The position numbers and the translations under genes are program-made. A stretch of DNA of 62,936 bases from an uncultured Deinococcales bacterium (GTDB lineage: Bacteria; Deinococcota; Deinococci; Deinococcales; JAAFIG01). A model generated the notes under the pieces. It worked only from the letters and a program-made list of their open reading frames with translations, made no database searches and was not told the DNA's origin. Shown piece by piece: positions 1 to 62,936 of the stretch. Numbering within the stretch: position 1 is the stretch's first letter; each line of letters opens with the position of its first letter. The stretch spans positions 1 to 62,936 of the forward strand of contig CAXTTL010000006.1 of the NCBI GenBank assembly GCA_964247135.1. The letters run 5' to 3'.

Positions 1-681
1 AATCGGGGCGGTCGCCGCGTAAATAAGTGCGGGGTCGCCGCCGAGCACCACCGCAACCTCGAGCATTTTGTTCAGTTTCTTGGCTTTCTCGAGATGTCGC
101 GTTCCGGTTTTGTGGCGTTGCCAGTGCATTCCGGTGGTGTTCTTGCTAAAGATTTGCATTCGGTACATGCCCATGTTGAACTCGCCGGTTTCGGGATCGT
201 TGGTGATGACCAGCGGCAGCGTGACGAAAGGTCCACCGTCTTGAATCCAGCATTTGAGTACAGGGATTTTGGTTAAATCAACTTCATCGCCGCGCCAAAT
301 AATTTCTTGGACGGGCGCGGTTTTGACGCGCTTGGGGGGAAGGTTGCGCAGTTCCTTGAGTTTTGGCAAGTTCGAGAGCAAACCTAGAATTCCGCCGCCC
401 AATTTGATGTCCAGCAACTTCCGAATGCGGTTAGCGGGTTGCTCGAGGTCATCGACGCCCAGCGCCCAAGCCATGCGCTCTCGAGTTCCCATTAAACCGA
501 TCACCAGCGGAAAATCCTTGCCGATCACGTTTTCAAACAGCACGGCGGGACCACCGACTTTCACCAAACGATCTGCAATTTCGGTGATCTCGAGGTCGTG
601 GCTGACGGGTTCGGTCACGCGCACCAGTTGCCCTCGGGCTTCGAGCAGGCGAATAAAGGATTGCAAATCATGAAAAGCCAT
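1..681 (-). CDS. ubiD: UbiD-family (menaquinone biosynthesis) decarboxylase, 3' end outside window
   Basis: Manual translation from ATG 681: MAFHDLQSFIRLLEARGQLVRVTEPVSHDLEITEIADRLVKVGGPAVLFENV, a typical UbiD N-terminus; TAGACT -10 six nt upstream (leaderless); absent from the ORF track because it runs off the edge. Confidence 0.9.
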   Translation of the reverse strand, partial: MAFHDLQSFIRLLEARGQLVRVTEPVSHDLEITEIADRLVKVGGPAVLFENVIGKDFPLVIGLMGTRERMAWALGVDDLEQPANRIRKLLDIKLGGGILGLLSNLPKLKELRNLPPKRVKTAPVQEIIWRGDEVDLTKIPVLKCWIQDGGPFVTLPLVITNDPETGEFNMGMYRMQIFSKNTTGMHWQRHKTGTRHLEKAKKLNKMLEVAVVLGGDPALIYAATAPI

Positions 682-891
682 GAACGCAGTCTAGGCTCGA
701 GCGGCGCGAGTGTAGTAGGGGCATTCAGTCCATTGTGTGGTGTCGTACACAGATTGAAATTGGTGTTACGAAAGTTTGAAATGTGGTTTTTGGGCAACTC
801 GAACCTCGAGTTCAACAGAACATGTTTGAGAATGAATCTTTGATTGTTCAATTTCCAATCTTCACAACATTTTTGGGTGCTACATTGACTT

Positions 892-2073
892 ATGAAACAC
901 AGCTTTACAATTGCGGCAACGCTCCTCACGGCATTGATGGCTTGCAACAGCGCGACCACCCAACCCATCATTGCGTACTCGAGTCCACTGGTCATCACCA
1001 AAGGCGGCACGTACTCGGGCAACTGGCAGAGCTTGGACGCCAGCGTTCCAGCCGTGGACGTGCAAACAACGGAACTGGTCAAAATCGTCAACAGCAACGT
1101 TCGCAGCCTCGGCACCGCCATCCGTGCGTTTAAACAAGACGGGCAACTCGAGATCGAGAACGTCAGGGGCGTGGCGGTTTACCCAGGCACGGCTCGAGCC
1201 ACCAAGGGCACTTTTGCCGATGTCGCGGCGTTTAAATCGGTGCGAATCGAGAACAACGAGATCACCGATTTTGCCACCGGCATTCGCTTGCTCAATTTTG
1301 GCGCGGATGTAACCAGAACGGGTCAAATCGCCAGCATTCGCTTCAACCGTTTTCACAACATGGACGGACGCATGAGCGACGGACAGGGTTCTTTTTTGCT
1401 CGAGCACAAAGCCAACGGTCAAGCGATTGGGTTAAACACGATTTTGGAAGCCAACGTCGAAATCGCCTGGAATGAGATCATCAATTTGCCATTTCAGAGC
1501 CAAACCGAGGATGTCATCAGCACTTACGAATCGGGTGGCACCCCAGCCACGCCAATCAAAATTCATGACAATTACGTGCAGGGCGATTACGCGGCTGACC
1601 CGACGGCAAAAGTTGATTTTAGCGGCGCGGGCATCAACCTCGGCGATGCGCCCTCAAAAAGTGCGGTGGTGGGGTACACCGACGCCTACGACAATCAGGT
1701 GGTCAGCTTCGAGAATGCGGGCATGGGCGTCTCGGCGGGGCATCACCAACGAATCTGGAACAACCGTGTGGTGTCCGCGCCGTACCTGCCCGACGGCAAA
1801 TTGCTGGGCAGTTCTTGGCGCACCCCTTACGGCTTTTGGAATTATTACAACAGTCCGTACTGGGCAAACAACCTGATGTACGACAACCTGTTTTCGGTCG
1901 GGTCGCGCGACCTGGGTCGGCAACCGATTTACGCCCCGAGTGGCACCCCCCAAAGCCTTTACAACAACACCGAATTGTTTGACCGTTTACCGATTAGTGC
2001 CGACGAACAAGCCGAATTTGCGCTCTGGCAAAACAAACTCAAAACCTCGAGCATCACTTTGGGCGTTCGCTGA
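892..2073 (+). CDS. Secreted lipoprotein with predicted right-handed beta-helix repeats, function unknown
   Basis: Lipobox LMAC; Asn-rich repeats (IENNEI, IAWNEI, IHDNYV, AYDNQV, IWNNRV). Confidence 0.7.
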   Translation: MKHSFTIAATLLTALMACNSATTQPIIAYSSPLVITKGGTYSGNWQSLDASVPAVDVQTTELVKIVNSNVRSLGTAIRAFKQDGQLEIENVRGVAVYPGTARATKGTFADVAAFKSVRIENNEITDFATGIRLLNFGADVTRTGQIASIRFNRFHNMDGRMSDGQGSFLLEHKANGQAIGLNTILEANVEIAWNEIINLPFQSQTEDVISTYESGGTPATPIKIHDNYVQGDYAADPTAKVDFSGAGINLGDAPSKSAVVGYTDAYDNQVVSFENAGMGVSAGHHQRIWNNRVVSAPYLPDGKLLGSSWRTPYGFWNYYNSPYWANNLMYDNLFSVGSRDLGRQPIYAPSGTPQSLYNNTELFDRLPISADEQAEFALWQNKLKTSSITLGVR

Positions 2074-2136
2074 TCGCAAACCAGTCCCTCAAGATTGATG
2101 TTTGAGGGCGCGTTGTCAGCAATAGGTTTGATGACC

Positions 2137-2721
2137 TCAAGCCAAACCAAGCGCCCGAGCGCGGCTGACCGCGCCCATGCGGTCTTGTACCTCGAGTTTC
2201 TGGTACAGCCGCTCGAGATGGTCTTTGATGGTTTCGGGGCTGACGCCCAACACTTTGGCAATTTCTTTGTTCTGCAAACCAGTCACCAGATGCTTTAAAA
2301 CCTCGAGTTCGCGGACGGTCAGTTTGGGCAGGTGCACCACCGGAAAATGCCTGAAATTGGGGTACTCGAGCATTTTGTTGATCAGCCGCGCCAATTCGCT
2401 GGCTTCGGTTTCTTTGCTGACAAAACCCGCCGCGCCTGCCGCTCGAGCCGCCTCGACCAGGGCGGGTTCGGAGAAGGTGGTCAGCATGATGATGCGCAAA
2501 CTTGGAATTTGAGCGGAAATTTGCTTGCAGGCTTCCAAACCGTCCAGGCGCGGCATTTTGACATCCAAGAGCGCCGCCTCGGGACGCATCGACAGGCATT
2601 TTTCGACGGCGTCCTGACCATCAAAAGCCTCGGCAATCACATCAAAACCAAGGTTTTTGAGGGTGTAACTCAAGCCCACCCGAAACAAAGGATGGTCGTC
2701 GGCAATCAAAATCCTTGGCAT
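2137..2721 (-). CDS. NarL/FixJ-family response regulator (REC + LuxR HTH)
   Basis: ILIADDHPLFR, LLDVKMP, LTVRELEVL...GLQNKEIA; ATG 2721 overlaps the kinase stop (TGATG). Confidence 0.92.
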   Translation of the reverse strand: MPRILIADDHPLFRVGLSYTLKNLGFDVIAEAFDGQDAVEKCLSMRPEAALLDVKMPRLDGLEACKQISAQIPSLRIIMLTTFSEPALVEAARAAGAAGFVSKETEASELARLINKMLEYPNFRHFPVVHLPKLTVRELEVLKHLVTGLQNKEIAKVLGVSPETIKDHLERLYQKLEVQDRMGAVSRARALGLA

Positions 2722-3782
2722 CAAACCGCCGCCTGCAACGAAATTCGCAGCTTCGTGCCATTCCAACTGGGTAGACTCTCGAGCCGACCGCCGTGCGAGG
2801 CGGCAATGCGCTGCGCGATGAACAGCCCCAAGCCTCCAGTGCCAGAGGTGTACTGCTGCCCCGCCAGTTCGACGTGCTGGGTGTTGAACGGCATTGCAAG
2901 TTCCTCGAGGCTGGTCGGCAAGCCCACGCCATCGTCAACCACGGTCAGGCTTGCGCCGTCCACCAGCAGATTGACTTTATGGGTGGCGTAGCGAATCGCA
3001 TTTTCCAGAAGATTGGAGACCGCCCGCTCGAGTTCGGGTTTGCTCACCAGAGCAGCACCCGCGCCCGTCGCCTCGAGTTTGAGGTCACGTTCATTGGCTC
3101 GGGCGGCAAAACGCGCCACCAAACCGTCGGCGAGTATTTTTAAATCCGTAGGCTCGAGGTTTAACTGCACGTCCTCGCGTTCAAAACGGTGCGCGTCCAC
3201 CATTTTTTGCACCAACGCCAGCAACGCCTCGTTCTCGGCTCGCAGGCTCGAAACCAACTGCACGCGTTCGACCCTGCTGAGGTTGTCGTTGGACCGAATC
3301 ACCTCGAGCACGTGATTGCCCGCAATGATCGGGGTTTTCAAATCATGCACCAGCGTCGCCATGAACGCGCCGCGTTTGCCCTGCTCGAGCCGCAACGCAT
3401 CGAGCAAACTGCTGAACGCCGCCCGAAGCGTGCGCACCTCCGGCGGTTGATTTTCGATACGCTCGAGCTGAATTTCGTTGAGGCGTTGCTTGCTCTGCGC
3501 CAACTGCACGACCTCATCGCGCAAGTCATTGATGGGTTTGAGGAGCAACCTGGCAATGATAAAACTGGTTAAAGACCACAGCAGCGCCACCAAGATCAAC
3601 CAGGCGACCACCGCCGCGTCCACAACCTTGCCGACGCTGGGCAGGTAAAACAATGCCATCAACAAGGTGGGCGCCAGCGCCAGCGCCGTGACCACCACTG
3701 CCAAGGTAAAGGTCAAGCTCGGCACGACCGGACCTCGAGCTGGCAGTTTTAAACGCAATTTTTCTGGTTCGGTCTGAGACAC
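2721..3782 (-). CDS. Membrane sensor histidine kinase (2 TM, HAMP, HisKA, HATPase)
   Basis: H-box LVHDLKTP, N-box NLLENAIRY, DDGVG, GLGL; leaderless GTG after TAGACT. Confidence 0.92.
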   Translation of the reverse strand: MSQTEPEKLRLKLPARGPVVPSLTFTLAVVVTALALAPTLLMALFYLPSVGKVVDAAVVAWLILVALLWSLTSFIIARLLLKPINDLRDEVVQLAQSKQRLNEIQLERIENQPPEVRTLRAAFSSLLDALRLEQGKRGAFMATLVHDLKTPIIAGNHVLEVIRSNDNLSRVERVQLVSSLRAENEALLALVQKMVDAHRFEREDVQLNLEPTDLKILADGLVARFAARANERDLKLEATGAGAALVSKPELERAVSNLLENAIRYATHKVNLLVDGASLTVVDDGVGLPTSLEELAMPFNTQHVELAGQQYTSGTGGLGLFIAQRIAASHGGRLESLPSWNGTKLRISLQAAV

Positions 3783-3839
3783 GCCCTACAGTCTACGCGA
3801 GTCGGACCTCGAGCGTCCTCCCATCTTGGGGGATGGGCT

Positions 3840-4481
3840 TTACCCGAGGTACTTCTCCCAGATTGGATCGAGCTTCGGCGCTTGCCCGTAGGCGCTCGAG
3901 AAGACAAATTTTGGCGCATACGGTTCGCGGCTCAATTTCATTTTGGCTTCAAACGGCGTGCGGTCACGTTTTTTGGAGTTGCATTCACGGCAGGCGGTGA
4001 CGATGTTTTCCCAAGAGTTCTTGCCGCCCCTCGAGCGCGGCACCACGTGGTCGAGCGTCAGGTCGCCGCCGACCTTGCCACAGAACTGGCAGGTGTGGTT
4101 GTCGCGCCTGAAGACATTGCGGCGGTTAAACGCAATGTGGTAACGCGGTGGACGCTTGACGTAACGCCGCAAGCGAATCACGCTCGGCACGCTGATGCTG
4201 GTGCTCGGCGAATGCAAAAATTGCGAGCCATCCTCGACCCGTTCGGCAATTTCGTGCATCAACAGCGTGATCGCACGCTTGATCGAGCAGACATGCAACG
4301 GCTCAAAGCTGGCGTTCAAAACCAGCACCATTGGCGCATTCAGGTTCAAACCCTTGCTTGGCGGGCTGACGCCCTCGAACGCATCATCGTGCGGGTCATA
4401 CGGCAAACCGTGAGCGCCAACCTCGAGAAGGTGCGGAGTCTCGAGTTGCCTTGGTTGGTTTTGGCTCTTGGTGCGTGGCAT
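3840..4481 (-). CDS. HNH endonuclease (McrA-like)
   Basis: VLVLNASFEPL, RDNHTCQFCG, TLDHVVPRSRGG, ACRECNSKK. Confidence 0.9.
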   Translation of the reverse strand: MPRTKSQNQPRQLETPHLLEVGAHGLPYDPHDDAFEGVSPPSKGLNLNAPMVLVLNASFEPLHVCSIKRAITLLMHEIAERVEDGSQFLHSPSTSISVPSVIRLRRYVKRPPRYHIAFNRRNVFRRDNHTCQFCGKVGGDLTLDHVVPRSRGGKNSWENIVTACRECNSKKRDRTPFEAKMKLSREPYAPKFVFSSAYGQAPKLDPIWEKYLG

Positions 4482-4610
4482 AGAACAGTTTATACCCGTT
4501 TTGGGTTTTGATTCCGTCAGCTTGGTTGCTTATTGATTCATTTTTTGAATACGCCAAATACGCAAAAACGGCAAGCCAAAAGCTTGCCGTTTCCACTCGA
4601 GATGTAACGT

Positions 4611-6035
4611 TTAGAACTTGGACCAGAGCAATTGGTTGGTGACTTCGTGATGGTATTGAATCTCTGGGATTTTGATGATCGCACCGAGCGACTTGGCGCA
4701 ACGGTCGGCTTGCATCAATTTCAGTTCGGCAAACTTGGCTTGCACCTCTGGACTGAGCAAACCACCGATGTACTTGCTCTTCTCGAAGCTCGAGATCGCA
4801 TCGTAAATGTTGCTTGGCAGGTAACGGCTCTTGCTGGTGGCTTTGCGCTCGTCGAGCGGACCATTCAAGCCCGCGTTGAACAAGCTGAAAAACGTCAAGT
4901 ACGGGTTGGCGTCCGGCGCAACGGAGCGCACCTCGACGCGGGCACTCTTCTCGTTACCGATAGGCACACGCACCATGCTGCCACGGTCCACCGCGCTGGC
5001 TTTGATCTGGTTTGGCGCCTCAAAGTGCGGGTCGAGACGGCGGTAGCTGTTGACGCTCGAATTGAGGATCAGGCAAACGTCCAGCGCATTGGTCAAAATG
5101 CGGTTGATAAAATCCCAACCAAAATCCGAAAGCCCTTCGCGCCCTTTGGCGTCGTACATCAGATTCTTGCCCTTCTTGGACAAGCTCATGTTGGTGTGCA
5201 TACCGCTGCCGTTGACGCCCGTGACTGGCTTGGGCAGGAAGCTGGCGCTCATGCCCATTTTCGCGGCAACTTGACGCGAGAGCAACTTGTACAATTGCAC
5301 CTGGTCGGCGGCGACGGTGGCTTCGGCATACGAGAAGTTCATCTCGAATTGGCTGGGCGCAACCTCTGGGTGATCCTTTTCGTTTTGGAAACCCATCGCG
5401 CGTTGCACTTCGGCAGCCGCATCGATGAACAAGCGCAACTCGTCACCTGGCAGGCTCGAGTAATAACCACCCTCGGAGGCGTACTCGAACGAACCGGTTT
5501 CATTGTAATGACGTTCGGCATCACGACCCTTGAACAAAAAGCCTTCAATTTCGGTGGCGACGTTGGCAACCGTACCGTCTTTTTTGAACAACCCATCGGT
5601 GAAATCTTTCAAACGACCGCGCATGTCGGCGGCAAACGCACCGCCGTCCTTCTCGCGGACTTCACCAAACACCAAGACTTTGCCCGAACCAAAGACGTCC
5701 GAAGGCAACCAGTAAAAGGCGGGCCAGTCAATCGCCAGACGCAAATCAGATTCGGATTGCGCGGTAAAACCACGGATGCTCGAGCCGTCAAACGTCAAGT
5801 TATCGGCGCTTTTGATCAAGAATTTCTTGTCGTAATCGAGCATGTGCAAACGACCCTCGAGGTCGGAAAAGCACACCGTGACGGCTTTGATGCCTTTTTC
5901 GTCGGTCAAGTACTTGAGGCGTTCCTCTTGAATCTTGCCCGCATCTTTGCGGTCAAGACGTTCGGCTTTGGCTTGGAGGTTTAACTCCTCGAGTTTGTCA
6001 TAGGGAAGTTCGAGGAAATTACGCAATTCGCTCAT
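4611..6035 (-). CDS. glnA: Glutamine synthetase (type I-like)
   Basis: FDGSSIRGF, HPEVAPSQFE, PKPVTGVNGSGMHTN, EVRSVAPDANPY; AAGGAG SD before ATG 6035. Confidence 0.93.
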   Translation of the reverse strand: MSELRNFLELPYDKLEELNLQAKAERLDRKDAGKIQEERLKYLTDEKGIKAVTVCFSDLEGRLHMLDYDKKFLIKSADNLTFDGSSIRGFTAQSESDLRLAIDWPAFYWLPSDVFGSGKVLVFGEVREKDGGAFAADMRGRLKDFTDGLFKKDGTVANVATEIEGFLFKGRDAERHYNETGSFEYASEGGYYSSLPGDELRLFIDAAAEVQRAMGFQNEKDHPEVAPSQFEMNFSYAEATVAADQVQLYKLLSRQVAAKMGMSASFLPKPVTGVNGSGMHTNMSLSKKGKNLMYDAKGREGLSDFGWDFINRILTNALDVCLILNSSVNSYRRLDPHFEAPNQIKASAVDRGSMVRVPIGNEKSARVEVRSVAPDANPYLTFFSLFNAGLNGPLDERKATSKSRYLPSNIYDAISSFEKSKYIGGLLSPEVQAKFAELKLMQADRCAKSLGAIIKIPEIQYHHEVTNQLLWSKF

Positions 6036-6198
6036 TTGGGTCTCCTTAAAGCATTTTTGCCCGAAAAGCATTCGGATGAGCTAAAACGTATCACATTTTT
6101 AGAAAAAATAGCAACTTGTACCAAAATTATTGTGCAAATGTCACCAAAGCAGTGAACACTTTGATAATTCTCAAATTCGAGGGTTGATAAAAAAATAT

Positions 6199-6224
6199 GG
6201 CTCGAGATGGATTCACCTCGAGCC
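6199..6224 (-). terminator. Putative intrinsic terminator downstream of sufE, stem made of two CTCGAG copies
   Basis: GGCTCGAG-N10-CTCGAGCC followed on the minus strand by ATATTTTTTT. Confidence 0.55.
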
Positions 6225-6244
6225 AGACAACAAATATAAAAATT

Positions 6245-6297
6245 GTAGGGTGCGCCGTGCGCACCGATAACACGTAACCGACGGTGCGCACGGCTAC
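6245..6297. repeat. GTAG-type REP doublet (REPIN-like)
   Basis: GTAGGGTGCGCCGTGCGCACC, a 17-nt spacer, then an inverted partly deleted copy GGTGCGCACGGCTAC. Confidence 0.65.
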
Positions 6298-6325
6298 CAA
6301 ACTCGAACCACCCTCAATTGAAAAT

Positions 6326-6763
6326 TTAAGCAGCAGGTTTCTCGAGCGCCTGAACCGCTTCCTTGATGCGCCGCAAGGTGTAATACGCCGTGTTGGAACG
6401 TTGCCGCATTAAAGCCTCGCCCACAACTCGAGGAATGATGTCTTGTTGCACGCCCAAAATATGCTCCACGGTTTCGCCCGTTAGATTTTCGACAAACAAG
6501 GTCGTCAAGGCTCGAGTCAGGGTTGTGACCTCATGCCCAACCGTTGCCGCGAGTTTCACGCCGTTGCCATCGCGTTTGACGAACAAACCCACCACGTCCA
6601 AACACTCGTGGTCTTTGCGGACATCTTCGACATCCCAGACCTCATCTTCTTTGGGTGCGAACTTGGGAAGGCTGTCCGCCAAGGAGATCAGCCCTTGAAT
6701 CTTGGTTTCTTTGGGCAGGTGCTCGAATAATTTTACGGTGTTCTCGAGGGTTTCTAAACTCAT
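6326..6763 (-). CDS. sufE: SufE-family sulfur transfer protein
   Basis: MSLETLE... with conserved Cys (HECLDVVGLF) and LMRQR; leaderless ATG after TACACT. Confidence 0.75.
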   Translation of the reverse strand: MSLETLENTVKLFEHLPKETKIQGLISLADSLPKFAPKEDEVWDVEDVRKDHECLDVVGLFVKRDGNGVKLAATVGHEVTTLTRALTTLFVENLTGETVEHILGVQQDIIPRVVGEALMRQRSNTAYYTLRRIKEAVQALEKPAA

Positions 6764-6809
6764 GGTTGCAGTGTAACTCGAGAAACGGGTTGTGCGTGTT
6801 GTATTCAGT

Positions 6810-7313
6810 TCATTTTTGAAGGGTGATGGTGCATGTGCCTGTCGTTGATGTATCTTTTTTGAGGACATAAACGCTGAGTTCACGATTGCTCATCGCGTAC
6901 CTTCCTTGAAATTGATCAAAGTTGGTTTGCTCAGGTGCTATCCACGCAAAGCACAGGCGTTCGATTCTTTCTTTGGTTGTGGGATTGGTACGAATCCAAC
7001 CGGCATTCATGAATTCTGGGTCGGCATCTACAGGGTCGTAATAAATACCCACCTGCGATTGAAACCCGTTCACAAGTTGGATGCCAGACTGATCTTCATA
7101 ACCCAAACCGCCTTTTTCATCAAATCCAGGTTGTTTGGCAAGTGTCATGGAGAATTGATCGGTTTGTCCTGAAACGGTCGTACCTCGAACTTGCCAAATC
7201 TGTCCAGGTCGTAAAATTTCACGCCCCCTTTGACCATTGCTCGTGGTTTGGTTTGGAGCGCACGCTAGAAGTCCTGTCGCCAAAAATCCTGCCGTCAGCA
7301 ATTGTTTTATCAT
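6810..7313 (-). CDS. Hypothetical lipoprotein
   Basis: Lipobox LLAC; no recognised domain. Confidence 0.7.
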   Translation of the reverse strand: MIKQLLTAGFLATGLLACAPNQTTSNGQRGREILRPGQIWQVRGTTVSGQTDQFSMTLAKQPGFDEKGGLGYEDQSGIQLVNGFQSQVGIYYDPVDADPEFMNAGWIRTNPTTKERIERLCFAWIAPEQTNFDQFQGRYAMSNRELSVYVLKKDTSTTGTCTITLQK

Positions 7314-7461
7314 TTCAAACGAATCCTATCATTCCCATAATCTTATTGCTTTAATCACAAAACTCGAGCCTCCCAAAACCCATGACGCTCGAGCTTCAAT
7401 CACCAAAACCATTCAAATGCTGTAACATCACTCCAACCTTACATCAAAGAATGGAGTTTAG

Positions 7462-8454
<993 letters not shown>

Positions 8455-8465
8455 AAACCCGAGCC

Positions 8466-9122
8466 TCAATCGCTGCGTGGTACAAAACCATTGATGTGGA
8501 TGGTGTCACCCTGACTTTGATCTTCGCGCCACTGTCCATCAAAACCCAGAAACACAAAACTGCAACTGCTGGCTTCTTTGGTGGTTTCGTTTTGGGCGTC
8601 TTCGATCAACCTCGAGATGTCGTTCACCAGTTGTTGATACCGTGCCTGTCCAAGATAAAAAGTTCGTGCCAAAAAATGTGCAGGGTGTTTCTCGAGCATC
8701 TGCTTACGTTCGGGTTTTGCGGGTGGTTGTGGGTGGTCTTCGGTGACAAAGCCACGCGTGTGAATATACGCGTCTTCACCATGTAACAACGCATCAGATT
8801 TTTGGTACGCCTCGAGAAACGCATTGGTAATCAAGCGCATGTCCTCGGGTTCTTTTTGCTCAAACGGTAGTAAATCCCTGGCATACGTGAATTGACGCGC
8901 CGCAAGTTGATAAAAGACTTTGCCGTTCGCGCGCTTGCGCTCGAGCAGCAATCCCAACTCGAGCGCTTTCTTGGCGTGGTGATGCACGAGGTTCGCTGCG
9001 AGTCCCAATCTTTTGGCAACATCGCTTGGACTGGTTGGCTCGAGGAAAAATTGCAGCACGGCGCTGGTACGGAGGGCTTGAGCGGCTTCGGGGTTGGTCA
9101 GATGTAAGGTTTCTTTTTGCAT
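8466..9122 (-). CDS. Winged-HTH (ArsR-like) transcriptional regulator
   Basis: PSDVAKRLGLAANLVHHHAKKALELGLL...VFYQ; start set at MQKET (9122). Confidence 0.7.
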   Translation of the reverse strand: MQKETLHLTNPEAAQALRTSAVLQFFLEPTSPSDVAKRLGLAANLVHHHAKKALELGLLLERKRANGKVFYQLAARQFTYARDLLPFEQKEPEDMRLITNAFLEAYQKSDALLHGEDAYIHTRGFVTEDHPQPPAKPERKQMLEKHPAHFLARTFYLGQARYQQLVNDISRLIEDAQNETTKEASSCSFVFLGFDGQWREDQSQGDTIHINGFVPRSD

Positions 9123-9219
9123 GGCTTGATTGTGCCTTGTTTGCGTTTCAGTGCGCCAGTGGGTTAACTGAAACGCGGTATTGGCAAAAGAAACTCGAGT
9201 CGTATAATCTGGGGGAAAG

Positions 9220-9696
9220 ATGCAAAAATCTGTCAAAGAACCACTTTATCGCAAGGTCAACACACGTGCTTTGAATGTGCGTCATCGGTTTGGTGGTGAT
9301 TATCGTCACGAGCGCAACACCAAATCTGCCTTGAACGATGATCGTTTACAAAAATCCATGCACGGTAAAGTTCAGCGCGGACTTGATTACACACCACTTT
9401 TTCGGTTTTTACTTTCAAAAGTAGGCTCGAGTTGGGATGAAGTTTATGGTGAAGCTGTATCACGATTGGATAAACCTGACCCGATTTTTTGGATGGTTGC
9501 ACTTGAGGCAGATCAGCGCAAAGATTATGTCTGCATTGGTGAATCAAGTTTATACAGTGGGTTGTATGTGGACGAAAATGGACAACTTCAAATCGTCAAT
9601 CCAAACATTGGTTCTTCAAGCCTAGCCCCAGGTTGCGCTTGCTGCACGCATACGTTTAACGGTTCGGTTTTTACCCAGCGCTTCAAGCAAACGTAA
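9220..9696 (+). CDS. Hypothetical protein
   Basis: 158-aa ORF, TATAAT upstream, C-terminal CxCCxH. Confidence 0.65.
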   Translation: MQKSVKEPLYRKVNTRALNVRHRFGGDYRHERNTKSALNDDRLQKSMHGKVQRGLDYTPLFRFLLSKVGSSWDEVYGEAVSRLDKPDPIFWMVALEADQRKDYVCIGESSLYSGLYVDENGQLQIVNPNIGSSSLAPGCACCTHTFNGSVFTQRFKQT

Positions 9697-9761
9697 AACA
9701 AACCAACCGTTGTAAATCCAAATCTTTTCTCGAGTCTTAAAAATGCTAATCTCGAGCCATC

Positions 9762-11111
9762 ATGGATTTAACACCTTTTATCGCCCAAGCCAAAACCGAT
9801 TTAGCCGCACTGGTCGCCATCGATACGGTCAGCGCTCAAGGGCGCAACCTCGAGACTGGGGCGGTGTTTGTCACGAAATTGCTCGAGGCTGAAGGGTTTG
9901 TGGTCAAGTCTTACCCTGGCAAAGTCGCGCCAATTTTGGTGGCTGAGGCGGGCGCGGGCGAACGCACAATGCTGATTTACAACCATTACGATGTCCAACC
10001 CGAATCGCCGCTCGAGTCGTGGCATTCGGAACCATTCACCCTGACCGAACGCGAGGATGCGACAGGAATTTTGCGTTGGTACGCTCGGGGCGTCAGTGAC
10101 GACAAGGGTGAGTTCATCTCGAGGTTGGCGGGATTGCGGGCGTTAAAAGCGCAGCACGACGGAAAATTGCCTTTGAAAATCAAATGGTTGCTCGAGGGTG
10201 AAGAAGAAATTGGCAGCCCAAGTTTGGAGCAATTCGTTCATGACCACGCCAGCGAATTGACTGCCGATGGTTGCTGGTGGGAATTTGGCAGCATAGACCC
10301 CGAAGGTCGCCCAGTCATTTACGCAGGATTGAAAGGCATTGTCTGCCTCGAGCTTCGCGCCAAAGTTGCCGACTCGGATTTGCACTCGAGTTTGGGTGCG
10401 GTGGTGGACAACCCGATTTACAAACTTTCAAAAGCGATTGCGTCAATGCGTGACGACACTGGACGCATCACGATTGACGGTTTTTACGATTCCGTGCGAC
10501 CTGCCTCGAGCACCGACCTGGAATACATTTCCAGAATTCCAGACGAGTCAAACGCCTTAAAAAAAGCCTACGGCATCAAAGGATTTCTCGAGAATGCCAG
10601 CGGTGCAAAATATTACGAACGCCTCAACCTCGAGCCAGTTTTGAACGTCAACGGTCTGCACGGCGGTTATGGCGAGGCAGGTTCCAAAACCGTGCTGCCC
10701 GCCGAAGCCTTTGCCAAACTCGATTTCAGGCTTGTGCCAGACCAAAACCCAGCCGAGATTGTCAAACTGATTCGCGCCCACCTGACGCAGCACAACCTTG
10801 GTGATGTTGAAGTGATTGAACTCGAGACACACGAAATGCCAGGACGCAGCAACCTCGATCATCCATTCATGAAAACCGCGATTGACACCGCCCGAAAAGT
10901 CTACGGGCATGAACCCGTCGTGCATCCCTCGAGCGGCGGCAGTGGACCGATGCACCCGTTCGTGGAATTTGTCGGTGTGCCTGTGGTGGCGGCAGGGATT
11001 GGGAACATTTCGGGATTTGTTCACGCGCCAAACGAAAATATTGTGGTCGCACATTTTGAAAAAGGTGTGGAATACGCGTTTCAGTTGTTCTCGAGCGTTG
11101 CCAAGATGTAA
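9762..11111 (+). CDS. M20/M25/M40 metallopeptidase/deacylase
   Basis: YNHYDVQP, ARGVSDDKG, EGEEEIGS, HAPNE. Confidence 0.93.
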   Translation: MDLTPFIAQAKTDLAALVAIDTVSAQGRNLETGAVFVTKLLEAEGFVVKSYPGKVAPILVAEAGAGERTMLIYNHYDVQPESPLESWHSEPFTLTEREDATGILRWYARGVSDDKGEFISRLAGLRALKAQHDGKLPLKIKWLLEGEEEIGSPSLEQFVHDHASELTADGCWWEFGSIDPEGRPVIYAGLKGIVCLELRAKVADSDLHSSLGAVVDNPIYKLSKAIASMRDDTGRITIDGFYDSVRPASSTDLEYISRIPDESNALKKAYGIKGFLENASGAKYYERLNLEPVLNVNGLHGGYGEAGSKTVLPAEAFAKLDFRLVPDQNPAEIVKLIRAHLTQHNLGDVEVIELETHEMPGRSNLDHPFMKTAIDTARKVYGHEPVVHPSSGGSGPMHPFVEFVGVPVVAAGIGNISGFVHAPNENIVVAHFEKGVEYAFQLFSSVAKM

Positions 11112-11130
11112 ATCTCGAGGGTCGGTGTAC

Positions 11131-11427
11131 ATGGAAAATACAATTCATTGTTCTGTTCACGGGGAACGGCAAACAGCATTCGTTTGCACCCATCTTGCCG
11201 AATCACTCAAGACCACTCAACCTGTTGGTTTCTTTTACTCTGGCACTGTTGAAGAACACAGTGATGCTTGGTGTTTGACCTGCGAGGAAGTCAGGTTAAA
11301 AGAAGGTGGAGCATCTGGCGATTGGAACGAAAAATCTGAGGCGTTTGCTCAAATCACAATGATCTGCGAAGATTGTTACACGCGCATTGTTCGCATCAAC
11401 GAACCTTCGCTTCTTGCGGAAAATTAG
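11131..11427 (+). CDS. Small Cys/His-rich hypothetical protein (possible Zn binding)
   Basis: MENTIHCSVHG...VCTHL...WCLTCE...ICEDCY; GAGGG SD; 3' part of ORF 10882..11427. Confidence 0.7.
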   Translation: MENTIHCSVHGERQTAFVCTHLAESLKTTQPVGFFYSGTVEEHSDAWCLTCEEVRLKEGGASGDWNEKSEAFAQITMICEDCYTRIVRINEPSLLAEN

Positions 11428-11453
11428 CAACTCGAGAAAGCAAATAATAACCA

Positions 11454-11966
11454 ATGACCCAAATCCTTCAAGACCCCGTTTTTGGGCAACTCGAGCACAG
11501 CGAATTCAGCGACTATTGGTCGTGCGAACTGCCCATTCCGCCATGTCTGGCTCGAGCGGGTGGGGTTGACGTGTTTTACCTTTCGATCCTCGAATCCACG
11601 CCCGAAACGCAAACCCTTTGGCTTGAATTGCAAAGTCGTCCAGCCGCTTTTTCGGGTTTTTTGGCGCAAGCCATTTTCGCGTATTACCAAAAAAACCTGA
11701 CGGACTTCCGAAACGATTTGCCTGAAGAAGAACTCGAAACTCGAGCGCCAGAATTGACCAACGCGGATCAAGTTTGGGCTTTGCTGGGATTGCACACAAA
11801 CGTCATCAAACCGAACGAATCTGCGGTGTACCGTTTGGTGGTTGGACTTGAAGCCAAATGGCGACGACAGTGGGGAATGGCTTTGGTTTTTCAAGGCGAT
11901 CAACTCGGCATTGGCGAAGGTTTTACGCCTTGGGATGAACTGCTGCACTTTGATTTGCCAGTTTGA
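11454..11966 (+). CDS. Acidic hypothetical protein (DUF2004/DUF6985-like, uncertain)
   Basis: DPVFGQL N-terminus, LEAKW...GMALVF C-terminus. Confidence 0.55.
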   Translation: MTQILQDPVFGQLEHSEFSDYWSCELPIPPCLARAGGVDVFYLSILESTPETQTLWLELQSRPAAFSGFLAQAIFAYYQKNLTDFRNDLPEEELETRAPELTNADQVWALLGLHTNVIKPNESAVYRLVVGLEAKWRRQWGMALVFQGDQLGIGEGFTPWDELLHFDLPV

Positions 11967-11975
11967 ACTCGAGCA

Positions 11976-13286
11976 TCAACTCAGGGCATCTGGTATCTCG
12001 AGTTCGACATTTCTGGCGGCAGGGCGCAAGTACCCCCCGAATCCGGTCAGGCTGTTTAAAATCCCAAAGATCACAAACATTGCCGCAAAACCTCGACCTG
12101 GGGCAGCGCCGAGCAACCAACTGAGTCTTGAGCCTAAAGCGCCGTTCATGACGGGGGTGAAGACTTTATCGGCAAGAGGTCCCCCGATCAGGGCGGCGAT
12201 GGGTCCAGTGATTTGGGCGATCTGACGACGCGCGGTAAAAACGCGTCCTTGAATGTCACCTGGGGTTTTGGCTTGCCAAATGCTCTGCGAGCAACCGTTC
12301 AGCACGGGGATGAAAAAACCTGCAAAAAAGTTTGAGAGCATCCAAATGGGTGTGCTGTGTGCCAAGCCAACCAAACTCTGCCCCAAAAGACCTGATAGCC
12401 CAAGACCCAAGAACACCCCGTGAACTCGAGGTTTGGGACCGCCTGTCGAGGTCATGTAGATGCCTCCAAGCAACACGCCGACTCCAAATGCCGCGCCAAC
12501 AATGCCCAGGATGCTCGAGCTTCCAGTGCGAGCCAGAATCAATGGCGTTTGCAGTTCGCCAATGATGCCGCCCAGAAAGTTCACGCCAGAAAACGTGATC
12601 AGCAAACTGAGCAAACCAGGGCGCTCGAGGATGAAACGAAATCCATCTTTGACTTGCGCCAGAATGCCAGCGCCTTTCATACTCGAGCCTTCCTGACTTT
12701 GGCTTGGGCGTGGAATGCGAATCAGCAACAACGTGAGCAATTCAAACGCGAAGCTGACCAAATCAAGCAGCACCACGCCCACAATGCCAATGGTGGTGAC
12801 GAGCACCCCACCCAAAATCGGGGCGAGCAAATCGGTCACGCCGCTCGAGATCGAGAACAAACCGTTGGCTTGCCCAAGTTGGTCTTTATGCACCAAAACG
12901 CTGATCGAGCTGGCTTCGGCAGGGTATTGAAAAGTTTCTGTTGCACTTGAAAACGCCAAAATTGCGTAAATCATCCAGAGTTGAATGTCGCCGCGCAACA
13001 GCAAATAAAACAGGCTCGAGAGTAACAAATGCCCGATGCAAACCAACAGCAAAACTTGGCGGCGGTCAGAGCGGTCCACGATCACACCCGCGAACGGCGC
13101 GAGCACAACCCCAGGCAGAAAACCAAAAATGGCGGATAAAAAAAGCGGGGTTGCCTGCCCCGTTTTCTGGTACAACCACACGCCAACCGCGAAGGCGGTC
13201 AACCTCGAGCCGAGTTGCGAGACGCTCTGCCCAGACCACATGGTTAAAAACGAGCGACCACCCGCGCTGGCAAGCAATTGATTCAC
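11976..13286 (-). CDS. MFS efflux transporter (DHA3/macrolide-efflux-like)
   Basis: WSGQSVSQLGS, AGVIVDRSDRR, QGRVF; about 12 hydrophobic segments; start reassigned to GTG 13286, which overlaps the upstream TGA (GTGA). Confidence 0.88.
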   Translation of the reverse strand: MNQLLASAGGRSFLTMWSGQSVSQLGSRLTAFAVGVWLYQKTGQATPLFLSAIFGFLPGVVLAPFAGVIVDRSDRRQVLLLVCIGHLLLSSLFYLLLRGDIQLWMIYAILAFSSATETFQYPAEASSISVLVHKDQLGQANGLFSISSGVTDLLAPILGGVLVTTIGIVGVVLLDLVSFAFELLTLLLIRIPRPSQSQEGSSMKGAGILAQVKDGFRFILERPGLLSLLITFSGVNFLGGIIGELQTPLILARTGSSSILGIVGAAFGVGVLLGGIYMTSTGGPKPRVHGVFLGLGLSGLLGQSLVGLAHSTPIWMLSNFFAGFFIPVLNGCSQSIWQAKTPGDIQGRVFTARRQIAQITGPIAALIGGPLADKVFTPVMNGALGSRLSWLLGAAPGRGFAAMFVIFGILNSLTGFGGYLRPAARNVELEIPDALS

Positions 13287-13459
13287 TCGAGTTCCTCGGG
13301 CTTGACGGGCTTGTCGCGTTTGCGTTTGTAGGCTCGAGCGTTGTCTTGCGTGATTTCGACACGTTTGATCTCGTGACCTTTGGCGACTTTGGGCTTCACC
13401 AAACCAGTCATGTCTTTCAGTTTCTCGAGGTCTTTGATTTTCATCTTTTGACGCGGCAT
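13283..13459 (-). CDS. 58-aa basic small protein, not in the ORF track
   Basis: MPRQKMKIKDLEKLKDMTGLVKPKVAKGHEIKRVEITQDNARAYKRKRDKPVKPEELE; TACAAT six nt before ATG; stop overlaps the MFS start. Confidence 0.75.
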   Translation of the reverse strand: MPRQKMKIKDLEKLKDMTGLVKPKVAKGHEIKRVEITQDNARAYKRKRDKPVKPEELE

Positions 13460-13545
13460 AAAATGATTGTAATTGCTCGAGCTGCAAAACCGATATGCAG
13501 TTTGGCGTACTTGCGAACGCCTTCTGTCAGTCGTAACCTAAATCC

Positions 13546-13983
13546 ATGACCGACACCCCGCGCTCTGTAAACAACACCACGCGGGTATTTTTTGCCGAAG
13601 ACAACCCCGACCATGCGTACCTGATACGGCGCTGCCTCGAGCCGCTCGGACTTGACTTGCATCATGCCAGCGACGGCGAAAGCGCACTCGAGCAACTGCG
13701 GCACTGGCGCGGCAGCAAACCCAATTTCGTGCTGCTCGATTTGAACCTGCCACGCATGAGCGGTCTGGAAGTCCTGAGTGCCCTTCGCGCCAACCCTCAA
13801 CTCAAAAGCGTTCCAGTCGTGGTCTTCAGCACCTCAAGACTCAATTCGGACGTGGCTCGAGCTTACGAAAATGGCGCGAACAGTTTTGTGGTGAAACCCG
13901 CCAAGTTCGGGGATTTCAGGGAATTATTGATCGAGGTGGCAAATTACTGGATCAAGATCAACAACGTGGTGGAGGGAATATAG
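13546..13983 (+). CDS. Single-domain response regulator (Rcp-like)
   Basis: AEDNPD, LLDLNLPRMSG, FSTS, AYENGANSFVVKP. Confidence 0.9.
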   Translation: MTDTPRSVNNTTRVFFAEDNPDHAYLIRRCLEPLGLDLHHASDGESALEQLRHWRGSKPNFVLLDLNLPRMSGLEVLSALRANPQLKSVPVVVFSTSRLNSDVARAYENGANSFVVKPAKFGDFRELLIEVANYWIKINNVVEGI

Positions 13984-14013
13984 CCAGTTTTCAGCGGGAA
14001 GCCAATTCAAGGT

Positions 14014-14452
14014 TTACAACTCGAGTTTTAATGCTTCGAGCAGTTTCTCGAGTGCGGGAAGCAAGATGTTGTACACCGCTTGGTAATCTTCCAAACCGCC
14101 ATAATACGGGTCTGGCACTTCGGTTTTCTCGAGCATTAATCTTGTTTTGTCTTGCGTGTTGGGTAGCATGTGCGCCAGGTTTGCCAGGTTGTGATGGTCG
14201 GCTGCCAAAATCAAAGCTTGCATCGGACGGGCGCACCTGTCGGGCGGCGTGTTTGAACCCTGCATCGTGAAGCTCGAGCACTTTGACGGTTTTTAGGTGC
14301 GCAGGCTCGCCTTCGTGCCAGTTGCCCGTGCCAGCCGAATCAATTTGAAATTGATGCTCGAGGTTTTGGTCGCGCAGAAGTTTGCGGAAGATGCCTTGTG
14401 CCATTGGGCTGCGGCAAATGTTGCCCGCACAGACGAACAAAATGCGTTTCAC
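14014..14452 (-). pseudogene. Low-molecular-weight protein tyrosine phosphatase, frameshifted near 14210
   Basis: N-half CAGNICRSP...ARQV in one frame; C-half LILAAD...VPDPYYG in another. Confidence 0.85.
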
Positions 14453-15039
14453 AAGCCTGAACGAATGTCAGCCAGGGTTTTGTGCTCGAAGGTAATTTCG
14501 GAAAATGTGGCGCTGCAAGATTCACCGATTGGGGCTTGCACCAAAAACCCGACTTTTGCCATTCCAAGCTCGAGCGCAAACGCCCGAATCATGTGCCAGA
14601 GTTTGGCATCGTTCGAGAAGTGAAACGCGAACCCAGTGTTGATCCTCGAGACGCGCAAATAGACACTGTGACCGTCAATAAAAACCGAGTTGCAATCGTC
14701 CGATGTGCCTTTGGTCACGACGCTGACCACCATCGGGTCTTGCTTTGGCGAATACTCGAAGCAGAGTTTTGCCCAACTGGTTTCGTGTTGGTAGACAACC
14801 AACACGCCAGCGTCAAATGTGCCTGCAAAATCCACGGTCACTCGAGCCGAAAGCGTGAAGTCTTGGTTATTCTCAAACACCAGCATTGGCGTATTGAAGC
14901 TTTTGTTGCTTGAGAGTGGGTCAACAAACAAATCGGTTTTTGCCCCAGCCACAGCGGTTAAAACGTTATCGCTGATGTTCCAATCTTGCGGCTCGAGATG
15001 CCAGGTTAAAGGCGCGGGAATCGGGGAGAGTTGAATCAT
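14449..15039 (-). CDS. DUF1349-family (concanavalin-like) protein
   Basis: TDLF, FDAG, WAKLCFE, SVVTKGTSDD; leaderless after TAGAAT. Confidence 0.82.
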   Translation of the reverse strand: MIQLSPIPAPLTWHLEPQDWNISDNVLTAVAGAKTDLFVDPLSSNKSFNTPMLVFENNQDFTLSARVTVDFAGTFDAGVLVVYQHETSWAKLCFEYSPKQDPMVVSVVTKGTSDDCNSVFIDGHSVYLRVSRINTGFAFHFSNDAKLWHMIRAFALELGMAKVGFLVQAPIGESCSATFSEITFEHKTLADIRSGL

Positions 15040-15102
15040 GGTTTATTCTAGCGCAAGAAAAAATCTCGAGCTTTGAACTATGCTTTATTGTGGGGTATCG
15101 CT

Positions 15103-15279
15103 ATGACTGAACCTAAAGAGCTTGATGAAAACGTGATCTCGAACAAAGAACTTGATGCTGCTTTGCTCAAGGCGTTGCCTGCACTTTCAGGCGCAAAATT
15201 TTCAAGCGACGAAGAGGCAGATGCTTATGCCGTCAAAATTGTCCGAGATGTGCGTGCTTCAAGTGCAAAAACAGAATAA
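15103..15279 (+). CDS. Small hypothetical protein (58 aa)
   Basis: GGGGT SD-like motif before ATG; helical acidic/basic sequence; followed by a CTCGAG-stem hairpin at 15284-15311. Confidence 0.5.
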   Translation: MTEPKELDENVISNKELDAALLKALPALSGAKFSSDEEADAYAVKIVRDVRASSAKTE

Positions 15280-15328
15280 AGAAAATCTCGAGCTTTTAAA
15301 GGCTCGAGATTCATATTTAAAGCGTCTT

Positions 15329-16372
15329 TTATCGTTCTCGAGGGTCGAGCGCATCACGCAAGGCTGCGCCCAGAAGATTCCAACTCAGGCTGAACAAAAT
15401 GATGGTGATGGCTGGAAAGAACGTGATGTACCAGTACGCGAAAGGGTTGCCTGGTGGTCCTTGAATCCAACTGCGGGCGAAGTTAATCAGTTGCCCCCAA
15501 TCGGCAAAACCCACGGGCAAACCCAAGCCCAGAAAACTGAGTCCAGCCGCCCCGAGTGGCACGGTTCCCAAGTCCAGCACGACCAGCACAGTCAGGGTGG
15601 TCAGGGTGTTGGGCAGGATGTGGCGAAAAATAATGCGGGCATCACCGACGCCCAATGCCCTTGCGCCGTCAATAAACTCGAGCGCTCGGGTTTTGAGGAT
15701 TTCGCCACGTAAAACTCGAGCGTATCCAGCCCAGCCCGTGATCGAAAATGCAATGATGATCGTGACCAGGCTCGGTTTGAGGATGGTAATGAGCACTACG
15801 GTCAGAATCAAGCCTGGGAAGGCAAAAATCACGTCGATAAATCGCATGATCAGGTTGTCGATCCAGCCGCCGAAATATCCGGCAATTGAACCAATCACAA
15901 TGCCAATAAAAACCGTGATAAATTCGACGGCGAGCGCCAGCACAAAAGCAATCCGTGTTCCCCAGACGATGCCGTACCAGACATCGTAACCGTTGCTTGT
16001 GCCCAGGGTTGCCGTGTATTTCGTGCCGTCAACATCAATCACCGATCCTGGCGGTTTGGGTTGGGGCGAGTAATCAAGACGAAAAATCTGGTAGCAACTG
16101 GTCGGCGAGGCAAACATGGCTTTCCAGAAGACGGCACCAAAAACGTTGTACACCTGGGTGCTTTGTGTGCCGTTCAGGTCTCGCAGGCAGTTGCCTTTGG
16201 GTGTGGCGATCAGCGGCGCAAAAATGGCGGTCAGTACAAAGACAATCACCATGAACAAACCCGCCACGGCGAGGCGGTTGCGTCTGAAACGGCGCACGAC
16301 CCGAGAAGTCCAGAAGGTTTCGACTTTTTCCTGGCTTAATGCGCTGGCGGGGACGGGACTGGCGATGCTCAT
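15329..16372 (-). CDS. Peptide ABC transporter permease (OppC/DppC)
   Basis: RRFRRNRLA, EFIDGARALG EAA loop, RHILPN, LRDALDPR. Confidence 0.93.
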   Translation of the reverse strand: MSIASPVPASALSQEKVETFWTSRVVRRFRRNRLAVAGLFMVIVFVLTAIFAPLIATPKGNCLRDLNGTQSTQVYNVFGAVFWKAMFASPTSCYQIFRLDYSPQPKPPGSVIDVDGTKYTATLGTSNGYDVWYGIVWGTRIAFVLALAVEFITVFIGIVIGSIAGYFGGWIDNLIMRFIDVIFAFPGLILTVVLITILKPSLVTIIIAFSITGWAGYARVLRGEILKTRALEFIDGARALGVGDARIIFRHILPNTLTTLTVLVVLDLGTVPLGAAGLSFLGLGLPVGFADWGQLINFARSWIQGPPGNPFAYWYITFFPAITIILFSLSWNLLGAALRDALDPRER

Positions 16373-17400
16373 TAATCAAACCTCACTCGAGGGTCTACCA
16401 GGGTGTACATCACGTCGGCGATCAGGTTGCCAAGCACGGCAATGATTGCCGAGATCAGGGCAAAGCCCATCACGCCGGCGATGTCAAAGCGGCTGGCGGC
16501 GTCTGCCGCCCATGAGCCAATCCCTGGGTAGGCGAAAATGTATTCGGTAAACAGTGCTCCGCCCAGCAAACCTTGAATCACAAAACTGCCCAGTGTGACA
16601 ATCGGCAGCAGTGCATTTCGGCGGGCGTGTTTGGAATTGACCACCGATTCGGTCAAGCCTTTGGCGCGGGCGGTGCGGATGTAATCGAGTTTCATGATCT
16701 CGAGAAAACCCGAACGCATGACCAGCACAATGTTGGCGCTGATGACGGTCGCAAGGGTAATCACAGGCATGATGAGGTGTTTGACCACATCCCAGAAGAT
16801 TGCAAAATTACCTGCCAGCAGCGCGTCAATGCTGAGCATTCCGGTACGGGTCGGCACCGCGCCCGTGGAGAGCGCAATCAGGCTTTCAGTGGAGGTATTG
16901 CCAGGTCCAGGCATGATGCCAAGCTGCCCGTAAAAGAACACCAGCAACAAAATGCCCAGTACGAATGTCGGAATGCTGTAACCGATCACGGCGACCACGC
17001 GAATGACCTGATCGATCAGTTTGTCTTTGTTTAAGGCGGCGGCAGTCCCCAGCGTCACGCCGACAAAAATAATCAAGCCAGAGGCGTACAGCGCCAACTC
17101 GAGGGTGCTCGGGAAACGCTCGAGGATGGTTTGCAGCACGGGTTTTGCCGAGGCTTTGGAAAAACCCAGATCGCCGTGCAACGCCCGATCAAGCCAATGC
17201 CAGTATTGAACAAAAAATGGTTTGTCCAGACCGTTGTTGCGAATGATGATGTCAATGTTTTGCAGTTGGTGCTCGTTGGTGATGAACGCCAGCGCCCGTT
17301 CTTGCGGGGTTAAAAATTGCATCAGCCCAACAATCAACATGGTGACCGCCAAAATAACGATTGGCAACATGATTAAACGCCTGAAAATAAATTGAAACAC
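16372..17400 (-). CDS. Peptide ABC transporter permease (OppB/DppB)
   Basis: GDLG, RFPSTLEL, DYIRTARAKG, DPRVR. Confidence 0.93.
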   Translation of the reverse strand: MFQFIFRRLIMLPIVILAVTMLIVGLMQFLTPQERALAFITNEHQLQNIDIIIRNNGLDKPFFVQYWHWLDRALHGDLGFSKASAKPVLQTILERFPSTLELALYASGLIIFVGVTLGTAAALNKDKLIDQVIRVVAVIGYSIPTFVLGILLLVFFYGQLGIMPGPGNTSTESLIALSTGAVPTRTGMLSIDALLAGNFAIFWDVVKHLIMPVITLATVISANIVLVMRSGFLEIMKLDYIRTARAKGLTESVVNSKHARRNALLPIVTLGSFVIQGLLGGALFTEYIFAYPGIGSWAADAASRFDIAGVMGFALISAIIAVLGNLIADVMYTLVDPRVRFD

Positions 17401-17433
17401 TCGAGTTTTCCTCTTTTGTTTTGAGTTTGAAAT

Positions 17434-17470
17434 AAAAAAATGGGCAGAATGGGTTTTCCCATTCTGCCCA
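17434..17470 (-). terminator. Strong hairpin with U-tract between the SBP and permease genes
   Basis: TGGGCAGAATGGG-N4-CCCATTCTGCCCA followed on the minus strand by T7. Confidence 0.8.
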
Positions 17471-17478
17471 AAACAACC

Positions 17479-19197
17479 TTACTTCGAGAGGTTCTTCCAG
17501 TACGTGCCCTGGTCGCTGCCCGAAAGCATGATGTTGTAATTGTCGGCGTCAACGCCCTTGATGCTGCTGTTGAAGACGGTGAAGCCAATACCGGCTGGCA
17601 TCAGGATGTACGGTGCGAGTTCGTTGGCGCGGCGTCCGACGAGTTTGTAGAATGCGGCGCGTTTTGCGCGGTCGGTGGTGGCGCTGGCTTGGTCGATCAG
17701 CTTGTCGATGGTCGAATCGCTGAAGTTCGAGCGCCTGTGGTAGTAACCTTCGGTGTGGTAGAAGGTGCGAATAAAGTTGTCGGGATCGGCGTAATCTGGA
17801 ACCCAACCGACGATAATCATGGCTTCTTTACCGGCTTGGCTGTCCTTGAGGAACTCTGACCAAGGCTTGGCGCTCAATTCCACATGGAATTTGGGATTGA
17901 TCTTTTCGACGTTGGCTTTCAGGATTTCCATGGCTGCCTGAGCACCGACGCTGCCTGCACGGTAACGTGCTTGCATGACAAAACCATTCTTCCAGACTTG
18001 ACCGCCGAAGGCTTTTTGGAAGTTGCCCCTGGCAAGTTCTGGGTTGTAGGTGTACGGTTTGATGGTCGGGTCGTAACCAAAGAAGCTGTCTGGCAGCAAC
18101 ATGGTGCGCAATGAACCCTTGCCGACCAGTTGTTCTTTGATGTATTTTTCGGGATCAAAAGCATACGAGAAACCCTTGCGAACGTTGACGTCCGAGAAGA
18201 AGTTGGCTGGAATGCCCTTGCCGTCAAGCTTGCCACTGCCCAGGTTCTCTGGGTTCTTGATGTTTTCGTTCATGAACATGCCGGTCGAAACATTGTTTGG
18301 AATGTTGTCCAAGACTTTGATGTTCGGTGAACCGACCAATTGTGAGAGCGTGGCTCGAGGTCCGGTCTCGGCGAAATCGGCATCGCCTTTTTTGATGGCT
18401 TCGATGCGGGTCGCGTTTTCTTTGACCACTTGAATCACGACGTTTTGAATCTTTGGCTTGTCGCCCCAGTAACCGTCGAAGGCTTTAAAGACCAAGGTGT
18501 TTGGGTCGCGCTTGACCATCTGGTATGCGCCCGTGCCCGAAGGCTTTTTGGACAGTTCGGAATCGCTTAAATCCTTGCCGATCCAGTCCTTCCAGGTCTT
18601 TTCCGTGCCGTCCCACTCGCCCAAGCCGATTGCCCATTTCTTGTCAACAATGCTGAGGTTGTTGGCAGCCAATTTGACCAGCAGGGCTGGGTCTGGCTTT
18701 GACATGCTCAAGACCAATTGACCTTTGCTGTTGCAACTGACGGCTTTGCTGATTCTGGCATAAGTGATTGAGGTATCATCGGCGGCGTTTGATTGAGAAT
18801 TGAGGAGCGCATCCGCCAAGTACCAGATACCAGAATCGGGGTTGTTGACGACCAGGTCGCGCTCGAGGGTATATTCGGCATCGTCGCAGCTAAACGCATT
18901 GCCGCTTTGGAATTTGACGTTCTTGCGCAGGTTAAACGTGTAAGTCTTGCCATCGCCCGAAATCTTCCAATCGGTGGCGAGCGCCGGCTCAAGTTCGCTG
19001 ACGCTCTTGCCCTTGTACTGCACCAAGGTTTCGTAAACGTTCTCGATCACGCCGCCCGAAGAGGTGTCATAATCCTGTTCGGGGTCAAGGGTTGGAATGT
19101 CTGCGCCCTGCATGAACACGATGGTGTTGCTTGGCACTGCCGCGAAGGCAATACCCAAACCAAGTGCGCCCAAAGCCATTAACAATCTCTTTTTCAT
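17479..19197 (-). CDS. Peptide ABC transporter substrate-binding protein (family 5)
   Basis: Signal peptide MKKRLLMAL; TLDP, YETLV, LATDW, GTGAY, WVPDYADP; AGGAGGA SD. Confidence 0.93.
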   Translation of the reverse strand: MKKRLLMALGALGLGIAFAAVPSNTIVFMQGADIPTLDPEQDYDTSSGGVIENVYETLVQYKGKSVSELEPALATDWKISGDGKTYTFNLRKNVKFQSGNAFSCDDAEYTLERDLVVNNPDSGIWYLADALLNSQSNAADDTSITYARISKAVSCNSKGQLVLSMSKPDPALLVKLAANNLSIVDKKWAIGLGEWDGTEKTWKDWIGKDLSDSELSKKPSGTGAYQMVKRDPNTLVFKAFDGYWGDKPKIQNVVIQVVKENATRIEAIKKGDADFAETGPRATLSQLVGSPNIKVLDNIPNNVSTGMFMNENIKNPENLGSGKLDGKGIPANFFSDVNVRKGFSYAFDPEKYIKEQLVGKGSLRTMLLPDSFFGYDPTIKPYTYNPELARGNFQKAFGGQVWKNGFVMQARYRAGSVGAQAAMEILKANVEKINPKFHVELSAKPWSEFLKDSQAGKEAMIIVGWVPDYADPDNFIRTFYHTEGYYHRRSNFSDSTIDKLIDQASATTDRAKRAAFYKLVGRRANELAPYILMPAGIGFTVFNSSIKGVDADNYNIMLSGSDQGTYWKNLSK

Positions 19198-19297
19198 ACT
19201 CCTCCTTGTGGTGCGGTCTAGCACTTTGGAAATACACCCGTACCAAGAAAATGGTTTCTCGAGGGTGGGCAAATTTCCGTTAGGCGGTAGTTTAGCA

Positions 19298-19317
19298 GAA
19301 ATGGCTTAAGCCATTTC
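19298..19317. promoter_or_regulatory. Perfect 20-bp palindrome, candidate operator between divergent SBP genes
   Basis: GAAATGGCTTAAGCCATTTC, immediately upstream of a minus-strand TGcTAAACT extended -10. Confidence 0.5.
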
Positions 19318-19504
19318 AACTACGTCAAAAGTGTGACAGCTCTTTGTGCCAGAGATTTCAATTCCAAAGGGTGGCTTCAGTAACCACTCATACATGTTGT
19401 CCAAGAATGAATGCTATCCTGAGGGCACGTTAAGTGCCCCTGCCAAGACTAGAGGCAAATCTCGAGTCCATAATTTATGAAGGAATTCCCAATTTGGAGG
19501 AGTT

Positions 19505-21037
19505 ATGCGAAAACGGTATTTGACAGCAGCGTTTGCCATTCCAGCCCTGGCAGTCTTCGCCGCGACCAGCCACGGTCAAACGGGTACGCCCGCCCCAGTG
19601 CGCGGCGGTATACTCACGGTCGCCATGAACGTCGAACCCGCACTGTTAGACCCGACCCAAGGTGCCGGCGCGGAAATCGTGCGCATGATGCACCAAAACG
19701 TGCTCGAGGGTTTGATGGGATTTTCGGACACGGGTAAGGTCATTCCAGCACTCGCGTCACAACTGCCCATCATCAGCAAAGACCGTCTCGAGTACACGAT
19801 TAAACTGCGCAAAGGCGTGAAGTTTCATGATGGCAGCGCGTTTAGCGCCAGCGACGTGAAAGCCAATTTTGACCGCGCCAAAGATCCCAAATCGGGTCAC
19901 ACCAGCCCGACCTATTACGAAAACATTGCCAGCGTCAGCACCCCAGATGCGAACACGGTGGTTTTCAAACTGACCAAACCCAACAACGAATTCTTGTACA
20001 CCCTGGCACGAGCCGAAAGCATCATCGAACCAGAAGAACTGATTGCCACCCCCGCCGGACTCGAGAAACTGAAAAACAACCCGATTGGCACCGGACCGTT
20101 CAAGCTCGGCACCTGGACCCGAGGCTCGAGCATTAAAATTGATCGCAACCCCGATTATTACATCTCGGGCTTGCCGTACCTGGACAGCGTTAATTTTAGG
20201 TTCCTGGGCGACGATCAAAACGCCAAGGTCGCTGGTTTGCGCTCGGGCGATATTGACGTGATTGGCTACAACGTGCCAGCCGAACAGGTTGCTAACCTCA
20301 AAGCCGACCCCAACATCAAAGTCTATTCCGGTCCAAGTTCTGGCGAAATCACGGTCAGTATGAACAACAAACGCAAGCCATTCGATAACCTTGACGTGCG
20401 CCGTGCGTTCACTTACGCCATGAACAAAAAAGAAATTGTGGACGGCGCGTTCTTCGGGCAAGGCACGGTCATTGGTTCGTTTAACTCGCCAGGACAACCG
20501 TATTATGTTGACCTTTCCAAAAAATATCCGTACAACCCCGAACGAGCCACAGCCTTGCTGAAAAAAGCGGGCGTGACCAACCTGAAAGTCAAGTTCACGG
20601 TCGCCAACGAATTCCCGATTGAACGCCGCACCGCCGAAGTGTACGCCGCGCAACTGGCAAAAGTCGGCGTCACCGCCGAGATCGAGCTGGTACCGTTCAA
20701 CACCTGGATTCAAAAAGTCTTTTTAAACAAAGATTACGACATGACCATCATCGGGCACGCCGAAAGCTTTGACCTTGACCGTTACGCCAGGGACGGCTAT
20801 TACTTCAACTGGGACAACACCAAATACAAGGCACTCTACGAGAAAGCACTTGTGACCGGCAGCGATGTCGAACGCAACCAACTCTACATTCAAATGCAGT
20901 ACCTGCTGGCGGACCAAGCCCCAGGCGTTTGGGCGTTCAGTGCGCCCTACATTGCCGCGACTCGAGCCAACGTTTACGGGTGGCAGGCGATTGCGGTTTC
21001 TAACCTGAGCGTGGTGAAGGTCTTCAAGACCAAGTAA
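19505..21037 (+). CDS. Second family-5 ABC substrate-binding protein
   Basis: Signal peptide; LRKGVKFHDG, PIGTGPF, PFDNLDVRRA. Confidence 0.92.
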   Translation: MRKRYLTAAFAIPALAVFAATSHGQTGTPAPVRGGILTVAMNVEPALLDPTQGAGAEIVRMMHQNVLEGLMGFSDTGKVIPALASQLPIISKDRLEYTIKLRKGVKFHDGSAFSASDVKANFDRAKDPKSGHTSPTYYENIASVSTPDANTVVFKLTKPNNEFLYTLARAESIIEPEELIATPAGLEKLKNNPIGTGPFKLGTWTRGSSIKIDRNPDYYISGLPYLDSVNFRFLGDDQNAKVAGLRSGDIDVIGYNVPAEQVANLKADPNIKVYSGPSSGEITVSMNNKRKPFDNLDVRRAFTYAMNKKEIVDGAFFGQGTVIGSFNSPGQPYYVDLSKKYPYNPERATALLKKAGVTNLKVKFTVANEFPIERRTAEVYAAQLAKVGVTAEIELVPFNTWIQKVFLNKDYDMTIIGHAESFDLDRYARDGYYFNWDNTKYKALYEKALVTGSDVERNQLYIQMQYLLADQAPGVWAFSAPYIAATRANVYGWQAIAVSNLSVVKVFKTK

Positions 21038-21048
21038 AGCTCGTTCTA

Positions 21049-21093
21049 CCCTCATCCCCAACCCTTCTCCCAACATCGGGAGAAGGGGGTTTT
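21049..21093 (+). terminator. CCCTCATCCCC-type hairpin repeat, probably acting as terminator
   Basis: CCCTTCTCCC-AACATC-GGGAGAAGGG then TTTT, just after the SBP stop. Confidence 0.6.
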
Positions 21094-21109
21094 ATTGTTT
21101 GCTCGAGAG

Positions 21110-21223
21110 GCGGTTTCGCCCGTAAGGTGCGTCTTGAAACCAAGAAGCGGTTTCGCCCGTGAGGTGCGTCTTGAAACCAAGAAGCGGTTTCGCCCGTAAG
21201 GTGCGTCTTGAAACCAAGAAGCG
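21110..21223. repeat. 37-bp tandem repeat x3
   Basis: GCGGTTTCGCCCGT(A/G)AGGTGCGTCTTGAAACCAAGAA at 21110, 21147, 21184; no spacers. Confidence 0.95.
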
Positions 21224-21350
21224 CCGCAACGCGGTCTGGCGAAAATCAATCTCGAGACTGGCAAGAAATGGGGCATGTGACCATCTGCATTTTACCGAAC
21301 AAGACACTTGCGGGCAGAGCCACAAACCATACCCGCCAGCGCGAATCTTG

Positions 21351-21917
21351 TTATTTGAAGGTGATCTCGAGTTCCCAACGGGCACCGCGTTTGTGGGCTT
21401 TGGTCAGGCTTGGGTCTTCACCCATTGCCAGAAGGACTTTGTTGACTTTACCCACCATGATCGGTTGGTCGGTCTTGTCTTTGGTGTCCAGCTTGCGGCT
21501 AAATTCGATCACCATGCCTTTGTCGCTCGAGCTTCCCGCCGAGGAGAGAATGTTGTCTTTGCCGCCCTCGCCGGTGTCTGGTTTTGGGGCACCGGTGGCT
21601 TTGAGCATCACCATGTCGTTTGCCATGAGTTTCCCAGCGTCAAACAAGAACATGTACATGTCCGCACCGGTTTTCTTGTCACCGGTTGGGTTAAAGCCCA
21701 GTCCCGTCCAACCCGTGCTGGGACTCTCGAGACCGAAGGTGATGGTGTCACCAACGATTTGCCAGTTGATGTTCACGCCGCTGTCGGCATGTTTGAAAAC
21801 GTGAGCGTATTCTTTGGCGGCGATCTTGCCGTCCACTTTTGGAGCCGTGCCTTGTGCGCCAGCCGCAACAAATGCCGTCAGAACGAGCACACCCATGCCG
21901 AGGATCAATTTTTTCAT
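21351..21917 (-). CDS. Secreted DOMON-domain protein
   Basis: Signal peptide; GWTGLGF...GAD, IEFSRKLDTKD, C-terminal His; ATG overlaps the upstream stop. Confidence 0.85.
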   Translation of the reverse strand: MKKLILGMGVLVLTAFVAAGAQGTAPKVDGKIAAKEYAHVFKHADSGVNINWQIVGDTITFGLESPSTGWTGLGFNPTGDKKTGADMYMFLFDAGKLMANDMVMLKATGAPKPDTGEGGKDNILSSAGSSSDKGMVIEFSRKLDTKDKTDQPIMVGKVNKVLLAMGEDPSLTKAHKRGARWELEITFK

Positions 21918-22420
21918 ACAACTTCCTCCTTCAAATCTTGTGGTTTTTCGAGTGGTGTCTCGAGGCTGCACAGCAGACCCGTGACCCCGATGTGCGTGAA
22001 AGCGAGGGCGGCGAGGATCGGACGGGCACCCTCAAAGGCGCCCGTGATGCCCTTCAAACTGAAGTTGATTTGCCCTTCAAAATTCCAGACGAGGTGAAAA
22101 GTGGCGCCCGTCAAACCGGTCAAAAAATTGAGCAGCATCAAAGCCATAAATGGGTAACGCACCCAATTCTCGCGCCGCCAGAACAGCATCAGCACCGTAA
22201 AAATAAAGCTTGGTACTGCCATCAAAAACGGAACGTGCGACTGCCAAGACTCGAGCCAGTGACCAAGAATCCATAAATCCAGGGTGTAAAACAGCAAACC
22301 AACCAAGATCAGACTCAAGAACACGGTCCGTAAAAGCTCGAGCGTCTGACGAGCCTCGTGATCGGTTGAGGCAGTGAACCGAGCTTGGTTGCTCGAAGGT
22401 TTCACTTTAACCTGTGTCAT
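21914..22420 (-). CDS. 4-TM membrane protein with conserved His, paralogue B
   Basis: LGHW, GATFHL, ARPILAALAFTHIG..GLLC. Confidence 0.8.
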   Translation of the reverse strand: MTQVKVKPSSNQARFTASTDHEARQTLELLRTVFLSLILVGLLFYTLDLWILGHWLESWQSHVPFLMAVPSFIFTVLMLFWRRENWVRYPFMALMLLNFLTGLTGATFHLVWNFEGQINFSLKGITGAFEGARPILAALAFTHIGVTGLLCSLETPLEKPQDLKEEVV

Positions 22421-22425
22421 GCCGC

Positions 22426-22863
22426 TCACCGTGCCTTGTAAGCGCACAGCAAGCCCGTCAAGCCGATGTGGGTGAATGCCAGGGGTGCGAGGGCGGGTCG
22501 TGCTCCCTCGAGGGCTTTGATGGTGCTCAGAAAACGCCAGTCAATCTTGCCTTCAAAGTTGTAAATCACATGAAACGCAAAGCCCAAAAACCCAGTGATT
22601 GCCACCAGCGCCATGACGAAAACAAAACCGTTGTAAATCCAGCTCGTCTTACGGTCGTAGAGCATCAACGCCGTGAATATAAAACCTGGTACTGCCATGA
22701 TGTACGGCAGTTTTGAACTGAACGAAGGCAACCAGTGACCCAAAATCGTGATCTCGAGCGGGTAAAGAACAAAACCGACCAGGTTGAACAACAAAAATGC
22801 GCTGCGGATTCCCTCGAGAATCTTTTGAGGTGGTGATTTGGCTTGCCTGAACGCGCTGAGCAT
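22426..22863 (-). CDS. 4-TM membrane protein with conserved His, paralogue A
   Basis: LGHW, GFAFHV, ARPALAPLAFTHIG..GLLC; GGAGG SD. Confidence 0.8.
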   Translation of the reverse strand: MLSAFRQAKSPPQKILEGIRSAFLLFNLVGFVLYPLEITILGHWLPSFSSKLPYIMAVPGFIFTALMLYDRKTSWIYNGFVFVMALVAITGFLGFAFHVIYNFEGKIDWRFLSTIKALEGARPALAPLAFTHIGLTGLLCAYKAR

Positions 22864-22905
22864 GTGAACCTCCCTGAATGATCTTGGCTTGAGTTTGAAC
22901 AGTCC

Positions 22906-22924
22906 GCATTACCAAGGCATTACC
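22906..22924 (-). promoter_or_regulatory. Direct-repeat box 1 (membrane pair/DOMON operon)
   Basis: GGTAATGC-CTT-GGTAATGC, 8 nt, CAAACT. Confidence 0.85.
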
Positions 22925-22946
22925 GCTTCATTTTGTTGTTCAAGAA

Positions 22947-22976
22947 AACCGCTCGGCATGAAAACTCCGAGCGGTT
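22947..22976 (-). terminator. Terminator of the cytochrome c gene
   Basis: AACCGCTCGG-N10-CCGAGCGGTT, T-rich tail on the minus strand. Confidence 0.6.
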
Positions 22977-23005
22977 GAGGCACAGTGATTGGAATGGCTG
23001 AATGC

Positions 23006-24145
23006 TTACTTCAAGGCATTGATGGTGGCGAGCAGCGCCTCCCTCGAGAAACTCGGGTTGTGAACGCCGTTGCTCTTGTCATATTTGACCATCAGGTAAT
23101 TCCAGGCGGCACGAACCACCAGATGCTCGGTCGGGAAAATCTGATGCCCGTCGGGTGCGGGAGCTTCGCGGAACTCGGAGATTAAACTGGTCAAAACCGT
23201 ACCGTCGGAAAGTTTGACGATCAATGCCATCTGACCATGCACGGTCGTGACATCCTCGAGGCTCTGGACGGTGCGACCCGCCAATAGCAAATCAGCATCC
23301 TTGTCGGTCTGTACGTCATACGATTTCACGACGCTGAGGGTCGCCGCACTGGTCTGAACCTGTTTGAGCATGGCAATCCGCAGTTGCTCGAGCAGGTAAC
23401 GCGTTGGACGGGCGACGTATTCTTTGTTCATGTCCTTGCCGTGACAAGCCTGACAGGCGGCTTGCGGCGGCTTGAAGCTGTGCGAATTTTCGGTTTCGTT
23501 GAGGCTCATGTGACAGGTGGTGCAACTGCCGTTGGTAAACTTTGCGTGCGGTGAGGTTCGATCTGTGGTGTCATTGATGAAAAAGAAATTCTTTGCCATG
23601 ATCATGTCGGTCTGCGCCGCCTCGTGCGGACCGGTGTAACGCTTTGGATCGCTGGTGTCCCACTGAACCCGACCATTGCGGGTGTTGTGACACGTCATGC
23701 ACAGTGCCCCATCACCCACCGCCGTGACGGCAAATCCAGACGGCAGCATGGGCGTTGAGTCCTTGAGGCGCAAGGCTTCGTTTTCGGTGTGACAGGTGGT
23801 GCAGGTGATCGGTTTGGCATCGGCTTTGGTCAAACCCAGTGACTTGAGGTACTCCACCGTGGCGGCTTTGCCATCAGGTCCTTTGATGTTACCCGGGTCG
23901 CCACGCAACAATTGCGGCAACCAAGCCCTAAAACCCTGATCGCTGTGACAGCGCCCACAGTGCGCGGCAGTCGCCTGACGTTGTTCAACGGTGGCTTCTG
24001 CCAGGGTTGTTTTGATGTTGTTATGGGCGCTCGCTTCCCATGCGGTTTGTTGCGGTGTGGTTTGCGAAAAAACTTTGAAAACACCACCAACACCGAACGA
24101 CACGAAAAGAGCCAGCGCCAGACCTCGTAGGAACGTGAGCTTCAT
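23006..24145 (-). CDS. Exported pentaheme cytochrome c
   Basis: Five CxxCH motifs (CGRCH, CTTCH, CMTCH, CTTCH, CQACH), extra His motifs, C-terminal DKSNGVHNP; N-terminal signal/anchor. Confidence 0.9.
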   Translation of the reverse strand: MKLTFLRGLALALFVSFGVGGVFKVFSQTTPQQTAWEASAHNNIKTTLAEATVEQRQATAAHCGRCHSDQGFRAWLPQLLRGDPGNIKGPDGKAATVEYLKSLGLTKADAKPITCTTCHTENEALRLKDSTPMLPSGFAVTAVGDGALCMTCHNTRNGRVQWDTSDPKRYTGPHEAAQTDMIMAKNFFFINDTTDRTSPHAKFTNGSCTTCHMSLNETENSHSFKPPQAACQACHGKDMNKEYVARPTRYLLEQLRIAMLKQVQTSAATLSVVKSYDVQTDKDADLLLAGRTVQSLEDVTTVHGQMALIVKLSDGTVLTSLISEFREAPAPDGHQIFPTEHLVVRAAWNYLMVKYDKSNGVHNPSFSREALLATINALK

Positions 24146-24267
24146 TTTGACCCTTTCTGGGATTTCACCTTGCCAGGCAAGAAAATTTGAAGTGAACCGT
24201 TCAGAACGGTAAAACAGCTCGAGCTTGGAGGACCTCGGATGTGAATCTCGAACGATGGTGATTCCAT
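24142..24267 (-). CDS. Candidate 41-aa upstream ORF coupled to the cytochrome gene
   Basis: GGAGGT 10 nt before ATG 24267; its TGA overlaps the cytochrome ATG (ATGA). Confidence 0.4.
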   Translation of the reverse strand: MESPSFEIHIRGPPSSSCFTVLNGSLQIFLPGKVKSQKGSK

Positions 24268-24331
24268 GCTTTCAACCACCTCCGCCTCGAGAACAAACGC
24301 CAAAATGCCCCACGAAAATCTTGCCCAGCCG

Positions 24332-24350
24332 GTATTACCAAGGCATTACC
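24332..24350 (-). promoter_or_regulatory. Direct-repeat box 2 (cytochrome c)
   Basis: GGTAATGC-CTT-GGTAATAC, 8 nt, CAAGAT. Confidence 0.85.
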
Positions 24351-24468
24351 GAACCCTCGAGCGAGCGGAACGGATTCGTTCGGATCAAACCGGCAGCCCT
24401 GAGTGAAGGTTGGGCGGTCGCCGGATTTGCGGGTTGACGTTTAAACCAAACCTCGAGCTTGGATGCCT

Positions 24469-24487
24469 CGTAATGTGCTGGTAACGC
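24469..24487 (+). promoter_or_regulatory. Direct-repeat box 3 (USP)
   Basis: CGTAATGT-GCT-GGTAACGC, 8 nt, CAGAAT. Confidence 0.8.
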
Positions 24488-24520
24488 TCAAGCCCCAGAA
24501 TTCGTGGGTGGAGGCACAAA

Positions 24521-25504
24521 ATGATCTCGAGAATCCTCATCCCGACCGATGGCACACCCTGCTCCGAACACGCCACCCACCTGGCATTCGATTTGGCAAA
24601 ACGCCTTGATGCTCGGGTGCTTTTGACGCATGTTGCCGATGAACGCGGCACCAGTCGATTCAGCGAACGGCGCGGGGTGCGTCAACGATACGGCAAAGTG
24701 ATGCTCGAGTATTGGGTGGACGAAGCCCAGCGCCAGGGTTTGCTTGCCAGTGACATGCTCGACTCGAGTCGCAATGTGATCGAATCGATTGTCAACATGG
24801 CAAGCAAAGAACATTGCGATCTGATCGTGATGGGGACGCACGGACGGGAAGGTATTCCAAGATTAATACAAGGCAGCGTCGCCGAAGGGGTCTTAAGAAA
24901 CACGCCCCTGCCTGTGATGCTGGTGCACCACACACCGCATCCGTTCGAGCCGCTGTTTCATCGGATTCTTGTCGCGGTGGACGGCGACGAAATCAGCGAC
25001 ACCGCCCTTCAACATGCGACCGAACTGGCTCAGGGACTGAAAGCAACCCTGGACGTGCTTCATGTGATCCCCGATGCGGCTGCGATTTCAAAAAGTTTTG
25101 GCGGCGCAAGCCAAGATGTGCAACGTTTTGTCAACGAAGCCGAAATTGAGAGCCATGAAATGATCGCGCACGTCTGGTCACAGATTCGCAGCAGTGGTGT
25201 CGAACCAAACCGCATTGAGGTTTTTGAAACCCACTCAAACGGCGCAAAGATTCACGAGGCGATCTTGCGTCACGCCAAGCAACGCAAGATTGACCTGATC
25301 GTGATGGGCACACACACCCGCACAGGTCTGGCTCGGTTGGTCATGGGCAGCGTTGCCGAAGGCGTGGTGCATCACTCGGGTTTTCCCGTGTTGTTGGTGC
25401 GCGGACTCGAAGCTCGAGCATCTAAATCTTTAATGCCACCCGAGGAGAGCCTGATTCCAACCCTCAAACTCGAGCCTTCGGCACGCCCTCAACTTGAGCG
25501 TTGA
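24521..25504 (+). CDS. Tandem-domain universal stress protein
   Basis: Two domains carrying ILxxxDG...DLIVMGTH...GSVAE. Confidence 0.93.
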   Translation: MISRILIPTDGTPCSEHATHLAFDLAKRLDARVLLTHVADERGTSRFSERRGVRQRYGKVMLEYWVDEAQRQGLLASDMLDSSRNVIESIVNMASKEHCDLIVMGTHGREGIPRLIQGSVAEGVLRNTPLPVMLVHHTPHPFEPLFHRILVAVDGDEISDTALQHATELAQGLKATLDVLHVIPDAAAISKSFGGASQDVQRFVNEAEIESHEMIAHVWSQIRSSGVEPNRIEVFETHSNGAKIHEAILRHAKQRKIDLIVMGTHTRTGLARLVMGSVAEGVVHHSGFPVLLVRGLEARASKSLMPPEESLIPTLKLEPSARPQLER

Positions 25505-25607
25505 GCAAGTCATTGCAACCTCGAGCGCTACGACTTGGGATTTATAAACCTTGAGGGTCAGTTTTTTGATCTTGGGTATCAAGCATTCACTGACGACCCT
25601 TCGCGGT

Positions 25608-25626
25608 GGTAACGCTACGGTAATGC
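25608..25626 (+). promoter_or_regulatory. Direct-repeat box 4 (88-aa ORF)
   Basis: GGTAACGC-TAC-GGTAATGC, 8 nt, CAAGCT. Confidence 0.85.
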
Positions 25627-25726
25627 TCGAGGTTCAAGCTGGGTTCTGAAGAGGAAACATTTTTACGCGGTGGCATTGGCTCATGAATCATCACGCAAGC
25701 CTCAGACTGTTAGGAAGGATTAAATC

Positions 25727-25993
25727 ATGATTCAAAACACCCTCATCCCAATCGCCCATCGTTTGCAATGCCGCTGGGTTCCTGGAACGCTGGACAAGGT
25801 TCGGATCAGTGATCCTGCGGTTCATCAGGACATGATTCTCGAGCTGCGAGATTTTTTGGAACTGGCGAACCGCGATGCGGTCAACGCCCTGCACATGAAG
25901 GGTTTGGCACAACTCGAGTGTGATCAAAAGCAATGGAGTGTGTTGTCGGCGCTGGCAGTTTCGCCCTGGAACGATTCGTCCATCTATCTCTAA
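25727..25993 (+). CDS. 88-aa hypothetical protein
   Basis: GGAAGGA SD; preceded by its own boxed promoter. Confidence 0.7.
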   Translation: MIQNTLIPIAHRLQCRWVPGTLDKVRISDPAVHQDMILELRDFLELANRDAVNALHMKGLAQLECDQKQWSVLSALAVSPWNDSSIYL

Positions 25994-26067
25994 AAGCCTG
26001 TTGATGAAGGATTGTGCGGAAGAGGCAAATAGCGATTGGCTTCAAATCGTTTGCTCACTGGCTATTT

Positions 26068-26212
26068 GCTTCTTGACCATAAAATGCACCTTCTTGATCC
26101 TAAACATGCTTGATCCTAAACATGCACCTTCGGGCAGGATCGCTAACGGGCATGGTCGCTCACGGGCGGGATCGCTTCTTGATCCTAAACATGCACCTTC
26201 GGGCATGGTCGC
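26068..26212. repeat. Complex intergenic repeat cluster related to the 21.1 and 61.4 kb repeats
   Basis: Copies of CTTGATCCTAAACATGCACCTTCGGGC (reverse complement GCCCGAAGGTGC...CAAG) plus 16-bp CGGGC...TCGCT sub-units. Confidence 0.85.
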
Positions 26213-26265
26213 CAACCGCTCAAAACGCTGCAAACCCCCAATATTTTCTCGCACAACAGACTTTC

Positions 26266-27612
26266 TCAATGCAGGGCGGCATTCGCGGCAATTTGCAAGG
26301 GGTCCCAGACGCTCGAGAATGGTGGCGCATACGCCAGGTTCAGGTTGACCAAATCCTCGAGCGTGCCGGCGCGGTGCAGCAGCGAAGCCACGACATCGAT
26401 GCGTTTGACCGCATCGCCGTGCCCAACAATTTGTGCGCCCAACAGTTTTTCGCCTTTTGTTTCAAAGACCAGCCGCACCATCATCGGACGCTTGTCTGGG
26501 TAATAACCCGCATGATCGCTGGTGTTAATACTGATGGCTTTCGCGTCCAACCCAAGTTGAAAGGCATCGAGTTCGGATAAACCCGTCAAGCCCACCGCCA
26601 CGTCAAAAACCTTGGAAATTGCCGTGCCGACCACCCCAGCAAAACCCGAGTGACCACCGGCAATGTTTGTTCCAGCGACGCGCCCTTGATGGTTTGCGGT
26701 GTTGCCGAGCGGAATGTAGGCGTGCCGTCCACTGACCAGGTGATGAACTTCGGTGACGTCGCCTGCGGCGTAAACGCCTGGCAAATTGGTCTCGAGTTGC
26801 TGGTTGACCGCGACGCTGCCAAAGGGGGTCAGTTCGACGCCAAAACTGGCTGCCAAACCCGAGTTTGGGCGCACGCCAACCGCCAGCAAGACCAGATCGG
26901 CTTCGAGTTCACCGTGCGAGGTTAATACGTGTTCGACCCTGCCATTTCCTGTAAAGCCCTTGACCTGTTCGGAGACCATCACCTCGACGCCGTGACGCTT
27001 GACTTCCGCCAGGGTCAAGGCGGCGGTGTCTGGGTCAACATTGCCCAGCAACCTGGGCAGTTGTTCGATGATCGTGACCTGCAAACCACGTTTTTGAAAG
27101 GCTTCAGCCATTTCCAGACCAATGTAACCCCCGCCGACGATCACGGCTTTGGGGTTGCTCGAGCGGTTGAAGGCGCTCAAAATCGCTTTTTGAATGGCTT
27201 CGCCGTCGGTGATGTTTCGCAGCGTAAAGATATTCTCGAGTTCAACCCCAGCAATCTGTGGTCGCAATGCCGAGGCGCCGGTGGCGATCAGGAGTTTGTC
27301 AAAAGAGGCTTTAAAAGTTTCACCCTCCAGATGATTTCGCACCTCGAGCACACGGTTTGGATAATCCACAGCGATGACCTCGTGTTGGGTCAAGGCTTGA
27401 ATCCCAGCTTGGGCAAAATCTTGTGGGGTGCGGGCGATCAGCTTGTGAAAATTGCTGATGTCACCACCGATCACATACGGCAAGCCGCAAGGGGCAAAAC
27501 TTATATGGTTCGAGCGTTCAAACAAGGTAATCTCGAGGTCTGGGTTGACCCGTTTGGCTTTGGCGGCAGCGCTTGTCCCGCCTGCCACACCGCCGATCAC
27601 AATCAATTTCAT
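26266..27612 (-). CDS. CoA-disulfide reductase / NADH oxidase-family flavoprotein
   Basis: IGGVAGG, SFAPCGLPY (redox Cys), GGGYIGLEMAE, YAAGD, LAYAPPF; GGAGG SD before ATG 27612. Confidence 0.9.
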   Translation of the reverse strand: MKLIVIGGVAGGTSAAAKAKRVNPDLEITLFERSNHISFAPCGLPYVIGGDISNFHKLIARTPQDFAQAGIQALTQHEVIAVDYPNRVLEVRNHLEGETFKASFDKLLIATGASALRPQIAGVELENIFTLRNITDGEAIQKAILSAFNRSSNPKAVIVGGGYIGLEMAEAFQKRGLQVTIIEQLPRLLGNVDPDTAALTLAEVKRHGVEVMVSEQVKGFTGNGRVEHVLTSHGELEADLVLLAVGVRPNSGLAASFGVELTPFGSVAVNQQLETNLPGVYAAGDVTEVHHLVSGRHAYIPLGNTANHQGRVAGTNIAGGHSGFAGVVGTAISKVFDVAVGLTGLSELDAFQLGLDAKAISINTSDHAGYYPDKRPMMVRLVFETKGEKLLGAQIVGHGDAVKRIDVVASLLHRAGTLEDLVNLNLAYAPPFSSVWDPLQIAANAALH

Positions 27613-27646
27613 GGTGTTAACCTCCAAGGTGCAGCATTCAACCGTC

Positions 27647-27665
27647 CAATTACCAAGGCGTTACG
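27647..27665 (-). promoter_or_regulatory. Direct-repeat box 5 (CoA-disulfide reductase-like gene)
   Basis: CGTAACGC-CTT-GGTAATTG, 8 nt, AATGCT. Confidence 0.8.
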
Positions 27666-27700
27666 GCTGCGCCAGCATCGGCACCGCTCGAGCGTTCAAA

Positions 27701-27719
27701 GGTAATGCTTTGGTAATCC
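27701..27719 (+). promoter_or_regulatory. Direct-repeat box 6 (USP, possibly with sufU)
   Basis: GGTAATGC-TTT-GGTAATCC, 8 nt, TAAAGT. Confidence 0.85.
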
Positions 27720-27756
27720 CTTAAACCTAAAGTTTGTGACGAAACAGGAGGATGTG

Positions 27757-28629
27757 ATGTTCAAACGAATTTTGATTCCGATCAACCAAGAGCGCCTCAG
27801 CGAACGCGCCGCCAAGATGGGTTTGGAGTTCGCCAAGTTGCTGGGTGCTGCCGTGGTTTTCACCTATGCCCTGACCGAGAAAGTCCCCAGCGAATTTGGT
27901 CATGAGGTCATCAGACCCTGGAAGGAACGCGCACTCGAGCTTGGACTTCACTGCGAATCGCGGCTGGCAGACGCTTACACGATGAACATCGGCGATGCCA
28001 TCGCGTTTGAAGCCGGCAGCGCCAATTGCGACCTGATCGTGATGGGCACCCACGCCAGGGAGGGCTTGAACCGGTTGCTGATGGGCAGCGTCGCCGAGCG
28101 CGTCTCGAGGGTTGCCAAAACTCCAGTGCTACTCTTGCAAGGTGAGGAGGGCAAACCGCCGGCTGTCATGTTCAAACGGATTCTGGTGCCCATCGACGGC
28201 AGCGAACCCTCGGTCTTGGCGCTGCAACAAGCCAAAGAGCTGGCGCTCAAGCTGGGGTCCGAAATTCATGTGACGTATGTCGTGCCAGATGTTCCGTTAC
28301 CAATAGGCGACCCGATTGGCGGTTACTCGGCGTTTGATTACACCAGCCTGGCAGCCGCACTCGAGATGACTGGCAAGCAAACGCTTGAGCAGGCAGCGGG
28401 TATCCTGCAACCACTCGTGGCAAAAGTTCATCTGCATCATGCCCACGGCAACAAGGTTCAGGCTTTGATTCTCGAGACTGCCAAAGAGCAGAACGTTGAT
28501 TTGATCGTCATGGGAACGCACGGTTACGGCGGTTTGAACCTCTTGTTGTTGGGCAGTGTGGCGCAAGCCGTCTCGCACCATTCGAGCGTGCCAGTCTTGC
28601 TGGTTCGTAGCCTTGGAAAAACCGTTTAG
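27757..28629 (+). CDS. Tandem-domain universal stress protein
   Basis: MFKRILxP twice, DLIVMGTH...GSVA twice; AGGAGG SD. Confidence 0.93.
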   Translation: MFKRILIPINQERLSERAAKMGLEFAKLLGAAVVFTYALTEKVPSEFGHEVIRPWKERALELGLHCESRLADAYTMNIGDAIAFEAGSANCDLIVMGTHAREGLNRLLMGSVAERVSRVAKTPVLLLQGEEGKPPAVMFKRILVPIDGSEPSVLALQQAKELALKLGSEIHVTYVVPDVPLPIGDPIGGYSAFDYTSLAAALEMTGKQTLEQAAGILQPLVAKVHLHHAHGNKVQALILETAKEQNVDLIVMGTHGYGGLNLLLLGSVAQAVSHHSSVPVLLVRSLGKTV

Positions 28630-28681
28630 GATTTGCCGCAAAACATACCCTTTCGCCAGCCAAAACGACTAGACTTTGGAC

Positions 28682-29125
28682 ATGGCTTTTGAAGAGATTT
28701 ACCGCGAAATTGTCCTCGAGCATTCCCGCAAACCACGCAACAAAGGCGTGCTCGAGGGGGCAACCTTGAAGCAAAAGGGGGTCAATGCCTCCTGCGGTGA
28801 CGAGATCGAATTGCAGTTGTTGCTTGAGGGCGATGTGATCTCTCAAGCCAGATTTACGGGCGTCGGTTGTGCCATCTCGCAAGCCAGCGCCTCGTTGATG
28901 ACCCTGGCGCTCGAGGGGCGCAAGGTTGCGGAGGCGCTCGCGTTGGCGCACGATTTCAGCGCCATGATTCGCGGTGAAACACCCAAAGAAACGTTGGGCG
29001 ATCTGGCAGCCTTTCAAGGCGTCTCGAAACTTCACGCTCGGGTCAAGTGCGCGACCCTGCCCTGGCAGACCCTGGAGGTGGCGCTGAAGCGCTCAGGCGA
29101 AGAAGTTGCGGCAACGCTCGAGTGA
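28682..29125 (+). CDS. sufU: SufU (NifU-like) Fe-S assembly/sulfur transfer protein
   Basis: YREIVLEH, NASCGD, GCAISQASAS, RVKCA. Confidence 0.92.
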   Translation: MAFEEIYREIVLEHSRKPRNKGVLEGATLKQKGVNASCGDEIELQLLLEGDVISQARFTGVGCAISQASASLMTLALEGRKVAEALALAHDFSAMIRGETPKETLGDLAAFQGVSKLHARVKCATLPWQTLEVALKRSGEEVAATLE

Positions 29126-30337
29126 GGCAATCAGGACATCCACATCTTGGGTGGTGTTGTAAATCCCAAATGAGGCTCGAGCCGTGGATTGCAGCCCGAG
29201 CGCCCGCATGGCGGGTTGGGCGCAGTGATGACCCGCCCGAACACACACGCCGTCTTCATCCAAGAAACTGGCGACATCGTGCGGATGAACACCGCTGATG
29301 TTAAAGGCAATCACCCCCGCACGGTCTTCACCCCGAGCACCATACGTCACCACGCCCTCGAGTTGGTCGAAGCGCTCGAGGGCGTACCTGGTCAAAGCCT
29401 GCTCGTGCGCTTGAACCTGCTCGAGTCCAAGGTTTAACAGGTAATCGGCAGCCGCCGCCAGACCTATCGCGTCGGCAATCGCGGGCGTGCCAGCCTCGAA
29501 TTTGTTGGGTGGCTCGGCATAACTCGAGCGATCAGGAAAAACTTCTAAAATCATTTCGCCGCCACCCAAAAACGGCGGCATGGCTTTTAATAACTCGAGC
29601 CGCCCCCACAAGACGCCAATGCCCGTCGGTCCGAGCATCTTATGACCAGAGAACGCGTAAAAATCGGCGCCCAGTTCTTGCACGTTGACGTTTGTGTGCG
29701 GCGCACCCTGAGCGCCATCGATCAGGCACAACGCAGCCGCCCGATGCGCCATTTGAATGATTTGTTTGATCGGATGAATGGTGCCGAGTGCGTTTGAAAT
29801 GTGCGCCACCGCGACCATCTTGACGCGTCCAGATTTGAGGAGATCGCTATAATGCCCCAAATCGAGCCGACCTTCGGGCGTGATCCGCACGGCTTTGACC
29901 GTTGCGCCGCGCAAGTTCGCCACCAAATGCCAGGGCACAAGGTTGGAATGGTGCTCGAGTTCGGTGACAATGATTTCATCGCCCGCCTGAAGGTTTGCCA
30001 AACCCCACGAGTACGCCACCAGGTTGATCGCCTCGGTGGTGTTGCGCGTGAAAATCACCTCCTCGAGATGCGGCGCGTGAATCAATTTTTGCAGGGTTTG
30101 ACGGGCTGCCTCGTACAAATCGGTGGCTTCGCTCGAGAGCGTGTAAACCCCACGGTGAACATTCGCGCCGTTGTTGCGGTAATAATCGTTCATCGCCTCG
30201 ATCATGACTCGCGGTTTTAAACTGGTCGCGGTGGAATCCAGGTAGACCAGACGCTTGCCGCCCATGACCCGCTCGAGCGTCGGAAAATCGGTTTTAAGCG
30301 CTTCAAAATCTCGAGCGGTTTTTAAGGTTGCGTTCAT
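29093..30337 (-). CDS. sufS: SufS-type cysteine desulfurase
   Basis: YLDSTAT, NVHRG, FSGHKMLGPTGIG, RAGHHCAQP. Confidence 0.93.
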   Translation of the reverse strand: MNATLKTARDFEALKTDFPTLERVMGGKRLVYLDSTATSLKPRVMIEAMNDYYRNNGANVHRGVYTLSSEATDLYEAARQTLQKLIHAPHLEEVIFTRNTTEAINLVAYSWGLANLQAGDEIIVTELEHHSNLVPWHLVANLRGATVKAVRITPEGRLDLGHYSDLLKSGRVKMVAVAHISNALGTIHPIKQIIQMAHRAAALCLIDGAQGAPHTNVNVQELGADFYAFSGHKMLGPTGIGVLWGRLELLKAMPPFLGGGEMILEVFPDRSSYAEPPNKFEAGTPAIADAIGLAAAADYLLNLGLEQVQAHEQALTRYALERFDQLEGVVTYGARGEDRAGVIAFNISGVHPHDVASFLDEDGVCVRAGHHCAQPAMRALGLQSTARASFGIYNTTQDVDVLIASLERCRNFFA

Positions 30338-30357
30338 GGTACTTCCCATCTTAGACC

Positions 30358-31365
30358 TTAAACTCGAGCCGTAACCCCATGCCAAGAATCCAAAACCTTC
30401 AAATAATTGGCGCGTTCATAGGCGCTCGGGTCGGTCAAATGCCGATGGCTGAGGCTGCCGATGCACGACTCGAGATTTTGGTATTCGTGAGCCTCGAGTC
30501 AGGCTTGGGTTTCGCCCACCATCTGCGAGAGGCGTTTGATGCCGTGCTGTAAAAATTCGCTCGCCACGAAGCTGACTTTCGCGCCGCTCATCAAGCTTTT
30601 TAAGACATCTTGGTGCGTGTGAACCCCGCCCGTGATTGCCAGATCGAGCGGCACGCGCCCATGAAGCATTGCCACCCAACGAAGCCGCAAACGCAGTTCC
30701 TCCGAGGTGCTCAAATGCAGTACGGGCACTGCCTCAAGTCGCTCGAGGTCAATGTCTGGCTGGTAAAAGCGGTTGAACAAGACCAGCGCATCCGCCCCAG
30801 CCGAGGAAAGCTGCATGGCAAGATTGGGCAGGGCGCTGTAAAACGGCGAGCGTTTGACGGCGAGCGGAATGGACACGCTGCCGCGCACCTCGCGCACCAT
30901 CTCGAGCAGCCGGTCTTCAATGTCTTTGCCGCTCAGGTTGATATCGCCTGGCAGGGTGTAGACGTTTAACTCGAGCGCATCCGCACCAGCCTGGTCGATC
31001 AGTTTGGCGTGTTCGATCCAGCCGCCCGTGGTGACGCCGTTCAGGCTGGCAACGATTGGAATTCGCGTGGCGCGTTTGGCGGCGGCAACCAGCTCGAGGT
31101 AGGCATCCGGCGAGATGTTGTACTGCTGCAAATCTGGCAGGTACGAGAGCGCCTCTGGGAAGGATTCCGAACCGTGGTTCAAGTAAAAATCGAGCGCCTG
31201 ACCCTCGAGGCTGATTTGCTCCTCGAACAGGGAGTACATCACCACCGCGCTCGCACCCGCATCCTCGAGTTGCACGATGGCGTCCAAATTTTTTGAAAGT
31301 GGTGAGGCGGAAGGCACGATTGGATGCTCGAGTTTCAAGCCGAGGTAACTGGTGCTGAGGTTCAT
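30358..31365 (-). pseudogene. Dihydroorotate dehydrogenase-like protein (PFOR partner) with an in-frame TGA at 30499-30501
   Basis: [18 protein letters not shown]; frame continues past TGA as LEAHEY...GSLS...DPSAYERANYLKVL to TAA at 30358. Confidence 0.85.
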
Positions 31366-31376
31366 ATAACGTCCTT

Positions 31377-34300
31377 TCAATCGTCTGCCGAGATCGCAGT
31401 TTCATGCGGGTGCGTGACCAATGCCAGCCGCTCGAGTTCTTGCCAGCGGACTTGCACCGCTTTTTGGGCTTCAAACAAGAACACCTCGGCGGCTTCGGGG
31501 TTGCTTTGCATCAAGACCTTGAAACGCATTTCGTTCTGACGGTAATCGCGCAATGGAATGCTGGGGGCTTTGCTGTCGAGCTGCATGGGTTTCTCGAGGC
31601 GCGGGTCAAAACGGTACAGCGGATAGTGACCACTGAGGACCGCCAGTTTTTGCTGGTTCATGCCCTTGGTCATGTCAATGCCGTGCGCGATGCAATGGCT
31701 GTACGCCACAATAATTGACACGCCAGGGTAAGACTCGGCTTCCTGAAAGGCTTTGACGGTTTGCGCGTCATTGCCGCCCATCGCAATTTGGGCAACATAG
31801 ACGCTGCCGTATTCGATTGCCAGTTGCGCCAGGTTTTTGCGCGGTTGCGCCTTGCCGCCCGAGGCAAATTTTGCCACCGCACCGAGCGGCGTGCTCTTTG
31901 AGGCTTGACCGCCCGTGTTGGAATAGACTTCGGTGTCCAGCACCAAAATATTGACGTTCGCGCCGCTCGCCAGCACGTGATCCAAGCCGCCGTAACCGAT
32001 GTCATACGCCCAACCGTCGCCGCCGACAATCCAGACGCTTTTTTGGGTCAGCGCATCCGCCAGGCTCTGCAAATCTTGCACTTCGGCTCCGTGCGAGGTG
32101 TCAAGTTTCACGGTCTCGAGTTTGGCTTTGAGCATGTCCACTCGAGCACGCTGGCATTCGATGCCTTCAAAGGAATCCTGATTGGCAGTTAAAAGTTCGT
32201 CCACCAATTGGGTGCCAATTTGATTGCGCAAGCGACCCAGCAAGTCTCTGGCGTACCTGCCCTGCTGATCGAGCGTGAACCGCATTCCCAACCCGTACTC
32301 GGCGTTGTCTTCAAACAGCGAATTGCTCCAGGCAGGACCGCGCCCGCGTTTGTTGAGCGACCAGGGCGTGGTCGGCAAATTCCCGCCGTAAATGCTCGAG
32401 CAACCCGTGGCGTTGGCAATCACGGCACGGTCACCAAACAGTTGCGAGAGCAATTTGAGGTACGGCGTTTCGCCACAACCCGCGCACGCCCCAGAAAACT
32501 CGAACAGCGGCTCGAGCAGTTGGACGTTTTTGACGTTGTTGAAATGCAGGGGGTTAAGGGTGCTTGGCTGGCGTTGCTCGAGCAACTCTGGCAGGCTCAA
32601 AAAGAAATCCCAGTTCTGGCGTTCGGTCTCGAGCAGCGGTTGGACGCCAGCCATGTTGATGGCTTTGCGCGAGGCGTTGCTCTTGTCTTTGGCGGGGCAG
32701 GCTTCGACGCACAGTTGACAACCCGTGCAATCCTCGGTGGAGACTTGAAGCGTGTACTTGCGGTTCGGGAATTCTTTCCACATCGCGGCGGCGCTCTTGA
32801 AGTTTACGGGCGCATTCTCGAGCAGTGCAGGTTCGTACACCTTGGCGCGAATCACGGCATGGGGGCAGACCAGCACACACTTGCCGCACTGAATACAGAG
32901 GTCAGATTCCCAGACGGGGACCTCATCGGCGATGCAGCGCTTCTCAAAACGCGCCGAACCGCTCGGGTAGGTGCCGTCAATCGGCATGGCGCTGACCGGC
33001 AAAAGATCGCCGCGTCCCGCGATCATCTCACCCAGCACATGCGTCACAAACAAAGGCGCTCCGCTCGAGACGCTGGGCAGCAGTTGTTTGAGGCTCGAGG
33101 TTTGCGCTGGAATGACCACCTCGAATAAGTTCGCCAAGGCGCTGTCCACGGCGGCATGGTTTTTGCTGACCACCGCCGTGCCGCGCTTGCCATACGTTTT
33201 CTCAATTGACTTTTTGATCTGCAAAATGGCTTGTTCTTTGGACAGCACGTTCGAGAGCGCAAAAAAACAGGTTTGCATGATCGTGTTGACTCGGTTTCCC
33301 ATGCCCGTCTCGAGCGCCACCTTGTCGCCGTCAATCGTAAAAACCTTCAATTGTTTCTCGAGGATGGCTTGTTGCACCGGCAATGGCAGTTCGTCCCACA
33401 GGGCTTCGGGCGCAAAACGGCTGTTCAAGAGCAACGTGCCCCCAGCTTGCGCGACTTGCAGCACATCAATCCGCTCGAGAAAACCCCACTGGTGCACTGC
33501 CACGAAATTGGCGTGTTCGATCAAATACGGCGCGTGAATCTCTTGCGACCCAAAACGCAAATGCGAGACGGTTCTCGAGCCAGATTTTTTCGAGTCGTAG
33601 ACAAAATAACCCTGCGCGAAAAGCTCGGTCTGTTCGCCGATGATCTTGACGGAATTCTTGTTCGCGCCGACCGTGCCGTCGCTGCCCAAACCGTAAAACA
33701 CGGCACGCACCTGATCGCTTGGCTCGAGGTTGAACGCCGTGTCCACCTCGAGCGAGGTGTGGCTGACATCATCGTTGATGCCGATGGTGAAATGGTTTTT
33801 GGGATTTGTTTTTTTCAGTTCGTCAAAGACCGCTTTCGCCATTGCTGGCGTAAATTCTTTGCTCGAGAGTCCGTACCTGCCGCCAATGACTTGGGGCATG
33901 GTATTGAAATTTCGCATTCCCTCCATGACCGCCGTGACGACATCCTGATAGAGCGGCTCGCCAGCCCCGCCTGGTTCTTTGGTGCGGTCCAGCACCGCAA
34001 TCTGCTGCACGGTTGGCGGCAGTGCGGCAACAAGATGCTGCACCGAAAAAGGTCTGAACAACCGCACCCGCACCACACCAACCTTCTCCCCTCGAGCTTG
34101 CAGTGCTTTCACGGTTTCCTCGAGCGTCTCCCCCGCCGAACCCATCACCACGACCACACGTTCGGCGTCGGGCGCACCAGCATAATCGAACAGGTGATAA
34201 TGCCGCCCAGTCAAGACTGCCAGGCTTTCCATCGCTTTTTGCACCATGTCAGGCAGCGCCGCGTAAAACGGGTTGACGGTTTCTCGGGCTTGAAAGTACA

Positions 34301-34973
34301 CGTCTGGATTTTGCGCCGTGCCCCGAATCATCGGACGGTCCGGCGTTAAGCCCCTGGCGCGGTGCTGACGCACCGAATGATCGGAGAGCATCGTCCGAAT
34401 GTCAGAATCCTCGAGCGGTTGTATCTTGTTGATCTCGTGGGTGGTGCGAAAACCATCCAGGATGTGCATGAACGGCACCCGAGCCTCGAGCGTCGCGGCG
34501 TGCGCCACCAGTGCCAGGTCGTGCGCCTCTTGGACGCTGCCGCCGAACAACATGCCCCAACCCGTTGACCTGGCTGCCATGACATCGCTGTGATCGCCAA
34601 AAATGCTCAAGCCCTGCGCGGCGAGGCTGCGGGCGGCAATGTGAAAGACCGTCGCGGTCAACTCGCCCGCAATTTTGTACATGTTGGGAATCATCAACAG
34701 CAAGCCCTGGCTGGCGGTAAAGGTGGTGCAGAGCGAACCCGTTTGCAGAGCGCCGTGCAAGGCGCCAGCCGCGCCGCCCTCGGACTGCATTTCGGCAACC
34801 ATCGGCACGCTGTCCCACAAGTTTGTCTTGCCCTCACTCGCCCATTGGTCCGCCAGTTCACCCATGCCGCTCGAGGGGGTGATTGGGTAAATGGCGATGA
34901 CTTCGCTGGCTTTAAAAGCAATCAAAGCCGTGGCTTCGCTGCCGTCCATCGTGACGCGCCCTCGTTGTTTCAT
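31377..34973 (-). CDS. nifJ: Pyruvate:ferredoxin/flavodoxin oxidoreductase
   Basis: [18 protein letters not shown], two ferredoxin CxxCxxC motifs, [18 protein letters not shown]. Confidence 0.96.
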
Positions 34974-35041
34974 ACGCAACCTCCGAGACTCGAGGGGCTT
35001 GAATAAAACCTCGAGCTTGATGGTTGGAGTATGCAGGGCGT

Positions 35042-35060
35042 GGATTACGAGGGCATTACC
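35042..35060 (-). promoter_or_regulatory. Direct-repeat box 7 (nifJ operon)
   Basis: GGTAATGC-CCT-CGTAATCC, 8 nt, CATACT. Confidence 0.85.
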
Positions 35061-35082
35061 GACATGGCTCGAGGTGCGTGAC

Positions 35083-35571
35083 TCAAGCCAAGACGGTCTT
35101 TGGGACTTTCCCCGTCAGGCTCAAAAACCAGCACATGAAACGATGAGCACCGTCCGAAGTTTCCCCAAACATCAAAGGACAGCCGCCGTCAATCACCAGC
35201 ACACCGTGCTCACGACCATAGTTTGTTGCCACCTCGGAGACGCTGCCCGCATCAAGGGCGCGGTGCATCCAGACCATCGGGATACCCAGTTTCACCACCT
35301 CTTGCATGGTCGTCTCGGTATGCTCGGGACGCGTGCCGATCACGACTGCCTCGACCCCACCAGGGATTGCCTCGAGGTTCGGATAACATGTCAAGCCTGC
35401 AATCTCGGTGGCATTTGGGTTCACCACAAAAACCTCGTAACCTCGTTCCTGAAGGCGTTGCGCGACAGTATTGCTGCCATGACCCGAGGGTTTGCGCGAG
35501 ACGCCAGTGACCGCGATTCGGCGGCAAGCCAGAAATCGCTCGGCAGCCTCCGCAACTTTTATACTTGTCAT
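35083..35571 (-). CDS. CoA-binding protein (YccU-like)
   Basis: IAVTGVSR, VFVVNP, CYPNL, VWM, GGCP. Confidence 0.88.
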   Translation of the reverse strand: MTSIKVAEAAERFLACRRIAVTGVSRKPSGHGSNTVAQRLQERGYEVFVVNPNATEIAGLTCYPNLEAIPGGVEAVVIGTRPEHTETTMQEVVKLGIPMVWMHRALDAGSVSEVATNYGREHGVLVIDGGCPLMFGETSDGAHRFMCWFLSLTGKVPKTVLA

Positions 35572-35687
35572 GTTCTCTTTCCTTTCAGCTCAGAATTTGT
35601 TGTTTGGCTGCTTGAAATGGACTTGCAAAAACCGTACAGGTCGAGTGAGTGTCTTGAAGATGACCCGCAAAAATCGGTGGCATTTCG

Positions 35688-35745
35688 CCAGTTCTGCCAC
35701 AGCCCAGTTCTGCCACAACCCAGTTCTGCCACAACCCAATCTGCC
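35688..35745. repeat. 16-bp tandem repeat x3 plus a partial copy in the 5' leader of the CoA-binding gene
   Basis: CCAGTTCTGCCACA(G/A)C at 35688, 35704, 35720. Confidence 0.9.
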
Positions 35746-35751
35746 TCGCAG

Positions 35752-35770
35752 CCATTACGGTGTCGTCACC
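35752..35770 (-). promoter_or_regulatory. Direct-repeat box 8 (CoA-binding gene), degenerate
   Basis: GGTGACGA-CAC-CGTAATGG, 8 nt, CAGATT. Confidence 0.6.
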
Positions 35771-35785
35771 GAGAATCGAGGCGTA

Positions 35786-36229
35786 TCAAGACGGCTTTAA
35801 GGCTTGTTTCCATTTGGAGACAAAGCCGTGCGGCATCTGCAAACGAACCGGAATGATCTGCACTGGAATGCTCGAGCTTGCCGCGACAGCTTGCGCCACC
35901 GAACCCAAGCGAAGTCGTTCAATGCCCTCACGTCCGTGCGTGCCCATCACGATCAAATCTGCTTTTTCGGCTTGTGCCACCTCGAGAATCACGTTTGCAA
36001 CCGATTTGTCATTGGCAACAACCATACGAATACCTGGCATCATCCGTGCGCTGCCGGCGAGTTCGTTCAGCCAGGATTGTTCTGACCCGAGATCGCTGTC
36101 GGGTTGTTCTGATTGAACGTGCAGCAAGGTCACGCGAGAACCCAACCACCTCGAGAGGTCAAAGGCGTATTTGCTTGCAACTTGGCTGCACAAATCATTT
36201 TGAACTGGCACAAGAATGTGTTGATACAT
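35786..36229 (-). CDS. Universal stress protein
   Basis: MYQHILVP, ADLIVMGTHGR, LGSVAQAV. Confidence 0.9.
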   Translation of the reverse strand: MYQHILVPVQNDLCSQVASKYAFDLSRWLGSRVTLLHVQSEQPDSDLGSEQSWLNELAGSARMMPGIRMVVANDKSVANVILEVAQAEKADLIVMGTHGREGIERLRLGSVAQAVAASSSIPVQIIPVRLQMPHGFVSKWKQALKPS

Positions 36230-36276
36230 AATCACCCCCGAAGTTGGATTTCCATCTGAATCATTTTGATGCAGAC

Positions 36277-36295
36277 CCGTTACCGTGCCATTACG
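36277..36295 (-). promoter_or_regulatory. Direct-repeat box 9 (USP)
   Basis: CGTAATGG-CAC-GGTAACGG, 8 nt, CAAAAT. Confidence 0.8.
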
Positions 36296-36437
36296 GTATT
36301 TTTTGTGCGGCGCGACAAAATAATCTGCCCGAGCGGTCACGCAGCCGAGCGGCGCTCGAGTTGTTCTTTGGGTTCGCTTTCTCAGGCGGTAAGAAAAAAT
36401 CTTTGAGCAACTTGCAGCAGCCTAGAATTTGACACGA

Positions 36438-36908
36438 TCAAACTGGCTTGGGTTTTGGTCCCTCGAGCAGCGCACAAACAACAAAACCGAGCAGCATCAA
36501 GCTCGAGATCACGCACCAAAAACACCAGGCATGAATCACGAATGCCTCGAGAAACGTAAAATACGCGTAAAAGGGCAAACCGATCATGCCAGCAAATCGC
36601 AGCGAGCCAAGCATTTGAAAACCAAACAAGACATTCGAGAACACGCCGTACAACGAAAGTGCGAACAAGCCAGAAAAGTAAGCGAAACCAAAACCCGCCA
36701 CCGGCAGCCCAACCCATTTTGAATACGGGCTGGCTTGCACGACATCGCAACCAGAAATTGGACAGACCAAACTCGAGCGTCCAAGGTCGTAGCGCAAAAT
36801 GTAAAACGCGACCAGCATTCCCAAGAGCGCGAACACGCTGCCGGTCATGCGCCAGACCATGCTTTGCTGGTTGGTGGCTCGAGGCTCGGGGTTTGAAGCC
36901 CCAGACAT
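36438..36908 (-). CDS. VKOR-family membrane disulfide-forming protein
   Basis: CPISGC, SPYS, HAWCFWC; ATG overlaps the DsbA stop (TAATG). Confidence 0.9.
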   Translation of the reverse strand: MSGASNPEPRATNQQSMVWRMTGSVFALLGMLVAFYILRYDLGRSSLVCPISGCDVVQASPYSKWVGLPVAGFGFAYFSGLFALSLYGVFSNVLFGFQMLGSLRFAGMIGLPFYAYFTFLEAFVIHAWCFWCVISSLMLLGFVVCALLEGPKPKPV

Positions 36909-37639
36909 TATTTTTCCTCGAGCTTTGCCATGATCGCCTCGAAGGCTTGGACGGGCAAGGCGCCAGATACCAGAAAATCGTTGATCACAAATGATGGTGT
37001 GGCGGTTAATCCGGCGCGTTTGCCGGCGGCGACATCGGCATCGATCAGCGCTTGTGCCGATGCGCTGTTGATACATGCTCTGAGTTTTGTTCCGTTCAAC
37101 CCCAATTGATTGGCGTAATCTGCAAATTGACCGAGCACCTGGGTGAGCGAACTTGATGCCCAAGCGGTTTGTGCCCTGAACAAAATGCGTTTGTAATCGC
37201 CGAACTTCCCCTGGTCTGAGGCGCAGGCGGCTGCCAGCGAGGCGACGTTGGCGTTGGCGTGTTGCGACAATGGAAAATCACGGTAGGCAAACCGCACTTT
37301 GCCGCTCGAGACGAGCTTGCTTTCAAACAAACTTTCAAACTCGGTGGCGAACATGGCGCAGGCTGGGCATTCGTAATCCGAGAATTCGACTATCGTAAAC
37401 GGCGCGTTTTTGGCGCCCGTGACAAAACGCGCACCCTCCAAGGCATTGGCGCTGACCTGCACCAACTCGAGGTGCTGTGTTTGCCCTTGAAAAACATACG
37501 AAACATTTAACTTATTGGCGTTCGTGTTGACGCTCGAGACTTCGGCTTGGGGTTTGGCGTTGAAGAGCACAAAACCAAAACCAGCGACCACCAACAAGAA
37601 CACCACGACCAGAAAAGCGTTGCGAAATTGATTCATCAT
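36908..37639 (-). CDS. Membrane-anchored DsbA-family thiol-disulfide oxidoreductase
   Basis: EFSDYECPAC, RDFPL, cis-Pro ATPSF; N-terminal TM. Confidence 0.9.
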   Translation of the reverse strand: MMNQFRNAFLVVVFLLVVAGFGFVLFNAKPQAEVSSVNTNANKLNVSYVFQGQTQHLELVQVSANALEGARFVTGAKNAPFTIVEFSDYECPACAMFATEFESLFESKLVSSGKVRFAYRDFPLSQHANANVASLAAACASDQGKFGDYKRILFRAQTAWASSSLTQVLGQFADYANQLGLNGTKLRACINSASAQALIDADVAAGKRAGLTATPSFVINDFLVSGALPVQAFEAIMAKLEEK

Positions 37640-37734
37640 TGACCTTTCACGGGTGTTAACCACCCTGAAACAAGCGCCGTCTTAAATGCTGGGTTATGGC
37701 TGGCACAATCGACGAAACAGAGTCTGAAGGTCAG

Positions 37735-37753
37735 GCATTACAAGGGTGTTACG
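37735..37753 (-). promoter_or_regulatory. Direct-repeat box 10 (DsbA-VKOR operon)
   Basis: CGTAACAC-CCT-TGTAATGC, 8 nt, CAGACT. Confidence 0.75.
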
Positions 37754-37783
37754 GCTGGCGTTCCCCATCGACGGCTCGCCGCA

Positions 37784-40228
37784 TTAACTCGAGGTTTTTC
37801 GTTTCACGCCACGCACCGCTTCGGCGGTCAATGGGTCTTGTGCCCAACTGTGCTTGGGGTATTTGATTTTCAGTTCCTTGCGCACGTTTGGATACGTGTT
37901 CTGCCAAAAACTTTGCAAATCCCCAGTCACTTGCACGGGTCGGTAGGCTGGCGAGAGCAAGTGCATCAATACTTTGACCCGCCCATCGTTGACGCTCGGG
38001 GTACTGATCCAGCCAAAAACCTCTTGCAACCTGACCGCCAGCACGGGCGCACTGCCGTCAGGGGCGTACTCGAGTTTGATTCTCGAGCCGCTCGGAACCT
38101 CAAGTTTGCTCGGGGCAAGGCGCTCGAGTTGCTGGCTTTGCTGCCAGGTCAGGATTGAATGCAGGGCATTCTCGAGCTTGATTTTTTTGAAGTCGTCTCG
38201 ACTTCGCACGCCATTTAAAAATGGAGCCAGCCACAATTCAAGTGTCTCGAGCAAGGCGCTGTCGCTGACATCGGGAAGGTCTTGCCCCCAAACCTTTAAA
38301 CTCGAGATTCTGGCTTGCCATTGCAGGTCTGTATCTGTCCATTCGAGCAATTTCAAACCTTCAGAACGTAGCGCCTCGCACAAGGCTTGTACCCGAGTTT
38401 CATTGGGAACATCTTTGAGCACCCGAGTCTCGAGCGTGATCTCCCCGATGCGTTGTTCGCGCTGCGCGATCAAAACGCCGTTTCTCGAGTCCCAAGCCAC
38501 AACATCGCGCTCGAGTGGCGTCAAGTCTTTGGGGTCGAGCGACGCCGCCAAATAGACGCGTCCCTCCTCTGTGCCGGCGTCCATGTGCGCCACCGCAAGC
38601 CAGGTTTCATCCGCCATCAGGTCGTGTTGCGGGATTTTCACGCCGCGCCCACTGGCGAGTTTGTAACGTTCACGACTGGCTTCGCGGCGCTTGGCGATGC
38701 GTTCGGGATAGGCGAGTGCGATCAGTCGTCCGACGGTGTGGGCGGGGATTGGGCGGCTCGAGGTGTTGGGTAATTTGGATCGGTACGATGCCGCCAGTTG
38801 CTCGAGGCGTTTCAAAACCACGACATCCGCACCGCTCGAGCCTTGTTTTTGACGCCAAGCATTCAAGGCGTTCAAGCGCAATTCGGCATCCACGCCAGCG
38901 TCTCTGGGCAATGGGTCGCGTTCCTCGAGCAGCGCGGCGAGGTCGCTCGCCAGGTTTCCAAAGCCCAAATGGTGACCCTCAAGCAGCAAATGTGCCAGCC
39001 TCGGGTGTGTGCCGAACGCGTGCATTGAGCGTCCGTGCGCGGTGATGACCCCTCGCGCGGTGGCGTTCAAATCCTCGAGCAAGCTTTTGGCTTGCGCCAA
39101 CGCGCCAGCGGGCGGGGCTGTGACCCATTGCAATTCGCTCGAACCCCAAGCCGCCACCTCGAGTGCCAGGGGCGCAAGATCAGCCTCGAGAATTTCAGGG
39201 TTGCGTTGCAAATTTAAGCTGGCGTGTGTGGCAGCCGTCCAAAGACGGTAACAAATGCCTGGCGCGACCCGTCCCGCCCGTCCAGCGCGTTGGTCGGCGC
39301 TGTCAACCGTAATGCGAGTCGTCTCGAGGCGCGTAAAACCTGTTCCCGCATCAAACCTCGAGACCCGAGCCAAACCGCTGTCGATCACGACCCGCACGCC
39401 CTCGATGGTCAGGCTGGTTTCGGCAATGTTGGTCGCCAGCACCACGCGCCGCTCTAACCCTGGCAGAATTGCCGCCTGTTGCGCCTCGGGTGGTAAATCT
39501 CCGTACAAGGGTCGCACCGCAACATGCTCGAGGTCGTTTAAACCCGCTTCGATGCGTTTGATTTCGTTCGCCCCAGGCAAGAACACCAGAATGTCGCCCT
39601 CATGTTGCTCGAGCGCGTGGCGAACGGTTCTTAAAACAGTTCGCAAAATGTCGTCGGGGTCCGTTGTGGCGTACTTGATTTCGACCGGAAAAGCCCGTCC
39701 GAAACTCGAGGCAACGGGTGCATTCAGCAAACTCGAAAGTTGGTCGGCATCAATCGTGGCGCTCATGATCAGCACCCTCAAGTCTTCGCGCAGGGCGGTT
39801 TGGACTTCGCGCACCAACGCCAGCGCGGTGTCGGCGTGCAAACTGCGCTCGTGAAATTCGTCAAAGATCACCAAACCCACACCCTCGAGCGTCGGATCGG
39901 ACTGCACCCGCCGCGTCAAAATGCCTTCGGTCACCACCTCGAGCCGTGTGATGCTCGAGATTTTTCGGTCAAGCCGCACCTGATAACCGACGGTCTGCGC
40001 AACCGGCTGCCCCAGTTGCGCCGCCATTCTTGCCGCCACCGCCCGAGCCGCCAGACGACGCGGTTGCAGCATGATGATTTTTTGATTCGCCAACCAGCTT
40101 TGGTTTAACAACTCGAGCGGCACAACCGTGCTTTTGCCCGCACCAGGCGGTGCTGTCAAAATCACAATGCGGTTCGTCTCGAGCTTGGCGCACAATTCGG
40201 GCATGATCTCGAGCACGGGGAAGGACAC
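37784..40228 (-). CDS. hrpB: ATP-dependent RNA helicase HrpB
   Basis: APPGAGKST, DEFHERS, MSAT, QRAGRAGR, LLSPA.RP.Q.T.DL..FW; leaderless GTG after TACAAT. Confidence 0.95.
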   Translation of the reverse strand: MSFPVLEIMPELCAKLETNRIVILTAPPGAGKSTVVPLELLNQSWLANQKIIMLQPRRLAARAVAARMAAQLGQPVAQTVGYQVRLDRKISSITRLEVVTEGILTRRVQSDPTLEGVGLVIFDEFHERSLHADTALALVREVQTALREDLRVLIMSATIDADQLSSLLNAPVASSFGRAFPVEIKYATTDPDDILRTVLRTVRHALEQHEGDILVFLPGANEIKRIEAGLNDLEHVAVRPLYGDLPPEAQQAAILPGLERRVVLATNIAETSLTIEGVRVVIDSGLARVSRFDAGTGFTRLETTRITVDSADQRAGRAGRVAPGICYRLWTAATHASLNLQRNPEILEADLAPLALEVAAWGSSELQWVTAPPAGALAQAKSLLEDLNATARGVITAHGRSMHAFGTHPRLAHLLLEGHHLGFGNLASDLAALLEERDPLPRDAGVDAELRLNALNAWRQKQGSSGADVVVLKRLEQLAASYRSKLPNTSSRPIPAHTVGRLIALAYPERIAKRREASRERYKLASGRGVKIPQHDLMADETWLAVAHMDAGTEEGRVYLAASLDPKDLTPLERDVVAWDSRNGVLIAQREQRIGEITLETRVLKDVPNETRVQALCEALRSEGLKLLEWTDTDLQWQARISSLKVWGQDLPDVSDSALLETLELWLAPFLNGVRSRDDFKKIKLENALHSILTWQQSQQLERLAPSKLEVPSGSRIKLEYAPDGSAPVLAVRLQEVFGWISTPSVNDGRVKVLMHLLSPAYRPVQVTGDLQSFWQNTYPNVRKELKIKYPKHSWAQDPLTAEAVRGVKRKTSS

Positions 40229-40362
40229 GGCGCGATTGTATGACAGTTGCTGCCCAATCCCAAATCTCGAGTTTGGGCTGAACATTCTTCACACGGAATT
40301 TGTTGTTTTTGAATTTTCCGATCAGTTAGGGTAAAACCATTCAGAACACATCGGAGCGCACC

Positions 40363-41907
40363 ATGCCAAAAAACCGACACACTTTAACGCTCGAGATTTC
40401 CAAGTCACGTTATTGGCTGCTCGAGCTTGGACTTGTGCTGTTTTGCAGCGCCTGCACGCAATCGGTCGCACCGATCACCACGTCCGAGGTCTACTCGCCA
40501 GTCACGAATTTCTCGAGCAGCTATTGTACCGACGGGGTTTTTCCAGAGCAATGGGTTTGGAATCCCGCCAATTTGCGCGAGGCGGTGCCGCAAGCCGCGA
40601 CCCAAGCCGACGGGCAGCCACTCATCAAGCAAGTCCGTGCGGGCAAGGTGATTGCCAGCTATACCTCCTTTGGCGGAACAGGGGCAACCACCAGTGAAAA
40701 CAACACCGATGCGCACGACACCACGGGTGGCGCATTCAGTCGAAAACCCTACACCAACTGGCAGGACGGCGATATTTTCGAGGTGTACCCCGCCGTCTAC
40801 GAGGGTGAAAACCAGCAACCCTGGATTGGTCCAATGGTGGACAATTACCAGAACTTCATGGCGAACAAATTCAGCCTGCCCAAAAACATCACGATTCGCG
40901 GTATTACGGTGAATGGCAAACGCCCCGTCATTCGCAACCCCAGCACGGGCGCTTCAAACAACACGCTTGGACAGGGAATTGTTTACATCGATCAAAGCGA
41001 AAACATCACCATCGAGAACCTCGAGATTCAGGACTCGAGCGCTGGCGGCGGCATCGGCAAGGCGGGCATTTACATCAACGGCGCAAAAAACCTGACCTTG
41101 CGCGATGTGAAAATCACTGGCTTTAAAATTCATCAAGCCAATGGTATTTTCGGCACGGGCAACAACACGGGTACGTTAAAACTCGAGCGGGTCGAACTGG
41201 ATTCCAACGGTGGCAGCGGCGGACCCGAGCACAACGCCTACATCAACGCCAGCAACACCGACCCGAATTTTACGGTCTACATGACCGGTTCCTGGACGCA
41301 CGGCGCGTATTACGGGCATCTGTTCAAATCTCGGGCGCAAGTCAATGTCTTCGAGGGCAATTACTTCATGGGTTCGCGCTGGGACGGCACGACCCAGACC
41401 GAGAATTACCTGGCAGATTTTCCAAACGGCGGGCGTGTGACCTTGCGCAACAATATTTTTGTCAAAAACCGTTCTGGCGACAACTCCAATGCCATGTCGG
41501 TCACCTATGCGATGGAGGGCGTGAATGACGCTCGAGTGCTGGGTTTGGACATTGAGCACAACACCTTCGTCAGTCTGGATCGCACCTACGACGCAAGCCA
41601 CCCGATTTACCCGATGCAGTTTTATTACCCAGCGCAAATCCCTGGCGGTGCGGGTTTTCCTGTCAGCAACAGCAACACTGTCATTGCGCACAACGTTTTT
41701 GTCGGCTACTGCCAGCAACACCAGGCTTTCATGGATTTCAGGGGCGACAACCCGCTCGAGTTAAACTTTAACCAGATCGACCAAAGCTTCAGGCTGCGCG
41801 ATGCCGGCGCGTCTGGCGGCAACCCCAGCATCAAAGGCACGCTCGAGTACGCGCATCCGCTCAAAAACACTGCCCGAACCACCTCACTGCCTGGCGCTCG
41901 AGATTAG
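40363..41907 (+). CDS. Secreted beta-helix (pectin-lyase-like fold) lipoprotein; start uncertain
   Basis: CSAC lipobox-like motif; HNAY, GHLFKSRA, FEGN, LRNNIF. Confidence 0.7.
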   Translation: MPKNRHTLTLEISKSRYWLLELGLVLFCSACTQSVAPITTSEVYSPVTNFSSSYCTDGVFPEQWVWNPANLREAVPQAATQADGQPLIKQVRAGKVIASYTSFGGTGATTSENNTDAHDTTGGAFSRKPYTNWQDGDIFEVYPAVYEGENQQPWIGPMVDNYQNFMANKFSLPKNITIRGITVNGKRPVIRNPSTGASNNTLGQGIVYIDQSENITIENLEIQDSSAGGGIGKAGIYINGAKNLTLRDVKITGFKIHQANGIFGTGNNTGTLKLERVELDSNGGSGGPEHNAYINASNTDPNFTVYMTGSWTHGAYYGHLFKSRAQVNVFEGNYFMGSRWDGTTQTENYLADFPNGGRVTLRNNIFVKNRSGDNSNAMSVTYAMEGVNDARVLGLDIEHNTFVSLDRTYDASHPIYPMQFYYPAQIPGGAGFPVSNSNTVIAHNVFVGYCQQHQAFMDFRGDNPLELNFNQIDQSFRLRDAGASGGNPSIKGTLEYAHPLKNTARTTSLPGARD

Positions 41908-41997
41908 TCTCGACAGCAGGTACATTAGAGACTTTGCCACTCCAAAATGGCTAAAAGTTGACTCGGGCGGGTCAAACCTGTCAAACTACACATTGTG

Positions 41998-42813
41998 ATG
42001 ATGAAACGTGTTCTCAAGGGATTGGCGCTGGCAGCAATGGTTGGGCTGGGTGTCAGCATCGGTGTTGACTTTCAACCTGTGCAATGGGGCGCGGTTGGAT
42101 TGCGTATCGACCCAATTGACAAAACCACCTCGGCATTCAAGATCGTTGGTGCAGACAATATTGTCAAACGCACCATCGTTGGGCAGGACTTCCAAGCCTA
42201 CTTTGTCGAAATGACCGGACAACAACCCGAAGAACTCTGGGTTCGCGCCTTCACCCAAAAAGGCGGCGCCGCCACCGATTACTTTTTCACCCTCGAGGGT
42301 GGCTTAAGAAACATTGGTGTGATTGACGGTAAAGGTTCGGGCGTGACCGCGCTCGAGGATTTGGACGAGGACGGCAAAGCCGAAGTCGTGATGTTCGGCA
42401 CGCCGCTCACCTTCATGCTCGGTTTGAAACAATCGCAAAGCCCATTTTTGACCAGCATTTTGTCTTGGGACAAGTTGCGTTTTTATGACGCCACCGCCAA
42501 ATTCCCCAAACGTGTACGCACCACCATTTTGTTCCACTTTTACGATTTCTTGCGTGCAGTGGAGCAAAACGATGTCGAAGCCCAAAAAGCCTCAGCCCTT
42601 GGCTATTACGCCAACTCCTTGCAAATTGGTGAGGGTCGGATTGCCAAAGCCTGGTTGATGCGCAACGCGCCAAAAGACTTGCGCCGTTGGTTGCTCGACA
42701 ACGAATCACGCATGGTCAACACGTTTTACACCTACCCTGGCTGCCGTGTGACCATCACCCAAACCCGCGAGTTGCCAATTGATTTCCCAAGCTGCACCAA
42801 AGAGGGTCGCTAA
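41998..42813 (+). CDS. Exported hypothetical protein with an FG-GAP-like motif
   Basis: Signal/anchor; DLDEDGKAEV. Confidence 0.7.
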   Translation: MMKRVLKGLALAAMVGLGVSIGVDFQPVQWGAVGLRIDPIDKTTSAFKIVGADNIVKRTIVGQDFQAYFVEMTGQQPEELWVRAFTQKGGAATDYFFTLEGGLRNIGVIDGKGSGVTALEDLDEDGKAEVVMFGTPLTFMLGLKQSQSPFLTSILSWDKLRFYDATAKFPKRVRTTILFHFYDFLRAVEQNDVEAQKASALGYYANSLQIGEGRIAKAWLMRNAPKDLRRWLLDNESRMVNTFYTYPGCRVTITQTRELPIDFPSCTKEGR

Positions 42814-42835
42814 ACTTTCCTCGAGTTTTAAAACC

Positions 42836-42869
42836 AAAACCGCCAACCTTAAAAAGTTGGCGGTTTTTT
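42836..42869. terminator. Bidirectional intrinsic terminator
   Basis: AAAACCGCCAAC-N8-GTTGGCGGTTTTTT between convergent genes. Confidence 0.8.
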
Positions 42870-42917
42870 GTGGCTCGAACGGCAGGGTCGAACAGCAGGG
42901 CGCGGCAAGCAGCGCCC

Positions 42918-43643
42918 CTACTTCTCTCGGCTCGAGGTGACGGTGTGAATCAAAATCGCGGCGGCAACGCTGGCGTTCAAACTCTTCACTTTGCCTTTTA
43001 AGGGTATGCTCACCAGTTCGTCGCATTTTTCACGGACCAGCCTGCGCAAGCCGTCTCCCTCAGAACCAATCACCAATGCCAGAGGTCGGTTGTAATCGAG
43101 TTGCTCGAGTTGCGCTGTGGCTTCCCCTGCCGCGCCGTAGACCCAAACACCATCCTCTTTGAGTTCGTCGATCAAACGCGGCAGGTTTTTCACCTGAACC
43201 ACCGGAAGGTGCGCGGTTGCCCCCGCCGCCGTCTTCACCACCACCGGCGAGAGCGGCGCACTGCGGCGCTCCTCAATCACCACACCGTGCGCCCCGAGGG
43301 CTTCGGCGCTGCGAATGATCGCCCCAAAATTGTGCGGGTCGGTGATACCATCGAGCAGTACCAAAAACAAATCCTCATGCCGGCTGGCGGCAAGCTCGAG
43401 CGCATCGTCAAGTTCGGCAAAATCGGTGTCGGGAATCTCGGCAATCACGCCCTGATGGTTGGTGGTCTTGACCGCGCGGTCCAGTTCGATTCGGGCGTAC
43501 CACTCGAGTTCCACCCCGCTTTCAAAGGCAGCAGCCTCGAGTTCTTTGGTAAATTTGGCTTCGATGCCGTTCGCCACGAACAAGCGTTCGACTTGGTTGT
43601 CGCGCAGTGCCTCGAGTACAGGGTTTCGACCATAAATAAGCAT
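42918..43643 (-). CDS. rlmB: 23S rRNA Gm2251 methyltransferase (SPOUT)
   Basis: IYGRNPVLEAL, DPHNFGAIIRSA, GSEGDG, SLNASVAA; leaderless after TACAAT. Confidence 0.93.
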   Translation of the reverse strand: MLIYGRNPVLEALRDNQVERLFVANGIEAKFTKELEAAAFESGVELEWYARIELDRAVKTTNHQGVIAEIPDTDFAELDDALELAASRHEDLFLVLLDGITDPHNFGAIIRSAEALGAHGVVIEERRSAPLSPVVVKTAAGATAHLPVVQVKNLPRLIDELKEDGVWVYGAAGEATAQLEQLDYNRPLALVIGSEGDGLRRLVREKCDELVSIPLKGKVKSLNASVAAAILIHTVTSSREK

Positions 43644-43759
43644 GACGGGCATTGTACAGCACTTTTCAAAAAGCTTGACCCATTTTGCCCTTAAAAAACT
43701 GTATGTGACGAACGTAGAAAACTTTATCAAGCTTTTTGCGAGCTATGCGAGGAAAACAA

Positions 43760-43818
43760 ACAGAGACTTGCCTAACAGTGAAGGCGCGAAGCGCTGCAAC
43801 AAATAGGCAAGTCTCTGT
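43760..43818. repeat. 15-bp perfect inverted repeat with a structured loop
   Basis: ACAGAGACTTGCCTA...TAGGCAAGTCTCTGT enclosing GCGC-GAA-GCGC. Confidence 0.7.
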
Positions 43819-43849
43819 AGCCGTCACGAAAAATTTAAAACTCGAGATG

Positions 43850-44935
43850 TTAACGGTTTGCGGCTGTGCCAATCGTTTCACCGGTTGCCGCATTGACAAC
43901 TCGGACGCTGGTGAACCTCGAGCCACCCGAAATCTGAATGCTCGAGAATGGGCTGGTGATGACTTGGGTGGTGATTGCGCCCGCCCCTGGTTGCCTGAGG
44001 TTGGCATCGACCACCAGGGTTTGACCCTCGAGTTTGGCGCTGGCGAGGACAATGCTGTAACCGCCGGTTGATCGTTGCCCGAGGAAAACAGTCAGGACTT
44101 TGTTGCGCCCAAAATCAATGCTTGGCGCACTCGGCACGGGGACAAAATTGCCGTTCATGATCTTCCAAGTTTCAACAAAGCTTTGTTGGTTGCTGTCCAG
44201 GCGCACCAAACTCGAGTTGCCACCGTAAGTCGAGTTCGTGCCTGTCAATAAGGCTTTAAGCTCGAGCGGTTGGTTGTTGGCGAAACCACCCAAAAGGTCA
44301 ACTGGAACGTCCACTTGCACGTACAGGGCGGTCATGTCGTAACGGTCTGGACGGGGGTCGAGCTTGGCAACATCGTCTGGAATGTTGGGGAAGGTCAATA
44401 AACCGATTGCCAAAGCTCTATTGTTGTACTTGGTTTGCAAGTAACCCGCCAGCGCATCGGCTTCGGGGTCTGAGAGTTTGCCCAGTCCGCGCAAGCCTTG
44501 GCGCTCGGTTTTTGGCAGGCGCAATTTGGTGTTCTCCTCGAGACTGCCACCGACATCGAACCAGGTTTTGCCGTCAAAGTACACGACTTTTTCGACTGGG
44601 TCGCGGGTCAGGACGCTCAGTTCGTTGGAAAGTGGAATCGTGGCGAGGGCAAAGACTTCTCGAGAGGCTTTGGGAACCAGTTGCAGGGTCGGTTTGCCGT
44701 CCACCGCCAAGGCGCCTGGTACCGCGAACGCACCCACCACCGCATCGTTGGTCAAGGTGTGCTTGACGCCGTCGAGGGTCGTGTGGCGTCCCTCTTTGGC
44801 TTCGCCGTAAAAAATAAGATGTCGTTCTTGAATGCCGTACAGAATCACATCCGAAACGTTGTATTTCGCGGATGGAAACATTGAACAGGCATTTCCAAGA
44901 AAAGTCAGCAAAACGGCAAGAATTGGTAGTCGCAT
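43850..44935 (-). CDS. Lipoprotein with a C-terminal PrcB-like domain
   Basis: GNAC lipobox; IDF...VFLGQRSTGGYSI...TQVITSPF. Confidence 0.78.
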   Translation of the reverse strand: MRLPILAVLLTFLGNACSMFPSAKYNVSDVILYGIQERHLIFYGEAKEGRHTTLDGVKHTLTNDAVVGAFAVPGALAVDGKPTLQLVPKASREVFALATIPLSNELSVLTRDPVEKVVYFDGKTWFDVGGSLEENTKLRLPKTERQGLRGLGKLSDPEADALAGYLQTKYNNRALAIGLLTFPNIPDDVAKLDPRPDRYDMTALYVQVDVPVDLLGGFANNQPLELKALLTGTNSTYGGNSSLVRLDSNQQSFVETWKIMNGNFVPVPSAPSIDFGRNKVLTVFLGQRSTGGYSIVLASAKLEGQTLVVDANLRQPGAGAITTQVITSPFSSIQISGGSRFTSVRVVNAATGETIGTAANR

Positions 44936-44990
44936 ACTTTACACTTTAGCCCACCAAGTGATGAAGCTGTGAACCTCGAGTGAAGAAAAG

Positions 44991-45695
44991 TTAAGAAGTC
45001 ATGACCCGGGTGGCAAATTGCAACAGTCGTTTGGCGCGGTCCCAACGCCCAAGTTTGATGATTCGCCAAACCCATTCGATTTTCAGGTTGATCGCCCAAT
45101 CTGGGGCGCGTTCGACCGTTCCAGCCAGCACGTCGATGGTGCCACCGACCGAAATACTGATTTTGGCGGGTCGAAATTCAAAATTAAACAATTCTTGGCG
45201 CGGTGCGCCCAAACCCGTCAACAGCACATCGGCTCGGGATTCCCGAATGTTCTGGGCGATGGCGGCGCGTTCTTCGGCTTTGAAGTAACCGTCTTGAACG
45301 CCAGCAATTTGAATGCCGTACTTTTGGGCGCAATTTTTGGCGGCAACTTCTGCCACTCCAGGTTTCGCGCCCAGAAAATACACCCGCAAGTTCTGTCCCT
45401 CGAGTTTCATCAGGTCTTGCACGATGTCCACGCCGGTCGCGCGACCAGAGATAATTTTGCCTGCACGTTTTGCTGCCCAGAGCATTCCAACCCCGTCTGG
45501 TGTGCTCAAATCCACACCCAGAATGGCGTCGCGCAGTTTGGGGTCGGTTTCGGCTTGGACACAAATTTCTGGGTTTAAAGTGATCACGGTGCGTCTGGCT
45601 TCTTCGTCTTTCAGCCATTCACGCAGAATCTCGAGCGTGGCGGGTAAATCGACCAGATCGAGCGGGAGTTTGAGGATGTTGATTCGATCTATCAT
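44991..45695 (-). CDS. WecB/TagA/CpsF glycosyltransferase
   Basis: TLNPE, PDGVG, GLGAPRQE, VGGTID, RAP, EW.WR. Confidence 0.92.
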   Translation of the reverse strand: MIDRINILKLPLDLVDLPATLEILREWLKDEEARRTVITLNPEICVQAETDPKLRDAILGVDLSTPDGVGMLWAAKRAGKIISGRATGVDIVQDLMKLEGQNLRVYFLGAKPGVAEVAAKNCAQKYGIQIAGVQDGYFKAEERAAIAQNIRESRADVLLTGLGAPRQELFNFEFRPAKISISVGGTIDVLAGTVERAPDWAINLKIEWVWRIIKLGRWDRAKRLLQFATRVMTS

Positions 45696-45764
45696 GGCTC
45701 GAGTTTACTATGGGATTTCACGACACTCGAGCTTCAGGATCGCTTGGCTGGGTTATCATGCGGC

Positions 45765-46316
45765 ATGTCATTCCAAGCGTATTTGGACACCGTCAAAGCC
45801 AAAACGGGCAAAACACCCGCCGATTTCGCCAAGCTTGCTCTTGATAAAGGACTGACCAAACACGGCGAACTGGTCGCATGGCTGAAAAGCGATTTTGAAC
45901 TCGGGCATGGGCACGCCAACGCCATCGTGAATGTGCTCTTAAAATCCGAATCTCGAGCCGCCAGCCCTGACGACAAACTCGAGAAGCTTTTCTCGGGCAA
46001 GAAAGTGGTCTGGCTTGAACCTGTGAAAACACTGATCTCGAGGGTTCAAGAATTTGGCACGGGCATTGAAGCCCTGCCCAACGAAACATATGTCAACATT
46101 TTGGTTGGCAAGAAAAAAATGGCAATTGTTCAACCCTCGAGCACGGAGCGGCTCGATGTTGGCATCAAACTGAAAGGCGTAATGCCAGAAGGTCGGCTCG
46201 AAGCTTCAGGCAGTTGGAACAGCATGGTCACGCACCGGGTACGGGTTACTGACGCCAAAGAAATTGATGCGCAACTGCTCGGCTGGCTCGAGCAAGCTTA
46301 TGACCTTGCGAAATAA
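45765..46316 (+). CDS. DUF4287 + DUF5655-like protein
   Basis: MSFQAYLD...KTGK...WLKSDFELGHGHANAI; C-terminal WLEQAY. Confidence 0.8.
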   Translation: MSFQAYLDTVKAKTGKTPADFAKLALDKGLTKHGELVAWLKSDFELGHGHANAIVNVLLKSESRAASPDDKLEKLFSGKKVVWLEPVKTLISRVQEFGTGIEALPNETYVNILVGKKKMAIVQPSSTERLDVGIKLKGVMPEGRLEASGSWNSMVTHRVRVTDAKEIDAQLLGWLEQAYDLAK

Positions 46317-46329
46317 GCTGGACTTGCCA

Positions 46330-46881
46330 CTACTTGCGAGCCGCACGCCACTGTCCCTCGAGAAGACCGTAGCGTTTGTGACTGACGAAGTGGTCGTACA
46401 ACCATTCGGTTTCTCGAGCCGTACCCTCGAGCGTGAAACCGAGGCGTTCTGGAATCGCGCAGCTTTTAAAGTTTTCGCTGGCGCAAGCCAGTTCGATGCG
46501 GTGCAATTTTAAATCTTCAAAGCAATGCTCGAGAATTGCGGCACAGGCTTTGGTCATGATGCCCTGACCGGTGAATTCCTGTGCTAGCCAGTAACCAATT
46601 TCGGTTTTCCTCGAGTTGTGATTGATGTAATGTAAGCCAATGGTGCCCGCCAGCACGCCTTCAAACCAGATGCCAGCATCAAAACCGTTGCCAAGTGAAA
46701 ATCGCTCGAGCGAACGGCGCACGAATCCTCGAGAGTCCTCTTCGCTGGTGTTCCAATCCAGCCAGGGCATCCACTCGCGCAAATGCGCACGGTTGCGGTC
46801 GATCAATCTGAAAAGTTCAAGGGCGTGACGTTCCTCGAGCAAAGCCAAATGCAGACCCGCCCCCAAGTCTTTGTTGAACAT
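46330..46881 (-). CDS. RimJ/RimL-family GNAT acetyltransferase
   Basis: NRAHLREWMPW, EIGYWL, GQGIMT, ERLGF..EG. Confidence 0.9.
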   Translation of the reverse strand: MFNKDLGAGLHLALLEERHALELFRLIDRNRAHLREWMPWLDWNTSEEDSRGFVRRSLERFSLGNGFDAGIWFEGVLAGTIGLHYINHNSRKTEIGYWLAQEFTGQGIMTKACAAILEHCFEDLKLHRIELACASENFKSCAIPERLGFTLEGTARETEWLYDHFVSHKRYGLLEGQWRAARK

Positions 46882-47804
46882 CACAGCACCTCGGTTTGGA
46901 CTTCGGGCAGAATCTCGAGAATACGATCTGTGGTGCACAGTTGCGTGCCGGCGATGGTGGCGGTCGCCGTGCCAGATGCCACGCCAAATTTCAATGCCTC
47001 AAGCGGGCTTGAACCCTCGGCGAGTTTGACCAGCAAACCCGCCAGGAAACTGTCTCCCGCGCCCACCGCGCTGGCAACCTGAATTGTTGGTGGAATGGCA
47101 AGAAATGCTTGGTCGCTGGTGATGTACAACGCGCCCTGGGCACCGAGGCTTGCCGCGACCACCGTGACGCCCGCCTGAATCATTTCTCGGCTGGCGGCAA
47201 TCACATCGCCCATGTCGGGCAGTTCACGTCCGACAAAACGCATCAACTCGTGCTTGTTGGGTTTGACCAGGTACGCGCCGGTGCGAATGCCACGCTCGAG
47301 TTCCGCACCGTCCGCATCGACCACGGTTTTGATGCCGCGTTTTTTGGCTTCGATCAACATTTTCGCGTAAAAATTATCGGGCACACCCGCCAACCTCGAG
47401 CCGCTGGCGAGCAAAAAATCGGGTTCGCGCAAACAAAAAACACTTTTCCAGAGCGATTCGACCTCGCGCAACGTGGCGTTTGGTCCTGGGGCGGACACCC
47501 GAATTTGATGACCTTCCTTGTCTTGCAAGATCGGATTGGTGCGCGTCACACCTTCCACCGGCGTAAACCAGGTGTTGACGCCCTCAGCCTCGAGCAGTTG
47601 CGTGACTTCCAGACCGGTGGTGCCCGCAATAAAACCGAGCGCCACGTTTTCGTGCTTCAAACGCGTTGCCACCCGCGCCACATTGATTCCCTTGCCGCCA
47701 GGCGAACGGTAGACCGTGTGCGCACGGGTCGTGTCGTCTTGCAAAAAAGCATCGACAATATACGTGAGATCGAGTGTGGGGTTGAGGGTCAGCGTGTGAA
47801 TCAC
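46881..47804 (-). CDS. 1-phosphofructokinase-family (PfkB) sugar kinase
   Basis: TLTLNP, GGKGINVA, KPNKHEL, VGAGDSF. Confidence 0.92.
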   Translation of the reverse strand: MIHTLTLNPTLDLTYIVDAFLQDDTTRAHTVYRSPGGKGINVARVATRLKHENVALGFIAGTTGLEVTQLLEAEGVNTWFTPVEGVTRTNPILQDKEGHQIRVSAPGPNATLREVESLWKSVFCLREPDFLLASGSRLAGVPDNFYAKMLIEAKKRGIKTVVDADGAELERGIRTGAYLVKPNKHELMRFVGRELPDMGDVIAASREMIQAGVTVVAASLGAQGALYITSDQAFLAIPPTIQVASAVGAGDSFLAGLLVKLAEGSSPLEALKFGVASGTATATIAGTQLCTTDRILEILPEVQTEVL

Positions 47805-47985
47805 GCTTTAAGTTTAGCGCTAAAGTACAGCTTGATGCGAACCTCGAGTGCTGGGATGATTCGAGTCAGAAACCCAGGCTGACCTCGTCAAAATGGCGTA
47901 TTGATTGCCCAGCCAATTTGGGTTAGTTTGTGTCAAGACGTGTTTGGCACGTTGCTTTTAGCAAGAACACTTGGTTTTGATTTTG

Positions 47986-48029
47986 GTGTGACGCCGTGTG
48001 ACGTTCGTGTGACGCTGAATCGGTACACT
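47986..48029 (+). promoter_or_regulatory. Triple GTGTGACG direct repeat plus a TACACT -10
   Basis: Repeats at 47986, 47996, 48007; last half-site is 8 nt from the -10. Confidence 0.65.
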
Positions 48030-48091
48030 AATCCCAAGTCCAAAACGGCAAACCAAATAAAAACACTCAAAAGCAATCGGAGGGAATCACC

Positions 48092-48310
48092 ATGAAACGT
48101 ACCAATTACATGAAACGCGCCGCTCAACGCTTCCTCACCGGCACAAAGTTCCGCACCCCTGTCGAAGCCGTCGAAGCCGGTTTGAAAAGCCTTGGTGAAT
48201 GGGCAGATATTCTGCAAGAAGAACGCGAACTCGAGGTCAGCAACGGTGAAAGCCGCCGCCAGAACCGCGTCCGTCCAATGCCACGCACAACAACCAACGC
48301 TGCAAACTAA
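48092..48310 (+). CDS. 72-aa hypothetical protein
   Basis: GGAGG SD, its own promoter, and a downstream hairpin. Confidence 0.7.
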   Translation: MKRTNYMKRAAQRFLTGTKFRTPVEAVEAGLKSLGEWADILQEERELEVSNGESRRQNRVRPMPRTTTNAAN

Positions 48311-48325
48311 AGTTGCTTTCGACCC

Positions 48326-48358
48326 ACACCTCGAGCCTCCCAGACCTCGAGGTGTTTT
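48326..48358 (+). terminator. Intrinsic terminator with a CTCGAG stem
   Basis: ACACCTCGAG-N10-CTCGAGGTGT-TTT. Confidence 0.65.
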
Positions 48359-48378
48359 CATGCCTGCTAGAATAAAGC

Positions 48379-48957
48379 GTGATTAAAGCTTTTTTCTTCG
48401 ACATGGACGGCACGATTCTCGAGGGTGTAAGCGACGGACTGCCCGAATTCAAACAAACCTGGGGCATCGCCGCCGATCAACTGGTCGTGCCAAACCTGCC
48501 GCGCCTGCCCGATGCCGCCCGAACAGCCTTTATGCAACTCGAGGAACGGGTTGCCGCCGAAAGCATTTTGCGCGACGGCGTGATTGAATTGCTGCTCGAG
48601 TTAAAAGAGAAAAAAATTCACAGTGCGCTCTTGACCAACAACTCGAGCCTGAGCGCTCAAACCGTGACGAAAAAACACCAGATTTCGTTTGACCTCACCC
48701 TAGCTCGGGACACCGCCAGCGCCATGAAACCCGCCCCAGACATGCTGCACCGGGCGTTAAAACATTTCAACCTCGAGACGCACAATGCCGTCATGATCGG
48801 CGATACGCGTCACGATGTCGGCGCGGCTCGAGCGGCAGGACTGCGCTGCTATCTGATAAGTGAGCCTTGGAATCTTGATCTCGAGGATGAGAACACCAGG
48901 CGCGTTGAGGGTATTTCTGGACTGCGGAAGGCGATTCAAGCCCATCACGGATTTTAA
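48379..48957 (+). CDS. HAD-superfamily hydrolase
   Basis: FDMDGT, LTNN, KP.P, MIGD...D. Confidence 0.9.
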   Translation: MIKAFFFDMDGTILEGVSDGLPEFKQTWGIAADQLVVPNLPRLPDAARTAFMQLEERVAAESILRDGVIELLLELKEKKIHSALLTNNSSLSAQTVTKKHQISFDLTLARDTASAMKPAPDMLHRALKHFNLETHNAVMIGDTRHDVGAARAAGLRCYLISEPWNLDLEDENTRRVEGISGLRKAIQAHHGF

Positions 48958-48979
48958 CGGGGCGTGGCAAGACAGGGCG

Positions 48980-50488
48980 CTAATAATCTCGGTCAAACGC
49001 GAGCGGAAAAACGCCAGTGAACAACCTCGACCACGCGAGGCGAGGTTGTCCCCACTCGAGTCGAATGCCTGGTAGGTGTGGCGCAAAATACTGATCAAAA
49101 AGCGCTTGAGCCAGCGGCGTGATTCGGGCTGTGATCTCGGCTTCGGCAATCGGTTTTAGCTTCCCCAACTCGAACGGACTGGGATTCTCGAGTTTAACCC
49201 GCACTTCGGAACGCACTTTGGTTTGGTACAACCAATCGTCCACCAACCTCGAGAAGACCGCTTCGGCTTGTATCACCGTGTCTTGGGCGTGAAGCGCAAT
49301 CACCCCCGAGGCAATCGAACTGCCCAGCGTGTTGCCTGCCGTGTTCCACGCGGCAAAACCTGCCAGCTTACTGACATCGGTGCGGTCAAGCAGCATGGTT
49401 ACAAAACGCGATTCTGCACCGTTGGCATAGGCGACATCGGCAACCGTCACGGGTTTGGAATGCGCCAGGTCATCGACGATTCGATCAAGAAATTCTGGCA
49501 GGTTTCTGGCGGCGGTATCAACAACCTCAAAATTGGGTTCACGGTGCGATTGCTTCACGGCTGGCGCGTTAACCGCCAAAATCAAATCTGCCAAGTCGGG
49601 ACTCGAGACTGGCACACAACCCGCCGCGCGAAGATGCGCTTTGACCAGTTCTCCGAGCGGACGGTCTTCATAGAGCATGATTGCCTGTTCCGCAAGGACT
49701 GAGGGGTAACGCACGAACACCGCTGGTTTCTCGCCAGGATGGTTGACCAAGGCTCGAGCCAGCAAGACCGCCGCAACCTCGTCCGCGCCAGGGTAAACAT
49801 CCGCTTTGTCCCAAACATTCAAGGCATCAATTTTTGCCTCGAGCCGCCGCCGGTCACGTGCCGCCAAACCATAAACCGTGGTGTCATCCAAGGTCAAGCA
49901 CAGATGCTCGAGTGTTCCGTCTGCCAGCATTTCGATGGCGCGTTGATGAATCGCATGGTTGCGTTCTCGGGTGTCCAACCAGTCTTTCAAAATCTCAGGT
50001 GGAATTGCCGCTCGAGCCTCCTCGAGATTGGCTGCATCCTGCCCGCGTTCAACCCGATCCGTCCACTCGGAAACCAGCCGCAACCCAGCGCCCCACTGCC
50101 CGTAATACGGTTTTTCCTCGAGCGGATCATCATCGTGACCCACGCGCACGATCACGCCATAAGCCAAAATTCGCAGGGCAGGATTGATGGTTTTGAGTTT
50201 CTTCAAAACCTCGAGTCTGGACAGTGCAACCTCGAGCGAATCCGAGACGCGCCGAGCCGGAATCATGCCACCCAAACACAGTGTCTCGAGCGTGATGATC
50301 GCCACATCAGATGTTTTGGCATTCTCGAGCAACCAGTTTGCAATCGCTGCCGTATCACCAGGAATGTTTAAATTGTTCAGCATCTCGAGCGGTGGCGAAA
50401 TCATCTCCACACCCGCCACTCGAGCCAACTGATGCGGCAACTCGAGGGTTGGCGGACGGGTGTCGCAGGGAACGAACAAGACTTTCAT
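48980..50488 (-). CDS. DUF4127-family protein
   Basis: VPCDTRP, GGMI, LDD, YPGADE, WNTAGNTLG, DDW.YQ. Confidence 0.85.
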   Translation of the reverse strand: MKVLFVPCDTRPPTLELPHQLARVAGVEMISPPLEMLNNLNIPGDTAAIANWLLENAKTSDVAIITLETLCLGGMIPARRVSDSLEVALSRLEVLKKLKTINPALRILAYGVIVRVGHDDDPLEEKPYYGQWGAGLRLVSEWTDRVERGQDAANLEEARAAIPPEILKDWLDTRERNHAIHQRAIEMLADGTLEHLCLTLDDTTVYGLAARDRRRLEAKIDALNVWDKADVYPGADEVAAVLLARALVNHPGEKPAVFVRYPSVLAEQAIMLYEDRPLGELVKAHLRAAGCVPVSSPDLADLILAVNAPAVKQSHREPNFEVVDTAARNLPEFLDRIVDDLAHSKPVTVADVAYANGAESRFVTMLLDRTDVSKLAGFAAWNTAGNTLGSSIASGVIALHAQDTVIQAEAVFSRLVDDWLYQTKVRSEVRVKLENPSPFELGKLKPIAEAEITARITPLAQALFDQYFAPHLPGIRLEWGQPRLAWSRLFTGVFPLAFDRDY

Positions 50489-50510
50489 GACATTAAGAAT
50501 ACCCGAGGTT

Positions 50511-51101
50511 TCAAGATTGCTTCATAAGTCGTTCCTCGAGTTTTGCTTTCACTTCTTCCCATTCCGAATCCAGAATACTGAACACCACACTGTCCCGCAC
50601 AAAACCATCGGGTCGCGTTTGGTACTTTCGCAGCACTCCTTCGCGGGTTGCCCCCAGTTTCTCGAGCGCCCTGATTGACCTTTCGTTTCGCGCATCGGCT
50701 TTAAACTGCACCCGAACCGCACCCAAGACCGAAAACGCGTGCTCGAGCAATAAGAACTTGCTTTCGGGGTTGCAAAACCCACCCTGAAATTTGGGAACGA
50801 TCATCGTGCCAATCTCCAAAGATTTGTGGCTGGGGCGAATGTCGGAATACGAGATTCTTCCTGCAACATCGCTCGAGCCTTGAATGCAGATCGCAAAATT
50901 GATGCGGTTCGGTTCGCTGTTCAGCATCTCAATGTAAGCTTGCATCGCCGCCAAACTCTTGTCCTTGGGTGCTCCTCGAGACAAGTACGTTGCCACAATC
51001 GGGTCGTAATGTTCCCGCATGGCATTCGCGTGCGACTGGGTTAAAGGCTCGAGCCTGACAAACCGCCCCTCGAGCGTGATGGGTTCAATCCAATGGCTCA
51101 T
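50511..51101 (-). CDS. RimJ/RimL-family GNAT acetyltransferase
   Basis: LEGRFVRLEPL, RVQFKADARNERS, LGATREG. Confidence 0.9.
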   Translation of the reverse strand: MSHWIEPITLEGRFVRLEPLTQSHANAMREHYDPIVATYLSRGAPKDKSLAAMQAYIEMLNSEPNRINFAICIQGSSDVAGRISYSDIRPSHKSLEIGTMIVPKFQGGFCNPESKFLLLEHAFSVLGAVRVQFKADARNERSIRALEKLGATREGVLRKYQTRPDGFVRDSVVFSILDSEWEEVKAKLEERLMKQS

Positions 51102-51391
51102 TTCTTTCTCTTGTTTCTCGAGCGTTTTTTATATGCCTCGCCGCGTTTCTCGAGCAACGTGACATCAATAATTCTGCCGTCAAGATTGAAATAAACGCGC
51201 CAATCTCCAACCCTTAGACGGTATCGTCCCGTATAAGCATCACCAATGTCTTTAACATCTCCAATGCCCAGTTGTGCCATGCGTTCTAAAGATTCTACGA
51301 GACGAACAGCATCTTCATCGGACATGTGGTTCAGTTGTTTTTGTACACTACGACGAATCTCGAGTTGATACGGCGCAATTTCAGGACGCAT
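51098..51391 (-). CDS. relE: RelE/StbE-family toxin (TA pair 1)
   Basis: YRLRVGDWRVYF, RGEAY. Confidence 0.85.
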   Translation of the reverse strand: MRPEIAPYQLEIRRSVQKQLNHMSDEDAVRLVESLERMAQLGIGDVKDIGDAYTGRYRLRVGDWRVYFNLDGRIIDVTLLEKRGEAYKKRSRNKRKK

Positions 51392-51662
51392 TCTGTTGTG
51401 ACTTTCGCAACCTCATGGCTTCTCGCAATGAGATTCTAGGTTCAGTTTCAGCTTGTTTGATTTTTTCAAGGGTTTCTTTGGAAACACTTCCTTTTGGTAA
51501 TTTCGGTGCATTCCTAAGCAAAGCCTCGAAAGGGTGTTCTGGCACAAGCTCTTGTACCATTAGCTCTAAGGCTTTGGCACGGTTGCGAATGCCATGTTGA
51601 GCACGGTAACGATCTACAGCACGAAGCACACTTTCGGGTAATGCCCTGGCAAGGTCAGTCAT
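51381..51662 (-). CDS. Antitoxin, RHH-like (TA pair 1)
   Basis: Upstream of and overlapping the toxin; leaderless after TAGAAT. Confidence 0.75.
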   Translation of the reverse strand: MTDLARALPESVLRAVDRYRAQHGIRNRAKALELMVQELVPEHPFEALLRNAPKLPKGSVSKETLEKIKQAETEPRISLREAMRLRKSQQNAS

Positions 51663-51693
51663 GACAGAATTCTAGTCCTTTTTTGGTTTTACT

Positions 51694-53094
51694 TCACGCG
51701 TTCTCGAGCTTCTCGAGGTTGAAGGCTTTGTGAATCGCCCTCACGGTGCGCACCGTGTCCACGTCTTCTATCGCAAACGAAATGTTGGTTTCGCTCGAGC
51801 CTTGGGAAATCATGTCGAGGTTGACGCCCTCGAGTGCGACAGCGGTGAAGAGCTTGGCGGCAACACCTTTCGCGCCGCGCATCCCTTCGCCCACCACGGC
51901 AACAATGGCGATGCCTTCCCAGTATTCGATGGTTTTGACCAGATCGCTGTTCTCAAATTGGGCTTGCAGCGCGTCAAAAGCGCGTTTGACATCAGATTGC
52001 TGCACGACCAAGGAAATGTTCGCCATGCTCGAGCTTTGCGAAATCATCAAGACATTGACGCTTTTTTCGGTCAGGACATCAAAAATTTTACTGACCACCT
52101 CTGGCACGCCGACCATGCCCGCGCCGGAAATATCCAGAATCGCGGCGCTGCGAATGGCGGTCACGGCTTTCACGACGTTCTTGATCGGCTTGGATTCGGC
52201 GGTCACCAGCGTGCCTGGAAAGCTCGGGTCGGCGGCACTTTTCACGCGCAACGGAATATTCTTGTCTTGCAACGGCGTGACCGCCAAAGGATGCAGGACT
52301 TTCGCGCCAAAGTACGCCATCTCCATGATCTCGAGGTAAGAAAGTTGCTCGAGGTTTTGGGCTTCTGGCACGATGCGCGGGTCGGTGGTCATGACGCCGT
52401 CCACGTCTTTCCAAGTCCAAACTTCGCTGGCATTAAGCGCCGCGCCCAGAATGGTCGCTGTGTAATCGCTGCCGCCGCGCCCGAGCGTGGTGATGACCCC
52501 CTTCACGGTTTCTCCGATGAACCCCGTGACCACAGGGGTGATGCCACCTTCAAAAAGTTGCTCGAGCCGTTCTGGAATGCGGGTGTACGCCTCGGGGAGC
52601 GGACGGGCGTTGCCAAAATTATTGTTGGTCACCAAACCCGCTTGCCCGCCCGTCAAGTCTTGCGCCTTGACGCCCAACGCCTCGAGCGCGGCTGCCATCA
52701 AGGGCGCACTCAGGCGCTCGCCAAAGGAGACGATCAAATCTTTGGAACGCAACGATAATTCGCGCAGCAAGTAAATGCCGTGAACCGTCTGGCTTAAGGA
52801 TTCCAGCATCTCGAGCAATTTTTTGTTACCGCTCGAGCCGTCATCAGCGCCCAATTCTTTGGCGGTGCTGATGTGCCTGGTTTTGATCAACTCAATTTCG
52901 GCGTTCGCAAACTCGAGTTCGCCCTGTTCGGCGCTGCTGGCAATTTTGAGAAGTTGGTCGGTCACGCCGCTCATGGCGCTTGGCACGACCGCCACTTTGG
53001 TTCCAGTGTTGGCAGTCGCAGCGACCAAGGATGCGGAGTGCTGAATGGCGGTTGTGGAACCCATTAATGTTCCACCAAATTTCATCACGATCAT
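51694..53094 (-). CDS. lysC: Aspartate kinase with two ACT domains
   Basis: VMKFGG, SFGE.LS, TLGRGGSDY, DVDGV...DP, GAKVLHP. Confidence 0.94.
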   Translation of the reverse strand: MIVMKFGGTLMGSTTAIQHSASLVAATANTGTKVAVVPSAMSGVTDQLLKIASSAEQGELEFANAEIELIKTRHISTAKELGADDGSSGNKKLLEMLESLSQTVHGIYLLRELSLRSKDLIVSFGERLSAPLMAAALEALGVKAQDLTGGQAGLVTNNNFGNARPLPEAYTRIPERLEQLFEGGITPVVTGFIGETVKGVITTLGRGGSDYTATILGAALNASEVWTWKDVDGVMTTDPRIVPEAQNLEQLSYLEIMEMAYFGAKVLHPLAVTPLQDKNIPLRVKSAADPSFPGTLVTAESKPIKNVVKAVTAIRSAAILDISGAGMVGVPEVVSKIFDVLTEKSVNVLMISQSSSMANISLVVQQSDVKRAFDALQAQFENSDLVKTIEYWEGIAIVAVVGEGMRGAKGVAAKLFTAVALEGVNLDMISQGSSETNISFAIEDVDTVRTVRAIHKAFNLEKLENA

Positions 53095-53140
53095 GCAAAA
53101 TCCTCCAAAATAAACGCTTATAACCTGCTAAACTTATTTT

Positions 53141-53452
53141 ATGACGTATCTCGAGAAAGCAGTCAATTCTGAAACTTTGGCGCGTATTGATTTGTTCCGC
53201 AAACAACGCGGTATTCGCACTCGAAAACAAGCACTCGAGATGCTGGTATTGGAAGCTGTTTTGCCGCAAGAACATCCTTTGACCATCAAATTACGCAACG
53301 CTCCAAAAGCCCCAAAAGGCAGTGTTTCACCAGAAATTGTTGAGCAGATACTGCAAATTCGTGCTGATCGGGCAAACAAAAAAGAAATCTTTACATCGCT
53401 TGAAATATTGAAAGAAAAAACCTTACGCAGACAACGTGAGCGTTCGTCCTGA
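53141..53452 (+). CDS. Antitoxin (TA pair 2), paralogue of 51381..51662
   Basis: Shared GIR.R..ALE and EHP....LRNAPK.PKGSVS motifs; leaderless after TAAACT. Confidence 0.75.
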   Translation: MTYLEKAVNSETLARIDLFRKQRGIRTRKQALEMLVLEAVLPQEHPLTIKLRNAPKAPKGSVSPEIVEQILQIRADRANKKEIFTSLEILKEKTLRRQRERSS

Positions 53453-53726
53453 ATTTGCACCATATACAATCATTACAAGTAAAACCTTTGATAAGCAGCT
53501 TGGCAAACTCTCTTCAGCAAATGCAATTCGCATTTTAAACTCACTTGAGGCTCTTGGTCTTACAGCAGTTGGCGACATTGTGAACGTTGGTGCTCACTTA
53601 CCAGGAGCATTTCGATTGCGGGTTGGCGATTTACGTGTGTATTTTGACGTTGAGGATCAAACGATTGTTGTGAACATGCTCGAGAAACGCGGCGAGGCAT
53701 ACAAAAGAAAATCTCGAAATCGTTAA
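53436..53726 (+). CDS. relE: RelE/StbE-family toxin (TA pair 2)
   Basis: FRLRVGDLRVYF, LEKRGEAY. Confidence 0.85.
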   Translation: MSVRPEFAPYTIITSKTFDKQLGKLSSANAIRILNSLEALGLTAVGDIVNVGAHLPGAFRLRVGDLRVYFDVEDQTIVVNMLEKRGEAYKRKSRNR

Positions 53727-53728
53727 AC

Positions 53729-54223
53729 CTACTCGAGAATATGGGCAATGTGGTGCTTGAGATGCCCCACATAATCGACCATCACAAACTCGAGCGCGAT
53801 GGGTTCACCGCCGCCGATGCTGCACGGAGTTTGCAAAAATTCGGGCGAAACATGTTTCATGACGTGCAAAACCTGCTGGTTTAAACTTTTCCACAAGCGC
53901 ACCAACTCGCCCCAAACCCTGGTTTGGTACTCGCCCACTGCTACCCACTCGTTTTGGTTGTAACCCGCAATTTTGAGCACGGCAGCATCGAGGTGCGCCG
54001 GAATTTGCGCCCGCACAAAACGCTGGTGGTTGTTCAGGGCGCTGTCGATCAAATGACCCAACTCTTGCTTTTTGCTCCATTTGCCGTCCTCGCCCGCTTT
54101 TTGCGTGTCGATGTACGGCAGGGCAATCAATTCGCCTTCAAACTTCAAGGCGAACTCGAGTTCGAGAATGGCATTCTCGAGCGTGGCGGTTTTGAGTAAG
54201 TGCGAGTACGGGGTTTTCAACAT
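53729..54223 (-). CDS. DinB-family protein
   Basis: GKWSKKQELGHLIDSA.NN..RF, DY..HL.HH. Confidence 0.85.
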   Translation of the reverse strand: MLKTPYSHLLKTATLENAILELEFALKFEGELIALPYIDTQKAGEDGKWSKKQELGHLIDSALNNHQRFVRAQIPAHLDAAVLKIAGYNQNEWVAVGEYQTRVWGELVRLWKSLNQQVLHVMKHVSPEFLQTPCSIGGGEPIALEFVMVDYVGHLKHHIAHILE

Positions 54224-54267
54224 GGGTTCACCTCGAGAGACTGGGATTGCAGAGGGCAAGTAAAATT

Positions 54268-55287
54268 TTAAGACTTGAGTAAGTTTTTTTCCTGCATGTA
54301 TTCAGCAATTTGCACGGCGTTTAAAGCCGCACCTTTCAAAAGTTGGTCGCCCGCCACAAAAATATCCAGCCCACCATCAAAAACTTCACTCGAGCGAATC
54401 CGTCCAACTTCAACATCGTACTTGCCACTGGCGGTCAAGGGCATTGGGTACAAGTTCTGGCTTGGGTCATCGCGGACTTCAACCCCTGGCGCCGTCTCGA
54501 GCAAAGCGCGAACATCACTCGGGTTGGCTGGTCTTTCAAGCTCGAGCGTGATCGCTTCAGAGTGCGTGCGCAGGGTTGGGATGCGCACGGCGGTACACGA
54601 GATTTTGATGTCGTTCGCCCGCATGATCTTGCGGGTTTCCCAGGCGACCTTCATTTCTTCTTTGGTGTAACCGTTGTCCTGGAAGCTATCGATGTGCGGA
54701 ATCACATTAAAGACGATGCTGTGCGCGAAGACGTTGTTCTCGACTGGCTTGCCCTCGAGCGAGTTGCGGGTTTGCTCGAGCAGTTCGCCCATGCCTTTTG
54801 CACCCGCGCCGCTGGTGGCTTGGTAGGTGCTGATGATGGCGCGTTTGATGCCGTAAGCCTTGTGAATCGGGTTTAACGCCATGACCGCAATGGCGGTCGT
54901 GCAGTTCGGGTTGGCGACAATCCCGCCCTTCGCCCAGTTTTTCTCGAGCAGCACATCGCCGTTGATTTCTGGAACGACCAGTGGAATTTCGGGGTCGTAG
55001 CGAAAGGCGCTCGAGTTGTCAATCACGACCGCGCCAGCCGCCGCCCAAATTGGGGCTTGGGATTTGCTGATGCTGCCGCCCGCACTCGCCAGAATCACAT
55101 CGGCGTCAATTGCGCCCTCGGGCATGACTTCAACGGTCAACGGCTTCCCTTTAAACTCGAGTTTCGTTCCCGCGCTGCGCGGGCTGGCGTAAAGCCTTAA
55201 CTCCGAGAATTTGAGGTTGGAACGCTCGAGCACCCTGAGCAATTCGTGACCGACCGCGCCGCTGGCTCCAACAATCGCTAATTTCAT
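54268..55287 (-). CDS. asd: Aspartate-semialdehyde dehydrogenase
   Basis: [39 protein letters not shown]. Confidence 0.96.
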
Positions 55288-55324
55288 GGTTTCCGTCCTT
55301 TGCTGTTCACGCATTGTAACCAAT

Positions 55325-55349
55325 AAAAAACCCGCCCTGGCAGGCGAGT
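55325..55349 (-). terminator. Attenuator terminator in the asd leader
   Basis: ACTCGCCT-GCCA-GGGCGGGT followed by a T-run. Confidence 0.75.
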
Positions 55350-55379
55350 AAAAGCGACAAACCCTTTGGGGTCTGCCGC

Positions 55380-55412
55380 CTAAATAGTCGTGGTGGTGAA
55401 CACGTGCTTCAT
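55380..55412 (-). CDS. Thr/Ile-rich leader peptide [10 protein letters not shown]
   Basis: ATG AAG CAC GTG TTC ACC ACC ACG ACT ATT TAG upstream of asd, followed by alternative hairpins. Confidence 0.85.
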
Positions 55413-55445
55413 CTGGAATTAAATTAGCATTTCAACAGGGGTGTG

Positions 55446-55949
55446 TCAATTTTCCAGTACTGTCTCGTCCAGCGCATCAGGCTCGAGCCAAGCAATCAAC
55501 GAGGTTGGCAGTCCAAGCGCGATGGCGGCGATTGAAAGAATAAAAACTTGCGTCTCGAGTTTGAAGAAATCTTTGACCCGCATCACTGGCTCGTTTGGGT
55601 CTTGTTTGATGAGGTATCCGATGGTTGCGCCAAGAACTGCACCGAGCACGCCAGCCATCGTCCAGTAGGCAATGCGGTGGGCGTGATCGCGCAGTGCCCG
55701 TTCGCGTTCGTCGGTGATGAGGTTGGTGGAGTTTGATAAATTGCGCGTGGCAAATTGCAAGACGATGCCCAAAATGCTGCTGACCATCAATGCCGCCAAT
55801 GCCAGATAACCCAGTTTCGCCAACGACAACACGGTTGCGGTAACCAGAAAAACGCTGCCAATGACGGTCAATACCCGACGGTTGCGGCGTACCCTGAGCG
55901 GTTTGATCGGTATGGGAAACGGATTTTTAATCTCTTGATTCATTCTCAT
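55446..55949 (-). CDS. Membrane protein (DUF2178-like, DERE motif)
   Basis: Four hydrophobic segments, TDERE...A...AY, AWLEP. Confidence 0.75.
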   Translation of the reverse strand: MRMNQEIKNPFPIPIKPLRVRRNRRVLTVIGSVFLVTATVLSLAKLGYLALAALMVSSILGIVLQFATRNLSNSTNLITDERERALRDHAHRIAYWTMAGVLGAVLGATIGYLIKQDPNEPVMRVKDFFKLETQVFILSIAAIALGLPTSLIAWLEPDALDETVLEN

Positions 55950-55961
55950 CAGGGCATCCTT

Positions 55962-56447
55962 TCAAGGCTCGAGGTCAGGGATTGGCTCGGGTTGAGTCCA
56001 TGCCATGACGCAGGTTGGCATGAACAACCCAGCAACAAACAACCCCATCAAGAAGTCTCGAGGTTGCAGGGCGGGGATGGCAATTCCAAAAAGTTCCAAG
56101 ATGATTGTTGTGCTGTAAAGCACCGTGATTATGCCCATCAGGTTTCTAAAAGCATTGAGATAGACCAGGTTGCGGTCTGCGATTTCTCGTTCGTCGAGCA
56201 GGTTGTCCGGCAGGTCGGCTCGAGCATGGGTGGCGCCGATGAGCCAAACGAGGCAAACGATGGACAGTGCAACCAGTGGCAGGGCGAACAGTTTGAGACT
56301 CGAGTTGCCAAAGACCAACACTCCCAGCACAATCAGTGCGGCATAAAAGGCAATCACCATTTGACGGCGGGCGCGTTGTTTGAACGCCCATTTTGGCGTG
56401 TAACGTTCGAGCTTGAGGTTCAGGGGTTCTTGTTTCATGGTGTCCAT
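55962..56447 (-). CDS. Membrane protein, paralogue of 55446..55949
   Basis: LDERE...R, AWTQP; AAGGA SD. Confidence 0.75.
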   Translation of the reverse strand: MDTMKQEPLNLKLERYTPKWAFKQRARRQMVIAFYAALIVLGVLVFGNSSLKLFALPLVALSIVCLVWLIGATHARADLPDNLLDEREIADRNLVYLNAFRNLMGIITVLYSTTIILELFGIAIPALQPRDFLMGLFVAGLFMPTCVMAWTQPEPIPDLEP

Positions 56448-56448
56448 G

Positions 56449-56727
56449 TCATTCCTTTCGGTCTGCGTTGGTGTGATACACAGTTTCGGAGAGTAGTTTA
56501 AATGGGGTTCTGGAGAAAATCGCTTCAATCGGTAATCCAAAAAAATCGCTGAATTTAAACGCCAGGTCCAGGCTTGGTTTGTAATCGCCTCGCTCGAGGT
56601 AGCCAATGGTTTGAAAGTTGACGCCCACCGCGTCTGCCAGGTCTTGCCTCGAGAGGTTGCGTTCGGCGCGGAGCACCACCAGTCTGGAGTAGATTGTTGC
56701 TGAATTTTGGTCTTTCGTTGCTTTCAC
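56449..56727 (-). CDS. XRE-family HTH regulator
   Basis: LRAERNLSRQDLADAVGV..QTIGYLERG.Y.PSL.LA; start GTG inferred. Confidence 0.88.
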   Translation of the reverse strand: MKATKDQNSATIYSRLVVLRAERNLSRQDLADAVGVNFQTIGYLERGDYKPSLDLAFKFSDFFGLPIEAIFSRTPFKLLSETVYHTNADRKE

Positions 56728-56735
56728 AAATTTAT

Positions 56736-56753
56736 TGTTGTATATGTACAACA
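56736..56753. promoter_or_regulatory. Palindromic operator, probably for XRE autoregulation
   Basis: TGTTGTA-TATG-TACAACA just upstream of the inferred XRE start. Confidence 0.7.
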
Positions 56754-57005
56754 TTTTGTCAAGATATTCTCGATGGCGGATTGGCACAAAGGCAAGCCGC
56801 AAACAGCACGGTTTTCCGACAGCAACGGCGGATTCTGGCAAACTCGAGGAACGCTCCTTCAAGACCCTCAATGCTGCAAGCAAGGCTCGAGCATCAATTC
56901 TCGACAATTGAGAATTTGAGGATTCTCGAGCTATTCTGAACTTCGTGTTACAATCATTGCGAGCCGTGAAACACAGTACAATCCTTTTTTAAGAGGTGAT
57001 CTTTT

Positions 57006-58178
57006 GTGAATGTCGTGTTTCTCTCACCGCATTTCCCACCGAATTTTTACCAGTTCTGCGTCGGTTTGCGTCACGCCGGCGCAACCGTCATTGGCGTGGG
57101 AGACGAGCATTTCGATAACCTGCGCTCTGAGTTGCGCTCGAGTTTCCGCGAGTATTACCGCATCGATAACATGAACAATTACGACGAGTTGCTGCGGGCA
57201 TTTGGATTTTTAACCTTCAAGCATGGCAAACTCGAGCGTCTGGACAGTCTGAACGAACATTGGCTCGAGACGGAGGCGCAACTGCGCACCGATTTTAATA
57301 TTAGGGGCATCAAGACCGACGGCATTGGGTTCATCAAGCAAAAATCGGAAATGAAAAAATTGTTTCTCGAGGCGGGTGTCCGTGTGGCTCGAGGGCAGGT
57401 GTGCCTCACGCCAGCAGAGACCAGGGCGTTTGCCAAAGAGGTTGGTTTTCCGATTGTGGGAAAGCCCGACATTGGGGTTGGCGCGGCGAAGACCTACAAG
57501 ATCACGGACGATTACGAACTCGAGCATTATTTGAACGACAAATTGCCCGTGCCGTACATCTTGGAGGAGTTTATTTCGGGCGAGATCGTGACTTTCGATG
57601 GTCTGACCGACCTGAGCGGGAACGTCTTGTTTTCGGCGTCGCACCGTTATTCAAAAGGCGTGATGGAAACCGTCAACGAAGACAGCGATATTTTTTATTA
57701 CTCGGTGCGTCAAATCCCCGAAAAACTCGAGCAGGCTGGCTTGGCGGCGTTAAAATCGTTTCAGGTCAAAGAACGCTTTTTTCACCTCGAGTTCTTTGAT
57801 GTGAGCAGCACAAAAGATTGTTCGGAAATCGTGGCGCTCGAGGCGAACATTCGTCCGCCTGGCGGCTTGACGATTGACATGTTCAATTACGCCAACGATA
57901 TCGATGTTTACAAACTCTGGGCAGATTTGGTGGTCAATGGCAAGTTCGATGCGATTTGCGAACGTCCGTATTTTGTCTTGTATTCAGGGCGCAAAAATCA
58001 TCTTCACTACGCGCTTTCCAATGCCGACGTCAGCTTAAAATTCTCGAGCTTGATCTGTCAACAGGAACGGATTACGGACGTGTTCGCGCCCGCCATCGGA
58101 AATTACGGATTTTTGCTGCGTCATGCCAAACTCGAGCCATTGCTGGCGGCGGCGGCAGAGATTCAACGCAAAGCGTAA
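57006..58178 (+). CDS. ATP-grasp domain protein
   Basis: SPHFP, KPDIGVGA, EEFI, FFHLEFF, EANIRPPGG. Confidence 0.88.
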   Translation: MNVVFLSPHFPPNFYQFCVGLRHAGATVIGVGDEHFDNLRSELRSSFREYYRIDNMNNYDELLRAFGFLTFKHGKLERLDSLNEHWLETEAQLRTDFNIRGIKTDGIGFIKQKSEMKKLFLEAGVRVARGQVCLTPAETRAFAKEVGFPIVGKPDIGVGAAKTYKITDDYELEHYLNDKLPVPYILEEFISGEIVTFDGLTDLSGNVLFSASHRYSKGVMETVNEDSDIFYYSVRQIPEKLEQAGLAALKSFQVKERFFHLEFFDVSSTKDCSEIVALEANIRPPGGLTIDMFNYANDIDVYKLWADLVVNGKFDAICERPYFVLYSGRKNHLHYALSNADVSLKFSSLICQQERITDVFAPAIGNYGFLLRHAKLEPLLAAAAEIQRKA

Positions 58179-58385
58179 ATTTCCAAATCAAACGCTCGAG
58201 GTTGCCATAAACCTCGAGCGTTTTGTTTTCAGTGTACAAAAGATTGCCCGATCAAATTCGGCTCGGATTTGCGCCAATCGCGGGCTGCAAATACCTTCAG
58301 CCGAGCATCAGAATAAGGTAAGGAACGGCATAGTTTGGGCATCAATGATGGATGCCAAGGCAAACTTGTGCCATAAGGAGCAACC

Positions 58386-59159
58386 ATGATGCAGTTCGAT
58401 CATTTTTCTGGAGAAAATCTGGATATTGAAGGGGCGCAAATCTATTTTGAAACAACCGGCGACAAGAACAATCCAACTTTGTTGGTCTTGCACGGTGGTT
58501 TTGGAACAATGAAAGATTTTAACAGCGTTATTTCTGGTTTAACCAAAACATATCATGTCATCGGCATTGACAGTCGCGGACAGGGAAAATCGACCACTGG
58601 TTCAAAAAAATTAAGTTATCAACAACTTCAAAACGATGTCGAACGCATTCTCGAGCATCTGGGCATTGATACCCTAAGTATCATTGGGTTTAGCGACGGG
58701 GGAATTACCGCGTACAGGTTGGCTTCTTTGACCTCCCTCAAGATTGAAAAGCTGGTGACGATTGGATCACGCTGGCATCTGAAAAACGTCGAGACAGCCA
58801 GGGATTTGCTCTCAAACGTCAGCGGAGAGGGCTGGAAAACAAAATTTCCCGACACCTATGAAACCTATCAAAAACTTAACCCCAAACCCGATTTTGATGC
58901 GCTCGCCCAATCTCTGGTCAACATGTGGTTGGATTCTGGTTCGTCTGGCTATCCCAACCAAGCCGTGAAGAACATATCTTGTCCCTTATTGATTGTCAGG
59001 GGCGACGACGATCACCTGATCTCGAGGGAAACCGTTTTTGAATTGGCAGGGATCGTTAAGAATTCGAGGTTGCTGAACATCCCGTTCGCAGGGCACGCCG
59101 CGTTTGAGGATCAGAAAGAAATATTCTTGATCTGTTTAAACAAGTTTTTAAACGCATGA
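58386..59159 (+). CDS. Alpha/beta hydrolase
   Basis: LHGG, DSRGQG, GFSDGG, GH. Confidence 0.9.
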   Translation: MMQFDHFSGENLDIEGAQIYFETTGDKNNPTLLVLHGGFGTMKDFNSVISGLTKTYHVIGIDSRGQGKSTTGSKKLSYQQLQNDVERILEHLGIDTLSIIGFSDGGITAYRLASLTSLKIEKLVTIGSRWHLKNVETARDLLSNVSGEGWKTKFPDTYETYQKLNPKPDFDALAQSLVNMWLDSGSSGYPNQAVKNISCPLLIVRGDDDHLISRETVFELAGIVKNSRLLNIPFAGHAAFEDQKEIFLICLNKFLNA

Positions 59160-59191
59160 TACGAACTGAACCGGATTGCTCGAGCCTAACT

Positions 59192-60109
59192 TCAAGCCAC
59201 GAAATGATTCGCTTTCAAATCACTGATGGTCATCTCGAGCTTTTGTTGTTCGTTCTCTGAAAGCGGCAGGTGCAAGGTTTCTTCAACGCCGTGCTTACCC
59301 ACAAGTCGCGGCAACGAGAACGCCACCTCACTTGGTTTGGTCACGGCACTGAGGGCAAAGACATTTCGGGTGTTGTGCAAAATTGCGTCGCTCAGGTCGG
59401 CGAGCAATGCACCAATACCATAAGAGGTCGCGCCTTTGCCTTCGATCACGCGTTGGTTTGAACGCACGACCTCATCAGTCAGGCTTTGGTAATCAAAGTT
59501 GTTCCAACTTAAATTTCTGGTTTTCAAAAACGTCTCGAGTGGCATTCCTGCCACCGTAACACTCGACCAGATCACGACACCAATGTTGCCCTCTTCGCCA
59601 ATCACGTAACCGTGAACGTTTTCAAAGTTAACCTCGAGTTTGCGGGCGATGGCGGCACGAAGTTGCAGGGTTTGCAGGGCTGTGCCAACGCCGATCACTC
59701 GGGTTTTGGCGTCCACTGGAACAAGTTGTGTGCTCAGCATGGTCAGGGCATCGACCGGTTGCGACGCGACCAGCAGCACGGCTTTGGGCGCAACGGTCAA
59801 GACTTCTGGAATCAGTTTGCGGTACAGTTCAGAATTTTCCTCGAGCAGCAATTTACGATCACGACCATTTTTTTGGCGCGAACCTGGGGTCAGGATGATC
59901 AGGCTGGCATCTTTTAAATCGCTGGTGTTGCCGCTGCTCACCTTGGTGGCGCGTTTGGTCAGGGCGGCGTCGCGCAGGTCTGCGGCTTGCGCCTCGGCTT
60001 TGGCTTGGTTCACATCGACCAAAATCACTTCGTCACCGATGCCACGTAACACAATGGCGTTGGCTGCGGCTGAACCAATTGCACCTGCGCCAATAATTCC
60101 AATTTTCAT
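59192..60109 (-). CDS. L-lactate dehydrogenase homologue with substituted catalytic residues
   Basis: GAGAIG, LVD, KGATSYGIG present; ASQPVD, TALQTLQ and IGEEG replace NPVD, LDTAR and GEHG. Confidence 0.85.
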   Translation of the reverse strand: MKIGIIGAGAIGSAAANAIVLRGIGDEVILVDVNQAKAEAQAADLRDAALTKRATKVSSGNTSDLKDASLIILTPGSRQKNGRDRKLLLEENSELYRKLIPEVLTVAPKAVLLVASQPVDALTMLSTQLVPVDAKTRVIGVGTALQTLQLRAAIARKLEVNFENVHGYVIGEEGNIGVVIWSSVTVAGMPLETFLKTRNLSWNNFDYQSLTDEVVRSNQRVIEGKGATSYGIGALLADLSDAILHNTRNVFALSAVTKPSEVAFSLPRLVGKHGVEETLHLPLSENEQQKLEMTISDLKANHFVA

Positions 60110-60137
60110 GATCTTCTCCTCCACCTCGAGCACGCTG

Positions 60138-60626
60138 TTATTTGGCTAAATTTGCTCGTGCGCGTTTGTCTTGCTGGTGCGCCCGTTGCCCAGCCCGAAC
60201 CAGCATGACTGGCGGACGGGCAAGATGCGCCACGCGTTCTGCCACGCTGCCGAGCAGCACCTTGTCAAAACCTTGCCGTCCGTGGGTGCCCATCACGATC
60301 AGGTCAACATTTTCTTCGTGGGCAACCCTGGTGATGACATCTGCCACACGTTCGTTGTGTGCCTCGAGTTTTAAGGGTTTGGCATGGCTATAGCCCAAAG
60401 TTTGAATGGCATCGTTTAAAATTCCGTTCGAGTCCCTGGCTTGTTCGTGTTGTACTGCTTTTTCGGTGCTTGTGATGCCTGGTTTGATGTTTGGGTAGAA
60501 CAAATCTGGAATCACGTGCAAGACCAGCAACAACGATCCCATCGGGCGTGCCAGATCAACGGCGACTTGCAAGGCTTCATTGGAGAGTTCGCTGCCATCG
60601 GTGGTGACGAGTACACGGTCAAACAT
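60138..60626 (-). CDS. Universal stress protein
   Basis: VLVTTDGS, DLIVMGTHGR, LGSVAERV. Confidence 0.92.
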   Translation of the reverse strand: MFDRVLVTTDGSELSNEALQVAVDLARPMGSLLLVLHVIPDLFYPNIKPGITSTEKAVQHEQARDSNGILNDAIQTLGYSHAKPLKLEAHNERVADVITRVAHEENVDLIVMGTHGRQGFDKVLLGSVAERVAHLARPPVMLVRAGQRAHQQDKRARANLAK

Positions 60627-61194
60627 GGGTTGTTCCTCCCTCGGGTTTTGCGGTTTGAGTTTTGTCACTGTGCTTGACGTGTTCAGCTTTGTCACTGCGC
60701 TTGGCGTGTTCAGCTTCGTCAGGACGCTTGGCGTGTTCAGCTTCGCCGAGATGCCAGCGCGGGTCGGTGTCTTTGCGCCTGGAGATCATCACGGGAATGC
60801 TCGAGAGTCGCGCGACGCGTTCGGCAACGCTGCCGAGCAAACTGTAATCAAAACCGGTGCGTCCGTGCGTGCCAATCAGTAAATAATCAAAATCCTCGCT
60901 TTCGGCATAGGCAACAATTTCTTCTGCCACATGCTCACCCTCGAGCAATTTGGAATCGACCGAAATTTCCCAACCCGTTTCGCCAATTTGCGCCCAACGC
61001 TGCAAGAGTTCTTGGGTTTCGGTTTTTTGATGCACAAAATGCTGCCAAGCCCAATCACTGGGATTGTTTGGTCTAAGCACAACACTGGTCAGCACCACTC
61101 GAGCACCCATACGACGCGCCATTGCAAATGCAGTACACGCGGCGTTTTCGCTGCAAGGTGTGCCGTCCACCGCCACCAAAATTTTCTTTAACAT
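60619..61194 (-). CDS. Universal stress protein with a repetitive C-terminal tail
   Basis: ILVAVDG, GTHGR, LGSVAERV; (E/K)AEH(A/V)K(R/H)(P/S)D x3. Confidence 0.9.
   Translation of the reverse strand: MLKKILVAVDGTPCSENAACTAFAMARRMGARVVLTSVVLRPNNPSDWAWQHFVHQKTETQELLQRWAQIGETGWEISVDSKLLEGEHVAEEIVAYAESEDFDYLLIGTHGRTGFDYSLLGSVAERVARLSSIPVMISRRKDTDPRWHLGEAEHAKRPDEAEHAKRSDKAEHVKHSDKTQTAKPEGGTTHV
60661..60745. repeat. 27-bp coding tandem repeat x3
   Basis: TT(T/C)GTCA...GCTTG(A/G)CGTGTTCAGC at 60661, 60688, 60715. Confidence 0.9.
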
Positions 61195-61232
61195 CCAAGA
61201 CCTCCTTTAACTGATCTCAGAATGCTTGGACT

Positions 61233-61251
61233 GCATTACCAGGGCATTACG
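61233..61251 (-). promoter_or_regulatory. Direct-repeat box 11 (usp-usp-ldh-like operon)
   Basis: CGTAATGC-CCT-GGTAATGC, 8 nt, CATTCT. Confidence 0.85.
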
Positions 61252-61353
61252 ATGCTGTGCAAGACGGTACAATCTCAATGTCTGTACGCATCGAATCATC
61301 CAGTTGAGGTCGTGTTTGCAGCACCTTCACGATGTTTAACGCGAAGCGATTCC

Positions 61354-61462
61354 GCCCGATAGGTGCTATCTTACGAGCAAGAAGCGCGAGTAGCCCGATA
61401 GGTGCTATCTTACGAGCAAGAAGCGCGAGTAGCCCGATAGGTGCTATCTTACGAGCAAGAAG
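61354..61462. repeat. 39-bp tandem repeat x2.8
   Basis: GCCCGATAGGTGCTATCTTACGAGCAAGAAGCGCGAGTA at 61354, 61393, 61432 (last copy partial). Confidence 0.95.
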
Positions 61463-61564
61463 TGGCGATGATGAAGCGAAACGATCAAATAATTTTTGAT
61501 CTCAAAAAACATCAAGTCCGGAACGCTCGAGACGCTGTAGAATTATCGTCTACGGAGGCAACAC

Positions 61565-62569
<1,005 letters not shown>

Positions 62570-62572
62570 GTT

Positions 62573-62936
62573 GTGATTCACGTCCATTTGCTCGATGCGG
62601 CAAATCATTTGGGGGAATATCGCCAGAAGATTCTCGAGCTTGCTGAGCAAACCATTGCACAGGTGCAAGGCTTGTTGGTTGTCGATCAGGTGGACGTGAT
62701 GATCGCTAGAAATCCAACTTGGGCAATCCCAGAAAGTGGCTTTGGCGGTTATTGTCCCGAGCCGCACTTGGTTCAAATCTGGCTTGACCCGAGCGCTCAG
62801 GATTTTGCAGAGAACCTCGAGATTGAACTGACGGCAACGATTGCCCACGAATTACATCACGCGGTACGATGGCACAATCCTGGTTACGGCAGAACGCTGC
62901 TCGAGGCGATGGTGACTGAAGGGCTGGCAGAATGTT
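62573..62936 (+). CDS. DUF2268/YjaZ-type putative Zn protease, runs off the window
   Basis: Manual translation: IPE.GFGG...TIAHELHHAVRW...GYG.TL.EAMV.EGLA. Confidence 0.85.
   Translation, partial: MIHVHLLDAANHLGEYRQKILELAEQTIAQVQGLLVVDQVDVMIARNPTWAIPESGFGGYCPEPHLVQIWLDPSAQDFAENLEIELTATIAHELHHAVRWHNPGYGRTLLEAMVTEGLAEC

Follow-up and report, generated by a model that had tools for sequence, protein, structure and literature searches.

Which protein reads the direct repeat found ahead of eleven promoters in this stretch of Deinococcales DNA, and what do these promoters serve? The window, i.e., the whole stretch of 62,936 nt that was analysed, had been read from its letters as carrying eleven such boxes for a response regulator of the OmpR/PhoB family, which would switch on a low-oxygen or redox programme. 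All eleven boxes are present. We consider it likely that they are the predicted binding sites of a small SARP-family activator (P0001), serving a regulon of the low-oxygen or dormancy type.

Sequence and layout of the box promoters

The eleven boxes share the consensus SGTAAYGC-N3-GGTAAYGC, with a repeat period of 11 bp. The exact pattern GTAAY-N6-GTAAY occurs in ten of them, the exception being site 35752, whose upstream half reads GTGAC. Three boxes are found on the forward strand (24469, 25608, and 27701) and eight on the reverse strand (Table 1); 24469 and 24332 form a divergent pair, and 27701 and 27647 lie back-to-back with a separation of 54 bp. As the sequence-only reading had stated, an xAxxxT hexamer, mostly cAnAcT, is situated exactly 8 nt past the box in 11/11 cases. 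When this hexamer is set at -12 to -7, the box occupies -39 to -21, a geometry that agrees with the activator site over -35 proposed earlier. No -35 can be recognised in these promoters (17 bp ahead of the -10, the hexamer is approximately ATGCnT), their -10 is weak (cAnAcT), and the box, placed over the -35 position, has the look of an activator site.

Ten of the eleven sites are intergenic on a crude ORF map. Site 36277 falls within the longest ORF, yet it precedes the in-frame ATG of position 36229; since this ATG follows a GGGGGTGA ribosome-binding site and the USP domain of the long ORF does not begin before residue 38, the site is most likely intergenic too. Alignment columns beyond box and hexamer hold almost no information, and therefore the box is not a dispersed repeat element. 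The gene content formerly assigned to the window (five USP genes, PFOR, a CoA-disulfide-reductase-like flavoprotein, a multiheme cytochrome, DsbA/VKOR, and LDH) was found in full.

Table 1. Box promoters of the window, with coordinates running over box, 8-nt spacer and hexamer, and the genes behind them.
Coordinates	Strand	Box	-10-like hexamer	Score (bits)	Genes behind the box
22892..22924	-	GGTAATGCCTTGGTAATGC	CAAACT	30.0	22426-22863 (-), 145 aa, 4-helix membrane protein-like; no Pfam or NCBIfam family matched
24318..24350	-	GGTAATGCCTTGGTAATAC	CAAGAT	27.6	23006-24145 (-), multiheme c-type cytochrome; hexamer to start codon 173 nt
24469..24501	+	CGTAATGTGCTGGTAACGC	CAGAAT	22.2	24521-25504 (+), tandem USP
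25608..25640	+	GGTAACGCTACGGTAATGC	CAAGCT	25.5	ORF 25727-25993 (+), 88 aa, with ribosome-binding site, without family
27633..27665	-	CGTAACGCCTTGGTAATTG	AATGCT	25.1	26266-27627 (-), ATG likely 27612; CoA-disulfide-reductase-like or NADH-oxidase-like flavoprotein (TIGR03385 463 bits, under its cut-off of 578.8)
27701..27733	+	GGTAATGCTTTGGTAATCC	TAAAGT	26.6	27736-28629 (+), tandem USP; then 28676-29125 (+), NifU_N
35028..35060	-	GGTAATGCCCTCGTAATCC	CATACT	26.3	31377-34979 (-), pyruvate:ferredoxin oxidoreductase (PFOR; TIGR02176 1730 bits); then 30499-31380 (-), DHODH-like; 29093-30385 (-), class-V aminotransferase or cysteine-desulfurase-like
35738..35770	-	GGTGACGACACCGTAATGG	CAGATT	18.3 (weakest of 11)	35083-35571 (-), CoA_binding_2 protein; three tandem units of 16 nt in its leader
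36263..36295	-	CGTAATGGCACGGTAACGG	CAAAAT	21.7	35786-36229 (-), USP, ATG at 36229
37721..37753	-	CGTAACACCCTTGTAATGC	CAGACT	23.2	36908-37663 (-), DsbA-like thioredoxin-fold; then VKOR (ORF 36438-37163, -)
61219..61251	-	CGTAATGCCCTGGTAATGC	CATTCT	29.6	60619-61194 (-), USP; USP (ORF 60138-60695, -); 59192-60133 (-), L-LDH-like

Distribution and content of the predicted regulon

The 11 window sites served to train a 19-bp PWM, with which the genome (G000) was scanned; as chance control, the genome was simulated five times with a first-order Markov model. At a score of at least 20 bits, 17 sites were found versus 1, 0, 1, 1, and 0 in the simulations; at 16 bits or more, 36 versus 2-9. Of these 17 sites, 14 are intergenic, in a genome whose ORFs cover ~90% (crude calls). 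The xAxxxT hexamer is placed at +8 in 15/17 (background frequency 0.062), and the seven sites outside the training window, which are independent of training, include five intergenic ones and five with the hexamer. All 21 curated sites carry it at +8, against 0-3 sites at each other offset from 0 to 20, although the lower-scoring curated sites were picked on that very feature. The regulon of G000 comprises ~21 promoters, 11 of them inside the window.

Genes behind these boxes include eight USP genes, PFOR, LDH, PEPCK, phosphoketolase, one CBS-pair gene, and one gene for an Acg-family FMN oxidoreductase (NF047509, 282.5 bits, cut-off 199). The search of relatives suggested by the sequence-only reading found boxes before genes of similar classes in Deinococcus too: 16 of the 23 sites in five genomes stand ahead of CBS (7), USP (5), DoxX (3), or DUF6544 (1) genes. 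In another genus of the family (G009), the boxed genes are those for LDH, PEPCK with its permease, DsbA, and a cysteine-desulfurase-like protein, and also USPs, DUF6544, and the regulator. A plasmid of D. psychrotolerans (RefSeq annotation) carries boxes ahead of a CBS gene, of a USP divergent from the regulator, and of a cytochrome c/cytochrome oxidase operon annotated as cbb3-type; the ATG of the CBS gene starts 7 nt past the hexamer, i.e., in a leaderless layout, and leaderless mRNAs are described as common in Deinococcus (PMC4007540). Orthologous genes have retained the box ahead of them across genomes whose GC content ranges from 53 to 68%.

The core boxed set, conserved as far as Deinococcus, consists of USP, CBS-domain, DoxX, and DUF6544 genes. 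The uncultured Deinococcales family of the window adds PFOR, LDH, GTP-PEPCK with the Asp-Al_Ex permease, DsbA/VKOR, and the cysteine-desulfurase-like gene, and G000 further adds phosphoketolase, the Acg-family oxidoreductase, the CoADR-like flavoprotein, and the multiheme cytochrome. No Acg gene was found downstream of the boxed DoxX genes at the three Deinococcus loci checked, and therefore the extended set is lineage-specific. Its gene content leads us to interpret the regulon as a programme for low oxygen, energy limitation, or dormancy.

A resemblance to the DosR/DevR regulon of M. tuberculosis (OsdR in Streptomyces) had already been pointed out; it is even closer than claimed, because a CBS-pair protein and an Acg-family oxidoreductase also belong to the present set, the shared content being many USPs, these two families, and redox or fermentative enzymes. 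Members of the DosR regulon include Rv2626c (CBS), Acg, Rv3127, and Rv3131, and DosR itself is a response regulator of the NarL/LuxR type, with the kinases DosS and DosT and a palindromic box. The present box, by contrast, consists of direct repeats, and its candidate regulator is a one-component SARP, so that the likeness is one of function, not of family. Six USPs have been reported in the DosR regulon (PMC2914252).

The candidate regulator and its link with the box

The absence of OmpR-type genes from the window, noted earlier, extends to the whole contig of the window. An OmpR/PhoB response regulator is not supported, as the only regulator gene adjoined by a box encodes a BTAD protein without receiver, P0001 (277 aa, G000:C76:6960-7793), located outside the window. 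Its BTAD domain (PF03704) scores 50.7 bits over residues 110-239 (cut-off 22.1), and its closest solved sequence relative is AfsR (E 1.9e-5, residues 36-240, ~22% identity). The six PDB entries that Foldseek matched best to the structure model (pLDDT 89, pTM 0.80) are EmbR and transcription initiation complexes containing the AfsR SARP domain; the whole-length TM values are 0.71-0.78 over ~250 columns. An OmpR-type winged helix is predicted by this fold match and by the strands and helices of the model at residues 4-96, and not by the Pfam threshold (Trans_reg_C, E 0.0067, 16.9 bits, under the cut-off of 26.2). A receiver domain is absent: there is no Response_reg match even at E ≤ 10, and the winged helix starts the protein. 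P0001 shares the plan of the small SARPs of Streptomyces (ActII-ORF4, RedD, DnrI) and of the SARP domain of AfsR (PDB 8hvr, 8k60), in which BTAD comes directly after an OmpR-type winged helix, and its length fits the "small" class.

On the other hand, P0001 departs from SARPs as usually described. A 2024 review states that they are "exclusively found in actinobacteria" (PMC10972967), whereas its host is a Deinococcales MAG, and its predicted targets are stress and central-metabolism genes scattered over the genome, not an antibiotic cluster. The half-site GTAAYGC also differs from the sequences reported for the actinomycete SARPs compared. Because the atypical host and targets concern habit, not structure, P0001 is filed as a divergent member of the SARP family. 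Its recognition-helix region (N62, R63, R65, V66, R70, R72) does not vary among the 23 orthologs, whose identity ranges from 39 to 95%, in agreement with the conserved half-site. Six subfamily-specific cysteines set it apart from other SARPs, being present among 121 homologs at C166 (109), C171 (120), C199 (121), C246 (118), C258 (115), and C266 (109); at four aligned positions, 21 other BTAD proteins of G000 have Cys in 0, 0, 2, and 0 cases. This conservation hints at redox or metal sensing; a speculative possibility is that P0001 itself responds, through these cysteines, to the redox state, to a metal, or to an Fe-S cofactor. A paralog with 50% identity is truncated by the end of contig C359, and many members of the family carry 2-3 P0001 paralogs.

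Among the 29 BTAD genes of G000, P0001 is the only one with a box within 3 kb. The box beside it, of 24.7 bits, faces away, toward a USP gene, and the one facing the P0001 gene is weak (11.8 bits, with AAAACT). At least one box of 16 bits or more lies within 1.5 kb in 20 of the 23 ortholog loci (L010-L032) and none in the other three; the genes of D. navajonensis, D. hohokamensis, and D. oregonensis have their closest boxes at a distance of 1-3 kb and not at the promoter. None of the 6 loci of distant BTAD homologs (L033-L038) has a box, even at a threshold of 12 bits. That boxes flank the P0001 gene suggests positive feedback.

Regulator and box co-occur across 61 genomes of the order, which are related and not independent samples. 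At least two strict-pattern boxes are found in 20 of the 23 genomes with a P0001 ortholog (E ≤ 1e-50), these 23 totalling 154 strict matches versus 5 for a reversed control pattern; G008 and G052 have an ortholog and zero strict matches. Of 38 genomes without ortholog, none has two or more, and 11 have exactly one. The same contrast of presence and absence repeats within each of three genera (g5, g7, g13) and, in family f1, from genus to genus.

The promoters also follow the published rule for SARPs, by which repeats are 11 (or 22) bp apart and the 3' repeat lies 8 bp from the -10 (PMC10936776): this holds for 11/11 window sites and 15/17 genome sites of at least 20 bits. As described in that source, Streptomyces SARP promoters share with ours the centre near -30 (the afs box is at -29.5) and the poor -35. 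In the proposed mechanism, P0001 would bind the SGTAAYGC-N3-GGTAAYGC repeat, which ends 8 bp ahead of a weak -10 where a usable -35 is absent. If the AfsR structures are a guide, a pair of adjacent protomers would cover both repeats around a centre near -30, take the place of the -35 contact that these promoters lack, and bring in RNA polymerase; SARPs activate transcription through contacts with the polymerase and sigma region 4. P0001 would so switch the whole set of ~21 promoters, with the boxes beside its own gene providing positive feedback. The motif had been taken for undescribed; no description of this regulon was found in the literature searched, but its promoter geometry is the one of that rule.

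Other possible readers of the box

The PhoB box has an 11-bp period and lies ~10 bp from the -10, and direct repeats of this period over the -35 are typical of both PhoB and OmpR boxes. A classical two-component response regulator of this family, encoded elsewhere and informed of low oxygen by a sensor kinase, is nevertheless very unlikely as the reader of the box. It would draw on 24 OmpR-type genes in G000, on a genome only 84% complete, so that the true regulator could be unassembled, and on a PhoB geometry so near that geometry alone does not exclude it. Yet none of the 24, among which one with the box at its own promoter was to be sought, has a box within 3 kb, box abundance follows the SARP-like gene in the 61 genomes, with the box beside it at most ortholog loci, and the exact spacing of 8 bp, unlike that of the Pho box, is the one stated for SARPs (PMC10936776). 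What stands of the OmpR/PhoB assignment is the fold class of the DNA-binding domain and repeats that replace the -35, with BTAD instead of a receiver domain in P0001; likewise, a single regulator for the set remains plausible, but not an OmpR/PhoB regulator with a PAS/GAF kinase.

Still less probable is binding by some other BTAD protein, either a receiver-domain SARP (347-395 aa, similar to Deide_19260) or an AfsR-like ATPase of ~1000 aa. The number of BTAD genes in G000 would leave room for it, and Deide_19260 (D. deserti, COG3947, REC + SARP) is a SARP-type DNA-binding protein conserved in Deinococcus, for which the account in PMC3564903 gives no targets. This protein, however, differs from P0001 in its CheY-like receiver, homologs of its length occur in box-free genomes (352-395 aa in G013, G016, and G018, all without a strict-pattern box), and boxes adjoin neither the distant BTAD homologs nor any BTAD gene of G000 other than P0001.

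Least credible among the readings in which the box has a function is that of an operator for a repressor or dual regulator blocking the promoters. A site at -39 to -21 would occlude RNA polymerase too; against this, a recognisable -35 is absent, the -10 is weak as in activator-dependent promoters, and SARPs are described as activators (PMC10936776, PMC10972967). Chance patterns or remnants of mobile or repetitive elements without regulatory role can practically be dismissed, given the 17 sites versus 0-1 expected, the fixed hexamer spacing with dissimilar flanks, and the positions conserved before orthologous genes.

Thus, the activator reading with P0001 is preferred. SARP-type regulators have so far been studied in antibiotic-producing actinomycetes; here, a candidate is found in the Deinococcales, predicted to serve a low-oxygen or dormancy-type regulon.

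Box geometry and boxed genes

The eleven boxes that the sequence-only reading had reported in the window were all recovered at their coordinates (see the table), three on the forward and eight on the reverse strand, every one directed at a gene. Their oriented consensus is SGTAAYGC-N3-GGTAAYGC, and exactly 8 nt after each box stands an xAxxxT hexamer, mostly cAnAcT (11/11); if the hexamer is taken as -12 to -7, the box spans -39 to -21. The weakest box, at 35752, scores 18.3 bits and carries GTGAC in one half, and the site at 36277 lies inside the longest ORF, yet upstream of an in-frame ATG (36229) with a ribosome-binding site. A 19-bp position weight matrix (PWM) was trained on the eleven sites and scanned over G000, the Deinococcales assembly of which the window is contig C6 (5.09 Mb, 386 contigs, 84% complete), with five first-order Markov simulated genomes as control. 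At 20 bits or more, 17 sites were found in G000 vs. 1, 0, 1, 1, and 0 in the simulations; 14 of them are intergenic in a genome about 90% covered by crude ORF calls, and 15 bear the hexamer at +8 (background frequency 0.062). Of the 17, seven come from beyond the training window (5/7 intergenic, 5/7 with the hexamer). Among 21 curated sites the hexamer occurs at +8 in all 21 and at any other offset in 0–3, the lower-scoring members having been picked by the +8 hexamer itself and the unbiased figure being the 15/17 at 20 bits or more. Information content beyond the box and hexamer columns of the curated sites is about zero; no third repeat was found upstream of the box, where information is likewise about zero. 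The scan that the sequence-only reading had proposed finds the box far commoner than simulated and mostly intergenic; boxes and geometry are confirmed by coordinates, by the scan against simulations and by the +8 hexamer. The palindrome CTCGAG is very frequent genome-wide, also within box-promoter spacers (e.g., window 24360–24470, 25625, 35000).

Eight universal stress protein (USP) genes lie behind boxes in G000, under seven boxes, and the Acg-family FMN oxidoreductase on contig C98 matches NF047509 with 282.5 bits against a cut-off of 199.

Boxes, candidate regulator genes and other repeats (contigs of G000 except the last row)
Contig	Position	Strand	Feature	Downstream or adjoining genes
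window	22906	-	box	small membrane protein
window	24332	-	box	multiheme cytochrome c
window	24469	+	box	tandem USP
window	25608	+	box	88-aa ORF
window	27647	-	box	CoADR-like flavoprotein
window	27701	+	box	tandem USP, then NifU_N
window	35042	-	box	PFOR, then DHODH-like and class-V aminotransferase genes
window	35752	-	box	CoA-binding protein
window	36277	-	box	USP
window	37735	-	box	DsbA and VKOR
window	61233	-	box	USP, USP, LDH
C76			boxes	GTP-PEPCK with Asp-Al_Ex permease; CBS-pair protein and tandem USP; a USP; the regulator itself
C76	6287-6739	-	USP gene	two back-to-back boxes between it and the P0001 gene
C76	6960-7793	+	P0001 gene	same two boxes
C98			boxes	DoxX, phosphoketolase, Acg-family FMN oxidoreductase; LiaF-like protein; DUF6544
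C359			box	tandem USP
C359	1-618	-	P0001 paralog (L003)	boxed tandem-USP gene about 1 kb away
C88, C53			two uncertain sites
window	26040-26230		tandem units of ~27 nt (CTTGATCCTAAACATGCACCTTCGGGC...)	flanked by the 88-aa ORF and the CoADR-like gene's end
window	~35690-35735	-	three 16-nt tandem units GGGTTGTGGCAGAACT	leader between box 35752 and the CoA-binding gene
C98	9544-9585		3-4 tandem 11-bp units GGTAACGCCGT (L002)	AHSA1-like gene; +8 position lacks a -10 hexamer
C278	2603	-	GTAACC-N5-GTAACC, then TAACCT (L004)	operon of two Rieske genes, OmpR-type regulator and HAMP kinase
C341	3244	+	GGTCACGTTTTGGTCACGC, 8 nt, CAAAAT	just past a ~1000-aa BTAD gene
G009:C12	39859-42665		three copies of GTAACGTCCGTGTAACGTTTCAAAACGAGTTT, spaced ~1.4 kb

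The 11-bp units on C98 may form a site of several repeats or act as a decoy, and the C341 repeat, which has the geometry of the box and a different half-site, may be the box of another SARP. The C278 repeat, with similar ones (GTAACCCAGCCGTAACCGCC, GTAACTGCTCCGTAACCGCC) in genera g5 and g13 both with and without the SARP gene, probably belongs to a separate OmpR-type system, and nine copies of GTAATCATCATGTAATAACGCC at contig ends of genome G014 are probably insertion-sequence termini.

A SARP-like candidate regulator

An OmpR/PhoB-family response regulator acting over the -35 position had been proposed for these promoters. G000 holds 24 OmpR-type genes, none of them on C6, C76, or C98, and none of the 24 has a box within 3 kb; adjoining the boxes on C76 is instead the gene of P0001, a 277-aa protein resembling SARPs, the activator family with winged helix and BTAD domain known from actinomycetes. 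The earlier proposal is partly supported: its regulatory logic is retained and its regulator class replaced. P0001 has a BTAD domain (50.7 bits), its Trans_reg_C match stays below threshold, and a receiver domain was not found in it. AfsR, an actinobacterial SARP, is its best solved sequence relative, and for a confident model built from 23 orthologs (pLDDT 89, pTM 0.80) the top six PDB hits are EmbR and the SARP domain of AfsR within RNA-polymerase complexes (TM 0.71–0.78). By predicted fold and domain plan, P0001 belongs to the SARP family as a divergent member. Its recognition-helix residues N62, R63, R65, V66, R70, and R72 are invariant in orthologs of 39–95% identity, in agreement with the conserved half-site. 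The C359 paralog is 50% identical, is broken by the contig end and keeps C166, C171, and C199; two or three paralogs occur in several relatives, and genome G010 contains 35 strict boxes.

Co-occurrence of regulator and box in relatives

Orthologs of P0001 share 95% identity within its own genus, 56–74% in other genera of its family and 40–58% in Deinococcus (including D. pimensis, D. navajonensis, D. hohokamensis, D. oregonensis, and D. psychrotolerans), and also occur in Calidithermus; their database names are generic only. Among 23 ortholog loci, 20 have a box of at least 16 bits within 1.5 kb, often as a divergent pair; none of six loci of distant BTAD homologs has one, even at 12 bits or more. 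Across 61 genomes of the order, searched with a strict box pattern and an ortholog cut-off of E <= 1e-50, at least two strict matches were found in 20 of the 23 ortholog-bearing genomes (154 in total over all 23 vs. 5 for a reversed control pattern) and in none of the 38 others, 11 of which have exactly one. Related genomes are not independent samples, yet the contrast repeats within genera g5, g7, and g13. Exceptions are G008 and G052, where the ortholog is present with zero strict matches; the single-match genomes without ortholog include five of the seven of genus g9, family f5 (G022, G026, G038, G046, and G050). Profile search revealed a stop codon in the G005 copy. G030 and G016, with five loose matches each, were considered as cases of box without ortholog and rejected, these matches being other motifs (GTAACC...GTAACC, GTAACA...GTAACA) or non-consensus; the strict pattern has zero matches in both, and profile search found no ortholog in G030. 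The homolog on a D. ficus plasmid (41.5% identity) was found to have no proper box nearby, and this clade may differ.

The targets are conserved as well. Of 23 box sites in five Deinococcus genomes, 16 lie in front of CBS (7), USP (5), DoxX (3), or DUF6544 (1) genes, the remainder standing before SDR, beta-CASP protein, baeRF protein or unknown genes; Acg was not found behind boxed DoxX genes at three Deinococcus loci checked. Boxed genes of G009 comprise LDH, PEPCK plus permease, DsbA, a cysteine-desulfurase-like gene, USPs, DUF6544, and the regulator. A RefSeq-annotated plasmid of D. psychrotolerans has the regulator gene divergently oriented to a USP gene and next to consecutive genes for USP, CBS, USP, DoxX, and phosphoketolase, with boxes of 26.0 bits (CBS), 16.8 bits (USP), and 26.2 bits (cytochrome c/cytochrome oxidase operon, annotated cbb3-type). 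The CBS gene there has its ATG 7 nt past the hexamer, a leaderless layout, and leaderless mRNAs are described as common in Deinococcus in the accessible text of one study (PMC4007540). Box geometry, target conservation and a SARP-fold protein adjoining boxes are what the sequences themselves show.

Predicted mechanism, signal and significance

SARP dimers form on DNA. According to the available portion of a published account (PMC10936776), SARP promoters have direct repeats 11 or 22 bp apart with 8 bp between the 3' repeat and the -10 element, the afs box is centered at -29.5 over a poor -35, and the side-by-side dimer gives sigma region 4 another place to dock. Judged by their sequence, the box promoters obey this geometry rule. 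By analogy with AfsR, one protomer would occupy each of the two repeats, and the protomers would substitute for the -35 contact and recruit polymerase; the regulator gene would also activate itself.

The gene set (fermentative and low-potential enzymes, oxidase operon, USP, CBS, Acg) suggests, from gene names, oxygen or energy limitation as the signal. Six conserved cysteines mark the P0001 subfamily (of 121 homologs, C166 in 109, C171 in 120, C199 in 121, C246 in 118, C258 in 115, and C266 in 109), and 21 other BTAD proteins of G000, compared at four aligned positions, essentially lack Cys there. C166, C171, and C199 lie at BTAD helix ends (model helices 141–167, 171–184, and 190–203) beside the invariant H193, and C246, C258, and C266 in a flexible, low-confidence tail. 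The protein may plausibly carry a metal, Fe-S or thiol switch. It is possible, if rather doubtful, that a one-component, cysteine-switch SARP governs a dormancy/low-oxygen regulon across Deinococcota, analogous and not homologous to that of DosR, the mycobacterial dormancy/hypoxia regulator; the six cysteines would then bind an oxygen- or redox-labile Fe-S or metal center, or form disulfides, gating the activator. If so, the regulon would be the first of the SARP type found beyond actinobacteria and secondary metabolism, and its activator the first SARP carrying a built-in redox sensor.

SARPs have been studied as antibiotic-cluster switches of actinomycetes. P0001 and the boxes share with them fold, domain plan and promoter rule, whereas the half-site sequence differs, the cysteine signature sets the P0001 subfamily apart, and the targets lie in stress and central metabolism, not in antibiotic clusters. 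They also differ in phylum, SARPs being called exclusive to actinobacteria in the part consulted of a 2024 review (PMC10972967). The likeness to the DosR regulon is functional, the regulator type not being shared. In the literature searched on SARP or BTAD proteins in connection with Deinococcus, oxygen limitation, hypoxia or USPs, supplements aside, this regulon was not found described; the one SARP-type protein of Deinococcus met there has a receiver domain and, in the text available, unknown targets (PMC3564903), and the “SARP” of PMC1274311 is an unrelated eukaryotic domain.

Cultivable carriers (D. pimensis DSM 21231, D. psychrotolerans S14-83, D. hohokamensis, and others) allow direct tests, and Deinococcus, a model of stress tolerance, would gain a new regulon that has a defined DNA motif and can be tested. 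The combination of USP, CBS, and Acg recurs here under a regulator unrelated to the mycobacterial one, which suggests that this gene set is a functional unit wired independently by different lineages. SARP promoter logic appears to drive a chromosome-wide stress and fermentation programme in another phylum, which would broaden the role of the family.
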